A stretch of DNA of 64,000 nucleotides from an uncultured Peptostreptococcaceae bacterium (GTDB lineage: Bacteria > Bacillota > Clostridia > Peptostreptococcales > Acidaminobacteraceae), in NCBI GenBank assembly GCA_964404895.1, contig CAYOLV010000003.1, positions 252,561-316,560 of the forward strand, written 5' to 3'. The number at the start of each line of letters is the position of its first letter. Within the stretch, counting starts at the first letter, position 1. The notes beneath the pieces were generated by a model. The model ran no database searches. It was given only the letters and a program-made list of their open reading frames with translations, and was not told where the DNA came from. Of this stretch, positions 1-64,000 are shown piece by piece. A program made the translations under genes and the position numbers.

Positions 1-1
1 A

Positions 2-1003
2 AATTTAGATCACATCGCGAAACAATTCTGCCCTCTTCAAAATAATAAAATTCTTGTCCACTGGTGGGGGCACCAAGAGGATTTTCCACTTCTTACAGGC
101 TTTGCAAATAGCCTAAAAACCTCTCAGAACGAAGTGACCACTATCCTCTATGACCAGGCTCAAATGATAAAAGCCTTCAATGAAACTGCTGGAAAACTAA
201 ACGAGGAGCTGCCAGAAGGTCATATTGCCAAAGAAACTTTTGAAGTTCAAAAAGAGCATATAAACATTATAGACGTTTGCTGCTTTTCACCCACTTCACT
301 TTTAGGCGAAATTATTGACGAGGGAAAGCCTGCCTTTATCCAATACATGAGAAGCCTTTTTCAAACGATTGCTAATCCTGATAAGCAGTATGTCCAGTTA
401 CGGTTGCCTTCTGAAGAAGCTGCCGAAGAAAGCGGAATGCCTTATCAAGCTTACGAATCCCTCTGGCATGATCTTGTAAGTATTGACTATTTTGAATTGA
501 AATCCGCCTGTTCCGAAAAAATTTCGCAATATAAAGGGAAAAATACATTTGAAATCCACACGGGTAAAGACTGCATACTTACCTTTTCAACAGAGGGTCG
601 TTCTTGGCATTCCGACCACGGTAACGGCGATTTTCCAGCGGGGGAAGTTTATATTGCCCCTTTAGAAGACTCTGTCAATGGTTCATTTTGCACCCCGCTG
701 ATTTTCTGGGAAGGTGCTATGCTCACGGATGTGATTTTGTCCTTTGAAAAGGGCTTACTCGTTGGCACTAGCCATCCAGAAATATTGGAGTCCCTTCAAG
801 GCGCACCAGGTGACGCCTTAAAATTTGCAGAATTCGGAATCGGTCTGAACCCAAAAGCAAAAAAACTTTCAGGTTATAACTTATTCGATGAAAAATCCTT
901 AGGTTCTTGTCATATTGCCATTGGTATGAATCATTTATTCGGTGGCACAAATGACAGCCCTGTACATATTGACTTTGTTGCGCCTGACCCGCTTATCGGT
1001 TAA
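2..1003 (+). CDS. aminopeptidase, M29 (AmpS/PepS-like) family; 5' end cut by window edge
   Basis: Track ORF 134..1003 begins at GTG, but the same frame is open back to nt 2 (NLDHIAKQFCPLQNNKILVHWWGH...), so the gene starts upstream of the window. The C-terminal GSCHIAIGMNHLFGGTNDSPVHIDFV resembles M29 aminopeptidases (family call from memory). Confidence 0.5.
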   Translation, partial: NLDHIAKQFCPLQNNKILVHWWGHQEDFPLLTGFANSLKTSQNEVTTILYDQAQMIKAFNETAGKLNEELPEGHIAKETFEVQKEHINIIDVCCFSPTSLLGEIIDEGKPAFIQYMRSLFQTIANPDKQYVQLRLPSEEAAEESGMPYQAYESLWHDLVSIDYFELKSACSEKISQYKGKNTFEIHTGKDCILTFSTEGRSWHSDHGNGDFPAGEVYIAPLEDSVNGSFCTPLIFWEGAMLTDVILSFEKGLLVGTSHPEILESLQGAPGDALKFAEFGIGLNPKAKKLSGYNLFDEKSLGSCHIAIGMNHLFGGTNDSPVHIDFVAPDPLIG

Positions 1004-1018
1004 GGGAGGAAGAAATAT

Positions 1019-1576
1019 ATGCCACATTTACTTTATATGGACGAACCAATAGAAACCCCACATCTCCAGATCAGAAATGCAGAGGTCAGCGATCTTTCCG
1101 CCCTTGAAACTTTGTGTACTAAATGGACTGATAAAGAATTAGTTGAAGGCCATTCTTTTAGCAAGGATTATATAGACGATACCTTTAATCACAAAGACCT
1201 TCCGCCCATTGAAAATGCCAGTAAAGAGGCTCACAAACTGAAAACAATAACTTTGAAGAATAGTGGAGAAATTGTAGGTTTCATAGAGCTGTACCACGGA
1301 TATCGCCACGACCAAATGCTCTGGTTTGGGATGTTTCTCATGGATCCGAGTCATCAAAAACAAGGATATGGCGGTGAAGTCATTCAAGGAATTACACGAG
1401 AAGCTGCAGAGAAAAACTATACCCACATGGGCATTGGGGTTTATTTAAAAAATTGGAAGTCTTTAAGGTTTTGGTATCAAAACGGGTTTAATAAAATTAT
1501 TGGAATTTACGGTGATAAAGAATACAGTCAGGAGACGTTTGCCTTAATGGGACTGGAAAAATGTATTGCTATTTAA
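1019..1576 (+). CDS. GNAT-family N-acetyltransferase
   Basis: 185-aa ORF with GGGAGGA RBS at 1004-1010. Acetyl-CoA-binding-type segment QKQGYGGEVIQGI and a C-terminal RFWYQNGF, both typical of the GNAT fold. Confidence 0.7.
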   Translation: MPHLLYMDEPIETPHLQIRNAEVSDLSALETLCTKWTDKELVEGHSFSKDYIDDTFNHKDLPPIENASKEAHKLKTITLKNSGEIVGFIELYHGYRHDQMLWFGMFLMDPSHQKQGYGGEVIQGITREAAEKNYTHMGIGVYLKNWKSLRFWYQNGFNKIIGIYGDKEYSQETFALMGLEKCIAI

Positions 1577-1650
1577 TACTCAGCGGCAGAGCTCCAAAAT
1601 ATCAATGAATAACTTACCGAAAGGCTAATCATTTAATAAATTAATCACTT

Positions 1651-1680
1651 AAAAAAAGCCCGATCAAACGATCGGGCTTT
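1651..1680 (-). terminator. rho-independent terminator after gdhA (weaker in the + direction for the GNAT gene)
   Basis: Perfect 11-bp stem AAAGCCCGATC / GATCGGGCTTT with loop AAAC (1655-1680). On the minus strand the stem runs into a U-tract (A-run 1651-1657 on +). Confidence 0.75.
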
Positions 1681-1742
1681 CCAATTGAGATTTCTCTCAG
1701 TTATAGTTTTTTAGCAATACCAGATTTTCAGAAAACTGAATC

Positions 1743-3095
1743 CTAGTAGTTACCTTGAGCGTGCATAGCTTCTGCAACTTTAACGAAACCAGCAATGTTA
1801 GCACCTTTAACAAGGTCATAACCGAATCCGTAAGTTTCAGCAGCTTCTTTAGAAGCTTTGTGGATGTTAGTCATGATTGCGTCAAGTTTAGCATCTACTT
1901 CTTCTGCAGTCCAAGACAATCTCATGCTGTTTTGTGACATTTCAAGAGCTGAAGTTGCAACGCCGCCAGCATTAGCTGCTTTAGCAGGACCAACGATTAC
2001 GCCATTAGCGTGGAAGAAGTCAACAGCTTCGTTTGTACAAGGCATGTTAGCTGCTTCTGTAACGAATTTAGTACCGTTAGCAACGATTTTCTTAGCATCT
2101 TCAATTCTGATTTCGTTTTGTGTAGCACATGGAATAACGATATCAGCTTTAACGCCCCAAGGTTTTTCACCAGCAAAGAAAGGAACGTTGTATTTTTTAG
2201 CGTAGTCTTCGATTCTGTCGTTACCAGAAGCTCTAAGCTCAAGAAGGTAATCGATTTTGTCGCCAGAAACGCCAGCTTCATCAAGGATGTAACCATCTGG
2301 GCCAGAAAGTGTAATTACTTTACCGCCAAGTTGAGTTACTTTGATTGCAGTACCCCAAGTAACGTTACCGAAACCAGAAAGAGCAACAGTTTTGCCTTCG
2401 AATGAAGTGCCGTTGTGCTTAAGGATTTCTCTTGTGAAGTAAGTTACGCCGAAGCCAGTAGCTTCAGGTCTTACCAATGAACCGCCGTAAGGAAGGCCTT
2501 TGCCTGTCAATACGCCGTTTTCAAATACGCCTTTGATTCTTCTATATTGTCCATACATGTAACCGATTTCTCTGCCGCCAACACCAATGTCGCCAGCTGG
2601 AACGTCTACATCTGGGCCGATATGTCTGTAAAGTTCTGTCATGAAGCTTTGGCAGAATCTCATAACTTCAGCATCTGTTTTACCAGTTGGGTCGAAGTCA
2701 GAACCACCTTTACCGCCACCGATTGGAAGGCCAGTTAAAGAGTTTTTGAAGATTTGCTCGAAGCCGAGGAATTTAATGATGCCGATGTAAACTGATTTGT
2801 GGAATCTGAGGCCACCTTTGTAAGGTCCGATAGCGCCGTTGAATTGAACTCTGAAACCTCTGTTAACTTGAAGTTTGCCAGCAGCATCAACCCAAGGAAC
2901 TCTGAAAGTGATTTGTCTTTCAGGCTCAGCGATTCTTTCAAGGATGTTAGCTTCTACCCATTCAGGGTGCTTTTCGAGTACTGGACCAAGTGAACCGAAA
3001 ACTTCTTCAACTGTTTGAAGGAATTCAGGCTCGTTTGCGTTTCTCTTTTGGACGTTTGCGTAAACCGATTCAATGTAAGCTTTTACGTTAGACAT
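1743..3095 (-). CDS. gdhA: NADP-specific glutamate dehydrogenase
   Basis: 450 aa with the GDH catalytic motif LPIGGGKGGSDFDP, dinucleotide fold LSGFGNVTWG, and full-length similarity to hexameric GDHs. Confidence 0.95.
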   Translation of the reverse strand: MSNVKAYIESVYANVQKRNANEPEFLQTVEEVFGSLGPVLEKHPEWVEANILERIAEPERQITFRVPWVDAAGKLQVNRGFRVQFNGAIGPYKGGLRFHKSVYIGIIKFLGFEQIFKNSLTGLPIGGGKGGSDFDPTGKTDAEVMRFCQSFMTELYRHIGPDVDVPAGDIGVGGREIGYMYGQYRRIKGVFENGVLTGKGLPYGGSLVRPEATGFGVTYFTREILKHNGTSFEGKTVALSGFGNVTWGTAIKVTQLGGKVITLSGPDGYILDEAGVSGDKIDYLLELRASGNDRIEDYAKKYNVPFFAGEKPWGVKADIVIPCATQNEIRIEDAKKIVANGTKFVTEAANMPCTNEAVDFFHANGVIVGPAKAANAGGVATSALEMSQNSMRLSWTAEEVDAKLDAIMTNIHKASKEAAETYGFGYDLVKGANIAGFVKVAEAMHAQGNY

Positions 3096-3236
3096 CTAAA
3101 CATCTCCCTTAAAAATATATTTATTTATATTTAATGATATAAATAACGAATTGAAATAATATTCAACAGATTGTTAAAATATTATTAATATTCCGAAATC
3201 ATTGTAGCACATAACTGACATCCAGTAAACCATATA

Positions 3237-4052
3237 TCAGTTAAGAAAACTTAAATTCTTCACGTGTACACTTACCGAAATTACATGTAACCGTGTCATA
3301 TTTTCCAGTGCTTCTTTGATTTCGTGTTGAACCTCTGTTGCCCCCTGAATAATGGTTTTATTGATCTTCAGAGACAAGTCAACTTCCAACTGAATCTGTT
3401 CTTCATTCTTCTGAAACTTGACCTTATAAACTTCCGCAACATGTTCATTTAACTCACAAGCATGCTCAATAATTTGTAAAATGACACGATTGGCAATTGT
3501 AAATTTCCCCAGGTAACTAAAGGTCGGACGGACGATTGTTTTTTCACTGACTTCAGTCAAATGTTCTCGTCTGCGGATTATTGTCTTCACAGAATCTAAG
3601 AAATAACCGCTAAAATCTCGTTTGATTTCTACCGTAGGAAGTGGAATGACATGCTTGCCGTGTTTCATTCGACTTTCTCTCGCCATGCGAATTTCCTCTG
3701 GCGCTGAGATTTCATTAATGTATATGTATTCATTTATTGTGCCAATCTCAAGTCGATCTACAATATTCTGAACCATTCTATCTGATGTGCCTACAACAAG
3801 AAGCTGATCTACCTGTAAGTCTTTTAATGCCCTTTTTACTTCATCACAATGGTCATCGAATTGAAAAATTGCTCTACGAACTGCTGCAAGTTTTGTTGCT
3901 TCACGTTTTGCAGACTTTCCTGCAATTCGTTTTGTCTCACAAATGAGCAATCCGTCATCAATAATATATCTTATTCCCATTGAAAATGCTAGGTTCATAG
4001 CCTTGTGGCTCTTGCCGGTACCGCTGTCTCCAACTAATGCAACAATTTTCAT
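3237..4052 (-). CDS. P-loop NTPase fused to a C-terminal Asp23/Gls24-like domain
   Basis: Walker A VALVGDSGTGKSHKA at the N-terminus. The last ~100 aa (FTIANRVILQII...ATEVQHEIKEALENMTRLHVISVSVHVKNL) follow the Asp23 pattern. I prefer ATG 4052 (GTGAGG upstream) over the track start at 4073. Confidence 0.5.
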   Translation of the reverse strand: MKIVALVGDSGTGKSHKAMNLAFSMGIRYIIDDGLLICETKRIAGKSAKREATKLAAVRRAIFQFDDHCDEVKRALKDLQVDQLLVVGTSDRMVQNIVDRLEIGTINEYIYINEISAPEEIRMARESRMKHGKHVIPLPTVEIKRDFSGYFLDSVKTIIRRREHLTEVSEKTIVRPTFSYLGKFTIANRVILQIIEHACELNEHVAEVYKVKFQKNEEQIQLEVDLSLKINKTIIQGATEVQHEIKEALENMTRLHVISVSVHVKNLSFLN

Positions 4053-4255
4053 CAAGCTATACCTCACTTCCATTGTAAGTTCATTATAACAAAAAATCCA
4101 ATGAATTTAATTTAAAAACTAAGGAATTTGCATTTTTTTTTAAAATAATGAAAATTAACTTGCAAAATTACTTAATAAATCACGGCACAAAACCTAAAGT
4201 ATAATGATTATCAGTATTTTTCAGTTTCTTTTTGCCTTTTTTTTCATCCCATTGA

Positions 4256-4284
4256 TTGTAGAGACCATAACCTTTGGGTATAAT
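4256..4284 (+). promoter_or_regulatory. candidate sigmaA promoter for the ferredoxin gene
   Basis: TTGTAG (4256-4261), 17-nt spacer, TATAAT (4279-4284), about 55 nt upstream of ATG 4340. Confidence 0.35.
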
Positions 4285-4339
4285 CTGCGTAGTGGTAAAC
4301 CACAACATTACTTAAACTATTTGAGGAGGAAATTGAATT

Positions 4340-4510
4340 ATGGCATACGTAATTAAAGATTCTTGTATCTCTTGTGGCGCTTGTGAAGCTGAGTGTCCAG
4401 TAAACGCTATCACTGCAGGTGCTGGTATCTACCTTATCGACGCTGCTGCTTGTATCGACTGTGGCGCTTGCGCTAATGTTTGTCCAGTAGACGCTCCACA
4501 ACCAGAATAG
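4340..4510 (+). CDS. fdx: clostridial-type 2x[4Fe-4S] ferredoxin (56 aa; below the ORF-track size cutoff)
   Basis: Hand translation: MAYVIKDSCISCGACEAECPVNAITAGAGIYLIDAAACIDCGACANVCPVDAPQPE, stop TAG 4508-4510. Two CxxCxxCxxxCP motifs and a GAGGAGG RBS at 4323-4329. Confidence 0.9.
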   Translation: MAYVIKDSCISCGACEAECPVNAITAGAGIYLIDAAACIDCGACANVCPVDAPQPE

Positions 4511-4524
4511 TAAACAAAAGCAAA

Positions 4525-4551
4525 AGACAGGTCGCTGACCTGTCTTTTTTT
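4525..4551 (+). terminator. rho-independent terminator after fdx (also usable from the minus strand)
   Basis: AGACAGGTC / GACCTGTCT stem followed by TTTTTTT. An A-rich run on the other side gives a U-rich tract for marR transcripts. Confidence 0.8.
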
Positions 4552-4612
4552 ATTTACCCCATTTGCGAAGCAAATATGGGAGAAAGCGAAGGGCTCGATG
4601 CCCTGAGCTCCT

Positions 4613-5059
4613 TCATTCTTCATATTTATCTACAGTCAATTGATTGATTCGACTTAGAAATTTTAAAATAGCCTTTTGCTCATTAATCGACATATCGTGC
4701 ATTACAAATTGCATTGATTCCTCTTCTATTTTTCTGAAGCGCTCTAATTGCAACCGGCCTTGATCTGTAAGTCCAATGTAGGCTTTGCGTTTGTCAACCT
4801 CATCTTTTTCTTTATAAATCAAATTTCGAGCCATTAGGTGCTTCATCAACGTATCGAGAATGCCACGATCCAATTCTAGTATTCGCAATAAATCTTGTGT
4901 TCCAATCCGATCAAATCGGCCTACCTCATTGAGTAATACCAATTCTGAAAAACTGTTGAAATGAGAAAACTCATCGACTTGTACGCCAGCTTTATCCTTT
5001 TCAATAAACTTTTTGATTAGAATTTCCACCATTTTGAGTATGGATTGATTGTAATTCAC
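4613..5059 (-). CDS. MarR-family transcriptional regulator
   Basis: 148 aa with a winged-helix segment (LLRILELDRGILDTLMKHLMARNLIYKEKDEVDKRKAYIGLTDQG) typical of MarR. Lies directly downstream of the thiolase gene. Confidence 0.8.
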   Translation of the reverse strand: MNYNQSILKMVEILIKKFIEKDKAGVQVDEFSHFNSFSELVLLNEVGRFDRIGTQDLLRILELDRGILDTLMKHLMARNLIYKEKDEVDKRKAYIGLTDQGRLQLERFRKIEEESMQFVMHDMSINEQKAILKFLSRINQLTVDKYEE

Positions 5060-5104
5060 TTATGCGTCACTCCTTGATGCCGACTAACCTGTTTCCAAGG
5101 GTTG

Positions 5105-6286
5105 TTAAGGTCTCTTTACAACCACTGCTTCACCCATACCGCCACCGATACAAAGTGTTGCTAAACCAGACTTAGCTTCTTGGCGTTTCATTTCATGCAA
5201 CAAACTGACAAGAATTCTTGCCCCACTGGCTCCGATAGGATGACCAAGGGCAATCGCGCCGCCGTTGACATTCACTTTTGAAGGATCAAGACCTAACTCA
5301 CCAACAACTGCAATTGCTTGTGCAGCAAAAGCTTCATTTGCCTCAATGACATCTAATTGCTCAACGCTCAAAGATGCATTTTTTAGGGCTTTTTTAACTG
5401 CTGGAACTGGGCCAATACCCATAATTGCTGGATCTACGCCTGCAGAAGCAAATCCTGCAATTGTAGCAAGTGGGACAATCCCAAGTTCGTCTGCTTTTTC
5501 TTTGCTCATAATCACAAGCGCTGCTGCTCCGTCATTAATTCCAGAAGCATTTGCTGCTGTTACAGTACCGTCTTTTTTAAATGCCGGTCTAAGCTTAGAA
5601 ATGCTTTCGAACGTTGTATCTGGTTTGATGTATTCATCTTCAAGGAAGAGAATTGGGTCGCCTTTACGCTGTGGAATCGGCACGCCTACAATTTCCTCAA
5701 CGAATTTCCCATTGGCTCTTGCTGCTGCTGCCTTTTTTTGGCTGCCTGCTGCAAACTGATCTTGAGCTTCTCTGGAAACGTTCCATTTTTCTGCAACGTT
5801 CTCTGCTGTGATGCCCATGTGATAGTCATTGAAGACATCCCATAAACCATCGTTTACCATTGGATCGTATAATTCGCCGTTACCCATGCGTTGACCCCAT
5901 CTTGCGCCTTTAAGCAAGTAAGGTGCCATACTCATGTTTTCAGTTCCGCCAGCAATAACGATATCGTTGTAGCCTGCCATAATAGACATTGCTGCCATTG
6001 AAACTGTTTTTAAACCTGAACCACAAATCATGTTGATTGTAGCTGCTGGAACTTCATTTGGAAGACCTGCCTTAAGTGCCGCTTGTCTAGCAACGCCTTG
6101 GCCGTATCCTGCTTGTAAAACACAACCAAAAATGACTTCGTCAACTTGTTCTGGTTTTACATGTGCTCTTTCAAGCGCTTCCTTAATGACAATGCTTCCC
6201 AAAGTCATTGGTGTCACATCTTTCAGAGCTCCCCCAAAAGAGCCTATCGGTGTGCGGACAGCACTTGCAATAACTACTTCCCTCAT
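5105..6286 (-). CDS. thlA: acetyl-CoA acetyltransferase (thiolase)
   Basis: Active-site region NMICGSGLK and C-terminal [21 protein letters not shown] and CIGGGMGEA. Start set to ATG 6286 ([13 protein letters not shown]) with GGAGG at 6295-6299; the track start at 6331 lacks an RBS. Confidence 0.93.
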
Positions 6287-6421
6287 AATTGTTTCCTCCA
6301 TGTAATATAGTATAACCCCACCATATTTCATCTACCGTTTTCCATTATACAATAAGAGGGACAGCTTTTGTCCTGTTAAAAAAATAATTAACTAAATTTC
6401 AGCCTATATTGACATTTTAAA

Positions 6422-7396
6422 TCATTCTTCTTGGTTTTTGTTGAAGTCTTCTAACTCATCTTTGATTTTGGTTTTCAATTGATCAATCACCTGTTCAGTC
6501 TTCAATTTTTCATTGGCTTCATATGGCACGGTAACGCCAATGACATGCCAGTGATATTTTTGGTAATAATCACGCTCTTCAGCTTCTTGATTCAGATACA
6601 CATCCATCTTCTCCTTAAACCGCTCAAACCCTGGCTCATGACAAAACGGTAAAATACCAAAGAAGCTATAAGGTCCATAGTGAACGAACTCATCCGACTC
6701 CCAAAGCTGTGCGCGTATGTCTGCAAAATGTCGCTCGGAAAAGGGAAGGGTCTCTTGGTTTTGCTGATCAAAGACCAATGCAAAAATCGTAAGGGGATAC
6801 TTGCCCTTTCTGGCTTTATATTTTTCTGCTTTGAGCAACTCGTCAAAGCCAGGATCCTCAGCTGGAATTAACGCGTCCACACTGTGGCTTTCAGCTGATT
6901 TTTGCTCATGACTGCCAGAATGAAAATCGATAGGCTGTCTTTCTGGCTTAGAACCTGGTTTTACATCCATCAACTCATTAAGTTTATCTTCAGCTGATTT
7001 TTGAGGCAGTACAGGTTTACGGGCAGATCGATCTGTATCCAATATGCTAATAATTCGCGACCTAAAGAAGCCATCATCAAAAGGCTTTAGAATGTAGTCT
7101 ACTGCTCCAGCCTGTACACCTCTAATAAAATCGGCGCGCTTATTCGATGCGGTTAGTATGACAATTTGTAGATTAGGTTCATTCTCTTTTATCCTTCTGA
7201 CCATTTCAAAACCGTCCGAACTGTCTGAAGCTACATCCATAATCAACAAATCAATCTCATTTTTATATTTTTGCAAGGCATTATTCATTTCAAGTTCATT
7301 TTCAACTTCTATAATTTTGACGAAGGAAGACGCCAGTGCTTCTTTGATTCGCATACGCACCAACATTGCACGGTCAAATAATAAAATTTGTTTCAT
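6422..7396 (-). CDS. response regulator: REC domain plus an uncharacterised C-terminal domain (possibly a degenerate GGDEF-like fold)
   Basis: N-terminal receiver (DLLIMDV...ILTA...DYILKPF). C-terminal ~130 aa have IFALVFD...SDEFVHYGPYSFFGILP...VIGVTV where a GGDEF domain would have its signature; no GGDEF/GGEEF motif is present. Confidence 0.6.
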   Translation of the reverse strand: MKQILLFDRAMLVRMRIKEALASSFVKIIEVENELEMNNALQKYKNEIDLLIMDVASDSSDGFEMVRRIKENEPNLQIVILTASNKRADFIRGVQAGAVDYILKPFDDGFFRSRIISILDTDRSARKPVLPQKSAEDKLNELMDVKPGSKPERQPIDFHSGSHEQKSAESHSVDALIPAEDPGFDELLKAEKYKARKGKYPLTIFALVFDQQNQETLPFSERHFADIRAQLWESDEFVHYGPYSFFGILPFCHEPGFERFKEKMDVYLNQEAEERDYYQKYHWHVIGVTVPYEANEKLKTEQVIDQLKTKIKDELEDFNKNQEE

Positions 7397-7612
7397 AATA
7401 TCCCCACCCTTTGGTTACGATCATAAAAGTACTGACTTTATAACTATATCTACCCCTGATTTAATCAATAATTCATTACCTATCACTTTTCTTATTTTGA
7501 TATTTTACTCTTAAAAAGGATATCTATATCTAATAACAAGCTTTTCGTCTATTTATTCATCGCGCATACCTGTATTTCTCAGAATCAAGTCCCTTCAACA
7601 GGAGGCTCAAAT

Positions 7613-9337
7613 ATGAAAAAATTCTTGTTTGCTCTCATGGCTGTTATTCTCATATCACTCAATCTTAAGGTTCAATATACAGAAGATGACCCACGTATTA
7701 TTTTTACGCCCGAGGAAAGAGAATGGCTGATTACTCACCCCATTATTACAGTAAGTCCTGACCCCAATTACGCCCCAGTTGAATTTTATGAGGATGGTAC
7801 TTTTAAAGGTCTTTCTATAGATTACTTAAATTGGATCAGTTCAACTTATCATATTGAGTTTGAATATATTTATTATGAGTCTTGGTCACAGATAATGGAT
7901 GCCTTAAAAAAGGGAGATGTACTGCTTCAAACAGGCATTATTAAAACCAGCGACAGAGATAAATACCTTAGTTTTACAGATCCTTATAGCGATATGCCCT
8001 CTGTTCTCATGATCCGAAAGGATTTTAAGGAACCTTTAAACAATCACACACTTTTTGATTATAAGGTTGGTCTTATCAATGACTTTGCTGTTGAGGAGTA
8101 TATCCGAAATAAATATAATCCTGAAAATCTATATGAATTAGAAAATGTAAAAATTGCACTTGAATCCCTTTCGACAGGAAAATTAGATGTGCTGGTTCTA
8201 GACATTGGGCAAGCGACTTATTATGTCAATCAAATGGGTCTAACCAACATTATGATTACCAATGATGTTCAACTGGACTTTGCGATTCAACTCAGTTTTG
8301 CTGCCAAAAAAGATCAAACTATATTGATTAGCATCATGGATAAAGCGCTAAAATCCATGCCCGCCGATGTTCAGCAATCCTATGCGAACAAGTGGCTTGG
8401 CATTGGAGAATTTGTTGCCTTTGACTCAAAGCTACTGAATACATTTTTAATCGTTCTCAGCATCATAACCACGCTCTTTATAGTCGTTTCAATTTGGTTG
8501 TTCACGCTCAGAAGGAAAGACAATCAACTTGCCGTGGTCAACGCTAAACTCCAAGAACAGATTTTCGCTTTACACGAAGCACAACACCAACTGGTAGAAT
8601 TGGAAAAGATAAATGCCCTCAGTCGGCTGGCAATTGGATTGTCACATGAGATTAACACCCCTATTGGCAATGGCATCACAATTGTTTCTTATATTCAAAA
8701 TTTAACACACGAACTTCGATTAGCCTTAGGCGATCAACAAAAAAACCTTTTAGAACTCGCTTCGCAAATTGATGAATCTAGCGCAATTGCGTTAAGATCT
8801 TTACAAAAAACAGCTAAAATTATTCAAGATTTTCATGCGGTTGCAAACTACCAATTGGATACTGATGAAAAGGAAATCGACTTGTCAAAAGAACTTGAAC
8901 AGATTTCGCTTATTTTAGCAAGTCATGAAACCATGCGCAGTGAATTGAACTTGCATTTACAGGAAGGTATTCGAACCGTTATGTCCTATAATATACTGTT
9001 GCAGCTATTGAGTTCACTTATGGAAAATAGCTTTTTACACGGCTATAATAAACAAATCGGACGTGTCGATATTGAACTTAATAAAGTAGATGACTGGATT
9101 ATCCTCGTTTATAGAGATTATGGAACTGGAGTTTCAGAACAAGAGCTTCCTAAATTGTTTGAACCCTTTTATTCAACCCGACGTGGGACAGAAGAGCGCC
9201 TTGGTTTAGGACTTTATACTGTTTATAATATTGTGACTCATGTTTTAGAAGGGAAAATTTCAGTCACTTCAGTTCCTCTCGAAGGTACTGTCTTCTCTAT
9301 AAAGTTTCCAGCCAAACGAAGTCATTCCAGCTTATAA
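7613..9337 (+). CDS. sensor histidine kinase with an extracytoplasmic solute-binding (SBP type 3-like) domain
   Basis: Signal/TM segment, ~230-aa periplasmic-binding-protein-like region, second TM (LIVLSIITTLFIVVSIWLF), coiled coil, H-box GLSHEINTPIGNG, and an ATPase domain (DYGTGVS...GLGLY). Confidence 0.8.
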   Translation: MKKFLFALMAVILISLNLKVQYTEDDPRIIFTPEEREWLITHPIITVSPDPNYAPVEFYEDGTFKGLSIDYLNWISSTYHIEFEYIYYESWSQIMDALKKGDVLLQTGIIKTSDRDKYLSFTDPYSDMPSVLMIRKDFKEPLNNHTLFDYKVGLINDFAVEEYIRNKYNPENLYELENVKIALESLSTGKLDVLVLDIGQATYYVNQMGLTNIMITNDVQLDFAIQLSFAAKKDQTILISIMDKALKSMPADVQQSYANKWLGIGEFVAFDSKLLNTFLIVLSIITTLFIVVSIWLFTLRRKDNQLAVVNAKLQEQIFALHEAQHQLVELEKINALSRLAIGLSHEINTPIGNGITIVSYIQNLTHELRLALGDQQKNLLELASQIDESSAIALRSLQKTAKIIQDFHAVANYQLDTDEKEIDLSKELEQISLILASHETMRSELNLHLQEGIRTVMSYNILLQLLSSLMENSFLHGYNKQIGRVDIELNKVDDWIILVYRDYGTGVSEQELPKLFEPFYSTRRGTEERLGLGLYTVYNIVTHVLEGKISVTSVPLEGTVFSIKFPAKRSHSSL

Positions 9338-9380
9338 ATCCATACTCACGAAGCCAGAACTATAAAGCCCATCCCATAAA

Positions 9381-9406
9381 AAAAAGACCTTCACGGTCTT
9401 TTTTTA
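9381..9406. terminator. bidirectional rho-independent terminator between the kinase gene (+) and rex (-)
   Basis: AAAAAGACC-ttcac-GGTCTTTTTTT: a short GC stem flanked by an A-run and a T-run. Confidence 0.7.
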
Positions 9407-9428
9407 CATACTTTATTGTGCGACTTTA

Positions 9429-10061
9429 TTAAGCTTCATCTTCTTTGAGAAAATAGCTTAGGGTCAATAAGTTATCGATTAAATGAACATTTTCAACGAT
9501 AACTTCTTCTTCTACTCTTAAATCCACAGGCGCAAAATTCCAAATGGCTTTAACGCCGCTTGCAACTAATTTATCTGCAACTTCTTGAGCACCTGTACGA
9601 CTTGTACAGATATAACCGATATCAATTTGATGTTTTTCAGAAAAAGCTTTTAAATCGTCGATATCCATGACTTCGATGTCATTAATGCGAAGGCCTATCA
9701 ATTTAGGATTCACATCGAAAATACCTACTAAATTAAAGCCCCACTTACCAAAACTAGAATATTTGGCCAAAGCTTGACCTAGGTTTCCCGCCCCAACGAT
9801 CACCGTATTGTAGTTTTTTGTAAGTCCTAAAATTTTACCGATCTCTGTATAGAGGTCTTCAACCACGTATCCAAATCCCTGCTGCCCAAATCCGCCAAAA
9901 TTATTTAAGTCTTGTCGTATCTGAGATGCAGTAAAACCAATGATATCGCTAAGTTCTTTTGAAGAAATACGCTTAATGTCTTTCTCCATAAGTTCTCTTA
10001 AATATCGATGGTATTTAGGAAGCCGGCGAATGACCGCCATAGAAATTTTTTCATTAGCCAC
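9429..10061 (-). CDS. rex: redox-sensing transcriptional repressor Rex
   Basis: ISMAVIRRLPKYHRYL winged helix plus NAD(H) Rossmann motif VGAGNLGQAL. Start placed at GTG 10061 (GGGGTGA RBS), giving ~210 aa; the track start at 10106 adds 15 aa. Confidence 0.9.
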   Translation of the reverse strand: MANEKISMAVIRRLPKYHRYLRELMEKDIKRISSKELSDIIGFTASQIRQDLNNFGGFGQQGFGYVVEDLYTEIGKILGLTKNYNTVIVGAGNLGQALAKYSSFGKWGFNLVGIFDVNPKLIGLRINDIEVMDIDDLKAFSEKHQIDIGYICTSRTGAQEVADKLVASGVKAIWNFAPVDLRVEEEVIVENVHLIDNLLTLSYFLKEDEA

Positions 10062-10196
10062 ATTATCACCCCATCTATATTTAGTAAACCTCTTGAAATA
10101 CCCCATGTTACCCGCATGTTTACTGTTCAGATTATATCATTTGCTAATTTCCTCTGTCAATTGAAACCCCTACATTTCCCTTCAATTTTACCCATC

Positions 10197-10214
10197 TTGT
10201 TAATGGTTTAACCA
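10197..10214. promoter_or_regulatory. candidate Rex operator
   Basis: TTGTTAA-tggt-TTAACCA has one mismatch to the palindromic clostridial Rex box TTGTTAAnnnnTTAACAA (consensus from memory). Lies in the divergent rex / ABC-F intergenic region. Confidence 0.5.
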
Positions 10215-10307
10215 ACAACTCTCAGATGCATCGATTTTTTTTTTATGCTATGATAAAAAGTGATTCGAAAAAGGAACAAAAACGTAAGTTTGAAATGGGG
10301 AAAAATA

Positions 10308-12230
10308 GTGATTGCATTATCTGTAAATCAAGTGAGTAAAGCTTTTGGCATTACCAGCATACTGGAAAACATCAGCTTTACCGTCTCTCAAGGAGACAAA
10401 GTGGGGTTGATTGGGCGCAATGGCGCAGGTAAAACCACATTATTTAAAATCATCAAAGGTGAATACAGCGCTGACCAAGGCTCTATCTATATGGCTAAAG
10501 GCGCAGAGGTAGGCTATTTAGAACAGATTCCTCTTGCGGTTGAAGGAACGACTCTTTATGAGTACTGTTTGGAGATTTTCAGACCTCTTCTCAATATGGA
10601 ACTCCAGTTAAGAACCCTTGAACACGACATTGCAGACTTTAGCAAACATGGCTCAGAGCCTTCTAAAGAACTTCTGGATCAGTATTCACATTTACTAGAA
10701 GACTTTTCTCGTCATAATGGTTATGGGTTTAGGAGTGAAGTCAGAGGCGTTTTGAAAGGTCTTGGCTTTTCAGAAAATGAATTTGATCGGGGCATTGAAG
10801 GTTTGTCTGGGGGACAAAAATCAAGACTGGGCATTGGTCGTCTCTTGCTCAGAAAGCCCGAAATCCTTCTGTTAGACGAACCGACGAACCATTTGGACAT
10901 CGATGCCTGTGCATGGCTAGAAACTTATTTAAAAGCCTATGACGGCACGCTGATCATCATCTCCCATGACCGATACTTCCTCGATCAGATTATTACCCGA
11001 GTATTTGAAGTCGAACAGCGTCATTTGACCACCTATACTGGCAACTATTCGGATTATGTCCGCATAAAAGAGGTCAATTTTGAAACGGCTGTCCGCACTT
11101 ATGAACAACAACAAAAAGAGATTGAAAAACAAGAAGAAATCATTCGCAGATTTAAGGGACATGGCACAGAGAAGCTGACCAAACGAGCCAAGTCCAGAGA
11201 AAAAATGCTGGATAAAATGGAAGTCGTGGACAAACCTATGCTGTATACCAAGCGGGCAAAGATTCGCTTGAGCACCCGAATTAAAAGCGGCGAAGACGTT
11301 TTGTTCGCCGAAGACCTCGCAAAGGCTTATGGTGAAAAACAATTGTTCAACCATGTCAGTATCAGCGCTTTTAGAGGAGACCGAATCGGTTTAATTGGCC
11401 CCAATGGGATTGGAAAAACCACACTGTTTAAAATGTTGATGGGGACTGAACCTTATCAAGCAGGTCATATTCACTTAGGTCATCAGGTTGAAATAGGCAT
11501 GTATGACCAAGAACAATCTAACCTGAACTACGGCAATGACTTGGTGGAGGAAATATCAGATGAGGATCCTAGCCTCAGTGTCACTGAAATTAGAGGGATG
11601 CTAGGTGGTTTCTTGTTCCATAATGATGACGTCTTTAAAAAAATCAATCAGCTCAGCGGTGGTGAAAAAGGTCGTATTTCCCTCTTAAAGCTCATGATGT
11701 CTAAATCTAATTTATTGCTTTTAGATGAGCCGACCAACCATCTGGACATTGAGTCTAAAGAAGCTTTGGAAGATGCCTTATCGGGGTACGACGGCACCAT
11801 CATTACCATTTCCCATGACCGGTATTTTTTAAATAAAATATGCACAAAAATTTGGGATCTCGCCCCTGAAGGTGCTACCGAATACCTAGGCAATTATGAC
11901 TACTACCGAGAAAAAATCAGTTTCAACGCTTCTCTTGAAGAAGAACTTTCAGACGAACCCGCTAAAACGAAAACTCAAATGAAGGAAGATCGCAAGAAAG
12001 AAAAGGAACGCCAACAGGTTCAGCGCCAGAAAAAACAAGGACTAAGCTCTGTTGAAAAAGAAATAGAAAACCTAGAAACCGAAATATCCGATATTGAAGC
12101 TATGATGTGTGAAACCTCGGTTTACAGCGACCCCATCCTTATGAAAGAGCTCGGGGAGCAATTGGTTCATTTAAAAACTACTTTAGATGAGACTTATAGC
12201 GCATGGACACTCATGCTGGAAGCAGATTAA
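10308..12230 (+). CDS. ABC-F family ATPase (two ABC cassettes, no TM domain; YdiF/Uup-like)
   Basis: Two Walker A motifs (GRNGAGKTT, GPNGIGKTT), two signatures (LSGGQKSR, LSGGEKGR), an inter-domain linker, and a charged C-terminal coiled coil. Start tentatively GTG 10308 (VIALSVNQVSKAFG); the track ORF opens at 10260. Confidence 0.85.
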   Translation: MIALSVNQVSKAFGITSILENISFTVSQGDKVGLIGRNGAGKTTLFKIIKGEYSADQGSIYMAKGAEVGYLEQIPLAVEGTTLYEYCLEIFRPLLNMELQLRTLEHDIADFSKHGSEPSKELLDQYSHLLEDFSRHNGYGFRSEVRGVLKGLGFSENEFDRGIEGLSGGQKSRLGIGRLLLRKPEILLLDEPTNHLDIDACAWLETYLKAYDGTLIIISHDRYFLDQIITRVFEVEQRHLTTYTGNYSDYVRIKEVNFETAVRTYEQQQKEIEKQEEIIRRFKGHGTEKLTKRAKSREKMLDKMEVVDKPMLYTKRAKIRLSTRIKSGEDVLFAEDLAKAYGEKQLFNHVSISAFRGDRIGLIGPNGIGKTTLFKMLMGTEPYQAGHIHLGHQVEIGMYDQEQSNLNYGNDLVEEISDEDPSLSVTEIRGMLGGFLFHNDDVFKKINQLSGGEKGRISLLKLMMSKSNLLLLDEPTNHLDIESKEALEDALSGYDGTIITISHDRYFLNKICTKIWDLAPEGATEYLGNYDYYREKISFNASLEEELSDEPAKTKTQMKEDRKKEKERQQVQRQKKQGLSSVEKEIENLETEISDIEAMMCETSVYSDPILMKELGEQLVHLKTTLDETYSAWTLMLEAD

Positions 12231-12246
12231 TCTGACAAAAAAAGAA

Positions 12247-12274
12247 TAGACAAACCCATATTAACCGTTATAAT
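12247..12274 (+). promoter_or_regulatory. candidate sigmaA promoter for the ACP gene
   Basis: TAGACA (12247-12252), 16-nt spacer, TATAAT (12269-12274). GGAGG RBS precedes ATG 12325. Confidence 0.45.
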
Positions 12275-12324
12275 AATAATGTAATTCCGTAGTAGGGTTT
12301 GTATTTAAAGGAGGCATACTTTCA

Positions 12325-12555
12325 ATGTTTGAAACCATTAAAAGGATCATAGAAGAGCAACTTGGTATCACTGATCCAGAATTAATCACACTTAATACCA
12401 ACATTCACGACGACCTTGATGCCGATTCACTAGACGCAGTGGAAATCATCATGACAATCGAAGATGAATTTGATGTAGAAATTCCAGATGATATGGCTGA
12501 ACAATTGAAAACGATTTCTCAAATCGTTGACTATCTTGAAAAGGCTGTTAAATAG
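12325..12555 (+). CDS. acyl carrier protein (stand-alone, not in a fab cluster)
   Basis: 76 aa with the phosphopantetheine attachment motif DLDADSLDAVE. Confidence 0.85.
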   Translation: MFETIKRIIEEQLGITDPELITLNTNIHDDLDADSLDAVEIIMTIEDEFDVEIPDDMAEQLKTISQIVDYLEKAVK

Positions 12556-12642
12556 CATTCGGAACTGCAAAACCGTTAATCAGTGAATAAACGCAGCACA
12601 GCGTATGGTGCATAGCGTATTTTCAAATAACAAACATAACAA

Positions 12643-12687
12643 GCATAAAAAAGCATCTTCCAATTGTGGTAAGATGCTTTTTTATGC
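12643..12687 (+). terminator. rho-independent terminator after the ACP gene
   Basis: 17-bp perfect stem GCATAAAAAAGCATCTT / AAGATGCTTTTTTATGC with an 11-nt loop; the T-run lies within and after the 3' arm. Confidence 0.8.
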
Positions 12688-12728
12688 TCAAATATTCAAT
12701 CTAAAAACTTATAAACAAACTTGAAGTT

Positions 12729-12864
12729 TTATCCCCATTTTCGTCCACATTTCAAAAGCGGACTAGAAGCCATTCAGAGTGAGTTATCCACATTATCCAC
12801 AGAATACTCCACAATTGTGTGGACTTTTCTGAATTTAATCTTTATTCATACTTATGCATCCACA
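12729..12864 (+). promoter_or_regulatory. DnaA-box cluster in the convergent ACP / tsaD intergenic region
   Basis: Two abutting perfect TTATCCACA boxes (12784-12792, 12793-12801). Near-consensus boxes: TTATCCCCA (12729-12737), TCGTCCACA (12741-12749), TACTCCACA (12805-12813), GCATCCACA (12856-12864). Confidence 0.7.
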
Positions 12865-12872
12865 GGTGCATT

Positions 12873-13907
12873 TTACTTATGAGATTGATAAGATTGCCCT
12901 ATTTTCAAGTTCGGGACGGCATTTAAGTACTGATCTGCAAGAATTCCTGCTCGATAATTGTAATAACCCACGCAACCGATCATTGCCGCGTTATCTGTGC
13001 ATAACTTTAGCGAAGGTCTATAGAAAGAAATGCCTCTTTGATCTGCCAACTGCTGCATTTGGGCTCTCAAATAGCTGTTTGAAGCAACCCCTCCTGCCAA
13101 AGCAATCTTGTTTACACCCGTTAAATCGATCGCCATTGCCATTTTATCCACAAGGACTTCTACGACAGCTTCTTGAAAACTCGCCGCCACATCTTCTACC
13201 ACAATCTCAATATTCTTCATGCGACACCCGTTGATATAATTCAATACAGCTGATTTGATACCGCTGAAGCTGAAATCTAGGCTGTCTTTTTCAAGATAAG
13301 TTCTTGGAAAGTGTATTTTACTAGAGTCTCCCAGTGGAGCAAGTTTGTCGATCATTGGCCCACCTGGATAGCCTAACCCTAAAGTTCTAGCCACTTTGTC
13401 ATAGGCTTCTCCAGAAGCGTCGTCTCTGGTTTTTCCTAAGACTTCAAAGGTATGATAGTCTTTCACGTATACCAAATGGGTATGCCCACCAGAAACCACC
13501 AAGCAGAGCAGTGGCGGTTCCAATTCTGGATATTCAATAAAGTTGGCAAAGATATGCCCCTCTATATGATTCACTGGTACTAGGGGAATTCCAAGAGAAT
13601 AAGCCAAGGCTTTTGCAGTGGACATGCCTACTAGCAACGCCCCCACTAACCCTGGCCCATAGGTGGTGCTGATAAAGTCTAAATCACTAAAGCCATGGCC
13701 CGATTGGGCGATGGCTTCATCAATAATGCCACTGATTTTATCCACATGGTTCCGCGAGGCAATTTCAGGTACTACGCCGCCAAACTTTTCGTGAATTTCA
13801 ATCTGTGAGTATATGACGTTGGAGAGTACCTCTCTGCCATTTTTGACAATGGCAACAGAGGTCTCATCGCAACTGGTTTCAATTGCTAAGGTCAGTAAAT
13901 CTTTCAT
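12873..13907 (-). CDS. tsaD: tRNA N6-adenosine threonylcarbamoyltransferase TsaD (Gcp/Kae1 family)
   Basis: 344 aa with the metal-binding VNHIEGHIF motif and N-terminal [15 protein letters not shown]. Confidence 0.95.
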
Positions 13908-13958
13908 GTAGACTCCTTTATTAAGCTTCTCCGTCTACGCACTGACCCGTCTCAGAAC

Positions 13959-14660
13959 TTATAATCCTGAAGGCGCTCCCATCAATACGTTAATCCAAGA
14001 GAAGGCAATCATAACAATAAACGGTGCAAGGGCCATAACCGCTGCTTTCCAAGTAGAAACTTCATGGACTTTTTTCATGCCCATGACAGAAACAACTAAG
14101 TACCAAATTGTGAAAATGTTCAGTGTTGAGAGGGTTGTATATAAAGGTGTTCCAAATTTAGCAATCGGCAACAATAAGGCTGCAGAAAAACTAAATGCGC
14201 CATTTTGAGTTATCATAATGAATGGCAATGAAATGATGGTTCCTAACATTTGGATCAAGTAAGCATTAAGCACTAAAGAAACTGTACTCCCAAAGCTGCC
14301 TTTCCCTGAAAAGAGAATAGATAACAAATGAGAAATTGCACCTTTAAACATGGCTCCGAGAGGTGCCACGACGATGCCAATATACATTGCAGCTGTTGTA
14401 AAGCCGCTCATCATATCCTTGCTCGCAGCAGCTTGATCAGCAGAAACGCCTTGCGCTGCAAGAGCTATGTCCACTAATTGATCTTTAAAATCCTTCATTA
14501 AATAAGTGGCGACAAGGGTCACAACCCAAATAACAATCATTGGCACCAAAAAGTTTGGCTTTTCTTTAATTGACTCAAATGTACTTGTTGGAGCAATGAT
14601 GATGTTAAGTGCTCTTTGTAATCCACTTTGAGGGGTTTTTACTTCTGTACTTTGTTCCAT
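13959..14660 (-). CDS. Yip1-domain integral membrane protein
   Basis: 233 aa with about five predicted TM helices after a short polar N-terminus. Yip1/YknW-like architecture, called by eye. Confidence 0.55.
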   Translation of the reverse strand: MEQSTEVKTPQSGLQRALNIIIAPTSTFESIKEKPNFLVPMIVIWVVTLVATYLMKDFKDQLVDIALAAQGVSADQAAASKDMMSGFTTAAMYIGIVVAPLGAMFKGAISHLLSILFSGKGSFGSTVSLVLNAYLIQMLGTIISLPFIMITQNGAFSFSAALLLPIAKFGTPLYTTLSTLNIFTIWYLVVSVMGMKKVHEVSTWKAAVMALAPFIVMIAFSWINVLMGAPSGL

Positions 14661-14768
14661 TGATAATTCCTCCTACAATTTGTATTCACAAGATATTGTC
14701 TATTTTTTATCAGTATATTAAAAAAATATTAAAAAAATCTTGTTTATACGTTAAGGAATTCTTAACGA

Positions 14769-15458
14769 TCAAACCTCTTTTGTAGGATTTGAAACATCCG
14801 AAATAATTTCTCCATCTCTAAAAGTAATGATTCTATGGGTCTGATGCGCAATTTCAGGTTCGTGAGTCACGATAACAATGGTGACGCCTTCTTGATTGAG
14901 TTTCTTAAAAATATCCATAATTTCTAAGGTAGACGCACTGTCCAAATTTCCTGTGGGTTCATCTGCAAGCAAAATGGTAGGCTCATTGACTAACGCTCTA
15001 GCAATGGCTACACGCTGTTTCTGCCCTCCAGAAAGCTCGTTGGGTTTGTGGTGCATTCGGTCTTCAAGCCCCACTCGTTTTAGTGCGGATTTTGCCCTTA
15101 GAATTCTTTCATGTTTATGTTGTCTTGAATAGATCATAGGCAATTCTACATTGTGGAGGGCATTGAACCTCGGCAATAAGTTAAAGGATTGAAAAACAAA
15201 ACCAATTTTATGGTTTCTTACGTCTGCCAACTCTGCTTCTGTCATTTTAGCCGTGGAAATTCCGTCCAGAATGTAATCCCCTTCCGTAGGCTTGTCCAGA
15301 CAACCAATTATATTCATGAGCGTCGACTTTCCTGAACCCGACGTCCCGATGATAGAAACAAATTCCCCTGCTTCAATCGTGAAACTAATATTTTTAAGTG
15401 CCGTGACTTGAATCTTTCCAGTATCATAAATCTTTGAAATACCTTCAATACGGATCAT
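14769..15458 (-). CDS. ABC transporter ATP-binding protein, MacB/LolD/YknY-like subfamily
   Basis: Walker [11 protein letters not shown]-loop [10 protein letters not shown], signature [15 protein letters not shown], Walker [13 protein letters not shown]. Start set to ATG 15458 (GAGGTGAGGG RBS). No permease gene adjacent. Confidence 0.85.
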
Positions 15459-15497
15459 GTCCCTCACCTCTTTATTAGACTTAGCCTCATACATCCA

Positions 15498-15950
15498 CTA
15501 AAGGAGTTCTACCCACATGATATTCGCGTCTTCTCCGTTGTCTTCATAATATGCCTTGCGGATTCCTGCAGATTTGAACCCCAACTTTTCGTACATTTGA
15601 ATGGCTTTCTTATTTGATACCCTAACTTCCAAGGTCAAACGACAAATATTCGCTTCCTTGGCCCATGCCATGACCAAATTCATCATAATTTTTCCAAGAC
15701 CCTGCCCTTGTCGGCTAGGCTCAATGCATAAATTAGTGATATGTCCTTCGTCCACGACTTTCCAAATACCACAATACCCGATGATAGCTTCCCCCAACAC
15801 CACCAGATGATAGGTTGCAAGTTGATTGGTGAGCTCCGCCTTAAATGCTTCTTTGCTCCAAGGATCTTCAAAACAAAGATTTTCCAGTTCATGTACTCGG
15901 TCAATATGTTCTGCAGTCATTTTAATCAATTTGATTTCGTTATTTTCCAT
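15498..15950 (-). CDS. rimI: ribosomal-protein-alanine N-acetyltransferase RimI
   Basis: GNAT motif A RQGQGLGKIM and the conserved position between tsaB and tsaD. Start taken as ATG 15950 (MENNEIKLIKM...), overlapping the tsaB stop. Confidence 0.8.
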   Translation of the reverse strand: MENNEIKLIKMTAEHIDRVHELENLCFEDPWSKEAFKAELTNQLATYHLVVLGEAIIGYCGIWKVVDEGHITNLCIEPSRQGQGLGKIMMNLVMAWAKEANICRLTLEVRVSNKKAIQMYEKLGFKSAGIRKAYYEDNGEDANIMWVELL

Positions 15951-16638
15951 GTTTTGCCTCATAGGTGGTTTCTGCTTCAGATTTTCTAAGATATTCCGTG
16001 GGTACAACATTGTAGCTCACAGCTTCTGCGGTCTTTGTCACTGCCATTTGTGCGACAGAACTGGCTCTTTGTCTGTTAAAAGCAATTGGGGCTAAGATCA
16101 ACTGATCGCCTAATTTTTCTTTAAAAATTTCTGCATATTTAGGAAGCCCATCTCCCACCAGCATTATTTTTTGATCCATTTTTGCCAACTCCTCTAGCCA
16201 CCCTAAAGGTTCTACCGCTTGATCGGCTTGAAGGGTTTTCATAACACCCTTTTCCCACTGATAAAGGGCAGTGTAAACTTCATTTTTGCGGGCGTCCATA
16301 ATTGGACAAATTAGCCCTTCAAAACCAACAAAAGGCTGGCATAGGGCTTCTAGAGAAGATACTGCTATGACTGGAATGTTGTGAGGCTGTGCCAATCCTT
16401 TGACTGTGGACACCCCAATTCTAACGCCAGTAAAAGAGCCTGGCCCTGAGGTGACTGCTAAATAGTCAAACTCACCAATTTTAATTTCCAGTGCATCCAA
16501 TAACATTTCCAACATAGGCATCAATTTCTGAGAATGGGTTTTAGGATGATTGATGGTAAACTCTCCGAGGAGGACTTCATCTGACAAAACTGCTACTGAG
16601 GCCACATGGGAGGTTGTTTCAAACGCTAATATCTTCAT
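15940..16638 (-). CDS. tsaB: tRNA threonylcarbamoyladenosine biosynthesis protein TsaB
   Basis: MKILAFETTSHVASVAVL N-terminus and GPGSFTGVRIG motif. Start ATG 16638 overlaps the tsaE stop (ATGA). Confidence 0.9.
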   Translation of the reverse strand: MKILAFETTSHVASVAVLSDEVLLGEFTINHPKTHSQKLMPMLEMLLDALEIKIGEFDYLAVTSGPGSFTGVRIGVSTVKGLAQPHNIPVIAVSSLEALCQPFVGFEGLICPIMDARKNEVYTALYQWEKGVMKTLQADQAVEPLGWLEELAKMDQKIMLVGDGLPKYAEIFKEKLGDQLILAPIAFNRQRASSVAQMAVTKTAEAVSYNVVPTEYLRKSEAETTYEAKHGK

Positions 16639-17147
16639 GACTTCATCTCCTTTAAAATGGCTTCCATACGAGAGGCAAAGTGTGATTCCCATTGAATGTG
16701 AATGACTCGTTCCTCTGGGTCTGTTGTTCCTAGGCGAAGGTCTAGCCAAAGAGACTCTTCGGGCATGAGATTAGGGATCAAATTCGCCCATTCCACCACA
16801 CAGGCCGCCTTTCCAAAAAAGTATTCTTCGTAGCCAATATCGTATAATTCTTCTTCATCGCTAATGCGGTATACATCGAAGTGATAAAGAGGAATTCTGC
16901 CTGTTGTGAGGTCTCCGTCATATTCATTGACAATGGTAAAAGTAGGGCTTGTGATATGTTCTTCTATACCCATTCCCTTGGCAATGGACTTGGTCAAGGT
17001 GGTTTTTCCTGCCCCTAAGTCTCCCGTTAAGCCCACAATATCTCCTGCTTTAAGGTTTTTCCCAAGCAGTTGTCCAAAGCGCTGCATCTGGGCTTCGTTC
17101 TCAATCATCAAGACTTGAGCAGGTTTTTCATCTATTTTTGTAGCCAT
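16635..17147 (-). CDS. tsaE: tRNA threonylcarbamoyladenosine biosynthesis ATPase TsaE
   Basis: Walker A GDLGAGKTT followed by SPTFTIVNEY and HFDVYR, as in the YjeE/TsaE family. Confidence 0.9.
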   Translation of the reverse strand: MATKIDEKPAQVLMIENEAQMQRFGQLLGKNLKAGDIVGLTGDLGAGKTTLTKSIAKGMGIEEHITSPTFTIVNEYDGDLTTGRIPLYHFDVYRISDEEELYDIGYEEYFFGKAACVVEWANLIPNLMPEESLWLDLRLGTTDPEERVIHIQWESHFASRMEAILKEMKS

Positions 17148-17219
17148 AGCATCACCTCAATGGTTTGTCTCTAGTTTGCTTTCATATATCTCATTAACCT
17201 TTTAATTATACACGAAACT

Positions 17220-17276
17220 AAAAAAAAGCTCAAATTGCCTTCTATAGGATTTTATACCCTATTGGCAATTTGAGCT
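17220..17276 (-). terminator. rho-independent terminator after the amidohydrolase gene
   Basis: 13-bp outer stem AGCTCAAATTGCC / GGCAATTTGAGCT plus inner pairing. On the minus strand it is followed by an 8-U tract (A-run 17220-17227). Confidence 0.8.
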
Positions 17277-17327
17277 TAGATTTTATTCAGATTGAGAAGC
17301 TATATGAAAATGCGCTCCGTTATCTCT

Positions 17328-18491
17328 TTACGCCTCGCGGCTGTAAACAATTTCTCCGTCTACAATGGTCATGAGGACGTCAGATGTGAGTTCAAATGGA
17401 TGTTTGCTCCAAACGACTACGTCCGCATCTTTGCCTTGAACCAAACTTCCTACGCGATCTGCGATTCCTGTGATTTCAGCAGGATTGATGGTAATCGCTT
17501 TAAGAGCTTCCATATCATCCAGACCTGCTTTTGCTGCAAGGGCTGCACAAAGGGACAAGTGCTGAAGTGGAATAACGGGTGAGTCCGTCATGATTGCAAT
17601 TTTTACGCCTGCTGCATGAAGGACTTTAGGTGTATCAAAGGTTTTATTTTTAAGCTCAAATTTGCTTCTGTCTCCAAAAGTTGGTCCTATAATAGCAGGA
17701 TAACCTTCTTTTGCAAGCTCTTCTGCAATTAAATGACCTTCTGTACAGTGTTCGAGGCTGAGCAAAACGTCAAACTCTTTCGCAATCCGAATAGCGCTGA
17801 AAATATCATCTGCACGGTGAGCATGAGCTTTGAGGGGAATTTCTTTTTTAAGGACTGGAATAAGGGCTTCCAGTTTCATATCATAAGCTGGCATTTTACT
17901 GAGGTCTTCACCTGCAGCTTCTTTTTTTGCTAAGTATTCCTTTGCAGCAAATAAAGTTTTTCTGAACTCTCCCACAATGCCTAAACGCGTCCCTGGGGAT
18001 TTTTTAGATTCTCCGTACACACGTTTTGGATTTTCACCAAAGGCACATTTCATGGCAAGTGGTGCTTTGATAATCATATCATCGATTCGATTGCCATGGG
18101 TTTTCACAGCCGCGAATTGGCCGCCAATAATGTTAGCACTTCCTGGTCCTGCGCAAGCTACAGTAACGCCGCCTTCAATGGCTTCTCTAAAATTGATGTC
18201 CATAGGGTTCATGGCATCTATCCCACGGAGATGCGGTGTGATTGGGTCTGTCATTTCGTTGCCGTCAGCCCCTTCAAAACCAATGCTGTCCTCCCATAAG
18301 CCTAGGTGACAATGGGCATCGATAAAGCCTGGCATAACCACTTTGTCCGTACAATCAATAATTTTTGCGTCTTTTGGCGCTTTAATGCTTTTTCCTACTT
18401 TTTTAATGACTTTTCCTTCTAAAAGGACGTCCATCACCGAAGGTTGAGCCTCTGTCATGGTGTACACTAAACCGTTTTTTAATAAAATCAT
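17328..18491 (-). CDS. metal-dependent amidohydrolase family protein
   Basis: 387 aa with the HxH motif (PGFIDAHCHLG) and a C-terminal GSLVQGKDADVVVW, typical of the amidohydrolase superfamily. Substrate unknown. Confidence 0.75.
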   Translation of the reverse strand: MILLKNGLVYTMTEAQPSVMDVLLEGKVIKKVGKSIKAPKDAKIIDCTDKVVMPGFIDAHCHLGLWEDSIGFEGADGNEMTDPITPHLRGIDAMNPMDINFREAIEGGVTVACAGPGSANIIGGQFAAVKTHGNRIDDMIIKAPLAMKCAFGENPKRVYGESKKSPGTRLGIVGEFRKTLFAAKEYLAKKEAAGEDLSKMPAYDMKLEALIPVLKKEIPLKAHAHRADDIFSAIRIAKEFDVLLSLEHCTEGHLIAEELAKEGYPAIIGPTFGDRSKFELKNKTFDTPKVLHAAGVKIAIMTDSPVIPLQHLSLCAALAAKAGLDDMEALKAITINPAEITGIADRVGSLVQGKDADVVVWSKHPFELTSDVLMTIVDGEIVYSREA

Positions 18492-18576
18492 CGCAAGCCC
18501 TCCTGACTAAATTTTTTACTCATTTACAGTTTAAATTTTTTTAACGTACAAATCAATCGTTTGCTATAATTTTTTT

Positions 18577-18604
18577 TTGCTACTTTATGTTTTCATGGTA
18601 TACT
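18577..18604 (+). promoter_or_regulatory. candidate sigmaA promoter for the GNAT gene at 18646
   Basis: TTGCTA (18577-18582), 16-nt spacer ending in TGG (extended -10-like), TATACT (18599-18604). Confidence 0.45.
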
Positions 18605-18645
18605 GACAGAAGTTATGACAATATTTAGGAGCAGGAGGTTATTAC

Positions 18646-19353
18646 ATGAATAAAACCGAAATGATTCAGTATGTTAAGAAGCAGCTGGTTCAACAGTATC
18701 CTAATGATCCGTCTTGTTTTACTCAAAATAAAAATGTATTCATTCCTTCAAATAAAACTTTTTTTGAAATCACGACTTTCGGCGACAATGCAGTCATTCA
18801 AGCAGATCCTATCATGATTTCTTGGTGCTCTGAAAAGTATGCTGAAACATCCGCCAAGGAGATCTTAGACGGTGAGTCTCTATACGAACTAGAAACTCAG
18901 CTTCGAAGACATGGTAAAAAGTTAGGAGGAGAACATTTGCGTTTTCTCTACCTTCACCCGGAGAAAAATATCTCACCCCCACAGGGCTATACTTACAAGC
19001 TTTTTGAAGCCAAAGACCTTCATCTTTTAAAAGATGAAAAAGCTTTTCTGAACGCACTGAATTTTAAACGAGATGTCATCGCTTTTGGTGCTTACCAAGA
19101 GGACAACTTAGTAGCTCTTGCTGGTGCCGATGACTATATGGGAAATCTCTGGCAAATTGGCATTGATACATTTTCAGAACATCGCTGTAAGGGTTTAGGC
19201 ACATATTTGGTAAAAACACTGGCTGACGAAATTATAAAAGCGGGTGCCGTTCCCTTCTATACAACTTGGAGCCCCAACATTGGTTCAATGAACTTGGCAC
19301 TCAGTGCAGGTTTCACACCCATTTGGTTGAGTTATTTTGCTGAAAATTTGTAA
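18646..19353 (+). CDS. GNAT-family acetyltransferase
   Basis: 235 aa; the C-terminal half has HRCKGLGTYLVKTL...SAGF, typical of GNAT motif A/B. Confidence 0.6.
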   Translation: MNKTEMIQYVKKQLVQQYPNDPSCFTQNKNVFIPSNKTFFEITTFGDNAVIQADPIMISWCSEKYAETSAKEILDGESLYELETQLRRHGKKLGGEHLRFLYLHPEKNISPPQGYTYKLFEAKDLHLLKDEKAFLNALNFKRDVIAFGAYQEDNLVALAGADDYMGNLWQIGIDTFSEHRCKGLGTYLVKTLADEIIKAGAVPFYTTWSPNIGSMNLALSAGFTPIWLSYFAENL

Positions 19354-19396
19354 AGTAAAAAATATGAACATTTCCCATTTTGAGAGGAGACTTCAA

Positions 19397-20299
19397 ATGT
19401 ATCAAGACAACGCTTTAGTTAGAGGCGCGGCAACTGCAAGGTTTAGATTGCACCCTGTTTTGGCTGTGGTGCTCTTGCTTCTCCTGTTTACCCTAAGTGT
19501 GCTGCTTTCCACCCCACTCACGACTTTATTCATCTATCTTACAGAGGGCTGGCAAGGTCTGATTGGTGAAACCGCTAGATATGGGCTCGCCTACTTGTTT
19601 TCACCTTTCATTACCGTCATTTTAGTCTTCTTTCTTTGGGTCAAGTTTGTGGAGAAACGAAGTATTTCCAGCTTAGGATTCTTTAAAGAAAAGATGCTCA
19701 TCGACTATATAAAAGGTTTTGGTTTTGGCTTTGCCCTTATGGGTGTTCATGTCTTTGTCTCTTATTTATTAGGTGTCTATAAACTTGAAGAAACTGTATT
19801 TAATTTTGACACGCCCCTCATTTTGCTTAGCGCCTTAATCATCTTACCCGGATGGCTTATTCAAGGGGCTGCAGAGGAAATCATGACCCGCGGATTGTTG
19901 TTTCAAGCCACTTCCCGAAAACACGTTCTAACAGGAGTTATTTTGTCTTCCAGTATTTTCGCCTTGCTTCATTTGATCAACAACGGCGTTACCCCACTTG
20001 TCATGTTGAATTTGATTTTATATGGTCTTTTTGCTTCCAGTTATGCTTTGTACAAAGAAAACCTTTGGAGTATCTGCGCTTTCCATAGTGCTTGGAACTG
20101 GGCTCAAGGCAATGTGTTCGGCATTTCAGTCAGTGGAAATTCCATGGGTGGAGGTTCTGTAATGGTCAGCGGACAAGCTCACGGCCTACCTTATATGACA
20201 GGTGGAACCTTTGGGGCAGAAGGGTCGATTATTATCACCGTGATGATGTTGGTTGCAACCGTGTATTTTTTCTATAAGACTTACCAAAAAACGGCGTAA
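19397..20299 (+). CDS. CPBP-family intramembrane glutamic endopeptidase (CAAX protease-like)
   Basis: Multi-TM protein with EEIMTRG and FALLH motifs (CPBP motifs 1 and 2). Start set at ATG 19397 (GAGAGGAGA RBS); the track start 19337 is a TTG overlapping the upstream gene. Confidence 0.75.
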   Translation: MYQDNALVRGAATARFRLHPVLAVVLLLLLFTLSVLLSTPLTTLFIYLTEGWQGLIGETARYGLAYLFSPFITVILVFFLWVKFVEKRSISSLGFFKEKMLIDYIKGFGFGFALMGVHVFVSYLLGVYKLEETVFNFDTPLILLSALIILPGWLIQGAAEEIMTRGLLFQATSRKHVLTGVILSSSIFALLHLINNGVTPLVMLNLILYGLFASSYALYKENLWSICAFHSAWNWAQGNVFGISVSGNSMGGGSVMVSGQAHGLPYMTGGTFGAEGSIIITVMMLVATVYFFYKTYQKTA

Positions 20300-20322
20300 A
20301 AAAAGTGGCCATAAGACCACTT
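20297..20322 (-). terminator. probable terminator for corA
   Basis: Minus strand reads AAGTGGTC-ttat-GGCCACTT followed by TTTTTTT. Lies just beyond the corA stop and overlaps the last bases of the CPBP gene. Confidence 0.5.
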
Positions 20323-20330
20323 ACAGTTCA

Positions 20331-20360
20331 AAGTGGCTCTTATAGCCACTTTTTCTTTTT
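20331..20360 (+). terminator. probable terminator for the CPBP protease gene
   Basis: AAGTGGCT-cttat-AGCCACTT followed by TTTCTTTTT. Lies inside the 3' end of convergent corA. Confidence 0.5.
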
Positions 20361-21317
20361 GAAGAAACTGACCATGCCTACGCTGAGGGCAATGCAGATG
20401 AACCAGAAAGCTGGGTAACTCCATTTCCAATTCAGTTCAGGCAGATATTTAAAGTTCATGCCGTACACCCCTGCCAAAAAAGTCAGGGGTATAAAAATAG
20501 CTGAATAGACCGTTAGTGTAGTCATAATGCGGTTCATACGGTTGCTGGCATTGGACAAATGCATGTCATACAGTGCGGTGACTAGTTCTCTATAATAGGC
20601 CAAAGTCTCGTTAATTTCCAAAAGACGATCGTTTAAATCCAAATAGACTGGGCGATGCTCTTCCTTAATAAAGTCCGACTCATAAACCAAGGAGCGGATA
20701 ATATCCTTCATTGGAGACACCGCAGATTTAATTTTCATGATTTCCTTTCGAACACGGTACAAATCATGAATATAGTTCCCTTTAGACTGACGCATGACTA
20801 AAGACTCAATTTGATCCATGCGTTGTTGAAACTGATCAAAAATCAAGAAGTGTTGATTGAGGACACTGCCCATGACTGAATAGAGCAGGTAGTCCAGACC
20901 TCTTCCCCGCATATTATTGCGGTTGATCTTCAATTTTTCCTGAACCTGCTCTACCACCGGGTGGGTGCCATGTTGGAAGGTATACATACATTTGTCTTTG
21001 ATTAAAATAGACATCTGATCCTTAACAATATGCTGAGTATCCTCTTCATAACGCAACACCTGCATGACGATGAAAATGCGATTTTCGTCAATTTCCACTT
21101 TTGGCAAATGGTCGCCCTTTGTAATGTCTTCCCAAGTCAATCGATCAATATCAAAAGCCCGTTGAATTTCTTTGGCATCTTCTCCTCGATTAATTATAGG
21201 ATCTACAGGAATATGGATCCATTGAATATCCTGAGGGAGCTTTATAATTTCCCTGGGAAATTTAAACGGTATCCGCTTAACTTCATCAATATTATAGTGG
21301 GTATACTCTCCAAGCAC
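20340..21317 (-). CDS. corA: CorA-family magnesium/cobalt transporter
   Basis: 325 aa with two C-terminal TM helices and the YGMNF signature (VYGMNFKYLPE). Confidence 0.9.
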   Translation of the reverse strand: MLGEYTHYNIDEVKRIPFKFPREIIKLPQDIQWIHIPVDPIINRGEDAKEIQRAFDIDRLTWEDITKGDHLPKVEIDENRIFIVMQVLRYEEDTQHIVKDQMSILIKDKCMYTFQHGTHPVVEQVQEKLKINRNNMRGRGLDYLLYSVMGSVLNQHFLIFDQFQQRMDQIESLVMRQSKGNYIHDLYRVRKEIMKIKSAVSPMKDIIRSLVYESDFIKEEHRPVYLDLNDRLLEINETLAYYRELVTALYDMHLSNASNRMNRIMTTLTVYSAIFIPLTFLAGVYGMNFKYLPELNWKWSYPAFWFICIALSVGMVSFFKKKKWL

Positions 21318-21375
21318 GGTGGTTCACCTCTGTTCGTCAGAATTTTACTGATCAAAAATGCTTATTATCAAGCGC

Positions 21376-23577
21376 TTACTTACTCAAACCTTTCATGGTC
21401 ATGGAAATCTTTTTGCGCTCTTTATCGATGCTGATGATTTTTACTTTAACCACATCTCCAACAGAAACCACGTCCATAGGGTTTTTTACAAATTTGTCAG
21501 CCAATTGAGAAACGTGAACCAAACCGTCGGTTTTTACACCAATATCTACAAAGGCGCCAAAGTTAGCTACGTTTCTAACTGTACCCATGAGTTCCATGCC
21601 TTCGGCAAGGTCATTGAAAGACAAGACGTCCGAACGGAAAATAGGTTTAGGCATGTCTTCACGAGGGTCTCTTCCTGGTTTTTTAAGTTCGGCTACAATA
21701 TCCGTTAAGGTCAAAACCCCAACTTCTAAAGTTTCAGCCATTTTACGAAGAGCATCTTTGAGCTGTTTGGTTTCTGTATGGTTAATGAGGCGCTCTTCAA
21801 TATCGTTGAGGCTGCCCTTTTTAAGGTCTTTAGGTCCATAACCGATGGTGGTCATGAGGCGGGTTGCAAGTTCATAAGATTCAGGGTGAACCGCTGTATT
21901 ATCAAGAGGTTCGGCGCCGTCTCTAATGCGAAGGAAGCCTGCACATTGTTCGTATGCCTTGTCCCCTAATCGTTTGACTTTTTTAAGTTCTTTACGGCTT
22001 TTGAACCTGCCGTTTTCGTCTCTGTAAGCCACAATATTCTTGGCGATGGTTTCGTTGATGCCCGAAACGTATTTAAGAAGAGATGGCGTTGCCATATTCA
22101 GGTCAACCCCAACACCGTTTACACAGTCTTCAACAACGTTTTTCAAGGTTTCGTCCAAATTCTTTTGGTTCAGGTCATGTTGATACTGACCCACCCCAAT
22201 GCTTTTCGGATCGATTTTTACCAATTCAGCCAGTGGATCTTGGAGTCTTCTCCCAATGGAAATCGCCCCTCTGATAGAAACATCCAAATCTGGATATTCT
22301 TCAGTGGCTAATTTGGAAGCGCTGTACACAGAGGCCCCAGCTTCACTGACAATGGTGTAAAAGACTTGTCGATCCAAAGTCTTTAATAAATCCGCCACAA
22401 CACTTTCCGTCTCTCTAGAACCGGTACCATTGCCTATAGAAACAATATCCACCCCGTACTTTTCAATCATAGTCTTGAGGACTTTTTGAGAACCGGTGAT
22501 ATCGTTTCTCGGCTCCGTTGGATAAATCGTAGCATACTCAAGGAGTTTGCCCGTTTCATCCAGAACTGTCACTTTACAACCCGTACGGTAACCCGGGTCG
22601 ATGGCAAGAACTTTCACGTTCATGACAGGGGCTTGCATCAACAGTGGTTTAGTATTTTTACCAAAGACTGAAATGGCTTCAACCTCTGCTTTTTCTGTGG
22701 CAATATTTCGAACTTCTCTTTCAATAGAAGGCAAAATCAAGCGTTTGAGGGAATCCTCCACCGCCATGACCAAACGTTCATCGAAGGATGGATTGGCTTT
22801 CGGACAAATTTGAGACACCATCCAATTTTGAATGGTGTCGGTGCCTGTTTCAATTTGCGCCTTGACCCATTCTTCTTTTTCCGCACGGTTCACTGCCAAG
22901 ACTCTATGTGAAGGCATTTTGTTGATCGGCTCAGAATAGTCATAGTACATTTCGTAAACAGACTGCTCTTTAGGTTTCGTAGCTTTAGTGACCAAAACCC
23001 CATTTTTCAGGAAGAAGTCCCGTATGAAGGTTCTGTTTTCTGCATTGTCAGAGAACATTTCCGCTAAAATATCGTTTGCCCCTTCAAGAGCCGCTTCCGC
23101 CGTTGGCACATTCAACTCTTCTTTTTCAGCTTCCATATTAATGAAAGCTTCTGCCACACTGAGGGCTGTGGAAGTCTTGTCTTCTGACCCCAGCAAAATG
23201 AGGGCCAAAGGCTCTAAACCTTTTTCTTTGGCGATGGTGGCGCGGGTTCTCTTTTTCTGTTTATAAGGACGATAAAGGTCTTCTAAACGTTGGAGTACCC
23301 CTGCCCCTTCAATTTCTGCACGAAGTTCATCGGTCAACTTCCCTTGTTCGTCTATGAGGCGAATGATTTCCAGTTTCCGCTCATCCAGATTTCTCAAGTA
23401 TTTGAGACGCTCTTCAAAGTCTCTGAGGACTTCATCTGAAGCGCCTCCAGTGATTTCTTTTCGGTATCTTGCGATGAACGGAATGGTATTGCCTTCATCG
23501 ATTAACTTAATGATTTCTTCGACCTGACTGATTTTCAGGCCTAATTCTTTGGCTAATTGCTGGTTCATGGACCTCAC
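21376..23577 (-). CDS. tex: Tex-like transcription accessory protein (S1 RNA-binding domain protein)
   Basis: 733 aa with Tex N-terminal region (IPFIARYRKE), a YqgF/RuvC-like centre, HhH region and C-terminal S1 domain (GTVRNVANFGAFVDIG...GLVHVSQL). Confidence 0.9.
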   Translation of the reverse strand: MRSMNQQLAKELGLKISQVEEIIKLIDEGNTIPFIARYRKEITGGASDEVLRDFEERLKYLRNLDERKLEIIRLIDEQGKLTDELRAEIEGAGVLQRLEDLYRPYKQKKRTRATIAKEKGLEPLALILLGSEDKTSTALSVAEAFINMEAEKEELNVPTAEAALEGANDILAEMFSDNAENRTFIRDFFLKNGVLVTKATKPKEQSVYEMYYDYSEPINKMPSHRVLAVNRAEKEEWVKAQIETGTDTIQNWMVSQICPKANPSFDERLVMAVEDSLKRLILPSIEREVRNIATEKAEVEAISVFGKNTKPLLMQAPVMNVKVLAIDPGYRTGCKVTVLDETGKLLEYATIYPTEPRNDITGSQKVLKTMIEKYGVDIVSIGNGTGSRETESVVADLLKTLDRQVFYTIVSEAGASVYSASKLATEEYPDLDVSIRGAISIGRRLQDPLAELVKIDPKSIGVGQYQHDLNQKNLDETLKNVVEDCVNGVGVDLNMATPSLLKYVSGINETIAKNIVAYRDENGRFKSRKELKKVKRLGDKAYEQCAGFLRIRDGAEPLDNTAVHPESYELATRLMTTIGYGPKDLKKGSLNDIEERLINHTETKQLKDALRKMAETLEVGVLTLTDIVAELKKPGRDPREDMPKPIFRSDVLSFNDLAEGMELMGTVRNVANFGAFVDIGVKTDGLVHVSQLADKFVKNPMDVVSVGDVVKVKIISIDKERKKISMTMKGLSK

Positions 23578-23629
23578 TCCTTATCTATCTCCTACATTAT
23601 ACAAGATATTGGAGCAAGTTGCATGATTC

Positions 23630-24850
23630 TTATGCTTTTTCCCAGCTGCCCAGAATTTTGAGCCAAGTGGTTTTTTCTGCGAGCTCTTGGAGGGCTTCTT
23701 CCACGGGGCTATTTGGCGTGGGTGCCGCTCCGTCCTGATTGGACTGGACTGCGGGTAAATCTCCTTCAAGTTCAGACTGTGTCGCTCGAGTTTCAAAGTC
23801 CATGTAAAACTGGTACTCGAAGGGTTTGTCTCCTATAGGACGGGACTCAATTTTGAGCAGATTTAATTGGCGTTTTGAAAATACCGTCAGCACCTCTGCC
23901 AAAGTACCGCTTTGGTGCTTCAGGCGAAAGCTCAGCCCGATGACCCTCGGGGTGGTCGCCTCAAAGGTTTTGGCCTCTGCCCCTTCCCGCTTGAAAATGA
24001 TGAAGCGAGTTTGATTGAGTCCAAAATCGTTGATCGGCCCCTCAAAAATTTCCAGTCCGTATAAAGCCGCCGCCCCTAGGCTTCCAATCGCCGCCGTGTT
24101 AGGGTTCTGTGAGGCAAGACGGGCGCCATCGCTTGAACTGTCTACTGCTCTTTGATGCCACCCCTTTTCATATAGATAAGACTGACACTGACTCAGGGCT
24201 TGGTGATGGGAATAGACCACTTCCAGTTTTCCCAAATTCGTTTTTTCTTTTGCCATTAAGTAATGGGCAATGGGGCGCTTGATTTCTCCAACAATTTCGA
24301 TGGGCATTTTCCCAATCAAGTCGTAAACGGTGTAAATTGAACCTGTGGAAGAGTTTTCAATGGGTAAAATCCCAAATTGACACGTCCCCTCTACCACGGC
24401 TGCAACTACCTGTTCAAAACTAGAAAACCCAATGCATTGACCCTCCTCAGTTTGAGGGAAGTAGGCAGTCTTGGCTTCATGGGTGTAAGAGCCCAGTGCG
24501 CCGAAGTACGCGACGGTGTTCTCTTGAAATTTAGCCAGAAGATCCCCTTGAAATTCTTCTGAAACTTCTTGTTGTGTATCTTGAGTATTTATCTCCTGAA
24601 TATCCGTTTGCAGGGCTTTACTGGTTGTGAAAATAGTCTGATACACCTTTTCAACCGTATCCCAGTAGGCCTGATTATGAACTCTATTTTTCAAACCTTC
24701 CAACAACTTTTCCTCACGGCTGAGATCGTTGACGGGCATGTTATTTTCTTTTTTATATTGACCAATTTGCCTGACCTGATCCATTCTATTTTCTAAGAGC
24801 TTTAAAATATTTAAGTCAATGGCTTCAATCGCCTGTCTGGCTTTTTCCAC
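23630..24850 (-). CDS. pheA: bifunctional chorismate mutase / prephenate dehydratase
   Basis: N-terminal AroQ chorismate mutase (IDLNILKLLENRMDQVRQIGQYK), PDT domain with NQTRFIIF, and ACT domain with LKIESRPIG. The ACT region carries an extra Pro/Ala-rich insert before the C-terminal LKILGSW. Confidence 0.88.
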   Translation of the reverse strand: MEKARQAIEAIDLNILKLLENRMDQVRQIGQYKKENNMPVNDLSREEKLLEGLKNRVHNQAYWDTVEKVYQTIFTTSKALQTDIQEINTQDTQQEVSEEFQGDLLAKFQENTVAYFGALGSYTHEAKTAYFPQTEEGQCIGFSSFEQVVAAVVEGTCQFGILPIENSSTGSIYTVYDLIGKMPIEIVGEIKRPIAHYLMAKEKTNLGKLEVVYSHHQALSQCQSYLYEKGWHQRAVDSSSDGARLASQNPNTAAIGSLGAAALYGLEIFEGPINDFGLNQTRFIIFKREGAEAKTFEATTPRVIGLSFRLKHQSGTLAEVLTVFSKRQLNLLKIESRPIGDKPFEYQFYMDFETRATQSELEGDLPAVQSNQDGAAPTPNSPVEEALQELAEKTTWLKILGSWEKA

Positions 24851-24864
24851 GGGGTTCCCCTCCT

Positions 24865-25890
24865 CTACTCCAGCATTTGTGACGGATTGTGGGACAATAT
24901 CAAATCTAAAAACACCACCGCCGCCATGGCTTCTACCACTGGCAATCCCCGAATCCCTATACAGGGGTCGTGTCTCCCATCAATCTGAATTGTGACAGGA
25001 TTTCCCTCTTGATCGATGGTCTGTTGCGGCATTTTAATGGAAGCCGTGGGTTTGAACACCGTTTGGAACTTAATCGGCGTCCCGATGGTGATGCCTCCCA
25101 GAACCCCTCCATTATGATGGCTGGTGGTTTGGACTTTTCCATTCTCTATCACAAAAGGGTCATTGGCCTCTGAACCCTTCATTTTTCCCAGTTCAAAACC
25201 CGTTCCGAATGAGACGCCTTTCACACCGGGTATGGCAAATAGGGCTTTTGCTAATATGCCTTCCAAACTGTCAAAGTCGGGCCCACAAAATCCTGCAGGT
25301 ATGCCCGTTACAAGGGTTTCAACAACAGCCCCTACTGAGTCCCCAGAAGCTTTCACCTTTTCTAGTAGCGTTTCCAGTTCCAAGTCCCCTATTTGGCAAT
25401 TTTCCAAATCTCCTACTCGTAAAAACCGCGAGCTGATTCCTATACCCTTTTCTTCCAAGACTTGCTTACACAAAGCCCCTGCAAAAACCATGGGAGCAGT
25501 CAGCCGACCTGAAAATTGTCCACTGCCCCGAGAGTCCCAGTGGGTTCCATATTTTACAAAGGCGCTATAATCCACGTGAGAAGGTCTAAAAATGCCTTTT
25601 AGGGCATCATAGTCCTTGCTCTTTTGTCCTTTGTTTTCAATCATGCCACAGATAGGTGCCCCAGTGGTCTTGTTATTGAGCAAACCGCTGACCATGCGAA
25701 CTTGATCGGTTTCTTGTCTCTCAGTGACCCCTTTTTGCCCGCCAGGGCGTCTTCTTTCCATTTCCCTTGCCAATGCGTCTAAATCAATTTCAACCCCTGC
25801 TGGGAAACCGTTGATGACCATGCCTATGGCTTCTCCATGAGACTCCCCGAACAGGGCAAGTTCAAGCTGTGCCCCTTTAAAGTTTCCCAT
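24865..25890 (-). CDS. aroC: chorismate synthase
   Basis: MGNFKGAQLELALFGESHGEAIG N-terminus and GRHDPCIG motif. Start set to ATG 25890 (GGGAGGA RBS); the track ORF runs a further 50 codons upstream through the aroA tail. Confidence 0.9.
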   Translation of the reverse strand: MGNFKGAQLELALFGESHGEAIGMVINGFPAGVEIDLDALAREMERRRPGGQKGVTERQETDQVRMVSGLLNNKTTGAPICGMIENKGQKSKDYDALKGIFRPSHVDYSAFVKYGTHWDSRGSGQFSGRLTAPMVFAGALCKQVLEEKGIGISSRFLRVGDLENCQIGDLELETLLEKVKASGDSVGAVVETLVTGIPAGFCGPDFDSLEGILAKALFAIPGVKGVSFGTGFELGKMKGSEANDPFVIENGKVQTTSHHNGGVLGGITIGTPIKFQTVFKPTASIKMPQQTIDQEGNPVTIQIDGRHDPCIGIRGLPVVEAMAAVVFLDLILSHNPSQMLE

Positions 25891-27298
25891 GACCTTGTCC
25901 TCCCAGTTGTTCAAGGTGGCTTTGTCCTCCCACCGTCTCCCCGTGAACCCGATTTCCCGTGCACTCCCCGTGAACCTGACCGCCAAGTTGAGCAAAGTCG
26001 GCAAAGAATTTTGGGTAAGACTTGTTGATGGCTTCTCCACCTTCTATGACTACGGGGTGATCACATCTAAGTGCTGCCACAGATGCCGCCATGACGATTC
26101 TATGATCTCCGCAACCTTCGACAAAGCCTCCAAGCAGTTGTTCCTTCCCTTCAATGACCATGCCGTTTTCTGTTTCCCATACGTCAGCTCCCAGATTTTC
26201 CAGCAAACTGACGGTACTCTTAATACGGTCTGACTCTTTGATCCGCAATCTGCCCCCGTTGACAATCTCCGTTCTGCCTTGACTTACACTGGCCAAAACC
26301 GCTAAGATGGGGATAATGTCGGGACATTGTCTGGCATCAATAATCGTTCCTTTGGTTTTAGACGGGTGTACGACAACACCCTCTTCGACTCTTTCAATTT
26401 TTCCACCCATGGCTTCCACAGTTTCCAGAATTCTTCGGTCTGCCTGCTGTGAACCCCTTTTCAGATTGGAACAAGTCACCCTTTCACTGCCGATCAGCCC
26501 TGCCACTATGAAAAAGGCGGCTTGGGAGTAGTCTCCTTCTACAGTGCTGGTTTCTGGCTTAAAGCTTTGAAGACCCTTTACGCTGTAAGTTTTCTCATCC
26601 GTTTTGACGATGTTTATGCCGTGGTTTTCAAGGACTTCGAGGGTCAATGCCACATAATCTTCAGACTCCAAATGACCTTCTATGACAATTTGAGAATCTT
26701 CTCTAAGCAGAGGCAGCGCCATCATCAGCCCAGAAAGGTATTGTGAACTTTCCCCTCCTGTCAGCCTGTAAGTCCCTGATTTCAAAGTGTCCGAAGTCAC
26801 CAACGGCAATGCTTTATTGTAGTCATAAGTCATGCCCAACTGGTCAAAGTTTCGCAAGTACTCTGTGAGAGGTCGCTTGGGCAGTCCGCCTTCCCCTTCA
26901 AACCGTTTTTCTCCTGACAAGAGCATGCCAATGGGGATAGTGAACCGCAAAGTGGAACCTGATTCGCCGCAATGAAAGTGGTAGGACTGGGTGGATTTCT
27001 CTCCCCTCTGAAAATGCGCAGAAGTTTCGCCTTTTATTTGCGCCTTTTCATCCTTTATATCTATCTTCGCACCTTTAATATGAACCGTTGTGCCTTCCCT
27101 AACTACCTGTGCCCCCAGAACTTTCACGGCTCTCAGGGTCGCCTCTACATCCTCCGAGGTCTGCACTTTATGAATGGTGCTGATCCCTTCGGAAAGCGCC
27201 GCGCACAACAAGTGCCTGTGGCTCATGCTTTTAGAAGATGGAATTTCGATACACCCGCTAAGGGTACTTCCCGTTACGCTAACTCGTCTCATGCCCAT
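25877..27298 (-). CDS. aroA: 3-phosphoshikimate 1-carboxyvinyltransferase (EPSP synthase) with a repetitive C-terminal extension
   Basis: SKSMSHRHLL, GESGSTLRF and LRIKESDRI motifs. The usual end (...YPKFFADFAQLGG) is followed by ~35 extra residues from the 27-nt repeat. Overlaps the aroC start by 14 nt. Confidence 0.9.
   Translation of the reverse strand: MGMRRVSVTGSTLSGCIEIPSSKSMSHRHLLCAALSEGISTIHKVQTSEDVEATLRAVKVLGAQVVREGTTVHIKGAKIDIKDEKAQIKGETSAHFQRGEKSTQSYHFHCGESGSTLRFTIPIGMLLSGEKRFEGEGGLPKRPLTEYLRNFDQLGMTYDYNKALPLVTSDTLKSGTYRLTGGESSQYLSGLMMALPLLREDSQIVIEGHLESEDYVALTLEVLENHGINIVKTDEKTYSVKGLQSFKPETSTVEGDYSQAAFFIVAGLIGSERVTCSNLKRGSQQADRRILETVEAMGGKIERVEEGVVVHPSKTKGTIIDARQCPDIIPILAVLASVSQGRTEIVNGGRLRIKESDRIKSTVSLLENLGADVWETENGMVIEGKEQLLGGFVEGCGDHRIVMAASVAALRCDHPVVIEGGEAINKSYPKFFADFAQLGGQVHGECTGNRVHGETVGGQSHLEQLGGQGHGKL
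25895..25976 (-). repeat. degenerate tandem 27-nt (9-codon) repeat at the aroA 3' end / aroC start
   Basis: TTGTCCTCCCA occurs at 25895-25905 and 25922-25932. CTCCCCGTGAACC occurs at 25937-25949 and 25964-25976. Both pairs are exactly 27 nt apart and encode GGQVHGECT/GNRVHGETV/GGQSHLEQL/GGQGHGKL. Confidence 0.7.
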
Positions 27299-28389
27299 AC
27301 CCCTTCCGCAAAGATTGCAAGTTCATTGGGATCAATTTTGTCGCTGTGCCACTTTCCAACGGCCGTTGGCCAAATCAAGTCAATGCCCTTGTCACTGTTC
27401 TTTTTGTCTGACTTCAACGTGTTGACCCATGTGGCTCTAGGATGCTTCAACCCTGTTGGCCAAGTGTCTAGTTCGTATTTTGACAAGGTCTCCTGCAAAT
27501 GATTTAAAAGTGCAATGTCACAACCTAAGGCTCTGTGGGCGAAAGCCGTCTCTGCTATCATGCCCAGTGCAACCGCTCTGCCGTGACTGATGCTGCCATA
27601 CCCAAGTAGTTGTTCCAAGCCGTGTCCCAAGGTGTGCCCGAAGTTCAAGACTTTCCGCTTAGAAGCTTCTTTAGGGTCTTCTTCAACAATGGCAATCTTT
27701 AAGGCGATGGCTCTTTCGATAGCACATTGCCAATGTTTCGGCTCTTGATCTTCTGGCAGACAGTCTAGTAAATCTGCATCTAAGGTGTACCCGTATTTAA
27801 TCAGTTCACTAATACCGTTGTCCCACTCTAATTTTGGGAGAGTCTCCAAGACACTGGGATCCGTCAGCACCATCATCGGATTGTGGAATTGACCCACAAG
27901 GTTTTTCCCCGCTTCGCTGTTGACCCCTACTTTTCCCCCAATGCTGCTATCCACTTGGGCGAGAAGGGTGGTTGGAATGTGGATGTACCTTAGCCCTCTC
28001 ATGTAAATAGAGGCGGCAAACCCCGCCAAGTCTCCCGTAACACCCCCTCCGAAGGCGATGATCAGGTCGTCTCTGTGGATACTTTCCTTTGAGAGAAACG
28101 AAAGAATGGTCATGACGGTATCCATATTTTTATGTTGCTCACCTTCCGGCAAAATCATGGCATGTATGAAGCCGTACTCTCCAAGAGCGGTAAAGAGTGT
28201 TTCCCCGTGATATTTCATGGCACTTGGGTCCGCAATGACCACCACCCGACTGACGTTTGCCACCTCGTGTATGAGTTGTCCTGCTATTTGGAGAATACCG
28301 CAACCCACATGAACAGGGTAAGCGCTGTGTTTTAAGGTGTTATGGGGTATTTCTAAGGCTTGTCTATTTGTAATTTCAACAGCTTGCAT
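27289..28389 (-). CDS. aroB: 3-dehydroquinate synthase
   Basis: GGGVTGDLAGFAAS nucleotide-binding motif and metal-site HTLGHGLE...HGRAVALG. Confidence 0.92.
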   Translation of the reverse strand: MQAVEITNRQALEIPHNTLKHSAYPVHVGCGILQIAGQLIHEVANVSRVVVIADPSAMKYHGETLFTALGEYGFIHAMILPEGEQHKNMDTVMTILSFLSKESIHRDDLIIAFGGGVTGDLAGFAASIYMRGLRYIHIPTTLLAQVDSSIGGKVGVNSEAGKNLVGQFHNPMMVLTDPSVLETLPKLEWDNGISELIKYGYTLDADLLDCLPEDQEPKHWQCAIERAIALKIAIVEEDPKEASKRKVLNFGHTLGHGLEQLLGYGSISHGRAVALGMIAETAFAHRALGCDIALLNHLQETLSKYELDTWPTGLKHPRATWVNTLKSDKKNSDKGIDLIWPTAVGKWHSDKIDPNELAIFAEGVWA

Positions 28390-28402
28390 GGTTTTAACCT
28401 CC

Positions 28403-29299
28403 TCAAAGTATCATTTCATTTCGTTTTCGTTTGGTTTGGCGTAAAAAAGTTTCAAGTCCTTCAAAATCGTTTTGGATTAACAATTGTTTCACATGGAACA
28501 ACTGCTTTTCGTATGCCTCCATCGCTTCCAAAAGGTGATTCTTGTTGTAAAAACAAATATCTTTCCAGATTTTTTCGTTACCCCCTGCAATTCGAGTCAT
28601 ATCTTTGAAGCCCCCTGCGATATAGGGTTTTAAGTTCTCTAATGACTGTTCTTCGCCCTCTGTTGCCGCTGACATGAGAAGTGCGGCGCTAATGTGGGGC
28701 AAGTGACTGGTTCTGGCTACAAGGGCGTCATGTCGATGAGGATCCACCCACTGGGTCACACTTCCTATTTCTTGTATCAAATTTTCCAGCGCCTCTTTGG
28801 TGTCTGGGTCTAAGTCGCCCCCTTGAGTCAGAAAAAATGTAGCCCCTTGGTAAAGGTCTTTTCGACCGTGAATGCCGCCGCTTTTTTCTGAACCGCACAT
28901 GGGGTGACCGCCTACCCACTTGATATGCTTGTCCTTAGGCAGATGGGCTTCCATTATGGGGTTGAAGAACCCTTTCACACTGCCTAAGTCCATGAGTAGG
29001 GCATTTTCTTTTACGGCTGGAGCAATGGCCTTAATCAAGGTTTCATAAGCACCTAGAGGACAAGCCAGTATAATTAAGTCTGCTTCTTTGACTGCTGATT
29101 CAGGACTCAAGTGTTTTTCCATTTCTGGTAAATCAGTTCCCACTGGGTCGTAGGTCGTAATTTGGCGTTTTTCCTTAGGATTTTGCTCCTTATCCGCATC
29201 TGCTAAGGCTAACCCAAAGGAACTGCCCATCAGTCCAAGTCCTAGAATAGCAATCTTTCTAAAGGGACCATTGGCTTCGTTTTTCATGTTGGTCAGCAC
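28403..29299 (-). CDS. tyrA: prephenate dehydrogenase
   Basis: Rossmann [14 protein letters not shown] and catalytic [12 protein letters not shown] motif. The start could be an internal ATG a few codons downstream. Confidence 0.85.
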
Positions 29300-30128
29300 C
29301 CCTTCCTAAAATGTGGTGAATACTTTCCAGTTCTGTCATAAGAGTGGAGAATTTTTTAGGTTTCAAGGATTGGGGTCCGTCCGAAAGGGCTTCTGATGGG
29401 TTGTTGTGAACTTCTATCATTAACCCGTCTGCCCCTATGGCTACGGCTGCTCTTGAAAGGGGGCCTACCATTTCCCATTTCCCAGTGGCATGGCTTGGAT
29501 CGATGATGATAGGCAGGTGTGAAAGTTCTTTCACTGCGGTGACTACATTGAGGTCTAGAGTATTTCTCATGTGAGTCTCGAAGGTGCGAATACCTCTTTC
29601 GCAGAGAATGACTTTCTCGTTGCCGCTTGCCATAATGTACTCTGCCGCCATGAGGAATTCTTCTAGGGTTGCAGACATGCCTCTTTTCAACATGACGGGT
29701 TTGTTCAGTTTCCCTACTCTTTTCAGTAGTGAGAAGTTTTGCATGTTGCGAGCTCCAATTTGAATAATGTCTGCGTAAGCGTCAATCAAATCTAAGTCCT
29801 CAGATGCCATTAACTCTGTGACTACTGGCATTTTGTATCGTTCCCCTGCCTGTTTCAAAAGAATGAGTCCTTCTTCGCCCATCCCTTGGAAAGCGTAAGG
29901 CGATGTTCTTGGCTTGAAAGCGCCTCCTCTGAGAATATTGGCGCCTGCGGCTTTCACCGACGCGGCAATGGTCATGATTTGCAGTTCGCTTTCTACGGCG
30001 CAAGGGCCTGCCATAACGACTAAGCTTCCACCGCCTATGGTCACATCTTTGACTCTGACAATGCTGTTTTCCTCTGGATTGGTTTTGGCTACTAAGGGAC
30101 ATGCTTTGGTGATGGTTTCTAAATTCAT
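29259..30128 (-). CDS. aroF: 3-deoxy-7-phosphoheptulonate (DAHP) synthase, type I-beta
   Basis: [20 protein letters not shown] and [10 protein letters not shown] motifs. Start ATG 30128 with AGGAGG RBS (30134-30139). The 3' end overlaps tyrA. Confidence 0.88.
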
Positions 30129-30160
30129 AAGATCGCCTCCTGATGTTTGTGGGGTGTTAG

Positions 30161-30211
30161 TTGAGACAAAAAACAAAGTAAGACGCTCTCGAGAGGAGAG
30201 CGTCTTACTTT
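30161..30211 (-). terminator. intrinsic terminator inside the aro operon leader (attenuator terminator)
   Basis: Perfect 16-bp stem (30175-30190 pairs with 30196-30211, loop 5 nt) followed on the minus strand by TTTGTTTTTTGT. Sits between the leader ORF stop and the aroF RBS. Confidence 0.8.
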
Positions 30212-30248
30212 AATCGTCTATGGTTTAATCCAAATTGATTTCACTGGG

Positions 30249-30410
30249 CTATAACATGTACCCCAGCGGTAAGGTTCTTCTTCGATTCAGTGTCAGATGA
30301 AATTTTCTGCATCTAAAGTAGCCAACGCTAAAATAATAATAGCCTTGGAAGAAGAAGAAAAAGTTATTCAATTGTCGGCTGTTACCTTTTAAGTCCAACA
30401 ATTTATTCAT
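30249..30410 (-). CDS. candidate Phe/Tyr-rich leader peptide of the aro operon (53 aa; not in ORF track)
   Basis: Hand translation: MNKLLDLKGNSRQLNNFFFFFQGYYYFSVGYFRCRKFHLTLNRRRTLPLGYML, stop TAG 30249-30251. GAGGTG RBS at 30417-30422, 6 nt before ATG 30410. Confidence 0.6.
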   Translation of the reverse strand: MNKLLDLKGNSRQLNNFFFFFQGYYYFSVGYFRCRKFHLTLNRRRTLPLGYML

Positions 30411-30473
30411 CGGGTACACCTCATCAAATGTTTTTGGTTTTGTTTTCGTGTTTGGTTCTTTTAGGTTTTTACC

Positions 30474-30503
30474 ACTATACTAAAAAAGCCTGACAAAGGT
30501 CAA
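30474..30503 (-). promoter_or_regulatory. candidate sigmaA promoter of the aro operon leader
   Basis: Minus strand: TTGACC (30498-30503), 18-nt spacer, TATAGT (30474-30479). The -35 lies inside the aroE terminator hairpin. Confidence 0.5.
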
Positions 30504-30515
30504 GGCTTTTTTTTT
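30482..30515 (-). terminator. rho-independent terminator after aroE
   Basis: Minus strand reads AAGCCTTGAC-cttt-GTCAGGCTT (one bulged T) followed by TTTTTT. Lies ~40 nt after the aroE stop. Confidence 0.7.
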
Positions 30516-30551
30516 GAAAATTTAGAGATTTATTTGAATTTTCTTGCAAAA

Positions 30552-31469
30552 TTATTTGAATAAACCTTCCGTTTCAAAAAGAAGGTGCTTGGTGCCTTCA
30601 AGGTCAATCTCTCGTTCTTCCCAAAGTTGTTCACTAAGCAAAGCTTGAAAAATCAACATTTCCACTCCATAAATACACTTTGCGCCCATACCTCTGGCAC
30701 GTCTTAAAAAAAGAGTCTCATGAGGTTTATACACAATATCACAAAAAATTGTATTTTTATTAAATAGTTCAGGATTGATGGGTGTATGCTCTGTATCTGG
30801 CAGCATGCCCACACTGGTAGTATTGATGACGAGATTGTAGTCACTGCACGCGGGGGTCAGGTTATCAGCCGACAACGGGTCTGCCATCATACCTTCTGTT
30901 AAATCGTCTTCTCGTTGGCGAACCCATGGATTATCCTCGGTACCGTACCCCTGGCTTTCAATGTTGTAAAGTTCCCGAACTGCAGCTGACAATTCTGAAG
31001 CACGTGCCTTGGTTCTGTTGAACACGTCTAACCTAGCAACCTCTGCCATGGATAGGGCATGGACAATGCCTTTTGCCGCTCCACCAGCCCCTAATATGAG
31101 TACTTTTAAACCTTTTGGCTCAACTTCATGATATTTTAAAGACGTCAAGAACCCCAGCCCGTCTGTGTTATAACCTTTTTTGATGCCATTTTTGACCACG
31201 ACGGTATTTACCGCCCCCATTTTCTCAGCGAGAGGATCCACTTCGTCTAAAAAGGCCATGACGGACTCTTTGTGTGGAATGGTGATGTTAAAGCCATTGT
31301 ACCCTTTTAGAATAAAAGCCTCCAAGGCTTCACCCAATTCCTCGGGCGAAACCTCAAAGGCTTCATATGTGGCTTCAATATCGTTGTATGCAAAACTCGT
31401 CCGATGAATCAGTGGGGACTTTGAACCTGTCACGGGTGCGCCAATTAGCGCATATTGACCTCTAGACAT
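30552..31469 (-). CDS. aroE: shikimate dehydrogenase
   Basis: SKSPLIH, YNTDGLGF and GAGGAAKG motifs. Contains an acidic insert (YGTEDNPWVRQREDDLTEGMMADPLSADNL) that I do not recall in typical AroE. Confidence 0.88.
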   Translation of the reverse strand: MSRGQYALIGAPVTGSKSPLIHRTSFAYNDIEATYEAFEVSPEELGEALEAFILKGYNGFNITIPHKESVMAFLDEVDPLAEKMGAVNTVVVKNGIKKGYNTDGLGFLTSLKYHEVEPKGLKVLILGAGGAAKGIVHALSMAEVARLDVFNRTKARASELSAAVRELYNIESQGYGTEDNPWVRQREDDLTEGMMADPLSADNLTPACSDYNLVINTTSVGMLPDTEHTPINPELFNKNTIFCDIVYKPHETLFLRRARGMGAKCIYGVEMLIFQALLSEQLWEEREIDLEGTKHLLFETEGLFK

Positions 31470-31472
31470 AGC

Positions 31473-32580
31473 CTACACCTCATTTTTGAATTTTAACCAC
31501 GCATTGATAAATTGGTCTATTTCCCCATCCATAACCGCTTGAACGTTTCCGCTTTCAGCGCCTGTACGGTGATCTTTGACCAGATTGTAAGGGTTGAAAA
31601 CATAGGAACGGATTTGGCTGCCCCATGTGATTTGTGAATAATCCCCTGCCAAGTCATCAATTTTTTCTTTATTTTCACGCTCTTTTAGCTCAATGAGCTT
31701 ACCTAAGAGCATTTTCATAGCTGTTGCTTTGTTGTTATGTTGAGAGCGCTCATTTTGACAACCTACCACAATTCCTGTGGGAATATGGGTAATTCGAATG
31801 GCACTGTCGGTCATGTTAATGTGCTGACCGCCTGCCCCTGAAGCTCTAAAGGTATCTATTCTCAGATCTTTTGGGTCGATTTCCACTTCCAAAGACTCAT
31901 CTAGCTCTGGCATGACATCTACTGAAGCAAAAGAAGTGTGTCGCTTGCCCGAAGAATCAAAGGGCGAAATTCGCACCAAGCGGTGCACCCCTTTTTCGCT
32001 TTTTAAAAATCCGTAGGCATTCTCGCCTTCAATCAGCAAGGAAACGTCTTTAATCCCTGCTTCTGAGTCCCGAATAATATCTAAAATACGGACTTTATAG
32101 CCTTTGGCTTCTGCCCAGCGGTGGTACATTCTGAAAATCATTTCTGCCCAGTCTTGAGCGTCCAGTCCTCCAGTTCCCGCATGAACGGACAACATGGCGT
32201 TATTCTTGTCATATTGTCCAGACAAAAGGGTTTCTAGCATTAATTTATCTATGGAATCTTCAAGGCTTTTGATGCCTGAAAGTATTTCGCCTTCCAAACT
32301 TTCTTCGCCCTCGTCGATGACCATGTGGGACAAGACTTCCAAATCTTCTAGTTGTCTGCAGAGTCCTTCAAATAACTCAATTCTATCTTTCAGACCTTTG
32401 GCGCGCTTTAATACTTTTTGCGCTTCCTCAGCGTCGTTCCAAAACTCATTTTGAAGGGATTTTTGTTCCAGTTCGTTGTACACCGATTTCATCCGATCGA
32501 TGTCAAAGTGAACCACCCAATTCTGTTAATTTCGCGCTCAATTCTTTCAGGTCACGCAGACCCTGTTCGATGGATAACAC
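31473..32580 (-). CDS. prfB: peptide chain release factor 2, requires programmed +1 frameshift
   Basis: Frame 0: GTG 32580 ... VLSIEQGLRDLKELSAKLTELGGSL then TGA (32503-32505). The +1 frame continues DIDRMKSVYNELEQK... to 31473. SPF (ISPFDSSG) and GGQ (SGAGGQHINMTDSA) motifs are present. The track shows only the 347-aa downstream part. Confidence 0.9.
32502..32518 (-). other. RF2 +1 frameshift site
   Basis: Minus strand reads GGGTGGTTCA CTT TGA C: an SD-like GGTGGT sits 3 nt before the slippery CTT, followed by in-frame TGA with C context. This is the canonical prfB autoregulatory site. Confidence 0.9.
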
Positions 32581-32617
32581 AACCTCACCTCATTTTGTTT
32601 ATACATTTCTATTGGAT

Positions 32618-35299
32618 TTAGTCGTTCATCCCACAGCATTTTTTATATTTTTTACCGCTGCCACAAGGACACGGATCGTTACGGCCTACTTTTTCTTCAG
32701 TCTTAGTCAACTTCACATCGCCCACTTCACTGCCCCCGGACTCACCTGTAATGGTTGCCACTTGGGTTCTTGTAGTGTCGGTGTTCATTGAGGCATGGAA
32801 GAGGAATTTGAGTGTGTCTTCTTGAATGTTGAAGACCATTTCGTCGAACATGTCAAAACCTTCTTTTTGGTAGGCTCTGACTGGATCTTCCTGTCCATAA
32901 GCTCTCAAGCTGATGCCTTGCTTAAGCTGTTCCATGTCGTCGATATGATCCATCCATTTTTGGTCAACGACTCTGAGAAGGATAAATCTTTCAAGCTCTC
33001 TCATATTTTCAGAACCGAACTCAGCTTCTTTGGCTTCGTAAAGCTGATGGGCTACAGATTTGAGTCTTTCAATCAGATCTTCTCTGCGTTCTACACCTTG
33101 CATAAGTCCTTCTAAATAGCCTCTTTCAAGGAAGATTTGATGGTAATGTTCTTCCATTTCTTTGAGGTTCCAATCTTCTGGATAATCTGAATTAGCTGTA
33201 TACAAGTTGGTATTGGACTCAATAATGCCGTCTACCATAGTTTGAATATAGTCTTTAAGGTCTTCACCCAATAATACTTTTTTACGCTCGCCGTAGATGA
33301 TACCTCTTTGTCGGTTCATAACGTCATCGTATTGGAGGACGTGTTTACGAATGCCAAAGTTTCTGCCTTCCACTTTCTTTTGAGCATTTTCAATGGATTT
33401 AGAAAGAATATTGGCTTCTAGCGGTGTTTCATCGTCCATACCCAGTTTGTCTACCATGTCTTTAACTTTATCACTGACGAAGAGTCTCATGAGTTCGTCT
33501 TCAAAGGACAAGTAGAATCTTGAAGAACCTGGGTCACCTTGACGACCGGCACGACCACGGAGCTGATTGTCTATACGTCTTGATTCATGTCGCTCTGTAC
33601 CAATAATGTGAAGTCCGCCTACAGATTTAACTGCATCACCGTCTGCATCTGTTTCTGCTTTAAATCTAGCATAAATTTCTTCATAAACGGCTTTTGCCGC
33701 AATAACTTCTGGATCGTCTATAAATAATGGGCTAAGTACCAAGTTGATAATGTGCTCGCTGTATTCAAGCTTCAACATTTCATTTTTAGCCATGAACTCG
33801 GGGTTACCACCAAGAAGGATATCCGTACCACGACCTGCCATGTTGGTAGCAATGGTCACCGCATTTTTACGGCCTGCCTGTGCAACGATTTCTGCTTCTC
33901 TTTCATGTTGTTTCGCATTGAGGACTTCATGTTGAATGCCTTTGCGTTTAAGAAGACCGCTCAAGTATTCTGAGGTTTCAATTGAAATGGTACCCACGAG
34001 AACGGGTTGTCCCTTAGCGTGTCTTTCAATAATGTCATCAATAGCCGCTTTGAACTTGCCGTCTCTTGAACGGTAAATCAAGTCTGCCATATCGTCTCTT
34101 AAAATTGGTTTATTAGTTGGAATACTCACAACGTCTAAATTGTAAATGTGTCTTAACTCATCTTCTTCTGTTTTAGCTGTACCCGTCATCCCTGAAAGCT
34201 TGTTGAACATACGGAAGTAGTTTTGGAGGGTGATGGTCGCCAACGTTTGAGACTCTTTTCTAACTTCGAGAGACTCTTTTGCTTCAATGGCTTGGTGAAG
34301 ACCATTTGAGTAACGACGGCCTTGCATCAAACGCCCTGTGTGTTCGTCGACGATTAAAATCTCTCCGTCTTTTACAACATAATCTACATCTTTTTTCATC
34401 ATGTAATGGGCTTTTAAGGCTTGGTTTACATGGTGGGAGATTTCCATATTTTCAGGATCCGAAAGGTTTTCGATTTGGAAGAACTTCTCAGCTTTTCCAA
34501 CGCCGCTTTCATCTGTAAGCACAACTGATTTTTGTTTTTCGTCTACGACATAGTCAACTTCTTTGACCAGTCCATGGGCAAAAATATCTGCTACGCGATA
34601 AAGGTCAGTTGATTTGTCCCCTTCTCCCGAAATGATCAAAGGCGTTCTGGCTTCATCGATTAAGATGGAGTCGACTTCATCGACAATGGCGTAGTTGAGT
34701 ACTCTTTGAACCATATTTTCTTTGAATACAACCATGTTGTCTCTGAGATAGTCAAAACCGAACTCGTTGTTTGTTCCATAGGTAATATCACAGTTATAAG
34801 CCTGTCTTCTTTGTTCTGGTGACATACTGTGCAAAATACAGCCCACAGAAAGACCAAGGAAATTATAAAGTTTCCCCATCCACTCCATTTGATGTTTTGC
34901 TAAATAGTCATTGACCGTAACAATGTGAACCCCTTGTCCGCTGAGGGCGTTGAGGTAGGCCGGTAAAGTCGCGACAAGAGTCTTACCTTCACCTGTTTTC
35001 ATTTCCGCAATTCGACCTTGGTGAAGCACCATGCCCCCCAGTAATTGCACTGGGAAAGGTCTCATGCCTAAAGCTCTGACAGAAGCTTCTCTGACTACTG
35101 CAAAAGCTTCAGTTAACAAGTCATCTAATGTCTCGCCAGCTGATAATCTTTCTTTAAACTCAATTGTCTTTTGTCCAAGCTCTTTATCTGAAAGTTTCTG
35201 CATTTGAGCTTCTAACAACTCAACTTTAGCCACTTCTTTGAAAAATTTCTTGATTTCACGTTCACTTATTTTATTTGAAAATATATCTAATATTGCCAT
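32618..35299 (-). CDS. secA: preprotein translocase ATPase SecA
   Basis: Walker [15 protein letters not shown], a DEAD-like [19 protein letters not shown], and a C-terminal zinc motif [14 protein letters not shown]. Start preferred at ATG 35299 (AGAGAGGA 8 nt upstream) rather than 35308. Confidence 0.95.
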
Positions 35300-35461
35300 T
35301 ATTTCCATCCTCTCTTGACTTAAAAATATCTTTTATAATTATAGCACACCGCTATATCGCCTTTATATTTCGTTTGCGTGACAAGTCTATGAATTAGAAA
35401 TGAACAGGCTGTGTACTTTTTTATCAAGTCATTGAAAGAATGCACCTCAACTACTGCAAGG

Positions 35462-36055
35462 CTATAATTTTGATCGGATTGAGAACTTTAGCATTTTAGT
35501 CTTGGTTTTGAAATGGTAATGCACCATTTCCCCTTGAATAAAATAGATAATCGCAATGGTAATGATTAAATCGCCTAAGCTAATAACCTTGGCGAGTGGG
35601 TATGGTTCAGGAATCGGAATTGTTTTGCCTAGCCACTTCAGTACCGCTGCAGCTTGATCAAATGGCACCAAATTAATAACGGTACCCGCTTTTACAGACT
35701 CCGCGTAGGCACTAAGTCCTGCCCAGTTGGCAATGTCTAAATTGACTGGCATTTTTCCACCGTGAACGGCCATGACCAGCAAATTTAAAAACGCTCCTAA
35801 AGCAAGTATTCTGAACCCTTTTAGGCGCCAATTCATGAGGACGGCTATAAAAATACATACCATTCCTGCATATGGTGCCCACTGAAGTAAGCTGATGCTC
35901 TCCGTTAACCTTGTTGCAACTATCGGAATAATTTGCAGCAATGCCCCGATGAAAATCAGATACCAACCCTTAAATTCAATTTCCATTAAATGATACCAGC
36001 GACCATTTCTCATAACCCCAATGATCAGACCTATCAAAATTGCTTCAATGATCAT
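35462..36055 (-). CDS. DUF5317-like integral membrane protein
   Basis: ~197 aa, multi-TM, beginning MIIEAILIGLIIGVMRNGRW. AGGAGG sits 9 nt upstream of ATG 36055. Family name from memory. Confidence 0.5.
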   Translation of the reverse strand: MIIEAILIGLIIGVMRNGRWYHLMEIEFKGWYLIFIGALLQIIPIVATRLTESISLLQWAPYAGMVCIFIAVLMNWRLKGFRILALGAFLNLLVMAVHGGKMPVNLDIANWAGLSAYAESVKAGTVINLVPFDQAAAVLKWLGKTIPIPEPYPLAKVISLGDLIITIAIIYFIQGEMVHYHFKTKTKMLKFSIRSKL

Positions 36056-36501
36056 AAGACACAACCTCCTTTAACCGTAGGTGCTCGAACCTGCCTGGAT
36101 GTCTCGAAAAATGCCAGGTGAAGCAGAATGCCAAATCCCATTAAAAGATTGCCAAAACTCACAGATTTCGGATAGGGATATGGCGGTGGCAGATGAATGA
36201 CATCGCTTAAAAATGATAGTTTGGTTTGCTCTGTAATAAGATAATGAGCAAAAACTTGTTCCTTTTCCAGCGCCAAATAGGTTTCGTTATAACCTAAATG
36301 GGCAAGAATTGTACCGTCTACCCAAGTAGTTCCGCCACTGAACACGACAATTAGCCCATTGAGCATTAATCCTAGCCCCATGAGCTTAAGGCCTTTGTAG
36401 CGATAGGTGTTCATATCCCTCATCGAAAGGCTCGTATATTTATTTCCCTCTCGTAGGAGCAAGAGGATCATCGTACCCAAAATTAAAGATTGAATTAACA
36501 T
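36052..36501 (-). CDS. small integral membrane protein, divergent paralog of the downstream DUF5317-like gene
   Basis: 149 aa starting MLIQSLILGTMILLLLREG, with hydrophobic segments. Overlaps both neighbours (operon). Confidence 0.45.
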   Translation of the reverse strand: MLIQSLILGTMILLLLREGNKYTSLSMRDMNTYRYKGLKLMGLGLMLNGLIVVFSGGTTWVDGTILAHLGYNETYLALEKEQVFAHYLITEQTKLSFLSDVIHLPPPYPYPKSVSFGNLLMGFGILLHLAFFETSRQVRAPTVKGGCVL

Positions 36502-37808
36502 ATTTCCTCGCAGCCATCTAATGACTCTTCTTCATGTTTCTCTGCAAATCTAGTAATAAATTCATCGACACAAGCCTCAAAAGCCTCGACTACTTCAGGG
36601 TGAAATTGTAAGCCCTTTTCTGTTCGAATAGCTTCAATCGCTCGGTCTTCAGTCATAGCCAGCCGATAAATTCGATTGGATGTCATGGCGTCAAAGGCAT
36701 CCGCAACCGATATGATTGCAGATTCTCTAGGTATTTCTTCTCCCATAAGGCTATCAGGATACCCGTTACCGTCATATCTTTCGTGGTGATGTTTCACAAT
36801 TTTAGCAATCTTTTTGAGTGCTTTGACATCTTTCAGAATTTGATCTCCAATTTCAGGGTGCCTGCGAATTTCATAAATCTCATTCATCTCAAGGCGCCCC
36901 GGTTTATTGATAATGGCATCTGCAATACCAATTTTTCCAATGTCATGGAGTACCGCAGCAGTTTTAATGACTTCTATTTGATTGGGCAGCATTTGCATTT
37001 TTGCAGCAATGAGCACAGAAAATTCCGCTACCCTCATGGAATGACCGTTGGTGTAATTATCCTTTGCATCTAGCGCATTGGACAAGGTTTTGATGGTGTC
37101 AAAATACTGTTGTTTCATGTCAATATATAGTTTAAAAGAATATCTGGCCATAATAAGAGGCCCTAGAATCAATGTTACCATAAACCAACCACTTTTTTCA
37201 AAGGCGATGGCCATAATAATCCCAATGGGCGCCATGGCGATTAGATTGAAGGCCACCCATTTTAAATCCTTTAAAAGGTTTTTTAAGGTTCTCCGTTCCA
37301 GCACTCTATGTAAAACCAATAACAGCAAGAGGTGTACACTTATATACACACATATGGCTGTAAACATTCCTAAGAGGTTGAATCCATGAAGCATACCATA
37401 AGGATATTGTTTTGAAATTTCATGATATACACATGCCGATAGATAAGTCCCAATGGCATGAATGCTTGCACTATAAATACGTTTATAAAAAGAGCCCTTT
37501 AGCTGAAAAAAACAAAATCCAACTTCATAATAAACCTTTAAAAGGCTTCCGAGAAAAACAATAACAGCTGCTGTTCCAGGGTTAAAAATAATAAGACTTG
37601 CCATACTCACAGCAAACCCAGCAGAGATATATTGGTCTTTAGAAAATTGAATAATTAAGGATTCTGCCACGATTGAGAGAAGCACAAAAAAAATCAATTG
37701 CAACTCAATAGGATTCTCTATAACGTTTATAAACCCGACTGCACAAATCAACAAACCTAAAAAGCTATATAAGCCCGTGCATAAATTGAGTTTAGTCGTT
37801 TGTTTCAT
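36495..37808 (-). CDS. membrane-anchored HD-GYP domain protein (predicted c-di-GMP phosphodiesterase)
   Basis: N-terminal ~230 aa with multiple TM helices. C-terminal HD-GYP domain: HSMRVAE, LHDIGKIG, HHERYDGNGYP. Confidence 0.8.
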   Translation of the reverse strand: MKQTTKLNLCTGLYSFLGLLICAVGFINVIENPIELQLIFFVLLSIVAESLIIQFSKDQYISAGFAVSMASLIIFNPGTAAVIVFLGSLLKVYYEVGFCFFQLKGSFYKRIYSASIHAIGTYLSACVYHEISKQYPYGMLHGFNLLGMFTAICVYISVHLLLLLVLHRVLERRTLKNLLKDLKWVAFNLIAMAPIGIIMAIAFEKSGWFMVTLILGPLIMARYSFKLYIDMKQQYFDTIKTLSNALDAKDNYTNGHSMRVAEFSVLIAAKMQMLPNQIEVIKTAAVLHDIGKIGIADAIINKPGRLEMNEIYEIRRHPEIGDQILKDVKALKKIAKIVKHHHERYDGNGYPDSLMGEEIPRESAIISVADAFDAMTSNRIYRLAMTEDRAIEAIRTEKGLQFHPEVVEAFEACVDEFITRFAEKHEEESLDGCEEIC

Positions 37809-37896
37809 GTGAACTCCTTTTCAGTACTGCCGTGTTTATAAATTTTTACGCTTGGAATCATTATACTTGATTGGAGAGCGGAAATAAATAGATACA

Positions 37897-37931
37897 GAAA
37901 AAATCGGGCATTCTATAAGGAATGCCCGATT
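37897..37931 (-). terminator. rho-independent terminator after hpf
   Basis: AATCGGGCATT / AATGCCCGATT 11-bp stem. On the minus strand it is followed by TTTTTT (A-run 37897-37903). Confidence 0.8.
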
Positions 37932-37957
37932 TTAAAGGGATTTATTCAGTATTTTTC

Positions 37958-38491
37958 TTATTCAATAGGTTCAATTAAACCGAACTTTCCATCTTTTCTA
38001 ACATAAACGACATTCACTTCATCATTTTCGCTATTTTTAAAGACGAAGAAGTTATGACCTAACATTTCCATTTGAAGAATCGCTTCTTCGGCATCCATTG
38101 GCTTAATAGGGAATTTTTTCGTTTTGACTACGGTGTGATCTGCCTCTACCATATTGGCGGACATTGGAATCTGCTCAAATCGAATGGTGTCATGAGATCT
38201 AAATCTCTTTTCAAGCTTTGTTTTGTGTTTCTGAATTTGTCTTGCTAGCTTGTCTACAGCAAGATCGATAGAAGTATACATGTCTTCTGAAGACTCTTCA
38301 ACTCTAATAATCACGTCATTTTTAAGAGGAATAGTCACCTCAAAAATCTGTCTAGTCTTTTGAACTCCCATGGTTGCATGCACATCGATATCACTTTTGA
38401 AATACTTTTCGTATTTTGAAAGTTTATCCTCAACTGCATTTTTTAGAGCCTCAGTTACTTCAATGTTTCTTCCTTGTACAATAATGTTCAT
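37958..38491 (-). CDS. hpf: ribosome hibernation promoting factor (long HPF)
   Basis: 177 aa with an N-terminal S30AE/YfiA domain (MNIIVQGRNIEVTEALK...) plus the C-terminal dimerisation domain (FFVFKNSENDEVNVVYVRKDGKFGLIEP). Confidence 0.92.
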   Translation of the reverse strand: MNIIVQGRNIEVTEALKNAVEDKLSKYEKYFKSDIDVHATMGVQKTRQIFEVTIPLKNDVIIRVEESSEDMYTSIDLAVDKLARQIQKHKTKLEKRFRSHDTIRFEQIPMSANMVEADHTVVKTKKFPIKPMDAEEAILQMEMLGHNFFVFKNSENDEVNVVYVRKDGKFGLIEPIE

Positions 38492-38583
38492 AAATCCAAC
38501 TCCTCTCGGTGATTAAGTATAGGGCTAATCATTTCTGTCTGTACCTGAATTGGATCCCCCTTACTTTTGAAGTTGTTTCTATT

Positions 38584-38608
38584 TTACCCGATTACAAAGG
38601 GCCTAAAC
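38584..38608 (-). promoter_or_regulatory. candidate SigB-type (general stress) promoter upstream of hpf
   Basis: Minus strand: GTTTAG (38603-38608), 13-nt spacer, GGGTAA (38584-38589). Compare the B. subtilis SigB consensus GTTTAA-N12-15-GGGTAT (from memory). Lies ~90 nt upstream of ATG 38491. Confidence 0.4.
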
Positions 38609-38637
38609 AGATTTTAATAAACTCTGCTTATTTTATT

Positions 38638-38976
38638 CTAGAGTTTGCTCACCAATGCCTCAAAACTGGTTTCAAGTTCTAAGGCGTAGGTTACCAAATG
38701 TTTTAAATCTTTAAGTCCCGCATACTTATCCATATGGACTTGTCCAATTTCTCGAACTCTTTCATGAGCTAAAAAACGCTGATAATTTGATAAAAACTCC
38801 ATATTGAGCCAATCAATTTTGTCAAAGGTACTAGACTGTTTGACAAATTCTCGTTGAGAGGTGGTGGACATCCCCGCCATCTTCTCTATAACGTATTCCA
38901 TGAGATCAATTTTCATATCTGTTATTTTAATGAGTTCCATCAATAGTCGGTTGCCATCCATAGCTTCACCACCCAC
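38638..38976 (-). CDS. hypothetical small helical protein in the FliT position (after fliS)
   Basis: 112-aa ORF immediately downstream of fliS. No recognisable motif; assigned by position only. Confidence 0.4.
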   Translation of the reverse strand: MGGEAMDGNRLLMELIKITDMKIDLMEYVIEKMAGMSTTSQREFVKQSSTFDKIDWLNMEFLSNYQRFLAHERVREIGQVHMDKYAGLKDLKHLVTYALELETSFEALVSKL

Positions 38977-39023
38977 ATCTATTCAGCATGACAAAGCGAG
39001 ACCCATATCGGGTCCCGCTATCA

Positions 39024-39482
39024 TTATAAATTCATCGCTTCTTTCCAAGCATCTCTGAGGTCTGTTGCCAAATCCAAAACATCTTTCAAAATGTCGTTGT
39101 CTTTGGTAATGTTGCTGTCAACTAAACGCTCCAGCATATAGAGGTATAAATTCTCCAAATTGTCACTGATCTCAATCTCTAAATTTAGCGTTGAACGAAG
39201 TTCTTGTAAAATAGCTTGTGCTCTAAGATTAGCGTTATTTGACTTTTCAACTGAACTTTGATCATTAAAGAGAATTGTTTGGTTTACAAATTTAACCAAT
39301 CCGTCGTACAGCATGAGCGTCAACTCTTCGGGACGGGCGTTCATAATTTTTTGTTCAAGGTAAGCATCCGATTTGCTCTTCGCTGGGTTCAAATTATTTG
39401 TTTCTAAAGCCCCGCTATCTGGATTTTGCGCAACCTGAGCCCCAACTGGCTTTTTATAGTTATAGGGATTCATTATTGCCAT
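39024..39482 (-). CDS. fliS: flagellar export chaperone FliS
   Basis: Core ARPEELTLMLYDGLVKF...LYLYMLERL is typical of FliS. It carries an extended polar N-terminus of roughly 45 aa before the conserved core. Confidence 0.85.
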   Translation of the reverse strand: MAIMNPYNYKKPVGAQVAQNPDSGALETNNLNPAKSKSDAYLEQKIMNARPEELTLMLYDGLVKFVNQTILFNDQSSVEKSNNANLRAQAILQELRSTLNLEIEISDNLENLYLYMLERLVDSNITKDNDILKDVLDLATDLRDAWKEAMNL

Positions 39483-39529
39483 AAATTTACTCTCCTTCTA
39501 CTTAACTACCACTCCGGGGCATTGACGAT

Positions 39530-39925
39530 TTATTTTTTCTTGTCAAAATAATTCCCGCTTAAGGTTGCATCTGTTCTCAAGTGATATTGGTTTGTTTTTT
39601 TCTGATTGGTTTGGAGCTTGTTTTTTTCGATACCTACTTCTCGAAGCTCCGATTGAATTTGATTTTTGAATCTTTGGAGTTCGCGGTTAATATCTTCATT
39701 GGCTTTAATCAGCCTTCGTATACACTGATCCGATCCAAGCTGGCTGATTTCAACAGGAGTCAACTGTTGTTTCAACGAATCATACTCACATAGAAGTTGG
39801 TCTCTAAACAGCAAATTACTTTCAAAAACCTCAAAATTATCGACCAAAATGGCATTATACATGATATCTGTCTTCTCTTCAATGGCCTCTAATACCCTTC
39901 TGACTTGCTGCTGATTAGGCGTCAC
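39530..39925 (-). CDS. hypothetical coiled-coil protein between fliD and fliS
   Basis: 131-aa ORF starting 5 nt after the fliD stop. Helical and charged; no motif recognised. Confidence 0.4.
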   Translation of the reverse strand: MTPNQQQVRRVLEAIEEKTDIMYNAILVDNFEVFESNLLFRDQLLCEYDSLKQQLTPVEISQLGSDQCIRRLIKANEDINRELQRFKNQIQSELREVGIEKNKLQTNQKKTNQYHLRTDATLSGNYFDKKK

Positions 39926-39929
39926 AAAA

Positions 39930-41813
39930 TCAACCTCCTAATTGGCTGGCAATACTTTTAGATTGGGATTCTAGTTTTGAAAGTGCTGTCTCCACTTTGG
40001 AAAACATCTCATAATAAGTTTTTTCTTTCTGAGTTAAATAATCTAAAAGAGTGGCAATACGATCATCGTATTCTGATATCTTCTTAGAGATTACGCTAGT
40101 GATATCACTTAAGTCGTTTTTTACACCTGCAGATTCAACTAGAGCTCCTTTTTTCCCATTACTGTCACGAGTGGTTCTTACAGCGTCCTGAATAATGTCA
40201 TATATTCTATTTCCAAGACCATTTTCTTTATAACGTTCAGTAACACCGTCTTTTTCAAGATAAGCCTTATCTGATTCGCTTGAAAAGAGTTTAACTACAT
40301 CTGCGTAGTTGTTTTCAATAGCACTTTTTAACTTTGTCTCATCTGTTATAATAAGTTTTCCATTTTCTTTATAGTTGGATGATGTTTCAATACCCATCTG
40401 AGCAAGAGTCATCCCTGTACCTTCAACTGCATCAGAAAGCGCTCGACGCATTTTTGTCATTACATTTTCCAAATCTGTATGGTTTTTAAGTACACCACTT
40501 TTCGATTTAGACTCCCACAGTTTAATCTGATCATCGGTCATTGCTTCCTTTTGTTCATCTGTCAATGGCAGGTAACTACGATACACCTTTTCAGTTGTTT
40601 TTCCATAAACCGATTCAATCAAGCCATTATAAACTTCGATAAAGCTCTTAATTTTAGTGACAACATCTGCCGTATTAACTTTAAAATTAAATTTAATTGG
40701 ACCATCTGCTAGAGCATGCTCCCCATTCAAGGTAACGGTAGCACCATCGATTGTAAAGGTGTTTTCAGACTTTACAACTTGAACACCATTAATCGATAAA
40801 ATAGCATCATTTGCAGCTTCATGAGTACCACCTGACATTTTCAGTTTAGTGGTAAACTCAGTGCTAAGTGTAACTGCATTTGCAGACCCTTCTTTTGAAG
40901 AAATCACCTTAAACTTATCCGACAAACTGTCGTAATAGAAGTTTGCACCCACACCTGCAGCATTTATTTTTGAAGACATTTTACTAATGCTGTCTGTGGA
41001 TAAAACGCCCATATCCGTCAAGCTCTTGCCGTTAATGGTCATGGTCTTCAAATCTTCGTCAGTTAAACTCATTAAGGTGCCTACAGACTTACTTAAATAA
41101 GCCTGGCTACTCACACCAGAAGAAACACCCAGCCAAGTCATCGAGTCAGCAAACCCGGTTTGTTCAATGAGCGAAACCGCACTTCCTGCTGATCGCAGTT
41201 TAAGTTGATTGCCTTCAACGCTGGCAACATTGGTATAGCTCGCGCCAAACTCACTTGCAATTTCTGTATTTAATGCATCCTTAAAACTGTTCAAGTCCAC
41301 AATAGCAGGATTACTCATGTCAATTTCAATTGTTTTTGAATTTGATCCAATGGCCATAGTCGCCTTAAAAATCGCGGGTTTTCCATCTGTGAAATTTGTC
41401 CCCGATACAAGGTCTTTACTCAGTATAGCATCTAAATTTAAAGTTTCACTTTTATAGGTATCTTTTGTAGCAAGCTGAGTAATATATTCAATTTGTTGAC
41501 TAAAACTCTGAAGATCTGAATTTCCCGTTACCGAAACTTTCGTACTTGCCGCCCCATTTACAGTTACAGAGGTCGTAAACTGAGAAAACAAAGATGCTGA
41601 TCTAAAGTTACTATTGGGTTTAAGAACATTAAAATATTCAGATTTTATAGCATTCATTTGATCTACAATTGTTCTATATGCTTCTTGTTCCCATACTTTA
41701 TATTGTTTATTCTGCTGAACTTTATACAGTTTAGTTTTTTCTGCCTCCATTAACTGGGTGACCATTGCTTCGGAATCGAAGCTCGTAAGTCCAGATACTC
41801 TATTTACTGCCAT
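39930..41813 (-). CDS. fliD: flagellar filament capping protein FliD
   Basis: N-terminal MAVNRVSGLTSFDSEAMVTQLMEAEK and a C-terminal coiled coil (YYEMFSKVETALSKLESQ), as in FliD. Start ATG 41813 with GGAGGT 7 nt upstream; the track start 41828 is a TTG. Confidence 0.9.
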   Translation of the reverse strand: MAVNRVSGLTSFDSEAMVTQLMEAEKTKLYKVQQNKQYKVWEQEAYRTIVDQMNAIKSEYFNVLKPNSNFRSASLFSQFTTSVTVNGAASTKVSVTGNSDLQSFSQQIEYITQLATKDTYKSETLNLDAILSKDLVSGTNFTDGKPAIFKATMAIGSNSKTIEIDMSNPAIVDLNSFKDALNTEIASEFGASYTNVASVEGNQLKLRSAGSAVSLIEQTGFADSMTWLGVSSGVSSQAYLSKSVGTLMSLTDEDLKTMTINGKSLTDMGVLSTDSISKMSSKINAAGVGANFYYDSLSDKFKVISSKEGSANAVTLSTEFTTKLKMSGGTHEAANDAILSINGVQVVKSENTFTIDGATVTLNGEHALADGPIKFNFKVNTADVVTKIKSFIEVYNGLIESVYGKTTEKVYRSYLPLTDEQKEAMTDDQIKLWESKSKSGVLKNHTDLENVMTKMRRALSDAVEGTGMTLAQMGIETSSNYKENGKLIITDETKLKSAIENNYADVVKLFSSESDKAYLEKDGVTERYKENGLGNRIYDIIQDAVRTTRDSNGKKGALVESAGVKNDLSDITSVISKKISEYDDRIATLLDYLTQKEKTYYEMFSKVETALSKLESQSKSIASQLGG

Positions 41814-41869
41814 GCTTAACACCTCCAAATTAAAATAAGTGTCATTATCTTACTTCTCTATATTATGCA

Positions 41870-42289
41870 TCAAGCCCGTTTATCTACAAATAGACCTGCT
41901 AATTCCCACATTTTCGCAATCATATCTTGTATTTTTTTAGGTGGGAACTCCATAATAACTTCGTTTGTTTTCGTGTCACGAAGTGTATACATAATTGTTT
42001 TAGTGACTTCATGAACCTGCATTTCAAGTTTCCTATCATATAACTTAAGAGACTGATTTGCCTGTTCAACTGACTTGTCCAGCAGCTCATTGCGTTGTTC
42101 TTCTGTTGTGTCTTCAGTACTCTGAACTTCGTACTTATCACTTGAAATAGGTACATATTCATCGTTGATGGTAGGTGTCGTGTTTGTTTCTGCGTTTTTT
42201 TCTAAGTTTACCGCATTAGATTTGGCCTGAACATGTTGATGGGTTTGAATTGTTTGATTAATGTTAACCGTATTGATTTTCATAATCAT
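41870..42289 (-). CDS. flaG: flagellar protein FlaG
   Basis: 139 aa with the C-terminal FlaG pattern (LEMQVHEVTKTIMYTLRDTKTNEVIMEFPPKKIQDM). Located directly upstream of fliD. Confidence 0.8.
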   Translation of the reverse strand: MIMKINTVNINQTIQTHQHVQAKSNAVNLEKNAETNTTPTINDEYVPISSDKYEVQSTEDTTEEQRNELLDKSVEQANQSLKLYDRKLEMQVHEVTKTIMYTLRDTKTNEVIMEFPPKKIQDMIAKMWELAGLFVDKRA

Positions 42290-42319
42290 TCCCCTCCTTG
42301 GGCACTTCTATCTAGTATA

Positions 42320-42346
42320 TTATCGGTAAAAATTCTGAAAACTTAA
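42320..42346 (-). promoter_or_regulatory. candidate SigD/sigma-28 promoter for flaG-fliD-fliS
   Basis: Minus strand: TTAA (42343-42346), 15-nt spacer, ACCGATAA (42320-42327), compared with TAAA-N15-GCCGATAT. Lies ~30 nt upstream of flaG ATG 42289. Confidence 0.5.
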
Positions 42347-42358
42347 ATCAACGTTTTG

Positions 42359-43090
42359 CTATAGTAATTGTTTTTTATCTACTTCACGAACTTTCTTTGC
42401 TGGTGAGCCCATATAAACTTGTCTAGCTTCAAGATCTTTGGATACCAAACTGCCTGCTGCCACTAAAGCTTCTTCTCCAATAACCTTCCCAGGCAAAACA
42501 GTTACCTGTGCACCTAATCTGGCTCCTTGTTTAAGGGTCACACCTTTAAAATGATTGAACCGTTCTGAGTCACGCCCTACATAGTTATCGTTTGACGTCA
42601 CTACCCCTGGCGCTACAAAAATATCATCTTCCAGAGTAGAATAGGCTGTAATGTAAGCATTGGTTTCAATTTTACAACGGCTACCTATTGTACACCAATT
42701 TTCAATGGTTGCATTTCTGCCTATAATATTTTTATCCCCTAAAGTTACGTTTTCACGTATGGAGGCATAGTCTGCAACCAGACAATGTTCACCAAGTTTA
42801 CAATTTGCATAAATAATCGTATGTGTCCCTATAATACAACCCTCTCCAATCACACAAGGGGGTTGTTTTTCACTTGAGCTGGTTACTGATGTAATAGCTT
42901 TCATCGGTTGTTTACCAATTACAGCGTGGTCATCAATCCGAATATTTTTACCAAAATGACTACCCTCATGAATCACAACATGATGTCCAATCACACAGCC
43001 TTCATCTATGCTTACATTGGCTCCAATTACTGCAAATTCACCAATCACTACACTTTTATGAATGGTTGCCGTACTGTGAATCTTATGCAT
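42359..43090 (-). CDS. left-handed beta-helix (hexapeptide) N-acetyltransferase, WbpD/WlbB-like by context
   Basis: 243 aa with long runs of hexapeptide repeats (IGEFAVIGANVSIDEGCVIGHHVVIHEGSHFG...). Overlaps the WbpB-like gene by 8 nt. Confidence 0.6.
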   Translation of the reverse strand: MHKIHSTATIHKSVVIGEFAVIGANVSIDEGCVIGHHVVIHEGSHFGKNIRIDDHAVIGKQPMKAITSVTSSSEKQPPCVIGEGCIIGTHTIIYANCKLGEHCLVADYASIRENVTLGDKNIIGRNATIENWCTIGSRCKIETNAYITAYSTLEDDIFVAPGVVTSNDNYVGRDSERFNHFKGVTLKQGARLGAQVTVLPGKVIGEEALVAAGSLVSKDLEARQVYMGSPAKKVREVDKKQLL

Positions 43091-44204
43091 GATTGATCAC
43101 CTCAATTGCCTCAATAGTGGCATATCTAAAGTTCTTCATTTCAATCAAACGACTTTCTTTTTGAGACCGGTAAGCTGCCAAAATAACATTCATAGCACGA
43201 GCAGCGCTGACTGCATCACATACAAGGCTTTCGCCTAACACAATGGCATTGTATAAGTTATAGTAAAGTTTAGCATGTCCATTGCCATAGACACTGTCAA
43301 TAGTATCATGAAGATTCAAGATCTGCTCATCGCTTTCCTCAACACTTTTAAACTGCCAATTTTGAACTTGATTCACTGCTAAGCCCCCAATGACAACCGT
43401 ACCCGTCTCCCCGAAGATGCTCAGAGTTTCTTCAAGGTTTTGTGGATAAACACAAGCACTGCCTTCAACAATACCAATCGCACCACTTTCGAATCTCAAC
43501 ACAATTGCTCCGAAATCTTCCATTTCAATATTGCGCAAGAATGTTCCAGTCTGAGCGTATACTGTTTTTACAGGAGAATCCATCATCCATAGTAGTAAAT
43601 CAATATTATGAATACATTGATTCATAAGGGTTCCACCATCCATAAGAGCAGTTCCACGCCAAGGGGCTTGCTGGTAATAATTTTGATCTCTTGTCCATAA
43701 AATTCGAGCAGTGCCATTTATTTTTCTGCCAAATCGATTGGTTTCAACAGCTGCTCTAAGGGCTTGAATAGGTGGATTAAATCTATTTTGATGACACACA
43801 CTGAGAACGAGACCTTTTTCCTTCGCTTTGGTAATCATCTCTTCAGCGTGTTCGGTAGAAAGAGCAATAGGTTTTTCAACGAGTACATGTCGTCCAGATT
43901 CTAACAATATCATCACATGATTAAAATGGTTCCCGCTTTCGGTAGCAACTATACCTATATCAAAATTTTCTTCTTGAATCATTTCCAAGTAATCTTCATA
44001 AACACTAGGCAAATTCTTCGCGCTAAATCCTTTATCCTTTAAATGTTTCTCGTAACTCTCTTTTTTATTTTGGGCACGGAGTAAATCTACATCACAAAGT
44101 GCTACCAGCTCGTATTTTTCAAAGAGGTCTGTTAAGGCTTCAATATGCTTGATTGCTATTCGACCGCATCCGATTAGGGCTACGCGTATTTTTTTTTGAT
44201 CCAT
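43083..44204 (-). CDS. Gfo/Idh/MocA-family oxidoreductase, WbpB/WlbA-like (UDP-GlcNAcA 3-dehydrogenase) by context
   Basis: N-terminal Rossmann IRVALIGCGRIA and EKP motif (VLVEKPIAL). Confidence 0.6.
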   Translation of the reverse strand: MDQKKIRVALIGCGRIAIKHIEALTDLFEKYELVALCDVDLLRAQNKKESYEKHLKDKGFSAKNLPSVYEDYLEMIQEENFDIGIVATESGNHFNHVMILLESGRHVLVEKPIALSTEHAEEMITKAKEKGLVLSVCHQNRFNPPIQALRAAVETNRFGRKINGTARILWTRDQNYYQQAPWRGTALMDGGTLMNQCIHNIDLLLWMMDSPVKTVYAQTGTFLRNIEMEDFGAIVLRFESGAIGIVEGSACVYPQNLEETLSIFGETGTVVIGGLAVNQVQNWQFKSVEESDEQILNLHDTIDSVYGNGHAKLYYNLYNAIVLGESLVCDAVSAARAMNVILAAYRSQKESRLIEMKNFRYATIEAIEVINHA

Positions 44205-44226
44205 CGGTATGCCTCCTTTAAAATTA

Positions 44227-45537
44227 CTACAACCTATTTATTTTTACCCTATTTTCGAGAACTGACTCGGTTCCGTTTTTTGTATCAAATAGTAATGGTG
44301 CATGATTGACAATCCATTGATAATCTAAATAGCTGTGTTTGGTGGTGATAACAACCAAATCCGCTTCTGCGAGAAGACTTTCAGTCAACTTTTGAGAATT
44401 ATAGACAATGTCCTGATGTGTAAAGCTGGGGATATAATCGTCGTGGTAAACAACCTTAGCACCTTCATTTTCTAAATGCTCAATGACTTTCAACACAGGA
44501 GATTCACGAAGATCATCAATGTCTTGCTTATAAGCCGCACCTATCAGCAGAACTTTAGAACCATTCATGGCTTTTTTTTCTTTGTTCAAAAGGCGCATCA
44601 TCCTCGTAACAGTATATTCTGGCATGTATTCATTAACTTGTGCTGCCGATTCAATCAGTTTGGCATGAAAGTCAAACTCCTTAGCTTTCCATGTTAAATA
44701 AAAAGGATCAATGGGAATACAGTGTCCACCCAACCCTGGCCCTGGATAAAAAGCTTGGAAGCCATAAGGTTTGGTTTTTGCTGCGTTAATGACTTCCCAA
44801 ATATCAATTTTCATCTTTTCACAAAGGATAGCCAGTTCATTTACAAGGGCAATATTTACATTTCTGTATGTGTTTTCAAGAATTTTTTCCATTTCAGCCA
44901 CTTCTGGTGAACTAACTTGATGAATTTCTCCATCTAAGACACTTCTATAAATGCTGGCTGCAAGTTGACCACATGCGTCAGTCATGCCTCCAACGACTTT
45001 TGGTGTATTTTTAGTATTGTAGAGTTTATTCCCTGGATCTACTCTTTCAGGCGAGAACGCGAGAAAGAACGTTTCACCTAGGATATACCCACATTCTTCA
45101 AATATTGGAAGAAGAACCTCGCGAGTCGTTCCCGGATAAGTTGTGCTCTCTAATACTACCAATGTATTTTCCTTCATGTATTTAGCAATAGCTTTAGAAG
45201 AAGACTCTACATAGGAAATATCTGGCTGATGGTGTGCGTCTAGCGGAGTTGGTACGCAGATCATCACTGCATCCACTTCAGCTATTTTTGAATAGTCAGG
45301 TGTAGCAATTAGACTTCCCTCCTGAATAATTTTTGTAAGGTTCGCATCTACTACGTCGCCAATATAGTTAATTCCTTTGTTGACCATTTCGCAACGACTT
45401 TCCTGAATATCAAATCCAATGACTTTGAAACCCGCTAAGGCTTTTTCTACTGCTAAAGGCAGTCCTACATAGCCAAGCCCCACTACACCAATAACAGCTG
45501 TTTTATTTTCAATTTTTTTCATCAATACGTTAAACAT
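44227..45537 (-). CDS. UDP-N-acetyl-hexosamine 6-dehydrogenase (nucleotide-sugar dehydrogenase, WbpA/WecC/Cap5O-like)
   Basis: IGVVGLGYVGLPLA Rossmann and catalytic GPGLGGHCIPIDP motif; 436 aa. Confidence 0.75.
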   Translation of the reverse strand: MFNVLMKKIENKTAVIGVVGLGYVGLPLAVEKALAGFKVIGFDIQESRCEMVNKGINYIGDVVDANLTKIIQEGSLIATPDYSKIAEVDAVMICVPTPLDAHHQPDISYVESSSKAIAKYMKENTLVVLESTTYPGTTREVLLPIFEECGYILGETFFLAFSPERVDPGNKLYNTKNTPKVVGGMTDACGQLAASIYRSVLDGEIHQVSSPEVAEMEKILENTYRNVNIALVNELAILCEKMKIDIWEVINAAKTKPYGFQAFYPGPGLGGHCIPIDPFYLTWKAKEFDFHAKLIESAAQVNEYMPEYTVTRMMRLLNKEKKAMNGSKVLLIGAAYKQDIDDLRESPVLKVIEHLENEGAKVVYHDDYIPSFTHQDIVYNSQKLTESLLAEADLVVITTKHSYLDYQWIVNHAPLLFDTKNGTESVLENRVKINRL

Positions 45538-45554
45538 ATATTCGCCTCCTTACT

Positions 45555-46667
45555 CTAAAGTTTCTTATAAAAAGCTATAATAGCTTCAATTACGCGATCC
45601 TGATCTTCGTTAGAAAGAGAGGGGTACATTGGAAGAGCCAATGCACGTTCCGCCAAGCGCTCTGTGACTGGAAAATCACCCTTTTGATAACCCAGATAAA
45701 GTAATGCTTTTTGGAGATGTAAAGGAATGGCATAATAGACAGCTGTCGAAATTTCAAGATCATCAAGGTAGGCTGTCAAATCATTTCGATTTTCAACCAT
45801 AAGACTGTAAATATGATAGACACTTTTACCTTTAAGGGTTTCTTTAGGCGTTTGAATCTCTTTTATTTCTTTGAATGCAGCATTGTACCTAGCCGCAATC
45901 TCTCTACGGCGATTATTCCACTTTTCCAAATAAGGCAGCTTCACATTCAATATAGCTGCTTGAAGTTCATCTAAGCGGGAATTATATCCAATAATTTCAT
46001 TTTGATATTTAACTTTTTGTCCATGAAATCTGAGCATTCGAATTTTTTCAGCTAATTCTGTGTCGTCAGTCGTTATGAGTCCACCATCTCCAAAGCCACC
46101 TAAGTTCTTTGTAGGGAAAAAGGAGAAGCACCCAATGTGTCCCGCTCCGCCAATCATAGTTCCATCATAGGAAGCTCCTATTGCTTGACAGGCATCTTCT
46201 ATGACGTATAAGCCATACTCTTTAGCAATTTGTGCTATACTGTCGACATCTACCGGATTGCCAAAAATATGAACGTTCATAATAGCCTTTGTTTTAGGAG
46301 TTATAACCGCTCTTACTGCCTCTGGGTCGATGTTATATGTATCTGCCTTTACATCTGCAAATACTGGTTTTGCCCCTACTCTGCAAATAGTTTCAGCTGA
46401 GGCAAAAAAGGTAAACGGAGTTGTTATAACCTCATCTTCTGGCCCGATACCTAAAGCATCAAGTGCAAGTACCAATGCATCGGTTCCGTTAGCTACACCA
46501 ATGGCATGCTCCACATTCAGATAGTTCGCTATATCTTTTTCAACACGCTTCACTTCTTCGCCCAATATATAGTTTTCCTTATTCAGAACCTTTGAAAGAG
46601 CTGCTTCAAATTGGCTTTGAGAGATTGTCTCCTTACAGGAAATATTGATGACAGGTATATGTTTCAT
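45555..46667 (-). CDS. DegT/DnrJ/EryC1/StrS-family PLP aminotransferase, WbpE/WlbC-like by context
   Basis: 370 aa with GVANGTDALVLAL, SFFPTKNLGGFGDGG (PLP lysine region) and RFHGQ. Confidence 0.75.
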   Translation of the reverse strand: MKHIPVINISCKETISQSQFEAALSKVLNKENYILGEEVKRVEKDIANYLNVEHAIGVANGTDALVLALDALGIGPEDEVITTPFTFFASAETICRVGAKPVFADVKADTYNIDPEAVRAVITPKTKAIMNVHIFGNPVDVDSIAQIAKEYGLYVIEDACQAIGASYDGTMIGGAGHIGCFSFFPTKNLGGFGDGGLITTDDTELAEKIRMLRFHGQKVKYQNEIIGYNSRLDELQAAILNVKLPYLEKWNNRRREIAARYNAAFKEIKEIQTPKETLKGKSVYHIYSLMVENRNDLTAYLDDLEISTAVYYAIPLHLQKALLYLGYQKGDFPVTERLAERALALPMYPSLSNEDQDRVIEAIIAFYKKL

Positions 46668-46855
46668 AGATGGCTTCCTCCTTAATTAAGTGTTACTAAT
46701 AAAAAAGGACAGTTGTTCTTAAACAGCCCCTCGGATTTTATTGACTACTATGAGTTTATTAATTAATCTGATAAATATGATAGTTAATAGTAGCCTTCGA
46801 TAACTCTATTAATTTTTATAATTATGCTCTAATTTGGCAAAACTATCTACAAATA

Positions 46856-46882
46856 ATATCGGATGGTAATTAGAATAGTTTA
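46856..46882 (-). promoter_or_regulatory. candidate SigD/sigma-28 promoter for the four-gene Wbp-like sugar operon
   Basis: Minus strand: TAAA (46879-46882), exactly 15 nt, TCCGATAT (46856-46863). One mismatch to TAAA-N15-GCCGATAT. Lies ~190 nt upstream of ATG 46667. Confidence 0.6.
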
Positions 46883-46966
46883 ATGCTAAAACACTTATTC
46901 ACTCAGGTTTTTAGTTTTTATGTCGATAAAGATAATATAGTTTTATATACCAAAAGGAGAATCAAC

Positions 46967-48532
46967 ATGAATCCTATCGAAAACCAATTAATTAACCTTA
47001 TTGAAAATGGCTTATATCAAGATGCAAATAGCTTTCTTGATAAACATCCCGAACTGATTGACTCTCCTTCAGAAAAAACTGCAAGTGGAATATCTATGCT
47101 TCTAATACTTATGGGCGACTTAGATGCATGTTTAAGTTTTGCTTCCTATCATCTAAAAAAAGTTCCAAGTGCTGATCTTTACTATAATAAGGCATATGCG
47201 CTTGAGCAATTAGGCGATTTCCAAAATGCAATTGTTTCATACCAATGCGCTAGGCTCTTCACAATTGACCCTGACCTTAGAAGGGATTCTACAGTAAAGA
47301 TTCAGCAATTACGTTTTCCTGAGTTGGATGAAACTGAGTTAATCGCTCATTTGGAATATATGTCTAATACAAAAGAATTCATTATTGACCAAATAAACTC
47401 ACCTAAGAAAATTTTAGAACCATCAAACTATAATATAACAGCTACACCGGTTGTTGTTGATAAACCAAGAATCCTATATGGTACGATGGAAATTGCTAAT
47501 CACATGTCCCATTATATTCGATATTTTAGAGATCATGGTTATGATACAATCGGCATTGATTATATTCCTTCTTATTTACGGTATGATTCCGATTTCTCAT
47601 ATGATATCAACCAACTAACACCTCAAAATACGCGAAATCATTTTATCGAAAATGCTGCAGATCTTATTCTTGATTATGATGTTTTTCATTTTCTCTTTAA
47701 TCGGACGCTAATGCCAGACGGATCCGACATAATTCCATTAAAACTGCTGAACAAAACCGTTTTCATGCATAATTTAGGTTCAGAAATTAGAATTCCAAGC
47801 ATCGCCAGATCACATCACCCTTTCTGGCATTATGCAGAAGAGTACTTGAATCAACTAAACGAAGATATTATATGTTCCAACCTGAAAATATACTCAAGCT
47901 GGATTGATCATTGTATTATTAACGATCAAGAAATGTTGTCTTATGTAGAACCATATTATAAAAACACCCATATGATTGGTCTACCAATTGACCTCAAAAA
48001 ATATCCTTATATCGGGATTAAAAACGAAGTTCCACTTAAGTTTGTCCACGCTCCGACAAATCAGAGCGTTAAAGGTTCTACCTATTTTGAAAGCGCGATT
48101 TTACACTTACAAAAGAAATACAACATTCTATATCAACGTATTGAACGTACTGGTCATGAAGACGCTATTAAACAATATGCTGAAGCAGACATAGTTCTTG
48201 ACGAGTTAATCATTGGTACCTACGGTAGTTTGACTATCGAATGTCTTGCAATGGGAAAATGTGTCGTGACCTTTATCAATCCAGGTTTCGATACACCCCA
48301 CGGTTCAGAAATACCCGTTTGGAGCGTTAATGTAGATAATATTATTGATCGATTAGAACTCTTAATTAATTCACCCGAAATAAGACAGTCGCTATCTAAT
48401 GCTGGGCGTGCATATGTTGAAAAATTCAACGATGTTTCCAAGATTGGTAGTAGTTTGCTGAGTCTTTATACTTCAGAGTTTGAAAAAAATATCAAACTAA
48501 GTAATCTTGATAGAGTAGATGTTAAATTTTAA
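46967..48532 (+). CDS. TPR-repeat protein fused to a GT-B (GT1/GT4-like) glycosyltransferase domain
   Basis: N-terminal TPR-like helices (YYNKAYALEQLGDFQNAIVSYQ). C-terminal VHAPTNQSVKGSTYF...DELIIGTYGSLTIECLAMGKCVV resembles the GT-B EX7E region. Start ATG 46967 with AAAGGAGA RBS. The only plus-strand gene between 20.3 kb and the window end. Confidence 0.6.
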   Translation: MNPIENQLINLIENGLYQDANSFLDKHPELIDSPSEKTASGISMLLILMGDLDACLSFASYHLKKVPSADLYYNKAYALEQLGDFQNAIVSYQCARLFTIDPDLRRDSTVKIQQLRFPELDETELIAHLEYMSNTKEFIIDQINSPKKILEPSNYNITATPVVVDKPRILYGTMEIANHMSHYIRYFRDHGYDTIGIDYIPSYLRYDSDFSYDINQLTPQNTRNHFIENAADLILDYDVFHFLFNRTLMPDGSDIIPLKLLNKTVFMHNLGSEIRIPSIARSHHPFWHYAEEYLNQLNEDIICSNLKIYSSWIDHCIINDQEMLSYVEPYYKNTHMIGLPIDLKKYPYIGIKNEVPLKFVHAPTNQSVKGSTYFESAILHLQKKYNILYQRIERTGHEDAIKQYAEADIVLDELIIGTYGSLTIECLAMGKCVVTFINPGFDTPHGSEIPVWSVNVDNIIDRLELLINSPEIRQSLSNAGRAYVEKFNDVSKIGSSLLSLYTSEFEKNIKLSNLDRVDVKF

Positions 48533-48599
48533 AAAACTCCTGTCTTTTGCATAAAGTTGAGTTCCCTTATGCAAAGTAATCTTGAATGAACTAAGTAAT

Positions 48600-48637
48600 A
48601 AAAGCTGACCCTGTAATGTACAGGAGTCAGCTTTTTT
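48600..48637. terminator. bidirectional rho-independent terminator between convergent island genes
   Basis: AAAGCTGACCCTGTA-atg-TACAGG(A)GTCAGCTTT, a long stem followed by TTTTTT on the + strand and by TTTTATT on the - strand. Confidence 0.8.
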
Positions 48638-48709
48638 ATCAAAATTTCATTATCTAAATTATTGTATCTCCATACGACTATGGATATTCTCCTAATTTCC
48701 CAATCATCA

Positions 48710-49840
48710 CTACTCATGCTTAATTGTATATTTCTCATAAAAGGATTTTGGCACTAGTTCCAACTTGTACATGAGATAGAAGAACGGTCTTAGTCTTTCA
48801 AATCGTTGTTTATATGTTTTGAAGTCTTTATAGCTTTTAACTGGCAAATTCATAACGCGTTCAAATTCCACATCTGTAAATTCCAGTCTTTTTTTTACCA
48901 GCTCCAATACACCATCTTCTAAGAAGTGTGGCTCATTCAAGCGCAGTTTACCTTCTTCCTTCGTTAGCTGTTTATTACGAACAAGTGCTGCTACTTCATT
49001 AACTCGTTGATCTAAATTAAAGCGCTTTGGCATAAAGTAACTATGATAGAAAGCTGTAAATCGATTTTCGAGATGATGTCCACCATACCACTGCCATCCA
49101 TATTTCTCACTTAGGAATTTTTTTGTATCTTCTTTATGATAATCAATATAGTATAAAGGTCTGACGCGTTTTATTTTATAAAACAACATATACTTCATAA
49201 ACTTATGGAACCATAGGTTTGGAAAAGTCTTCATTGGCAATTTTCCATATTTTTTATGCACGCTGTCAATATACTTCCCATCCATATAAATATGTCCAAG
49301 AGGAGTGCTACCTTCAGTTCTAAAAGAATGTCCATCAATAATATATTTGATATTGTATTTTTCACAAGCCATATACAGTGTTGTGATTAGACCAATATCT
49401 GTTGGCGTTTCAATATCCGGAAGGCCTGCTAGAAGGAATGAGCGATACAAATCATCATATTCTTTATTATCTACAACATAAGTAAATAATTCTATATCCA
49501 ATTGATCTAGCATCGTCTTAATGTTTTGCGTTGCAATTGCCGAATTCCAAGTATTATCAAAGTGAACTGCTAGAGGTCGAACACCGAGTTCTTTCATAAG
49601 ATGAAGCAAGTATGATGAATCACATCCGCCGCTAACTCCAATTGCACAGTCAAACTGCTTGCCTTTACCAGATTTTTTTATATCTTCAGCTAATTTCTCT
49701 AACTTTTTTCTGCCTTCTTCTCCAATAGGATATATCGCGTCAAATCTTTCAGACTCTCTGCAATAATTACATATACCTTCTTCGTCAAAGGTAATATTAG
49801 GAATTTTCTCATCATAGGTACATCTGCTGCATTCTTTCAT
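48710..49840 (-). CDS. N-acetyl sugar amidotransferase (WbpG/PseA-like, PP-loop ATP pyrophosphatase)
   Basis: N-terminal Cys cluster CSRC...CNYC and PP-loop GVSGGCDSSYLLH. Adjacent to HisH/HisF paralogs, as in acetamidino-sugar loci. Confidence 0.8.
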   Translation of the reverse strand: MKECSRCTYDEKIPNITFDEEGICNYCRESERFDAIYPIGEEGRKKLEKLAEDIKKSGKGKQFDCAIGVSGGCDSSYLLHLMKELGVRPLAVHFDNTWNSAIATQNIKTMLDQLDIELFTYVVDNKEYDDLYRSFLLAGLPDIETPTDIGLITTLYMACEKYNIKYIIDGHSFRTEGSTPLGHIYMDGKYIDSVHKKYGKLPMKTFPNLWFHKFMKYMLFYKIKRVRPLYYIDYHKEDTKKFLSEKYGWQWYGGHHLENRFTAFYHSYFMPKRFNLDQRVNEVAALVRNKQLTKEEGKLRLNEPHFLEDGVLELVKKRLEFTDVEFERVMNLPVKSYKDFKTYKQRFERLRPFFYLMYKLELVPKSFYEKYTIKHE

Positions 49841-49857
49841 AACAACCTCCCTCTGAT

Positions 49858-50610
49858 CTATCTCATATGTTCGATTTCTTTATTTGGATAGTTAATCAGT
49901 ACCCCTCTAAACTCACTTTTATAGACAAACAAGCTTCCTGCCGCTAGGGCTGGAACTCCTGTTTTAAAAGCTTCTCTCAAATGCTCCAAATTACCTGCCC
50001 CGCCAAGACCTATTACAGGCACGTTAATCCGTTCCATGCACATTTTTATAAGTTCGATGTTATATCCCTTCATTTCACCGTCACGCTGTATATCGTTAAT
50101 TAAAATCTCACCTATACCGAGATTGTCGATATACATCAGAACTTCATCAAATTTCATTTTAACTTTTACTTTACCGTTTCTTAAAAACACCTCATAGCTA
50201 CCCCAAATATTTTTTTTGCAATCGATTGATGCAATAATTGCTTGAGCCCCAAACTTAGCGACAGCTTGCCTTACAACCTCTGGATTTTCGAAAAGGAGGG
50301 AATTAAGGCTTATTTTCTCTACACCGATCTGGAAAATTTGTTCCATCTGTTCAATCGTTTTAACGCCTCCACCATAAGCAAGCGGTATGAAACACTCATC
50401 TACAATTTTTTTGATCAAAGAAATGTTAGGTTTTTTTCCTTCTGTAGTAGCTGAAATATCCAAAATAATAAGTTCATCCACTTCACAATCGTTGTATATT
50501 TTTACAGCATTAATCGGATCACCAATATAACTAAATTTATTAAATTGAATAGTCTTGACTAATGCTTCATCCTTAAGTAACAAACAAGGAATTATTCGTC
50601 TTTTTAACAT
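49858..50610 (-). CDS. imidazole glycerol phosphate synthase cyclase subunit paralog (HisF-like)
   Basis: RIIPCLLLKD N-terminus and GGGV...GAGN (beta/alpha)8 phosphate-binding motifs. Not in a his operon. Confidence 0.8.
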   Translation of the reverse strand: MLKRRIIPCLLLKDEALVKTIQFNKFSYIGDPINAVKIYNDCEVDELIILDISATTEGKKPNISLIKKIVDECFIPLAYGGGVKTIEQMEQIFQIGVEKISLNSLLFENPEVVRQAVAKFGAQAIIASIDCKKNIWGSYEVFLRNGKVKVKMKFDEVLMYIDNLGIGEILINDIQRDGEMKGYNIELIKMCMERINVPVIGLGGAGNLEHLREAFKTGVPALAAGSLFVYKSEFRGVLINYPNKEIEHMR

Positions 50611-50613
50611 TGT

Positions 50614-51225
50614 TTATCCCGCCTCTACAAAGTTCTTCAAGATGCGCATTCCAAACTTATGACTTTTTTCAGGATGAAATTGAACACCGTAAATATTTCC
50701 CTTTTGAAAAGCCGCTGTAAATCGATTGATATAATCCGCATACAAAATAACTTCTTCTTCATTCTGACACTTAACATAATAAGAGTGGACAAAATAGTAG
50801 CGGTAGGTTGAATCAAATCCCTCGCTTAATGGACTCTGGGTGCTAACATAAACTTCATTCCACCCCATATGCGGTATTCGTTCTTTCTTTTCACTTGGAA
50901 TAAATTTTACAGTTTTACCTTCAATCCATCCCAATCCCGGAAGTATACCCTCTTCGCTGGAATCCGTCATCAATTGCATGCCCAAGCAAATACCTAAAAT
51001 TGGCTTTTTTTCAACATTGACCAATTGATTCAGAATCGATTCTAATCCAGAATCTCTCAATGCCTTGATTCCAGGGTCAAAACTTCCAACACCAGGCAAT
51101 ATTAGTTTATCGGCTTGTCTAAGAATCACAGGATCCTTGGTAATGACAGAATCAAAACCTATTTTTTTGATCATATTTTGAATGGATCCGGTATTGCCAA
51201 ATCCATAGTTAACAATGGCTATCAT
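50614..51225 (-). CDS. glutamine amidotransferase subunit paralog (HisH-like)
   Basis: Class I GATase triad context: LILPGVGSF, GICLGMQLM, HSYY, FHPEKS. Confidence 0.8.
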   Translation of the reverse strand: MIAIVNYGFGNTGSIQNMIKKIGFDSVITKDPVILRQADKLILPGVGSFDPGIKALRDSGLESILNQLVNVEKKPILGICLGMQLMTDSSEEGILPGLGWIEGKTVKFIPSEKKERIPHMGWNEVYVSTQSPLSEGFDSTYRYYFVHSYYVKCQNEEEVILYADYINRFTAAFQKGNIYGVQFHPEKSHKFGMRILKNFVEAG

Positions 51226-51232
51226 GGAAACC

Positions 51233-51781
51233 CTACTCCTTCAAGTACTCAATTTGAATTGATCCATCCTCATTTATAATAATCTTACCAATCAATTTGG
51301 CTGGTGTTCCAGCAATTACGCTGTTTTCAGCAAAGGACTTATTAACATAACTATTTGCTGCTACAATTGAATGATTACCAATTGTTACTCCTTTATCAAT
51401 GATGCATTGACTCCCAATATAAACGCCATTTCCTATTGAAGTTGGCGCATAACTATATGAAGCATTCCCTTCTGTGAGAACCCACGCAAGAGAACTGTGG
51501 GTATAAATTTGAACGCCTGCAGACACATTGCAGTATCTACCAATTTCCAACCCCCCCGTTCCGTCTAAAATAGTGAAGGGCCCAATCCAGGTTTTTTCTC
51601 CAACCTCTACTTCGCCAAAAACAAATGAACTGTCATAGATACTTGCACCTTCTTCAAAATTGAGAAATTTAGCCTTATCCCACCGGTTATTGAACAGTTC
51701 TGACCTTGGAATAACCCGTTTCCAATCTGTTAGCATTTCTCTCTCTCGATGTTCCAACTCCACAATTAATTCATCCCACAT
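51233..51781 (-). CDS. hexapeptide-repeat acyl/acetyltransferase
   Basis: 182 aa with LbH repeats (IGNGVYIGSQCIIDKGVTIGNHSIVAANSYV). Confidence 0.65.
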   Translation of the reverse strand: MWDELIVELEHREREMLTDWKRVIPRSELFNNRWDKAKFLNFEEGASIYDSSFVFGEVEVGEKTWIGPFTILDGTGGLEIGRYCNVSAGVQIYTHSSLAWVLTEGNASYSYAPTSIGNGVYIGSQCIIDKGVTIGNHSIVAANSYVNKSFAENSVIAGTPAKLIGKIIINEDGSIQIEYLKE

Positions 51782-51783
51782 TA

Positions 51784-52917
51784 CTACATTCCCTCACATT
51801 CACTAAGGCATTTAAGGAAACATTTTGATATAATGCATATGTCTTCTATCGTCAAACTTTGATGCAGTGGTAAGCATAAGCCGTGTTCAAACAACTTTTT
51901 TGAAATAGGCATTCCGCTTGGATAATGTTTACTGTACTTATTTTTATAATACTCAGTATGCAATGTCGAGTATGCGCCATAATTTGATTCAATTCCAAAT
52001 TCTCTTAACATTGCAATTAATTTTTTCCGATTAATCTGTGGCTCTAAAACAACCATAAAAGACTGCCAAGTATGCCCATCTTGCCATTTAGGTAATTTCA
52101 CTAAGTCAGAATTAATCTGTCTTCTGTATTCATTTTGAAGGATTCTTCGTGTTTTGATCCAGTCGTCGAACAAATCGATTTGAACAACGCCTAGAACCGC
52201 TTGCATATTTGTAAGTCTATAATTTAGTCCCGGTGCTATAAAATCAATTGATCCGTTTTTCGATTGCATTCCATGATTTCTTAACACCTTAACCTTCTCA
52301 ATGAAAAACTTGTTATTTGAGACGATAGCTCCGCCTTCACCTGTTGTGATTGCTTTTCTAGGATGAAAAGAAAAACAGCCTACATCTGACAGAAGACCCA
52401 CCTTGTCTTGACCCGCTTCCGTACCAAATGCACACGCAGCGTCCTCTATTAAAAACAAATTATAATCCTTGGTTATTTTAGCGATAGTTTCAATTTGTCC
52501 TGCAGCTCCAAACTCATGAACTAAAATAACACCCTTAAGCACTATTTTATCCTGCCAAGTTTCTATAGCTTCGACTAACTTCATTGGATCCATCGAATAA
52601 AAGTCTGACTCCACATCTACAAAAATTGGGATTGCTCCCATTACCTCAATTACGTTTACTGTTGCAGGGAACGTGAAGTTAGAAACTAAGACGCCTTCAC
52701 CCGGTTTTATATCAAGTGCCATCAAAGCTAAATGTAAGCTTGCAGTACATGATGAAGTCACGGCTACATTTGATGACTCTATTCCAAGATAACTTCCAAT
52801 TTTATATTCGAACAACTCGCACTTTTCTCCATGAACAAGCTGTTTTGAAAACAACACTTCCTTCATCAACTCAAATTGCTCTTGATTGATAACAGGGTCT
52901 GCAAGTCTATAACGCAT
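51784..52917 (-). CDS. DegT/DnrJ/EryC1/StrS-family PLP aminotransferase (second copy)
   Basis: 377 aa with SFHPRKAITTGEGG (PLP lysine region) and RNHG. Confidence 0.75.
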   Translation of the reverse strand: MRYRLADPVINQEQFELMKEVLFSKQLVHGEKCELFEYKIGSYLGIESSNVAVTSSCTASLHLALMALDIKPGEGVLVSNFTFPATVNVIEVMGAIPIFVDVESDFYSMDPMKLVEAIETWQDKIVLKGVILVHEFGAAGQIETIAKITKDYNLFLIEDAACAFGTEAGQDKVGLLSDVGCFSFHPRKAITTGEGGAIVSNNKFFIEKVKVLRNHGMQSKNGSIDFIAPGLNYRLTNMQAVLGVVQIDLFDDWIKTRRILQNEYRRQINSDLVKLPKWQDGHTWQSFMVVLEPQINRKKLIAMLREFGIESNYGAYSTLHTEYYKNKYSKHYPSGMPISKKLFEHGLCLPLHQSLTIEDICIISKCFLKCLSECEGM

Positions 52918-52929
52918 TAATCTTCACCC

Positions 52930-53928
52930 CTACATCTTAAAAATTTCTGGATAGTCTGGCATGAGAATGTTATTTGCTTTGTACCATTCACTTGTTCTTT
53001 TAATGCCTTCTTCCAAATTAATTTGAGCTTCTAAACCAAGAATTTCTCTCATTTTATCAACTTTTGGAATACGCAATTCAATATCTGCGGAAAGTGGCGG
53101 TCTGAATACAATTTTCGATTCTGATCCTAATACCCTGCAAACAGCCTGAGCCAGACCATAAATAGTCGTGATATCTCTCGCATTTCCAATGTTGAAGGAT
53201 TGTCCCACGGCGTTTGGATTCTCAAGACACGCCATAACGCCATCAATCATATCATCGATATAACACCAAGCCCTAATCTGAGTGCCATCTCCAAAGATCA
53301 GTATGTCATCTCCTCTGAGCGCTTTCCTAATGAATATCTGAATTGCACCTTCACCAATCTGACCTGGTCCGTAAATGTTGAATGGTCTAACTGTTACTGT
53401 AGGCAGTCCGCACTTTTTATGATATGCCTCTGTGAAATGCTCTCCTGTCAATTTGCTAACTGCATATGTCCATCGAGCTTCTCCAGCAACACCTGTAACC
53501 ATATTGTCGCTTTCTTCAGACTTATAAGCATGATTTCCAAAAACTTCTGATGTGGAGAAATCAATAAATCTATCAATGCCACGTCTTTCGTGAAGTTTTG
53601 CAGCCACATCTAATACATTGTAGGTACCTAAAATATTGACCTTCATTGTCCTAACTGGGTCTTTGACAGTATTGTCAATTCCAGCTACTGCTGCAGCATG
53701 TACAATAATGTCTACATCTGTCATGGCAGTTTCGAGTGCCTCATAGTCTAAAATATCACCTTCAATTAAGGTTAGATTCTTATGACCGTAGTAATGCTTG
53801 CTTTGAAGCGAATTTCGTTCCAATTTATCAAACACGATAATTTCATTATCTTCTACAAGTCTTTCAATTAAGGTAGATCCGATAAAACCAGCTCCACCAG
53901 TTATGAATATTTTTTTATTATTAATCAT
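52930..53928 (-). CDS. NAD-dependent sugar-nucleotide epimerase/dehydratase (extended SDR)
   Basis: [10 protein letters not shown] Rossmann and catalytic YAVSK (YxxxK); 332 aa. Confidence 0.75.
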
Positions 53929-53953
53929 TAATTTGCTCCATTATTATTATTTT

Positions 53954-56038
53954 TTAGTGACTTCTTTTTCTCAATGCATCATCATATTTTATTTGCATTG
54001 TCTCATCAACACCGTATATTTTAGTAAACTCAGTTATTATTGATGCAACGTCATCAAATAAATTATTTCCTAATAGATAATCGATATTCTTTACTAATTC
54101 TTCTTTTAATTTTTCAAATTCTGTATCATTATGTCTTTTTGTTGAATCAACATTGTCTAAATTAATTTTGTTGTTAATCCACGTTAACAACGACTTACTC
54201 CATTCTGGGAAAATTAAACATGCGTGATTTACAAGTTCTATCTTCTCACTCTCTGCACCATTAAATAAATTATATATAATCGCCAATAATTGTTCTTCAC
54301 TATTTTTAAATTCATTCATTAATCTAGAATTTAAAAAATCAGCATTATACTTAAAACATAAGCCATTAATACCATTTTGAAAATACTTATCCATGTAAGT
54401 TAAATATTTTTCATCGCCAAATGAAGAAATCATTAGATATTTATACAAAATGCGCTTCAAATTTAAATAAGAGTAGATTTGCATTTCTTCAAAGATAATT
54501 AAATATTTTTCGATGTTATTCGCAAGATCATGATATTTTTCATCAGCTGCTGATAGCAATGTCATCATATCTGATTCGTTTATTTTACTAAATATACTTG
54601 AAAAGTCATATTTTTTTTCGATTCCCAAAACTAACGCTTCGTCACAAGAAATAGTTAAGAGATCATCAAAATCATTTCCATTACCATTATTATTTGTAAT
54701 TTCTAAGATTGTCTCTGAATTAATTCTCATGCTAATAACTTTCCCTAACATTGAAGGTATGGAACCTAATTGGTACACGTTATTACCCTCGACTACTTCG
54801 CTTAATTTATATTTGCTAATGTTAGACCAAACCATTTCATCCAATCGAATCCACCGTTTTACTGGATATCTGTGATACAACTCTATTACATCTTCAAATT
54901 TCATCAGTCGAATACTAGCTTTAATGTAATTATTCAAACTATTAATAAAGAATTCAGTACTTTCATTTGTATTATTAATCATCCAGCTCGAATACACCTG
55001 TACATTATCCCACTCTTCTTTTTTGCAATAAGCTTGAGATAAATTGTACCTACATTCTTCTTCTGACTGAAGCGTATATAGTTGAACAGAAAAATTTTTA
55101 CTTATTGCAAGATTTTTGATATTTGGAAGCATTTCTAAGTACTTTATCATTTGATTTATACCGTTATCCAAATCTTCAATCCCAAAATAAGCCATCCCCA
55201 AGAAATAATGCAAATCTATGTGGTCAGGCTCTAAGACAAGTCCTTCTTGAGCAATCTCTATCGCACGAGAATACTCTTTTTTTGCAATTAGCGTTTTACA
55301 ATATGGACCCCATAAATATAAAGTTGATAAATTCTTTTGATTCTGCTTCAATATCAAATTATACGTCTTTTCATATTCAACCTTTGATAGATCAAGATCT
55401 TTGTACATATCATATGTTGTCGCCAACTGGAATCGATAATATATATTTTCTGGATCTTTCTCCAACTCATTTAAGAGAAGTGCAGATGTTCTTAAAAATT
55501 TTCTTTCCATTAAATCCATATCATCAGAAATATAACCATAGTGTATGATTTGACTATTCAGTTCTATTACATTTCCTGTAATAAAAGGTATGTTATGTAC
55601 ACTACCTTCATATCTCAATTCCCCATCATTTCTAAATAACCGAACAGTAGTTAAGGCTGATCCTGCTTCACCTTTTTTATTAGCGATATTTAAAAGCTTT
55701 AAAGCCGCTGCTACAAAATTTCTATCATTAGCTTTAACAAAAGAAATTAGAGCCTGAGGATCTATCAGCTCTTCATCAGCATCAATAATTAAAATCCAAT
55801 TGCCTTTTGCGTAGCCAATACTTTTGTTCCTCATTTCTGAAAAATCATGATTCCATTCATGATGGTATATCTTATCTGTATATTTTTGAGCAATATTGAC
55901 GGTTGAATCAGTTGAACCTGTGTCAATAATTATCAATTCACTTTGCAACTCAGCTTTTAATATTTCCAAGCTATCCAAACATCTTACTAAATTACTTTCT
56001 TCATTCTTTACCATCATACAAATACTTAATTGAATCAT
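53954..56038 (-). CDS. family-2 glycosyltransferase fused to a long TPR/helical-repeat region (candidate flagellin glycosyltransferase)
   Basis: N-terminal GT-A domain (LSICMMVKNEE...IIDTGSTDST...IIDADE), then ~450 aa of TPR-like helical repeats. Start ATG 56038 with AAGGAGAG RBS. First gene downstream of flagellin. Confidence 0.7.
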   Translation of the reverse strand: MIQLSICMMVKNEESNLVRCLDSLEILKAELQSELIIIDTGSTDSTVNIAQKYTDKIYHHEWNHDFSEMRNKSIGYAKGNWILIIDADEELIDPQALISFVKANDRNFVAAALKLLNIANKKGEAGSALTTVRLFRNDGELRYEGSVHNIPFITGNVIELNSQIIHYGYISDDMDLMERKFLRTSALLLNELEKDPENIYYRFQLATTYDMYKDLDLSKVEYEKTYNLILKQNQKNLSTLYLWGPYCKTLIAKKEYSRAIEIAQEGLVLEPDHIDLHYFLGMAYFGIEDLDNGINQMIKYLEMLPNIKNLAISKNFSVQLYTLQSEEECRYNLSQAYCKKEEWDNVQVYSSWMINNTNESTEFFINSLNNYIKASIRLMKFEDVIELYHRYPVKRWIRLDEMVWSNISKYKLSEVVEGNNVYQLGSIPSMLGKVISMRINSETILEITNNNGNGNDFDDLLTISCDEALVLGIEKKYDFSSIFSKINESDMMTLLSAADEKYHDLANNIEKYLIIFEEMQIYSYLNLKRILYKYLMISSFGDEKYLTYMDKYFQNGINGLCFKYNADFLNSRLMNEFKNSEEQLLAIIYNLFNGAESEKIELVNHACLIFPEWSKSLLTWINNKINLDNVDSTKRHNDTEFEKLKEELVKNIDYLLGNNLFDDVASIITEFTKIYGVDETMQIKYDDALRKRSH

Positions 56039-56111
56039 GTTATACTCTCCTTTGCTTCTTTTAAAATTCAAACAAAAATACTGAATTATAGTATATTTTC
56101 GTTTCAACTCT

Positions 56112-56145
56112 AAAAAATAGCCACCCTCGAAGGGAGGATGGCTAT
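56112..56145 (-). terminator. rho-independent terminator after the flagellin gene
   Basis: Minus strand reads ATAGCCATCCTCCC-ttcg-AGGGTGGCTAT followed by TTTTTT, starting ~15 nt after the flagellin stop. Confidence 0.8.
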
Positions 56146-56160
56146 CAGTTCAAGCATTAA

Positions 56161-57357
56161 CTATCTTAATAATTGTAGAACGCCTTGTGGCGCTTGGTTA
56201 GCTTGTGCAAGCATAGCTTGAGCAGCTTGAGTAAGGATGTTGTTCTTAGTGAATGTCATCATTTCTTTTGCCATATCAACGTCTCTTACACGAGATTCAG
56301 ATGCTTGTAAGTTCTCAGCAGCTGTATCTAAGTTTTTAATTGTGTGCTCTAAACGGTTTTGCATAGCACCAAGTGAAGATCTTTGTGAAGATACTTTCTC
56401 AAGAGCGCCTTGAACAGTTTCAATCGCAACTTGTGCGCCAAACTTAGTAGAAATATCTACAGTGTCAACACCTATAGCAGAAGCTCTCATGTCGCCCATT
56501 GAGATAAATGCTGTTTGACCTGTATTCGCACCGATTTGACCCATAACCGCTCCGCCTAATGATGAAGAAGCTGCTTCAAATTTGCTGAATACGAAAGTAA
56601 TTGAATCTCCTACTTTTAATTCATTCATCACTTTGCCAGTGATTGTAGCAGTTGCAGCACCACCAGTGATAACAGAAGCACTGAATGTCAATAATGAGTT
56701 ACTTGTTACAGCAATACCAGTACTTGCTGTAGAACCATCGGCTGAAACAACCTGCCAATCGCCTGCAACAACAGCACTTGCACCTGAAGCAACACTGCTA
56801 GCTACTCTGATTACCATATAAGCGCCGTTAACAGCAGATGAAGTAGCAGCTGAAGCCGCAGTTCCATCTAAAGCAAGCGTTACAGGAGAGTTGTTGTTAG
56901 CTCTTACTGTACCGTCAATTTTTTCTGTAACGCCTTTAGCAGAACCTTCAAGAAGTTTCTTAGTATTGAACTCAGTTGTGTTACCAATTCTATCAAGCTC
57001 GCCTACTAATTGTTTAACTTCGTTTTGAAGTGCTTTTCTATCAGAGTCAGTGTTTGTATCATTGGCTGATTGAACAGAAAGTTCTCTCATTCTTTGAAGA
57101 ATTGAGTGTGATTCATTAAGTGCACCCTCAGCTGTTTGGATCAATGAAATCGTATCTTGTGAGTTTCTAGAAGCTTGTCCTAAGCCTCTGATTTGTCCTC
57201 TCATTTTTTCAGAGATTGCCAAACCAGCAGCATCGTCGCCAGCTCTGTTGATTCTAAGACCAGAAGATAATTTTTCAATTGATTTTGCGCCAGACTCATT
57301 ATTGATACCTAATTGTCTGTGTGTATTCATTGCCATTAAGTTGTTATTGATTCTCAT
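56161..57357 (-). CDS. fliC: flagellin
   Basis: Conserved N-terminus [19 protein letters not shown]...[23 protein letters not shown] and C-terminus ...[26 protein letters not shown]. The central ~150 aa are very Ser/Thr/Ala-rich. Confidence 0.95.
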
Positions 57358-57363
57358 AATACT

Positions 57364-57409
57364 TCCTCCTTGAAATTAATGATCCATTTTAGTTGTTGGC
57401 GTCCTTGCC
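57364..57409 (-). promoter_or_regulatory. flagellin 5' UTR with two CsrA-type GGA sites
   Basis: GGC-AAGGAC-GCC (57398-57409) presents AAGGA in a small hairpin loop. A second AAGGAGGA overlaps the SD (57364-71). The arrangement resembles the B. subtilis hag leader. Confidence 0.55.
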
Positions 57410-57463
57410 TTTTGTAGTAGCAACTTTTCACCTCGGCCGCGGTGAAAACTGCCTTCATACATA

Positions 57464-57490
57464 ATATCGGCAGGTATCACTTGAAGTTTA
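57464..57490 (-). promoter_or_regulatory. SigD/sigma-28 promoter of the flagellin gene
   Basis: Minus strand: TAAA (57487-57490), 15-nt spacer, GCCGATAT (57464-57471). Perfect match to the consensus. Confidence 0.85.
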
Positions 57491-57519
57491 ATCTTTTTCT
57501 TAATATTTTTTTTAATCTT

Positions 57520-57954
57520 CTAGATTTTTTTCAACATTTCTCTAGCTGTATAACGCGTATCTGGTAGTACTAGTTGAACAGCCTTCCTGTTCTCAGCATT
57601 AATGATAATTGGACTTCTTAAGTTAAAACTCATAGCGTCCACATGTCCACTAATCTTACAAATGGTGTAAACACCTGCCTGTTCTGGAGACGTAAGACCA
57701 ATGCTGTCTGCAACTTCATTTGGAATTTCAAACTCATAGTCTGGTCTCATAAAGAAAGGAATGGTCACTACAAAGGCCAATGATTGATCTTCAACAGATT
57801 GAAGCCACATAAATGGTACTGGTTCTTCGGTGTCGTAGTTATTGAGTAATACAAACTCTTTTTTTTCTTCGAAACCTGGCAAACCTTCCTCAAAATGAAT
57901 CACTTGACTGTCCTGAATGTCGATTTCTCCAAAATAAGTGGTATTCAAACGCAT
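57520..57954 (-). CDS. fliW: flagellar assembly factor FliW, second paralog (between csrA and flagellin)
   Basis: 144 aa from ATG 57954 (AAGGAGG RBS): MRLNTTYFGEIDIQDSQVIHFEEGLPGFEEKKEFVLL...PFMWLQSVEDQSLAFVVTIPF, matching the FliW pattern. Confidence 0.8.
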   Translation of the reverse strand: MRLNTTYFGEIDIQDSQVIHFEEGLPGFEEKKEFVLLNNYDTEEPVPFMWLQSVEDQSLAFVVTIPFFMRPDYEFEIPNEVADSIGLTSPEQAGVYTICKISGHVDAMSFNLRSPIIINAENRKAVQLVLPDTRYTAREMLKKI

Positions 57955-58008
57955 AATAGTCCTCCTTTTTAATGTTTTTGACTCCAATACTTTTATACCC
58001 TTTTCCAT

Positions 58009-58049
58009 AAAAAAAAACACAAAAGACAAATAATCTTCTGTGTTTTTTT
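58009..58049 (-). terminator. probable rho-independent terminator after csrA
   Basis: 10-bp stem with one mismatch (ACACAGAAGA / TCTTTTGTGT on the minus strand), 7-nt loop, followed by a 9-U tract. Starts 14 nt after the csrA stop. Confidence 0.55.
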
Positions 58050-58063
58050 AGAAACTAACTATT

Positions 58064-58291
58064 TCATTTATCTTTCTTTTTTTCCATTAGTCTTTGTATG
58101 GATTTAACACCACTTGCAGACTCTCTATTCTCAAGTTTTATTTTATCGTACACTTCTTTACGATGAACTTGTACTTCCTTTGGAGCTATGATTCCCAATT
58201 TGACACTGCCGTTAAGGACTTCAAGCACTTTTATCTCTATATTGCCGTCAATCATCAGGGACTCTTCTTTTTTTCTAGAAAGAATCAGCAT
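58064..58291 (-). CDS. csrA: carbon storage regulator CsrA
   Basis: 75 aa: [25 protein letters not shown]...[16 protein letters not shown]. Confidence 0.93.
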
Positions 58292-58292
58292 T

Positions 58293-58727
58293 TTAGACCT
58301 CCTGACGCTTAAAGAATTTGTATTTGTAAGGAAAATCTTCGTTGAGAATTAACTGAATCGCCTTTTTCTGACGCGTATTAATCAAAATAGGGGCTTTCAG
58401 ATTTATAGTGCTTTCTTCGAGTTCCTCTTTGAGTACCACTAAGGTAAATACTGCAAGATCGTCAGTACTCTCAATGCCTAAATGCGCAATAACTTTGTCT
58501 GGAATTTCAAAGTCATAACTTTCGTGAAAGGCAAAGGGTATGGTCATCACAAAGGACAAACTCTCATCGTCAATGGATTGTAACCACTGAAAAGGCAACT
58601 CAGTTTCGGCAATATTAATCATGATAAAGTTTTTCATATCAGCAAATCCATACAAGCCCTCAGCAAATACAATCACATCCGAAGGTTCATATTCTACCAC
58701 ACCAAGGATTTCTGTCATAATGTTCAT
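58293..58727 (-). CDS. fliW: flagellar assembly factor FliW, first paralog (upstream of csrA)
   Basis: 144 aa from ATG 58727: [37 protein letters not shown]...[22 protein letters not shown]. Its stop abuts the csrA start. Confidence 0.85.
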
Positions 58728-58757
58728 TCGTTGGCCCCCATTCAAGATATTTTCTTG

Positions 58758-59324
58758 CTATCCTCTCACGTCTAACGTAGAAGGTTCTGTTTTAAATTTT
58801 ATCGAGTTGTACTGTTTTACAGATATGTTAACTTTGCCAGGCTCATAGTTCACTTCAGGTTTAAACAATCTTGGTGTTGAATTAATTCTGCCGGGTTGAT
58901 AATCTGTATTGACTTTACCTCTGTTCAGAGTAATATTGGGTCTAGACATGGGCATGGTCACCATACCAAATTCTCTTTCAAACTGGTCATAGGCATTGAA
59001 AAAAGATTGTTCCGCGACCATGTTTGCCCCATTATGAAAATCGGTCAATGCATTACCTTGTTCAACTGTTTTCCCAATACTGGCATACATCTCCTGAACT
59101 GATCTACTTGCATTTTCCGCAGATAGCTCCGCACAAGTTTTTAAACCACTTTCAGAAAAACACTGACTTTGATCAATTTGAATTTTAGGCAACTCAGTTT
59201 GCATGTTTAAGTTGGCTTTTTCAGTTTCAATATCCAACTTAGGAAGTTCTGTATGCATTGTGATCTTAGAATTAATAGTTCGTATGTCCAATAATGTAGG
59301 TTGAGACGTCATCATAATACGCAT
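58758..59324 (-). CDS. YviE-like protein (DUF6470-type) of flagellar loci
   Basis: 188 aa in the flgL-to-fliW position occupied by yviE in B. subtilis. Short internal repeat TELPKLDIETEKANLNM / TELPKIQIDQSQ. Family name from memory. Confidence 0.5.
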   Translation of the reverse strand: MRIMMTSQPTLLDIRTINSKITMHTELPKLDIETEKANLNMQTELPKIQIDQSQCFSESGLKTCAELSAENASRSVQEMYASIGKTVEQGNALTDFHNGANMVAEQSFFNAYDQFEREFGMVTMPMSRPNITLNRGKVNTDYQPGRINSTPRLFKPEVNYEPGKVNISVKQYNSIKFKTEPSTLDVRG

Positions 59325-59373
59325 ATTTTCACCTGCTCTCTTACAAAAATTCTCTTACACTACTTTACCTCTA

Positions 59374-60996
59374 TTATCTCAAATAATCTACCAAAGATGG
59401 CTGAATAATTCTTCCACCTACGCCAAGAGCTGCTTTATAAACGTTCTCAGCATTTTTCAAGTACATAATGACCTCAGACATGTCTGCATCCTGATTATCG
59501 CTGAGTAGTCTTGTAAATGTCACACTATTTTCAGCTATCTTAGCACTAATCAAATCTAGTCGGGTGCCTCTAGCTCCAACGTCTGCTCTCACGGCGAGTA
59601 AGTTATTCAAGTGTCCATCTATTTCACCAATCATTTGACTACAGGTTGCATTATCTCCTGTGGAAAGGGCAGTGATAAACTGATTCATTTCCACAATCAA
59701 CTCAGACTGCGTTGCTCTAATGGGCTGTATTTGAAGCTGCGGTTTGTCCGTACTTCCTGGCACGTTAATAGTACTAAACATTGGCGTTCCTATAGCAGCT
59801 GTCAAATTCACATTCACCTTTCCAGTTCCAAAGGCTGAGTCTATAACTCCTTGAAGATCCGTGTCAAGGGCTGCCACAGTTGTCGTCGCTGCATTATTGG
59901 GTACTGTAATCGTTTTAGTGACACCGTTATAAGACATGACAAACTGCTTCCCTTTAAAGTCTGCCACATTGGTACTTGGCAAGTCACTGAGTGGCCCTAA
60001 GGAATTAATACTGGCTTGTGTTGCATTGATACCCGCAGTCGCTGTACCAGTGATGCCAGCTGCTGGCACAACTAAGGTTGGAAGAGCAATCGTTCCAGCG
60101 GTTCCAATAGTTCTATTTTTTATAATCAAATGGTTATTTTTGTCATAAAATACATCTGCCACCTCAGAAAGACTCACCGCACCAGCTTTTCCGTTTCGAA
60201 CGGCATCTATCATCTTTTGAGGATCAATTTTGCTGGCGGGTGACCCCATAAGCGGACCAGTTTCTACGACGTAATTTGTACCATTCACATTAATCTGAAA
60301 ATCTGAGGTGGAATAGTTTTGAGTCAGGTCCACATTCAAATCTAAAAAAGACTTTTCAGGAGCTATACCATTGGTGGACTTGGCATCTGGCATGAGTGTG
60401 GCATAAGTACTGCTGTCCAGAACATATCCAAAGATTTCAACCCCATGTGTTCCAACATTCATATACTCTTTTGCAGAAACTTCATAAACGCTAACCGGCT
60501 TATTATCTATATCGTTTTGGGTGATGGGAATGTTGTAAGTCCCGTCACTTTTCAAAAGAGCTTGATCTGTATGGTAAGAAGAAAACAGATAGCGACCTGC
60601 AAAGTTAAAATTTCCGCTTGAAATCAAGTTTTCTTTCAACTGAACAATTTCTTCTTTGATTTTGTTAGTATCACTCGGAGTATTTGTCCCATTAGCCGCT
60701 TGAACAGCTAACTCTCTAACCCTTTGGAGTACGCTTCCCATTTCAGAAATACAAGACTCGCTGGCATCTAACCATGCTTGGGCATCTCTGGTATTATTGC
60801 TAAATTGAGCCATGTCTGCTAAGTCGGTTTTAAATTTCATAATTTTTGCTGTTGCAACTGGATCATCCGATGCATGAATGACCCTTTTCCCTGTAGCCAG
60901 CTCATCTTGTCTTCGGCTCATGACATTTAGGTTTCTATTTAAATTAGAAAGCATATTGGAAATCATCATGCTGTTTGTTACTCTCATTGGTTTCAC
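59374..60996 (-). CDS. flgL: flagellar hook-associated protein 3 FlgL (unusually long)
   Basis: Flagellin-like N-terminus (MRVTNSMMISNMLSNLNRNL...ELATGKRV) and C-terminus, with a ~250-aa Ser/Thr/Asn/Ala-rich central insert; 540 aa. Confidence 0.85.
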   Translation of the reverse strand: MKPMRVTNSMMISNMLSNLNRNLNVMSRRQDELATGKRVIHASDDPVATAKIMKFKTDLADMAQFSNNTRDAQAWLDASESCISEMGSVLQRVRELAVQAANGTNTPSDTNKIKEEIVQLKENLISSGNFNFAGRYLFSSYHTDQALLKSDGTYNIPITQNDIDNKPVSVYEVSAKEYMNVGTHGVEIFGYVLDSSTYATLMPDAKSTNGIAPEKSFLDLNVDLTQNYSTSDFQINVNGTNYVVETGPLMGSPASKIDPQKMIDAVRNGKAGAVSLSEVADVFYDKNNHLIIKNRTIGTAGTIALPTLVVPAAGITGTATAGINATQASINSLGPLSDLPSTNVADFKGKQFVMSYNGVTKTITVPNNAATTTVAALDTDLQGVIDSAFGTGKVNVNLTAAIGTPMFSTINVPGSTDKPQLQIQPIRATQSELIVEMNQFITALSTGDNATCSQMIGEIDGHLNNLLAVRADVGARGTRLDLISAKIAENSVTFTRLLSDNQDADMSEVIMYLKNAENVYKAALGVGGRIIQPSLVDYLR

Positions 60997-61029
60997 CTCA
61001 ATTATTTCACATTAAGATATCAGTTGTTG

Positions 61030-62703
61030 TTAACGACCAACCAGTCCCATTTTATTGACAACAATATCAATCATTTCATCAAACGCCGTCAACATTCTAG
61101 CGTTTGCTGAATAAGCCTGTTGGAATCTAATCATGTCAGACATTTCTTCGTCTAAAGACACACCAGAATAAGAATCCTTTTCTACAACAACCTGCCCAAT
61201 TAAAACGGTCTGATTTTTATATATACGAGTGGCTTCTTGTTTATCAACTGCTAAGTTAGCGACCAAAGACTTCACAAAGTCATCTGGACTCCCCCAGTCA
61301 AACAGTCTCACGTTAGATCGGCTGGCATTGACCTTTAGAGCATTTTTTCCGTTCCCTGGAATTGAATTCGAACTATCTGCTGCTGCTATTTTATTCAAAT
61401 CTTTGTCAATGTCGCTTGAAATGGAAATCGTATCTGCTTTGAGACGATCCGTTAAATAGTACTTCCCTTCAATCAATTTCACTGATTTTTTGTTGTAGTC
61501 CGCATTATTTTTCAATAGTTTATTGATATTATCCCGAATAATCGCGGCGTTTTGAGATTGAATTTCCTCTGTCATAGGATCTGCCGCTGTGATGCCTACC
61601 AAAACTGAAGCAGACACATCTAAAGCAGCTCCACTGTTTAACCCGTGATCTTTCATGTAGGTGTTATAGTCTGCCGTTGACATATCTGAAAAAGTAAAGA
61701 AGTTCACACCTGTTGTTGCTTTTAAACCGTAGCCCGTGCTGTGAATGCCATTGATTTCAGAAGCCAAAGTATCTACAAATTCGTTGAGCTTGTCTACATA
61801 ATATGGAATCCCTTTATTGGAACCGTCGATGTTGTCTCGCATTTCAATAATGCCATTAATCATCCCTTCAGAAGTTCTAAAGTCGGCACCAGATTTCCAT
61901 TTAATATCAAACAAGTCCGCCACATCGTCTTCATTCTTCTTAGTCTGACGAGGTATTGTTTCTAGTTGGTCATTATTAAAATGGTTCACCACTTCATGTC
62001 CATTGATGCTGACGTGGAATCTTTTTTCATCGTCTTCATAGTAGTCAATTTTTACTATTTTAGAGAGTTTGTCTATAATCAAATTTCTTTGATCTCGGAT
62101 ATCGTTGGAGAGACCCCCTGTCAACTCAGAATTATAAATCTGTTTGTTCAGAGCAGAAATTTGATTGGCGTAATTGTTGATATCTACAACCGCGACACTC
62201 ATTTCAAAGTTCGTGTCTCTTTGAAGCTTTTTCATAGCTTGAGTCATGCCCTGAATACCTTCAGCAAGGGCAATACCTCTTTGTCTGACTAAAGCCCGCA
62301 CGGTTAAATTTTCAGGTTCTTTATTGAGTTGTTGAAATGCAGCATAATAATTGTCCATTAATTTTGTAATGCTGGCATCTGTTGGCTCGTTTAATATACC
62401 CTCAATATTGGTTAAGATGTCATCATACACTTGATACTCTCCAAGAGTGGAATTTTCCCCTCTGAATGAGTAATCTAAAAATTCATTTCTTATTTGTTTA
62501 ACAGCTTCTACGTCTACGCCGGTTCCCACCATGCCATAGGAACCTGGCAGTTCTTCTGGGTTAGTGGCATTGAAGTTAACCCGTTGTCTTGTATACCCTT
62601 CGGTATTGGCATTGGCAACGTTATGCGAAATCGTATGAAGTGCTCTCTGCTGGGCAAAGAGACCCATTTTGGAGATGTTTAAACCTGCAAATATAGAAGG
62701 CAT
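61030..62703 (-). CDS. flgK: flagellar hook-associated protein 1 FlgK
   Basis: N-terminal SIFAGLNISKMGLFAQQRALHTISHNVANANTEGYTRQRV and C-terminal EEMSDMIRFQQAYSANARM. Confidence 0.92.
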   Translation of the reverse strand: MPSIFAGLNISKMGLFAQQRALHTISHNVANANTEGYTRQRVNFNATNPEELPGSYGMVGTGVDVEAVKQIRNEFLDYSFRGENSTLGEYQVYDDILTNIEGILNEPTDASITKLMDNYYAAFQQLNKEPENLTVRALVRQRGIALAEGIQGMTQAMKKLQRDTNFEMSVAVVDINNYANQISALNKQIYNSELTGGLSNDIRDQRNLIIDKLSKIVKIDYYEDDEKRFHVSINGHEVVNHFNNDQLETIPRQTKKNEDDVADLFDIKWKSGADFRTSEGMINGIIEMRDNIDGSNKGIPYYVDKLNEFVDTLASEINGIHSTGYGLKATTGVNFFTFSDMSTADYNTYMKDHGLNSGAALDVSASVLVGITAADPMTEEIQSQNAAIIRDNINKLLKNNADYNKKSVKLIEGKYYLTDRLKADTISISSDIDKDLNKIAAADSSNSIPGNGKNALKVNASRSNVRLFDWGSPDDFVKSLVANLAVDKQEATRIYKNQTVLIGQVVVEKDSYSGVSLDEEMSDMIRFQQAYSANARMLTAFDEMIDIVVNKMGLVGR

Positions 62704-62715
62704 TTTTCTTCCCCC

Positions 62716-63210
62716 TTATACTTTGGCATCGAAAATGCTGCTTTTAGATTTAGCCTTAGAATCTGTTGCATTGCCTGTGTATTGGCCATCTGCCTCTAAA
62801 CTGCTCATTAATTCGATGTTCAAGTGGATGAGATCCAGCGATTGCTCCAACAATTTACCATTGAGTTCATTTTTATCTTTCAATACGAAAACCGCTTCCG
62901 ACAACTCATTTTTGACTTGGCCTAATCGGTTCTTTGAACTTTCATCCAAATAAGGCAGTAAATCCGTTAAGGTATTAATATGTTCAGCTTGTAAAGCTCT
63001 GATCATGTCATCTAAAACCTTGCCCCTCATATTTTCTAACTTAATGAGGGAGGCTACTAAAGCTTGCTCTCGTTGAGTCATTTTTTCAAGTTCTTTGAGT
63101 TTTCCATCCACAATGACGCTTTGCTTTTCTTCTGCAATTTGAACAGCTTCCTGATAGACATCGCGTTCTTTGGATAAGATCAGATAAAGATCCTCTACCA
63201 TTTTTTTCAT
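62716..63210 (-). CDS. flgN: FlgN-family flagellar export chaperone
   Basis: 164 aa, helical, located between flgM and flgK. Fits the FlgN-like pattern (LYLILSKERDVYQEAVQIAEEKQSVIV). Confidence 0.65.
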   Translation of the reverse strand: MKKMVEDLYLILSKERDVYQEAVQIAEEKQSVIVDGKLKELEKMTQREQALVASLIKLENMRGKVLDDMIRALQAEHINTLTDLLPYLDESSKNRLGQVKNELSEAVFVLKDKNELNGKLLEQSLDLIHLNIELMSSLEADGQYTGNATDSKAKSKSSIFDAKV

Positions 63211-63292
63211 TTTAAGGTCTCCTTAGCAACTATTGAGGATTAATGAGCTACTTTTCAACAAAAGGGACCCTTTCGAGTCCCTTCCTGCTGTT

Positions 63293-63568
63293 CTATTTGA
63301 CGACCTGCAGCATTTTCTCCATAATTTGATCTGCTGTAGGTTTATATACGCCGTCTTGAATTTGTTGTTTAATTTCAGCCACTTTTGCTTCTCTGACTTC
63401 AGGAAGCTGTTTTACAGCTTTCATAGCTGCCTGCTGAATTCTAGCCTCTTGGCTGATTTCGATTTTATCGGTTTCAAACCCTGAATTTGCCTTTTTCTCC
63501 GTTTGTGTCGTGGTCTTTTGATAAGCTTTAACCACGCTTTGTACACTGACATTATTCAATATCTTCAT
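63293..63568 (-). CDS. flgM: anti-sigma-28 factor FlgM
   Basis: 91 aa with C-terminal VREAKVAEIKQQIQDGVYKPTADQIMEKML, typical of FlgM. Confidence 0.85.
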   Translation of the reverse strand: MKILNNVSVQSVVKAYQKTTTQTEKKANSGFETDKIEISQEARIQQAAMKAVKQLPEVREAKVAEIKQQIQDGVYKPTADQIMEKMLQVVK

Positions 63569-63605
63569 AAAAACACCCCCTGACTTGCTTCTTTGTCTAT
63601 TAACA

Positions 63606-63632
63606 ATATCGGCAATTCGGGGGGTATGTTTA
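63606..63632 (-). promoter_or_regulatory. SigD/sigma-28 promoter upstream of flgM
   Basis: Minus strand: TAAA (63629-63632), 15-nt spacer, GCCGATAT (63606-63613). Perfect consensus, ~38 nt upstream of ATG 63568. Confidence 0.8.
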
Positions 63633-63672
63633 GTCTTAAATTCAATTTTTAATATTTTTTTCTTAAAGAACC

Positions 63673-64000
63673 TTATTTTTTGATGAACATGCCTCGACTA
63701 TCTACCGCTTTAGATTTAGCTGCAGGTGCCGGAGCAGGTCTATCTTGTCCAGTGGCTTTTTTAAAGCCCTGAGCCATTTCATGAGCACATTTGTCACAGT
63801 ATCTGCCAGAAGGAATGCTTTTGTGACAGCGCTCACAATCAAGGCCTACACCATCACCTTTAAGCTGCAGTTTTCCTTGTCTTAAAAATTTTAAAATTTT
63901 CTCTTCAGACACTTCCGTAGCTTCAGCTGTTTCTTGTACCGTTGCACTTGGGTTGTCATAAACGTATTCTCTTACAATTTTGAAAAGCTCGTCATCGTTT
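63673..64000 (-). CDS. YvyF-like flagellar-operon zinc-ribbon protein; 5' end beyond the window
   Basis: The frame stays open from 63912 to the window edge (...NDDELFKIVREYVYDNPSATVQETAEATEVSEEKILKFLRQG...). CERC...CDKC zinc-ribbon present. Same position as yvyF upstream of flgM in B. subtilis. Confidence 0.6.
   Translation of the reverse strand, partial: NDDELFKIVREYVYDNPSATVQETAEATEVSEEKILKFLRQGKLQLKGDGVGLDCERCHKSIPSGRYCDKCAHEMAQGFKKATGQDRPAPAPAAKSKAVDSRGMFIKK

Follow-up and report, generated by a model that had tools for sequence, protein, structure and literature searches.

Introduction

Aromatic amino acid genes of Firmicutes are usually controlled by T-box leaders (RF00230), and the enterobacterial pheL-pheA and pheM-pheST leaders comprise 14–15 codons, a defined 2:3 antiterminator and a stop codon beside region 2. 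A leader upstream of aroF has been predicted from Acholeplasma laidlawii as the uORFC-13-1 motif (Brewer et al. 2021, RNA Biol 18:2417, PMC8632094), which occurs exclusively upstream of aroF and is known from Acholeplasma and from unassigned environmental sequences. This motif combines an RBS and start codon with –35 and –10 elements and a Phe-encoding U-run, adjoins a downstream intrinsic terminator and carries an extra covarying paired substructure; the mechanism proposed for it is that the speed of Phe incorporation decides termination (PMC8632094). In Corynebacterium glutamicum, the experimentally tested Phe/Tyr leader peptide aroR controls aroF, with read-through going up when Phe is limiting (Neshat et al. 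2014, as cited in PMC11802643); aroR is a short leader with a Phe-Tyr-Phe triplet on which Tyr supply is without effect (PMC11802643). Moreover, premature termination in the aroF 5′ UTR has been described in C. difficile (PMC8237595).

Here, we analysed a stretch of 64,000 nucleotides from an uncultured Peptostreptococcaceae bacterium (contig CAYOLV010000003.1; referred to as the window), in which an initial annotation had proposed a leader-peptide attenuator ahead of an operon in the order aroF-tyrA-aroB-aroA-aroC-pheA, i.e., an operon that includes both tyrA and pheA. That annotation had also called such a leader unusual, which was overstated in view of uORFC-13-1 (PMC8632094) and of aroR as it is described in PMC11802643, both of which precede it.

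Architecture of the aroF leader

The leader and its surroundings contain the following features:

30489–30504, minus strand: terminator of the upstream aroE, a 6-bp stem followed by CTTTTTTAGT, overlapping the leader –35 (terminator scan)
30498–30503, minus strand: –35 hexamer TTGACC of the leader promoter (promoter scan)
30474–30479, minus strand: –10 hexamer TATAGT (promoter scan)
30417–30422, minus strand: Shine-Dalgarno (SD) sequence GAGGTG of the leader ORF, read from the sequence, 6 nt from the ATG at 30410
30249–30410, minus strand: leader ORF of 53 codons plus TAG (30251–30249), MNKLLDLKGNSRQLNNFFFFFQGYYYFSVGYFRCRKFHLTLNRRRTLPLGYML
30348–30362, minus strand: five Phe codons in a row, TTT TTC TTC TTC TTC (codons 17–21), also the 5′ strand of helix H1
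30330–30341, minus strand: three TAT codons (30333–30341) plus TTT, i.e., codons 24–27, in the loop of hairpin B
30174–30212, minus strand: intrinsic terminator hairpin, 17 bp with the 5-nt loop CUCUC (terminator scan)
30164–30173, minus strand: U-tract of the terminator, tail TTTTTTGTCT (terminator scan)
30136–30140, minus strand: SD GGAGG of aroF
29259–30128, minus strand: aroF, DAHP synthase of 289 aa, first operon gene (Pfam DAHP_synth_1; gene order the same in relatives)

All coordinates check on the minus strand: a sequence check and scan located the promoter, the SD, the 53-codon ORF, the Phe and Tyr runs and the UUCUUCUUC/GAAGAAGAA complement where they had initially been annotated, and the terminator hairpin reported after the stop codon stands in its place, with the stem extended to 17 bp (30212–30174). 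The promoter (TTGACC-18-TATAGT, 30503–30474) scored 10 of 12 matches in the scan. The leader stop codon is located 37 nt ahead of the terminator stem, and the terminator tail ends ca. 23 nt before the aroF SD; a promoter scan of the window revealed no promoter-like site between terminator and aroF, the sole one on this strand being that upstream of the leader.

In its densest stretch, the leader peptide holds Phe or Tyr at 11 of 16 residues, and when the leader was shuffled 20,000 times with dinucleotides preserved, no version yielded an ATG-initiated ORF that was ≥40 aa long and held ≥11 aromatics within 16 residues. Frame 0 of the leader encodes 13 aromatic residues and has one stop, whereas the other two frames encode 6 and 3 aromatic residues and have five stops each. 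The aromatic-rich leader ORF is thus no product of chance. It runs on for 26 codons beyond the regulatory codons, and the peptide yielded no match in Pfam and NCBIfam, ruling out a known protein family among these collections. In the ORF listing, the same frame is given as 30249–30419, starting from a GTG inside the SD.

Comparison with described leaders

With uORFC-13-1, the window leader shares its place before aroF, the adjoining terminator, the –35/–10 elements, the RBS, the start codon, the Phe U-run, a covarying paired substructure and the proposed mechanism. Nevertheless, it belongs to a Clostridia lineage (SecA 69% identical to that of Helicovermis profundi) rather than to Acholeplasma or environmental sequences, and the Acholeplasmataceae loci L021 and L023 carry a uORF of 13 codons (MIHLNSYYYFYHM, MFQTFAYYYYYQM) with no equivalent of hairpin B. 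A covariance model of the window family (R1, with hairpin B as its core) gave no match at E ≤ 1 in L021 and L023 (a set without A. laidlawii), and no Rfam 15 match to uORFC-13-1 was found in the window. Judged by the published description and by L021 and L023, the window family would differ from the Acholeplasma members of the motif. The C. glutamicum aroR leader described in PMC11802643 is actinobacterial and Phe-responsive, whereas Phe and Tyr codons are equally prominent in the window, and the likeness between both is one of description.

The enterobacterial pheL and pheM leaders have in common with the window a run of Phe codons in the leader ORF, regulatory codons in or beside a 1:2 pairing, and a terminator before the structural gene. 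They differ in that the window ORF counts 53 codons, mixes Phe with Tyr and displays codons in a hairpin loop, while its antiterminator is only a candidate. The Rfam Phe_leader model (RF01859) reached 16.0 bits, on the opposite strand, vs. a gathering score of 55.

Like a T-box, the window leader is a 5′ leader that ends in a terminator before an amino-acid gene and displays codons in structured RNA. Unlike a T-box, it is probably translated, its displayed codons are multiple and interchangeable, and its terminator is not preceded by a T-box sequence. RF00230 matched the window neither at its gathering score nor at E ≤ 10. Since the same search retrieved a T-box before trpE in a related Crassaminicella locus (103.7 bits), T-box detection works in this lineage. 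The Rfam search that had been suggested initially was negative throughout, and neither the T-box nor Phe_leader nor any further Rfam family describes the window leader.

Conservation of the leader in relatives

Close relatives were obtained via a search for homologous proteins, followed by retrieval of the contigs encoding them. In all 11 close loci fetched (AroF 67–90% identical), the layout of promoter, SD and ATG, aromatic ORF (41–60 codons), terminator and aroF was present, confirming the conservation of an F/Y-rich ORF upstream of aroF orthologues that the attenuator proposal called for. An AroF-guided contig scan gave only relatives of ≤68% identity, among which nhmmer detected no leader similarity, and metagenome scans with the peptide profile and with a degenerate DNA pattern produced no usable match. 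The same layout was also found in L001–L003 and in Pelosinus, Phascolarctobacterium, Haloimpatiens, Oscillibacter and Crassaminicella loci, i.e., in both Clostridia and Negativicutes. A peptide profile search of a protein collection returned 39 called homologues of 42–95 aa, those with a named source (including Pelosinus, Haloimpatiens, Crassaminicella thermophila and Clostridium grantii) all being annotated as “hypothetical protein”. A DAHP synthase gene follows every family place examined, among them one of the two copies found in Crassaminicella thermophila. Cultured carriers include C. thermophila (CP042243.1, leader at about 1,044,000–1,044,340), Haloimpatiens sp. FM7330 and Pelosinus.

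At the nucleotide level, TTGAC of the –35 hexamer is invariant in 12 of 12 close loci, including those with another upstream gene, and relatives keep TATAGT followed by G-TAAAAC. The SD and ATG are kept in all relatives, and a terminator follows the ORF in 20 of 20 family loci examined, with covarying stems. Several further loci have no more than 29–42 nt between the end of the stem and the aroF start codon. Most close relatives have 130–300 nt between terminator and aroF, including a conserved block that is missing from the window; inspection of this block by eye gave no acceptable –35/–10 pair, and relatives with such a long gap could possess another promoter or an additional control element.

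The ORF is open in all homologues although both ends of the peptide have diverged, and indels preserve the frame (e.g., a 3-nt insertion in L081 and L084). The N- and C-terminal thirds of the peptide are unconserved even between close relatives, and the aromatic positions exchange F, Y and W through substitution of one or two bases. The remaining conserved residues (Q/L/W-G ... S-V/A-G) correspond to the arms of hairpin B, where the amino acid changes and the pairing stays. As judged from these alignments, conservation of the peptide appears limited to the aromatic codons and to residues encoded by RNA stems, as would be expected for a leader.

RNA structure of the leader

The minimum free energy (MFE) of the leader is –90.8, vs. 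–62.8 ± 4.6 for shuffled versions (z = –6.0), and folding and alignment brought forward these elements:

30275–30283, minus strand: GAAGAAGAA, 3′ strand of helix H1 and partner of the Phe run (in the MFE structure)
30322–30348, minus strand: hairpin B, arms CCAAGGCU and AGCGUUGG, with an 11-nt loop of Tyr-Tyr-Tyr-Phe codons
30370–30403, minus strand: hairpin A, AAUUGUUGG ... CCGACAAUU, within codons 3–14 (lost in the L086 clade)
30406–30411, minus strand: 5′ strand of the long-range helix P1, GAUGAA with the AUG inside it (RNAalifold consensus)
30296–30301, minus strand: UUCAUC, codons Phe37-His38, 3′ strand of P1 (RNAalifold consensus)
30242–30268, minus strand: hairpin C, across the stop codon (from folding; relatives have a hairpin in the same place with another sequence)

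The MFE structure includes both the terminator and the UUCUUCUUC:GAAGAAGAA helix (H1), i.e., the 1:2-type pairing of the Phe run with a purine run that had been proposed from the sequence. In relatives, 79.6% of the H1 cells are paired, vs. 45–60% in slid controls, and its covariation score was matched by none of 500 shuffles. Hairpin B is the best-conserved element, with 97.9% of cells paired, compensatory changes at 3 of 7 pairs and none of 500 shuffles as good. Its loop codons all specify F, Y or W in the window and in 16 anchored homologues; some other family members have N, S or H at loop positions. A P1-like pairing is formed from different sequences in L091 (in the MFE structure) and L002 (read by eye).

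Candidate antiterminator strands

Two strands were considered as possible partners of the terminator 5′ arm:

30313–30329, minus strand: AT-a (AGCGUU...UACUUUAG), a candidate antiterminator strand that joins the 3′ arm of hairpin B to its flank and pairs with 30199–30213 (14 bp, –13.5 kcal/mol)
30269–30284, minus strand: candidate antiterminator strand AT-b, CGAAGAAGAACCUUAC (purine run plus CCUUAC), pairing with 30192–30208 when the RNA beyond a stalled ribosome is folded

AT-a is the best site in the leader, and 71% of its cells are paired in relatives. However, it fails a test against shuffled targets, with p = 0.08 in the window and a mean z of +0.2 across the family, and stays a candidate. 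The register of AT-b seen in the window is unconserved in relatives. The best complement of the terminator arm anywhere in the leader was no better than that of shuffled arms. In equilibrium folding with a ribosome footprint, the terminator was never displaced in the full transcript, its arm always found some partner, and AT-a had almost no probability except when RNA 5′ of the ribosome was omitted. Across the family, pairing of the terminator arm in “stalled” models did not exceed that in “free” models. The search for a fold mutually exclusive with the terminator, which the initial annotation had not been able to establish by eye, thus returned candidates that fail shuffled controls and are unfavoured by equilibrium folding.

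Among 17 clade representatives, complementarity between the last third of the ORF and the terminator 5′ arm plus loop was above that of shuffled sequences (mean z –0.75; t-test p 0.03; Fisher 0.003), and RNAduplex gave unbroken matches of 8–9 bp between the distal ORF and the terminator arm in L086, L026 and L096. This points to a modest family-wide signal, which is absent from the window (z = +1.6).

A putative ribosome-mediated attenuator

The leader is probably (ca. 70%) a ribosome-mediated Phe/Tyr transcription attenuator of the aromatic operon. Its 5′ leader carries a short ORF equipped with an SD and a start codon, clustered codons for products of the operon, a terminator, and a 1:2-type pairing at the regulatory codons, and this initially proposed layout holds in every relative fetched as well as in distant Clostridia and Negativicutes, although the antiterminator candidates do not rise above shuffles. 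With 41–60 codons, the ORF is three to four times the length of a classical leader, which speaks against this reading.

Transcription would start from the conserved promoter (30503–30474), after which a ribosome would load at GAGGUG/AUG and translate the 53-codon leader. When Phe- and Tyr-tRNA are plentiful, the ribosome is expected to reach the stop codon; behind it, H1 would be restored by renewed pairing of the Phe run and the purine run, hairpin B would re-form as well, and the 17-bp terminator would then fold and stop transcription short of aroF. If either Phe or Tyr runs low, the ribosome would stall at codons 17–21 (Phe) or 24–27 (Tyr/Phe) and hold H1 and hairpin B open, and the freed AT-a or AT-b strand might then pair with the terminator 5′ arm, allowing read-through into aroF-tyrA-aroB-aroA-aroC-pheA. 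P1, which joins the start-codon region to codons 37–38, may limit re-initiation.

The extra length of the ORF, far more than codon counting requires, could also be understood if the leader encoded a nascent-chain sensor or arrest peptide (TnaC-like), in which the core G-[YF]-[YF]-F-S-[VA]-G-[YF]-[FL] acts in the ribosome tunnel, perhaps with a free aromatic amino acid, and stalled translation sets the terminator choice, sensing being independent of tRNA charging. We regard this as quite unlikely: the core is unusually well kept at the peptide level over wide distances and the design is unexplained by any simple antiterminator, but those conserved residues that are not aromatic fall on the arms of hairpin B, their identity changing as the stem covaries, and the free exchange of F, Y and W suits codon sensing better than a specific tunnel contact. 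Arrest at a high amino-acid level would, moreover, have the wrong sign for a biosynthetic operon unless the wiring were inverted. It is a slim prospect that the extended core G-[YF]-[YF]-F-S-[VA]-G-[YF]-[FL]-A-[WY]-x-K, together with a hairpin showing its own codons, constitutes a new class of arrest peptide sensing aromatic status; if it did, that class would be widespread in Clostridia and Negativicutes and gate entry into the shikimate pathway.

The ORF might alternatively be a small-protein gene in its own right, complete with promoter and terminator, aroF being served by leaky read-through or, in relatives, by a promoter of its own, and the linkage being functional (e.g., a peptide acting on DAHP synthase) rather than attenuation. 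The 39 homologues called as genes of 42–95 aa, the strong terminator after the ORF and the 130–300 nt with a conserved block before aroF in many close relatives agree with this. Yet the terminal thirds of the peptide are unconserved even in close relatives, the peptide matches nothing in Pfam or NCBIfam, there is neither room nor signal for a promoter in the window and in several distant loci (stem end 29–42 nt before the aroF start), and the 17-bp terminator would then silence an essential pathway, making this reading very unlikely. Finally, the strong structure of the leader (z = –6) and the covarying, best-conserved hairpin B with aromatic codons in its loop would also fit a conserved RNA fold (P1, H1 and hairpin B) that senses a binding protein, uncharged tRNA or a small molecule, this binding deciding whether the terminator forms and the ORF being secondary. 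This is highly improbable given that SD, ATG and open frame are retained in every member despite otherwise diverged sequence and with in-frame indels, that the loop letters vary yet remain aromatic codons in a single frame (17 anchored loci), that F/Y exchange speaks against a single tRNA anticodon, and that no T-box signature is present.

Implications

Because mechanisms of this kind are textbook knowledge and a uORF motif linked to aroF has been published before, the gain offered by the attenuator reading is incremental. If it is true, DAHP synthase, the aromatic entry point, would be under the control of a translated leader instead of a T-box or TRAP in many Clostridia and Negativicutes, filling a gap in the regulatory maps of both groups and explaining dozens of “hypothetical protein” calls of 42–95 aa. 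The build of this leader is unusual, with 41–60 codons and regulatory codons in the loop of a covarying hairpin, and the family could teach how a leader registers where the ribosome stands if its sensing codons are distant from its stop codon.

Leader architecture

All features described in the initial annotation were recovered on the minus strand at the positions assigned to them, and the leader, with secA, prfB and aroE on its 5′ side and aroF, tyrA, aroB, aroA, aroC and a chorismate mutase-prephenate dehydratase gene on its 3′ side, is laid out as follows:

30504-30489, minus strand: small terminator of upstream aroE, overlapping the leader -35
30503-30474, minus strand: leader promoter, TTGACC-18 nt-TATAGT (promoter scan)
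30422-30417, minus strand: Shine-Dalgarno (SD) sequence GAGGTG, 6 nt before the leader ATG
ATG 30410 to TAG 30251-30249, minus strand: leader ORF, 53 codons
30362-30348, minus strand: Phe codons TTT TTC TTC TTC TTC
30348-30341 with 30329-30322, minus strand: hairpin B, CCAAGGCU pairing with AGCGUUGG around an 11-nt loop of Tyr-Tyr-Tyr-Phe codons
30341-30330, minus strand: Tyr/Phe codons TAT TAT TAT TTT
30283-30275, minus strand: purine run GAAGAAGAA
30212-30174, minus strand: terminator, a 17-bp hairpin followed by TTTTTTGTCT (terminator scan)
30128, minus strand: aroF ATG, preceded by a GGAGG SD

Frame 0 of the leader holds 13 aromatic residues and one stop, with five stops in each other frame, and an ATG-initiated ORF of 40 aa or longer in which 11 of 16 residues are aromatic arose in 0 of 20,000 dinucleotide-preserving shuffles. 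The leader folded much better than its shuffles (z = -6.0), and its minimum-energy fold included both the terminator and the helix between the Phe run and the purine run (H1).

The aroE terminator hairpin and the leader-promoter -35 have the bases CTTGACCTTTGTCAGG in common (30489-30504), so that the upstream operon terminates, and the leader initiates, at physically nested sites; the same overlap is present in L081, L084, L087 and L095 (L-numbers denote aroF loci of other genomes). Elsewhere on the minus strand, prfB carries a classical programmed +1 frameshift site (...GGT GGT TCA CTT TGA C..., 32500-32580) with a short upstream frame beginning near 32578, which is why the long RF2 frame is called only from 32516. 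The aroA ORF (25877-26040 region, minus strand) is 473 aa long vs. 418-424 aa in L081, L082, L084 and L091, and ends in a Gly/His-rich, repeat-like tail (…GQVHGECTGNRVHGETVGGQSHLEQLGGQGHGKL) that shares ~160 nt with the extended 5′ part of the aroC ORF. The extra length is either genuine or due to a frame artefact, and the true aroC start is probably an internal ATG (MGNFKGAQ…).

Known regulatory families

Neither a T-box nor another riboswitch, which the initial annotation had wanted excluded, explains the leader: Rfam 15 gave zero matches at gathering score over the whole 64 kb, and nothing meaningful at E <= 10 over 30080-30580. T-box identity was rejected on its absence from these results, and Phe_leader identity because its sole "hit" scored 16 bits on the wrong strand. 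Since the same Rfam search found a T-box (103.7 bits) before trpE in the related Crassaminicella thermophila locus, the negative result is informative. The leader peptide matched no Pfam or NCBIfam model.

Conservation across genomes

The best named relatives of the window SecA (65-69% identity) were Helicovermis, Caminicella, Crassaminicella, Fusibacter and Geosporobacter, placing the window in an uncultured Clostridia lineage and not in Acholeplasma. Close loci were reached via AroF homologues at 90, 81, 80, 78, 77, 75 and 67% identity, and all 11 carried TTGAC-N17/18-TATAGT, an SD with ATG, an ORF and a hairpin with U-tract upstream of aroF, bearing out in relatives the aromatic ORF and hairpin first described in the window. 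Their ORFs span 41-54 codons, with the hairpin/U-tract beginning 29-71 nt past the stop. The frame stays open throughout, although both ends (~12 codons at the start, ~15 at the finish) are nearly unrelated between clades, and L081 and L084 share a 3-nt in-frame insertion.

Among the 80 aroF loci from more distant genomes, a scan for aromatic uORFs placed further family members in three Clostridia MAGs and in Pelosinus, Phascolarctobacterium, Haloimpatiens and Oscillibacter; in an Oscillospiraceae MAG it turned up a variant of 16 codons. A peptide-profile search matched 39 called "hypothetical proteins" (42-95 aa) to the family, two of them from Crassaminicella thermophila, and a DAHP synthase gene lay 3′ of the leader ORF in every genomic context examined. 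In Crassaminicella thermophila (CP042243.1, L096, 1,040,100-1,048,243), a cultured species suited to experiments, the aromatic leader ORF is present as two paralogues, P0250 and P0277; P0277, the one examined, precedes a DAHP synthase gene, a T-box and trpE-trpG-trpD, so that leader-peptide and T-box control are adjacent within one locus.

Selection on aromatic codons and RNA helices

The rough peptide consensus was [FY]x[FY][FY]x-x-G-[FYW][FY][FY]F-S-[VA]-[GS]-[FY]-[FL]-A-[WY]-x-K. Its aromatic positions swap among F, Y and W, often by substitution at two bases (TTT to TAC); one Arg codon varies from CGG to AGA. The conserved non-aromatic residues are encoded by the arms of hairpin B, which in other clades include CUGGAGCU/AGCUUCGG, CUUGGGCU/AGCGCAGG and CUGGGGCU/AGCGUCAG. 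In a 14-sequence alignment 97.9% of hairpin B cells were paired vs. 10-45% in slid controls, with compensatory changes at three of seven pairs and a covariation that no shuffle reached. Since pairing is retained while the arm-encoded residues vary (Q/L/W, V/A/F, G/S), selection acts on the RNA stem and, in a single frame, on aromatic codons, rather than on a protein fold; this is the signature of a leader peptide.

H1, originally proposed as a 1:2-type pairing, is likewise conserved (79.6% paired vs. 45-60% in slid controls; covariation score reached by 0 of 500 shuffles). RNAalifold additionally yielded P1, a long-range helix that pairs codons 37-38 with the region around the start codon and may restrict re-initiation; equivalents from different sequence were seen in L091 (minimum-energy fold) and L002 (by eye).

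Terminator and read-through into aroF

The terminator tail ends ~23 nt upstream of the aroF SD in the window, and no promoter-like site was found between them. The spacing is similarly short in L096 (~20 nt upstream of the SD) and in L001, L003, L026, L080 and L069 (stem ending 29-42 nt before the start codon). Transcription of aroF must therefore cross the terminator, which is thus a regulatory device and does not close off a gene of its own.

In most close relatives 130-300 nt separate terminator and aroF. L085 (2870-3000), L086-L090, L094 and L095 carry a conserved block there (...TTGCAAC...ACTGTyAAAAAwyAyTwAATaTAGAATT...AAGGAGG), absent from the window and L084, that might serve as an additional promoter, an operator or another RNA element; no convincing -35/-10 pair was found in it by eye. 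L081 has a ~250-nt insertion between terminator and aroF (~2720-2990), absent from the nearly identical L084, with two hairpin-forming copies of the REP-like repeat CCCAGCGTGGCTGAGAAACAGCCCACGTGC.

Search for an antiterminator

The strongest complement to the terminator 5′ arm in the window was AT-a (30313-30329; hairpin B 3′ arm plus flank), pairing through AGCGUU/GACGCU and UACUUUAG/UUAAAGUA (14 bp, -13.5 kcal/mol; next best site -7.1). It would complete a neat scheme of 1:2 (hairpin B), 2:3 and 3:4 pairings. When only RNA downstream of a stalled ribosome was folded, AT-a was the arm's main partner with the A site on codons 18-23, and AT-b (30269-30284; purine run plus CCUUAC) with the A site on codons 16-17 and 24-40; past codon 43 the arm was mostly free. 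AT-a pairs occupied 71% of cells across relatives vs. 26-60% in slid controls. However, shuffled arms found equally good leader partners (-13.5 in the window vs. -13.8 +/- 2.5), AT-a alone reached p = 0.08 against shuffled controls in the window with no family-wide signal, the AT-b register was not conserved in relatives, and equilibrium models of the whole transcript never favoured an antiterminator.

In a set of 17 clade representatives, the distal third of the ORF showed modest but significant complementarity to the 5′ arm and loop of the terminator (mean z -0.75; t-test p 0.03; Fisher 0.003), an arrangement shared with classical attenuators, in which a ribosome at the ORF end masks region 2. 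RNAduplex gave uninterrupted matches of 8-9 bp for L086, L026 and L096, the latter two explaining the conserved "SNE" codons. The window itself lacks this complementarity (z = +1.6).

Interpretation and comparison with known attenuators

Ribosome-mediated Phe/Tyr attenuation, as originally proposed, is the best explanation of the window leader, at a probability of about 0.7: the aromatic ORF, terminator and H1 are conserved, but the antiterminator candidates did not exceed shuffled controls in the window. There is a small chance that the leader is instead a nascent-peptide or RNA-binding sensor, given that the antiterminator is missing, that 26 codons follow the sensing region and that the peptide core is strongly conserved. 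The window likely has an antiterminator, AT-a and AT-b being candidates that are not above controls or not conserved.

The published uORFC-13-1 motif (Brewer et al. 2021, PMC8632094) was found from Acholeplasma laidlawii and comprises 24 representatives from Acholeplasma and unassigned environmental sequences. It always lies upstream of aroF, with a terminator immediately after, and conserves -35/-10, RBS, start codon, a Phe-encoding U-run and one more covarying stem; its authors proposed that the speed of Phe incorporation drives attenuation (PMC8632094). Judged by its published description, the motif fits the window point by point. In contrast, the Acholeplasmataceae loci examined have a 13-codon uORF (…YYYFY…, …YYYYY…) without a hairpin B equivalent, and a covariance model built on the family described here found no match in them. 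In L021 (2100-2310) and L023 (2090-2320) two hairpin/U-tract elements in succession separate the Tyr-rich 13-codon uORF from aroF, and a segment AAGGAATG is the complement of the first hairpin's 3′ arm; this looks like a differently wired attenuator of the same gene. In Corynebacterium glutamicum, an aroR leader peptide (Phe-Tyr-Phe) attenuates the aroF-containing operon, with read-through raised by Phe limitation (PMC11802643, citing Neshat 2014). PMC8237595 reports premature termination within the Clostridioides difficile aroF 5′ UTR.

Novelty is limited: the mechanism is of a textbook kind, and a uORF motif for aroF has already been published. What may be new is the size and spread of a long-leader family in Clostridia and Negativicutes, and the display of the sensing codons on a hairpin.

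What the first reader, a model, noticed from the sequence alone, without database searches (positions are those of the whole stretch)
42359..56038. Flagellar glycosylation island predicting a di-N-acyl / acetamidino uronic-acid glycan rather than a nonulosonate
Eleven genes lie between the flagellin gene and flaG-fliD. Module 1 (45555-46667, 44227-45537, 43083-44204, 42359-43090) comprises a DegT aminotransferase, a UDP-HexNAc 6-dehydrogenase, a Gfo/Idh/MocA oxidoreductase and an LbH acetyltransferase. That is the WbpE/WbpA/WbpB/WbpD enzyme set which, in Pseudomonas aeruginosa O5 and Bordetella, makes UDP-2,3-diacetamido-2,3-dideoxy-glucuronic acid. Module 2 (48710-56038) has a WbpG/PseA-type N-acetyl-sugar amidotransferase with HisH/HisF paralogs (the acetamidino-forming trio). 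It also has a second aminotransferase, an LbH acetyltransferase, an SDR epimerase/dehydratase and a GT2-TPR glycosyltransferase. A second TPR-glycosyltransferase (GT-B type, 46967-48532) is encoded on the opposite strand. I see no NeuB/PseI-type synthase, no CMP-sugar synthetase, no Maf (DUF115), no Wzx/Wzy, no initiating phosphoglycosyltransferase and no 2-epimerase. The location, the absence of export and polymerase genes, and the very Ser/Thr-rich flagellin centre all argue for cytoplasmic O-glycosylation of flagellin with an unusual uronic-acid glycan. As far as I recall, 2,3-diacetamido and acetamidino uronic acids are known on archaellins and in O-antigens but are not a standard bacterial flagellin modification.
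Basis: partly seen in the sequence, partly recalled or inferred. Interest (0 to 1): 0.7.

Follow-up and report, generated by a model that had tools for sequence, protein, structure and literature searches.

The report
Flagellin island making a triamino-pentose sugar

Summary
No NeuB, CMP-sugar synthetase, Maf, Wzx/Wzy or priming transferase occurs anywhere in the 64-kb window.

Module 1 is a WbpA/WbpB/WbpE/WbpD-like set for UDP-GlcNAc3NAcA, and the WbuX/HisH/HisF2 acetamidino trio is real. However, the "SDR epimerase/dehydratase" is 64-70% identical to PDB 8VR2, the Pcryo_0617 oxidoreductase/decarboxylase of Psychrobacter cryohalolentis. The adjacent aminotransferase matches Pcryo_0618 and the Vibrio vulnificus enzyme that makes "2,3-diacetamido-4-a[mino]…". 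The next acyltransferase matches 8VR6.

So the di-N-acetyl uronic acid is most likely decarboxylated, 4-aminated and 4-N-acylated. That gives a 2,3,4-tri-N-acyl-triamino-L-arabinose, probably carrying one acetamidino group.

Two TPR glycosyltransferases would put the sugar on flagellin: one GmaR-like (GT2) and one with FlmG-like architecture (GT-B). A σD-type promoter precedes module 1. The island is syntenic in Fusibacter MAGs.

Di-N-acetylhexuronic acid on flagellin is already known from Clostridium botulinum. A triamino-pentose on flagellin is not, in the literature I could search. This is a new variant of a known kind of system.

The parts
57465..57490 (-). σD/σ28-type promoter-like element (TAAA-N15-GCCGATA) upstream of flagellin
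   Evidence: one of only 3 matches in 64 kb (0.5 expected). All three are on the - strand, in intergenic regions upstream of late flagellar genes.
56161..57357 (-). Flagellin (398 aa), the presumed glycan acceptor
   Evidence: Flagellin_N 167 bits, Flagellin_C 102 bits; central region is 24% Ser+Thr. 76-79% identical to the flagellins next to the syntenic islands in L007, L008 and L083.
56112..56146 (-). Intrinsic terminator after flagellin (13-bp stem plus U-tract)
   Evidence: ΔG -20.7 kcal/mol, z = -6.6, 0 of 200 shuffles fold as well.
56085..56114 (-). σ70-like promoter (TTTAGA-N18-TATAAT) for the GT2-TPR→WbuX operon
   Evidence: 10 of 12 matches. One search shows it lies between the terminator and the RBS AAGGAGAG / ATG at 56038. 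This is a consensus match only.
53954..56038 (-). GT2 (GT-A) plus TPR glycosyltransferase, 694 aa; GmaR-like candidate flagellin O-glycosyltransferase
   Evidence: Glycos_transf_2 71 bits. PDB 'GmaR' 6e-29, SunS 3.5e-14, TPR proteins 1e-14. SunS family and MamA TPR. DAD motif; GC 29.3%. Conserved directly after flagellin in L008 and F. bizertensis L083.
52930..53928 (-). UDP-(2,3-diacetamido)uronate C4-oxidoreductase/decarboxylase (Pcryo_0617 type)
   Evidence: 8vr2 1.5e-140; next best are UXS1 decarboxylases at 3.5e-43; 8VR2 title 'Pcryo_0617 oxidoreductase/decarboxylase from P. cryohalolentis K5', 64% identity, TM 0.88-0.95. GxxGxxG, T126-S127-E128, Y155xxxK159 and R286 are all invariant in the family.
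51784..52917 (-). Sugar C4-aminotransferase (Pcryo_0618 / V. vulnificus type)
   Evidence: 8vr5/8vr3 2e-91, 9bgp 9e-89; titles 'Pcryo_0618 aminotransferase' and 'aminotransferase from Vibrio vulnificus responsible for the biosynthesis of 2,3-diacetamido-4-a…', 40-43% identity, TM 0.93-0.96, with ArnB next. PLP lysine K188 is invariant.
51233..51781 (-). LbH acyltransferase, presumed 4-N-acetyltransferase
   Evidence: PDB 8vr6/8vr7/8vrm 'Acetyltransferase, putative' 1.3e-41; the next hits are at 1e-13. Those PDB ids follow directly on 8VR2-8VR5, so the same study is inferred.
50614..51225 (-). HisH-type glutaminase subunit of the acetamidino system
   Evidence: GATase; TIGR01855 239 bits. GICLG nucleophile. 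Sits 3 nt from HisF2.
49858..50610 (-). AglZ/HisF2-family acetamidino modification protein
   Evidence: NF038364 335.5 bits (cutoff 310); WbuZ 278 bits.
48710..49840 (-). WbuX/WbpG/PseA-family N-acetyl-sugar amidotransferase (PP-loop)
   Evidence: TIGR03573 234 bits (cutoff 203). SGGCDS PP-loop and N-terminal CxxC…CxxC. 84% identical in L007 and L008.
48599..48637 (.). Bidirectional terminator between the convergent WbuX and TPR-GT-B genes
   Evidence: A-run / 14-bp stem / U-run hairpin; z = -5.2 on the + strand and -3.1 on the - strand.
46967..48532 (+). N-terminal TPR plus C-terminal GT-B (GT1/GT4-like) glycosyltransferase, 521 aa; FlmG-like architecture
   Evidence: weak TPR_1 at residues 97-123 of the long ORF; the C-terminal ~65% is homologous to PF00534/PF13524/PF13692 proteins; no PDB sequence hit. 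RBS AAGGAGAA before the ATG at 46967. 52-53% identical and in the same position and orientation in L007 and L008.
46857..46882 (-). σD/σ28-type promoter-like element (TAAA-N15-TCCGATAT) upstream of module 1
45555..46667 (-). WbpE-like UDP-3-keto-GlcNAcA 3-aminotransferase
   Evidence: WbpE 2e-83. The top hits (7b0d, QdtB, DesV-like 2oga) are mostly C3-aminotransferases by my recollection of these enzymes. PLP lysine present.
44227..45537 (-). WbpA-like UDP-HexNAc 6-dehydrogenase
   Evidence: three UDPG_MGDP_dh domains; TIGR03026 429 bits; best PDB hits are UDP-ManNAc/UDP-GalNAc-type dehydrogenases. GLGGHC catalytic Cys. 58% identical to the dehydrogenase heading the WbpABDE-like operon of P. 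faecium.
43083..44204 (-). WbpB/WlbA-like UDP-GlcNAcA 3-dehydrogenase
   Evidence: PDB 3q2i/3q2k 2e-67 (by my recollection, WlbA of C. violaceum and B. pertussis); the next hit is only 1e-23; archaeal UDP-GlcNAc 3-dehydrogenase model is the best NCBIfam hit. Operon context.
42359..43090 (-). 3-N-acetyltransferase (QdtC/WlbB class LbH), 243 aa; overlaps the preceding gene by 8 nt
   Evidence: QdtC 1e-28, WlbB (3mqg) 2e-18.: -8 nt spacing.
39930..42289 (-). flaG and fliD (downstream flagellar genes; there is no terminator between module 1 and flaG)
   Evidence: FlaG 74 bits, FliD_N/FliD_C; the 42290-42358 spacer has no stable hairpin (z = +1.2).

Best explanation
The island is one linear, about eight-step nucleotide-sugar pathway plus two flagellin glycosyltransferases.

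Pathway:
1. UDP-GlcNAc is oxidised at C6 by the WbpA-like dehydrogenase.
2. It is oxidised at C3 by the WlbA-like enzyme.
3. It is transaminated at C3 by the WbpE-like enzyme.
4. It is N-acetylated by the QdtC/WlbB-like enzyme, giving UDP-GlcNAc3NAcA.
5. The Pcryo_0617-type SDR oxidises C4 and decarboxylates it to a UDP-4-keto-pentose.
6. The Pcryo_0618-type aminotransferase makes UDP-2,3-diacetamido-4-amino-2,3,4-trideoxy-L-arabinose.
7. The 8VR6-type LbH enzyme acylates N4.
8. WbuX, with HisH and HisF2 supplying glutamine-derived ammonia, converts one acetamido group to an acetamidino group.

The finished UDP-sugar would have a residue mass of about 255.12 Da, or 254.14 Da with the acetamidino group. 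It is transferred in the cytoplasm to Ser/Thr of flagellin by the GmaR-like GT2-TPR enzyme. The TPR-GT-B enzyme either extends the glycan or serves other sites.

Shown here: the identity and intactness of each enzyme class, the close homology to the characterised decarboxylase and aminotransferase, synteny, and the absence of nonulosonate and export genes.

Inferred: the substrate order, which N-acetyl group becomes the amidine, the acyl donor, and flagellin as the acceptor.
For: - Enzyme classes.
- Module 1 matches WlbA, WbpE and QdtC/WlbB.
- SDR = Pcryo_0617 decarboxylase homologue with an invariant TSE/Y/K/R set.
- DegT2 = Pcryo_0618 / V. vulnificus '2,3-diacetamido-4-a…' aminotransferase homologue.
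- LbH2 matches 8vr6/7/m.
- P. cryohalolentis makes 2,3,4-triacetamido-2,3,4-trideoxy-L-arabinose: PMC8040287.
- Gene order links the uronate genes directly to the decarboxylase in unrelated genomes. P. faecium has WbpA-B-D-E-like genes followed by the SDR. Alcanivorax and other loci have LbH → WbpE-like → SDR → DegT2-like.
- Tight spacing (2-25 nt) within GT2-TPR→WbuX, and an 8-nt overlap in module 1.
- Flagellar link: the position between flagellin and flaG; the σD-like promoter before module 1; no terminator before flaG; GmaR homology; TPR-GT architecture as in FlmG (PMC7591256); the whole island is syntenic beside flagellin in Fusibacter MAGs and the head of it in F. bizertensis.
- No 2-epimerase, NeuB, CMP-synthetase, Maf, Wzx/Wzy or PGT in the window.
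Against: - There is no biochemical or MS data for this organism.
Their activities rest on truncated PDB titles, the published O-antigen structure and my recollection.
- The identity of 8VR6 as the pathway's N-acetyltransferase is inferred from consecutive PDB ids.
- DegT2 is only 40-43% identical to the characterised enzymes.
- LbH2's more distant relatives are O-acetyltransferases.
- Two glycosyltransferases could mean two donors, so the uronic acid intermediate might also be transferred.
- The promoter matches are consensus hits only.
- The 3q2i/3q2k = WlbA assignment could not be verified in the library.
Confidence: 0.6

Rival explanations
1. The transferred sugars are uronic acids: GlcNAc3NAcA and/or its 3-acetamidino form. 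The SDR/aminotransferase/LbH genes either make a separate second sugar or the pentose is only a minor product. A mixed glycan, with a uronic acid added by one GT and the pentose by the other, falls under this heading.
For: - A complete WbpA/B/E/D-like set is present.
- In P. aeruginosa O5 and in methanogen archaellin glycans, the acetamidino trio acts on a 2,3-diacetamido uronic acid (family naming; established knowledge).
- There are two different TPR-GTs.
- C. botulinum flagellins really do carry di-N-acetylhexuronic acid, m/z 259 (PMC2674064 section 19).
Against: - A 64-70% identical orthologue of a decarboxylase sits in the same operon and would consume UDP-GlcNAc3NAcA.
- The decarboxylase directly follows the WbpE/WbpD-like genes in unrelated genomes.
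- Nothing in the island suggests a second, independent precursor: there is no nucleotidyltransferase and no 4,6-dehydratase TDE motif.
Confidence: 0.22
2. A branched pathway. The decarboxylase acts on UDP-GlcNAcA, before C3 chemistry, giving a 2,4-diacetamido-2,4-dideoxy-pentose. Module 1 independently finishes UDP-GlcNAc3NAcA. That yields two donors for the two GTs.
For: - UDP-GlcNAcA decarboxylases exist in Bacillus cereus (my recollection of published work, not checked here).
- The island is split into two transcription units with different promoters.
- There are two GTs.
Against: - The closest characterised relatives come from organisms making 2,3-diacetamido-4-amino or 2,3,4-triacetamido arabinose (PMC8040287).
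- The SDR is contiguous with WbpD/WbpE-like genes elsewhere.
Confidence: 0.1
3. The island feeds a cell-envelope polymer (secondary cell-wall polysaccharide, S-layer glycan or capsule) and sits in the flagellar locus only by chance or by hitch-hiking.
For: In P. faecium and several Gram-negative genomes the same five-gene core serves Wzx-type polysaccharide clusters. In Clostridium, flagellar hypervariable regions sometimes hold envelope genes (PMC13317340).
Against: - No Wzx/Wzy, ABC exporter, priming phosphoglycosyltransferase or ligase in the island or the window.
- Both GTs carry TPR protein-binding modules typical of flagellin GTs (PMC7591256; PMC13317340).
- σD-like promoter.
- Conserved flagellin → GT2-TPR → SDR adjacency in three related genomes.
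Confidence: 0.05

Closest known systems
Psychrobacter cryohalolentis K5T O-antigen pathway: Pcryo_0617 (decarboxylase), Pcryo_0618 (aminotransferase) and the co-deposited acetyltransferase, downstream of the GlcNAc3NAcA enzymes; product 2,3,4-triacetamido-2,3,4-trideoxy-L-arabinose
   Same: Same enzyme series in the same logical order. SDR: 64-70% identity. Aminotransferase: 42-43%. Acetyltransferase: about 1e-41. It is preceded by a WbpA/B/E/D-type set (PMC8040287).
   Different: That pathway is Gram-negative and feeds a Wzx/Wzy-type lipopolysaccharide O-antigen. Here the genes are in a Gram-positive flagellar locus, paired with TPR protein-glycosyltransferases and an acetamidino trio, and there is no export machinery.
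Wbp/Wlb pathway of Pseudomonas aeruginosa O5 / Bordetella (WbpA, WbpB, WbpE, WbpD, WbpI; plus WbpG with HisH2/HisF2 for the acetamidino form)
   Same: The four steps to UDP-GlcNAc3NAcA and the amidotransferase trio are all present (pathway as summarised in PMC10622841).
   Different: There is no WbpI 2-epimerase, so no manno-configured product. A decarboxylase/aminotransferase/acyltransferase extension is added. The N-acetyltransferase is the longer QdtC-like form (243 aa). The acceptor is a protein, not undecaprenyl-linked glycan.
Clostridium botulinum Group I flagellin glycans (di-N-acetylhexuronic acid m/z 259; acetylated variant m/z 301)
   Same: A clostridial flagellar glycosylation island that makes a non-nonulosonate, di-N-acetylated uronic-acid-derived sugar O-linked to flagellin (PMC2674064 section 19; PMC13317340).
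   Different: In C. botulinum the uronic acid is retained, the evidence is MS only and the genes were never assigned. Here the genes predict further decarboxylation, 4-amination and amidine formation.
Listeria monocytogenes GmaR (GT2-TPR flagellin O-GlcNAc transferase)
   Same: An N-terminal GT-A/GT2 domain with a DxD motif followed by TPRs. Best PDB sequence hit, 6e-29. Encoded in a flagellar locus.
   Different: GmaR transfers plain GlcNAc and doubles as the MogR anti-repressor. This protein is longer in its C-terminal part, only the GT domain aligns, and the donor is predicted to be a rare triamino-pentose.
Caulobacter crescentus FlmG (TPR plus GT-B flagellin glycosyltransferase)
   Same: The same modular layout as 46967-48532: an N-terminal TPR domain (flagellin-binding in FlmG) and a C-terminal GT-B domain (PMC7591256).
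   Different: FlmG transfers pseudaminic acid from a CMP donor. Direct sequence homology to FlmG was not tested. The TPR region here is short (about 170 aa) and weakly scoring.
ArnA/ArnB (UDP-GlcA → UDP-4-keto-pentose → UDP-L-Ara4N) of lipid A modification
   Same: The same chemistry: C4 oxidation with decarboxylation, then C4 transamination, giving the L-arabino configuration. It has the same TSE/Y/K/R catalytic set, and ArnB is the next-best structural match of DegT2.
   Different: Identity is only about 26-30%. The substrate here carries 2,3-diacetamido groups. The product is N-acylated (ArnA N-formylates) and goes to a protein, not to lipid A.

Membership tests
Wbp/Wlb UDP-GlcNAc3NAcA pathway | UDP-GlcNAc 6-dehydrogenase (WbpA) | tested here: met
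   Three UDPG_MGDP_dh domains; TIGR03026 429 bits against a cutoff of 190; catalytic Cys in GLGGHC. 58% identical to the dehydrogenase heading the WbpABDE-like operon in P. faecium. The exact substrate (GlcNAc or ManNAc) is inferred.
Wbp/Wlb UDP-GlcNAc3NAcA pathway | UDP-GlcNAcA 3-dehydrogenase (WbpB/WlbA, Gfo/Idh/MocA) | tested here: met
   PDB 3q2i/3q2k at 2e-67, full length; the next hit is 1e-23. That these entries are WlbA is my recollection (Thoden & Holden 2011, cited in PMC10622841) and could not be verified.
Wbp/Wlb UDP-GlcNAc3NAcA pathway | C3 aminotransferase (WbpE) | tested here: met
   WbpE 2e-83. The best hits include QdtB and a DesV-like entry, which I recall as C3-aminotransferases. 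PLP lysine present.
Wbp/Wlb UDP-GlcNAc3NAcA pathway | 3-N-acetyltransferase (WbpD/WlbB) | tested here: met
   QdtC 1e-28 and WlbB 2e-18. It is the longer QdtC-like form, not the ~190-aa WlbB form found in L008 and P. faecium.
Wbp/Wlb UDP-ManNAc3NAcA pathway | UDP-GlcNAc3NAcA 2-epimerase (WbpI) | tested here: not met
   No PF02350 Epimerase_2 protein among any window ORFs of 110 aa or more. The gluco configuration is therefore retained within this locus.
Pcryo_0617-0619-type triacetamido-L-arabinose pathway | C4-oxidoreductase/decarboxylase acting on the UDP-uronate | tested here: met
   8vr2 at 1.5e-140, 64-70% identity, TM 0.88-0.95; entry title names the decarboxylase; TSE/YxxxK/Arg invariant.
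Pcryo_0617-0619-type triacetamido-L-arabinose pathway | C4 aminotransferase | tested here: met
   8vr3/8vr5 (Pcryo_0618) 2e-91 and 9bgp/9bgr (V. vulnificus, '2,3-diacetamido-4-a…') 9e-89; TM 0.93-0.96.
Pcryo_0617-0619-type triacetamido-L-arabinose pathway | 4-N-acetyltransferase | tested here: inconclusive
   8vr6/7/m 'Acetyltransferase, putative' at 1.3e-41. Its role is inferred from consecutive PDB ids only. The more distant relatives are O-acetyltransferases.
Pcryo_0617-0619-type triacetamido-L-arabinose pathway | The sugar is actually present in a glycan of the organism | not testable with these tools
   Needs MS/NMR of flagellin.
Acetamidino system (WbuX/Y/Z; WbpG-HisH2-HisF2; AglX/Y/Z) | PP-loop N-acetyl-sugar amidotransferase | tested here: met
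   TIGR03573 234 bits against a cutoff of 203; SGGCDS motif.
Acetamidino system (WbuX/Y/Z; WbpG-HisH2-HisF2; AglX/Y/Z) | HisF paralogue of the AglZ/HisF2 family plus an adjacent HisH glutaminase | tested here: met
   NF038364 335.5 bits against a cutoff of 310. HisH: TIGR01855 239 bits, with GICLG. The genes are 3 nt apart.
GmaR-type GT2-TPR flagellin O-glycosyltransferase | GT2 catalytic domain with DxD, followed by TPRs, encoded in a flagellar locus | tested here: met
   Glycos_transf_2 71 bits; GmaR PDB hit 6e-29; TPR hits at residues ~213-390; DAD motif; lies immediately downstream of flagellin.
GmaR-type GT2-TPR flagellin O-glycosyltransferase | Glycosylates flagellin; acts as MogR anti-repressor | not testable with these tools
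   Functional properties. No MogR search was done.
FlmG-type TPR-GT-B flagellin glycosyltransferase | N-terminal TPR domain plus C-terminal GT-B domain | tested here: inconclusive
   GT-B is supported through homologues carrying PF00534/PF13524/PF13692. TPR rests on a single weak hit at 3e-5. Homology to FlmG itself was not tested, and no structure model was made.
Nonulosonate (Pse/Leg/Neu) flagellin glycosylation with Maf | NeuB/PseI synthase, CMP-sugar synthetase, Maf transferase | tested here: not met
   None among the window ORFs. The only NeuB hit is a 44-bit secondary match on a DAHP synthase in the shikimate operon. The rest of the genome was not examined.
Wzx/Wzy- or ABC-dependent surface polysaccharide cluster | Priming phosphoglycosyltransferase, flippase/polymerase or ABC exporter | tested here: not met
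   No Bac_transf, Glycos_transf_4, Polysacc_synt or Wzy-like proteins in the island or the window. Compare P. faecium locus L084, which has them.

The most novel reading that the evidence does not exclude
Flagellin of this Fusibacter-like clostridium is O-glycosylated with a 2,3,4-tri-N-acyl-2,3,4-triamino-2,3,4-trideoxy-L-arabinose bearing an acetamidino group. This would be a positively charged, carboxyl-free pentose that, in the literature I could search, has been linked only to a Psychrobacter O-antigen. It would be the first triamino-pentose protein glycan, and it would be installed by a Maf-independent pair of TPR glycosyltransferases (one GT-A, one GT-B). It would also show that a five-gene WbpABDE-plus-decarboxylase cassette moves between Gram-negative O-antigen clusters and Gram-positive flagellar loci.
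Probability: 0.45. Interest if true: 0.6.

Novelty: new variant of a known kind. Interest (0 to 1): 0.5.

Why it matters
Flagellin glycans affect filament assembly, motility, immune recognition and phage adsorption, and they are used as strain markers. Nearly all mechanistic work concerns nonulosonates transferred by Maf or FlmG.

This island offers a compact, fully specified alternative that can be tested: eight sugar-pathway enzymes plus two TPR glycosyltransferases. It predicts a concrete glycan mass of about 254-255 Da per residue.

It extends a pathway characterised structurally only in 2024 (by PDB release date) from Gram-negative LPS to Gram-positive protein glycosylation. It provides candidate transferases for an unusual cationic sugar, which may interest glyco-engineers.

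It also suggests candidate genes for the unassigned C. botulinum di-N-acetylhexuronic acid flagellin glycans, namely the WbpABED-like core without the decarboxylase.

Finally, it exposes a large family of Pcryo_0617-type decarboxylases that databases label as 'UDP-glucose 4-epimerase' or as generic epimerase/dehydratase.

Tried and rejected
Rejected. The motif is TSE, not TDE; an arginine aligns with the UXS arginine; and the best hit is a named decarboxylase.
- **A hidden NeuB.** The PF03102 hit on 29259-30176 is a DAHP synthase in the shikimate operon.
- **Finding the primary papers.** Searches by PDB code (8VR2/3/5, 9BGP/R, 3Q2I/K), by locus tag (Pcryo_0616-0619) and by sugar name found nothing. 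PMC3050068 and PMC9794024 are not held. The entry titles were recovered through structure prediction plus Foldseek instead.
- **Naming the organism by exact-protein look-ups.** The proteins occur only in Logan assemblies SRR13723392-96 and on an unnamed 412-kb NCBI contig. The nearest named relatives are Fusibacter species.
- **The longest ORF starts** (TTG 56107, ATG 46883). Rejected in favour of 56038 and 46967 on RBS, terminator and promoter evidence.
- **SDR relatives at ~50% identity** (Ignavibacteria, Myxococcota). They lack the partner genes, so they were not used as evidence.
- **Bacillales loci with DegT2-like genes** (B. tianshenii, Brevibacillus migulae). These are different mosaics and give no direct support.
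- **The generic terminator scanner** missed the flagellin terminator, which was found by reading the sequence and folding it.

Full report
**1. Observation**

Following the - strand, the order is:

- fliW, csrA, fliW
- flagellin (56161-57357)
- GT2-TPR (53954-56038)
- extended SDR (52930-53928)
- DegT aminotransferase (51784-52917)
- LbH acyltransferase (51233-51781)
- HisH (50614-51225)
- AglZ/HisF2 (49858-50610)
- WbuX amidotransferase (48710-49840)
- a convergent + strand gene (46967-48532)
- DegT (45555-46667)
- UDP-sugar 6-dehydrogenase (44227-45537)
- Gfo/Idh/MocA oxidoreductase (43083-44204)
- LbH acyltransferase (42359-43090)
- flaG, fliD, fliS

That is twelve island genes, not eleven. 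WbuX (234 bits against a cutoff of 203) and HisF2 (335 against 310) pass NCBI's curated thresholds. Catalytic motifs are intact in every enzyme.

The + strand protein has no direct glycosyltransferase hit. Its C-terminal two-thirds are homologous to proteins carrying Glycos_transf_1-type domains, which have the GT-B fold.

I scanned every other substantial ORF in the window. They are housekeeping genes (a shikimate operon, prfB, secA, tsaBDE and others) and late flagellar genes. There is no CMP-sugar synthetase, Maf, Wzx/Wzy, priming transferase or 2-epimerase. The only NeuB hit is a weak secondary match on a DAHP synthase. The flagellin centre is only moderately Ser/Thr-rich (24%).

**2. Module 1**

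The Gfo/Idh/MocA protein matches PDB 3q2i/3q2k at 2e-67, far ahead of anything else. I recall these as the WlbA UDP-GlcNAcA 3-dehydrogenases of C. violaceum and B. pertussis. That study is cited in PMC10622841, but I could not check the codes.

The aminotransferase matches WbpE at 2e-83 and groups with QdtB and a DesV-like entry, which I recall as C3-aminotransferases. The LbH enzyme matches the 3-N-acetyltransferases QdtC and WlbB. The dehydrogenase belongs to the UDP-HexNAc branch.

Together these form the WbpA/B/E/D route to UDP-GlcNAc3NAcA, as summarised in PMC10622841. There is no WbpI 2-epimerase.

**3. Module 2 changes the interpretation**

The SDR matches PDB 8vr2 at 1.5e-140, and its next-best hits are UDP-glucuronate decarboxylases. 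It carries the decarboxylase-type F-S-T-S-E-V-F-G motif rather than the T-D-E of 4,6-dehydratases. It also has YxxxK and an arginine aligned with the UXS arginine. All of these residues are invariant across 39 family members.

An AlphaFold model (pLDDT 85) searched against the PDB returned the entry title: [quoted passage not shown] (64% identity, TM 0.88-0.95).

The neighbouring aminotransferase (model pLDDT 96) matches two characterised enzymes at 40-43% identity and TM 0.93-0.96, with ArnB next. They are the "Pcryo_0618 aminotransferase" and the [quoted passage not shown].

The next gene, the LbH acyltransferase, matches 8vr6/8vr7/8vrm at 1.3e-41. Those PDB ids are consecutive with 8VR2-8VR5.

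The O-antigen of P. cryohalolentis K5T contains 2,3,4-triacetamido-2,3,4-trideoxy-L-arabinose (PMC8040287). The simplest reading is that UDP-GlcNAc3NAcA is an intermediate here. It would be oxidatively decarboxylated, 4-aminated and 4-N-acylated, using ArnA/ArnB-like chemistry on a di-N-acetylated substrate.

**4. Independent genomic support for a linear pathway**

- In Phascolarctobacterium faecium the SDR (64% identity) directly follows a contiguous WbpA-WbpB-WbpD-WbpE-like set. That set lies inside a classical polysaccharide cluster with Bac_transf and Wzx.
- In Alcanivorax and other Gram-negative MAGs the order is LbH → WbpE-like → SDR → DegT2-like.
- SDR relatives at about 50% identity lack these partners and are probably a different activity.

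**5. The link to the flagellum**

- The whole island is syntenic, beside flagellin, in an uncultured Fusibacter genome (L008) and in "Clostridiales bacterium 38-18" (L007).
- The flagellin → GT2-TPR → SDR head is kept in cultured F. bizertensis, which has different tailoring genes.
- The σD/σ28-type consensus TAAA-N15-CCGATA occurs three times in 64 kb (0.5 expected). All three are on the - strand and intergenic: before flagellin, before flgM/flgN and before module 1.
- Flagellin ends in a strong terminator (ΔG -20.7 kcal/mol, z = -6.6). This is followed by a σ70-like promoter for the tightly packed GT2-TPR→WbuX operon.
- A bidirectional terminator separates WbuX from the convergent GT gene.
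- No terminator separates module 1 from flaG.
- The GT2-TPR protein's best solved relative is Listeria GmaR (6e-29).
- The other GT has the TPR plus GT-B layout of Caulobacter FlmG, whose TPR domain binds flagellin (PMC7591256).
- No export or polymerisation genes are present.

**6. Comparison with what is known**

Di-N-acetylhexuronic acid (m/z 259) and an acetylated variant (m/z 301) are already known on C. botulinum flagellins from MS, with no gene assignment (PMC2674064; PMC13317340).

I found no report in the searchable library linking a triacetamido- or triamino-arabinose to flagellin or to any protein. Predicted residue masses are 255.12 Da for the tri-N-acetyl form and 254.14 Da with one acetamidino group. 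The uronic acids would be 258.09 and 257.10 Da.

**7. Verdict**

The locus is a real, intact flagellar glycosylation island of the non-nonulosonate type. Its most likely product is an acetamidino-bearing tri-N-acyl triamino-pentose, not a uronic acid.

- A uronic acid co-donor remains possible, since there are two GTs.
- The position of the amidine, the acyl donors and the roles of the two GTs are inferred.

I rate it a new variant of a known kind, of moderate interest. It makes a specific prediction that can be tested by mass spectrometry.

Noticed in passing
window 57520-58745 (-): Two fliW paralogues (58293-58745 and 57520-58029) flank csrA (58064-58291) just upstream of flagellin. The related loci L008 and F. 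bizertensis L083 show a single fliW before csrA/flagellin.
   Followed up: partly
window 46857-46882, 57465-57490, 63607-63632 (-); also 42300-42330: σD/σ28-type promoter consensus occurs only three times in the window, each upstream of a late flagellar unit, including sugar module 1. A near-consensus copy (TAAG-N15-CCGATAAT) lies just upstream of flaG. This suggests module 1 was inserted between an older promoter and flaG, or brought its own promoter.
   Followed up: partly
window 53954-56038 (-): The GT2-TPR gene has 29.3% G+C, against 35.7% for the island and 39.7% for the window (41.6% for 1-38000). The island, and this gene in particular, looks compositionally foreign.
   Followed up: no
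window 29259-30176 (-): A DAHP synthase in a shikimate operon (23630-31469) gives a secondary Pfam NeuB hit (44 bits). This is a trap for automated searches for nonulosonate synthases.
   Followed up: yes
proteins P0090-P0208; loci L009-L016, L084: Pcryo_0617-type decarboxylases at more than 60% identity are widespread (Phascolarctobacterium faecium, Rubrivivax, Nitrospiria, Alcanivorax, Arenicella, Saccharibacteria). Everywhere they are annotated as 'UDP-glucose 4-epimerase' or as generic epimerase/dehydratase, so the family is systematically under-annotated.
   Followed up: partly
L084 10990-12338 (P. faecium): In P. faecium the decarboxylase is followed by a short SDR (278 aa) and an LbH protein rather than an aminotransferase. 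This suggests reduction of the 4-keto-pentose to a 2,3-diacetamido-pentose in that gut bacterium's surface polysaccharide.
   Followed up: no
L083 11021-21020 (Fusibacter bizertensis GCA_054657815.1): A variant flagellar island. After flagellin → GT2-TPR → decarboxylase it carries a GT1, an aminotransferase, two methyltransferases, an ATP-grasp ligase, a metallophosphoesterase and a formyltransferase. Fusibacter flagellin glycans appear to diversify on a shared decarboxylase-derived scaffold.
   Followed up: no
L085 (Bacillus tianshenii CP129018.1): A flagellar island that combines a 953-aa Maf with an SDR plus a DegT2-like aminotransferase, two formyltransferases and an FdtA-type isomerase. 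It is another mosaic, mixing Maf with non-nonulosonate sugar genes.
   Followed up: no
window 39530-39925 (-): A 131-aa ORF between fliD and fliS has no Pfam hit. Its position suggests a FliT-like chaperone or an unknown flagellar protein.
   Followed up: no
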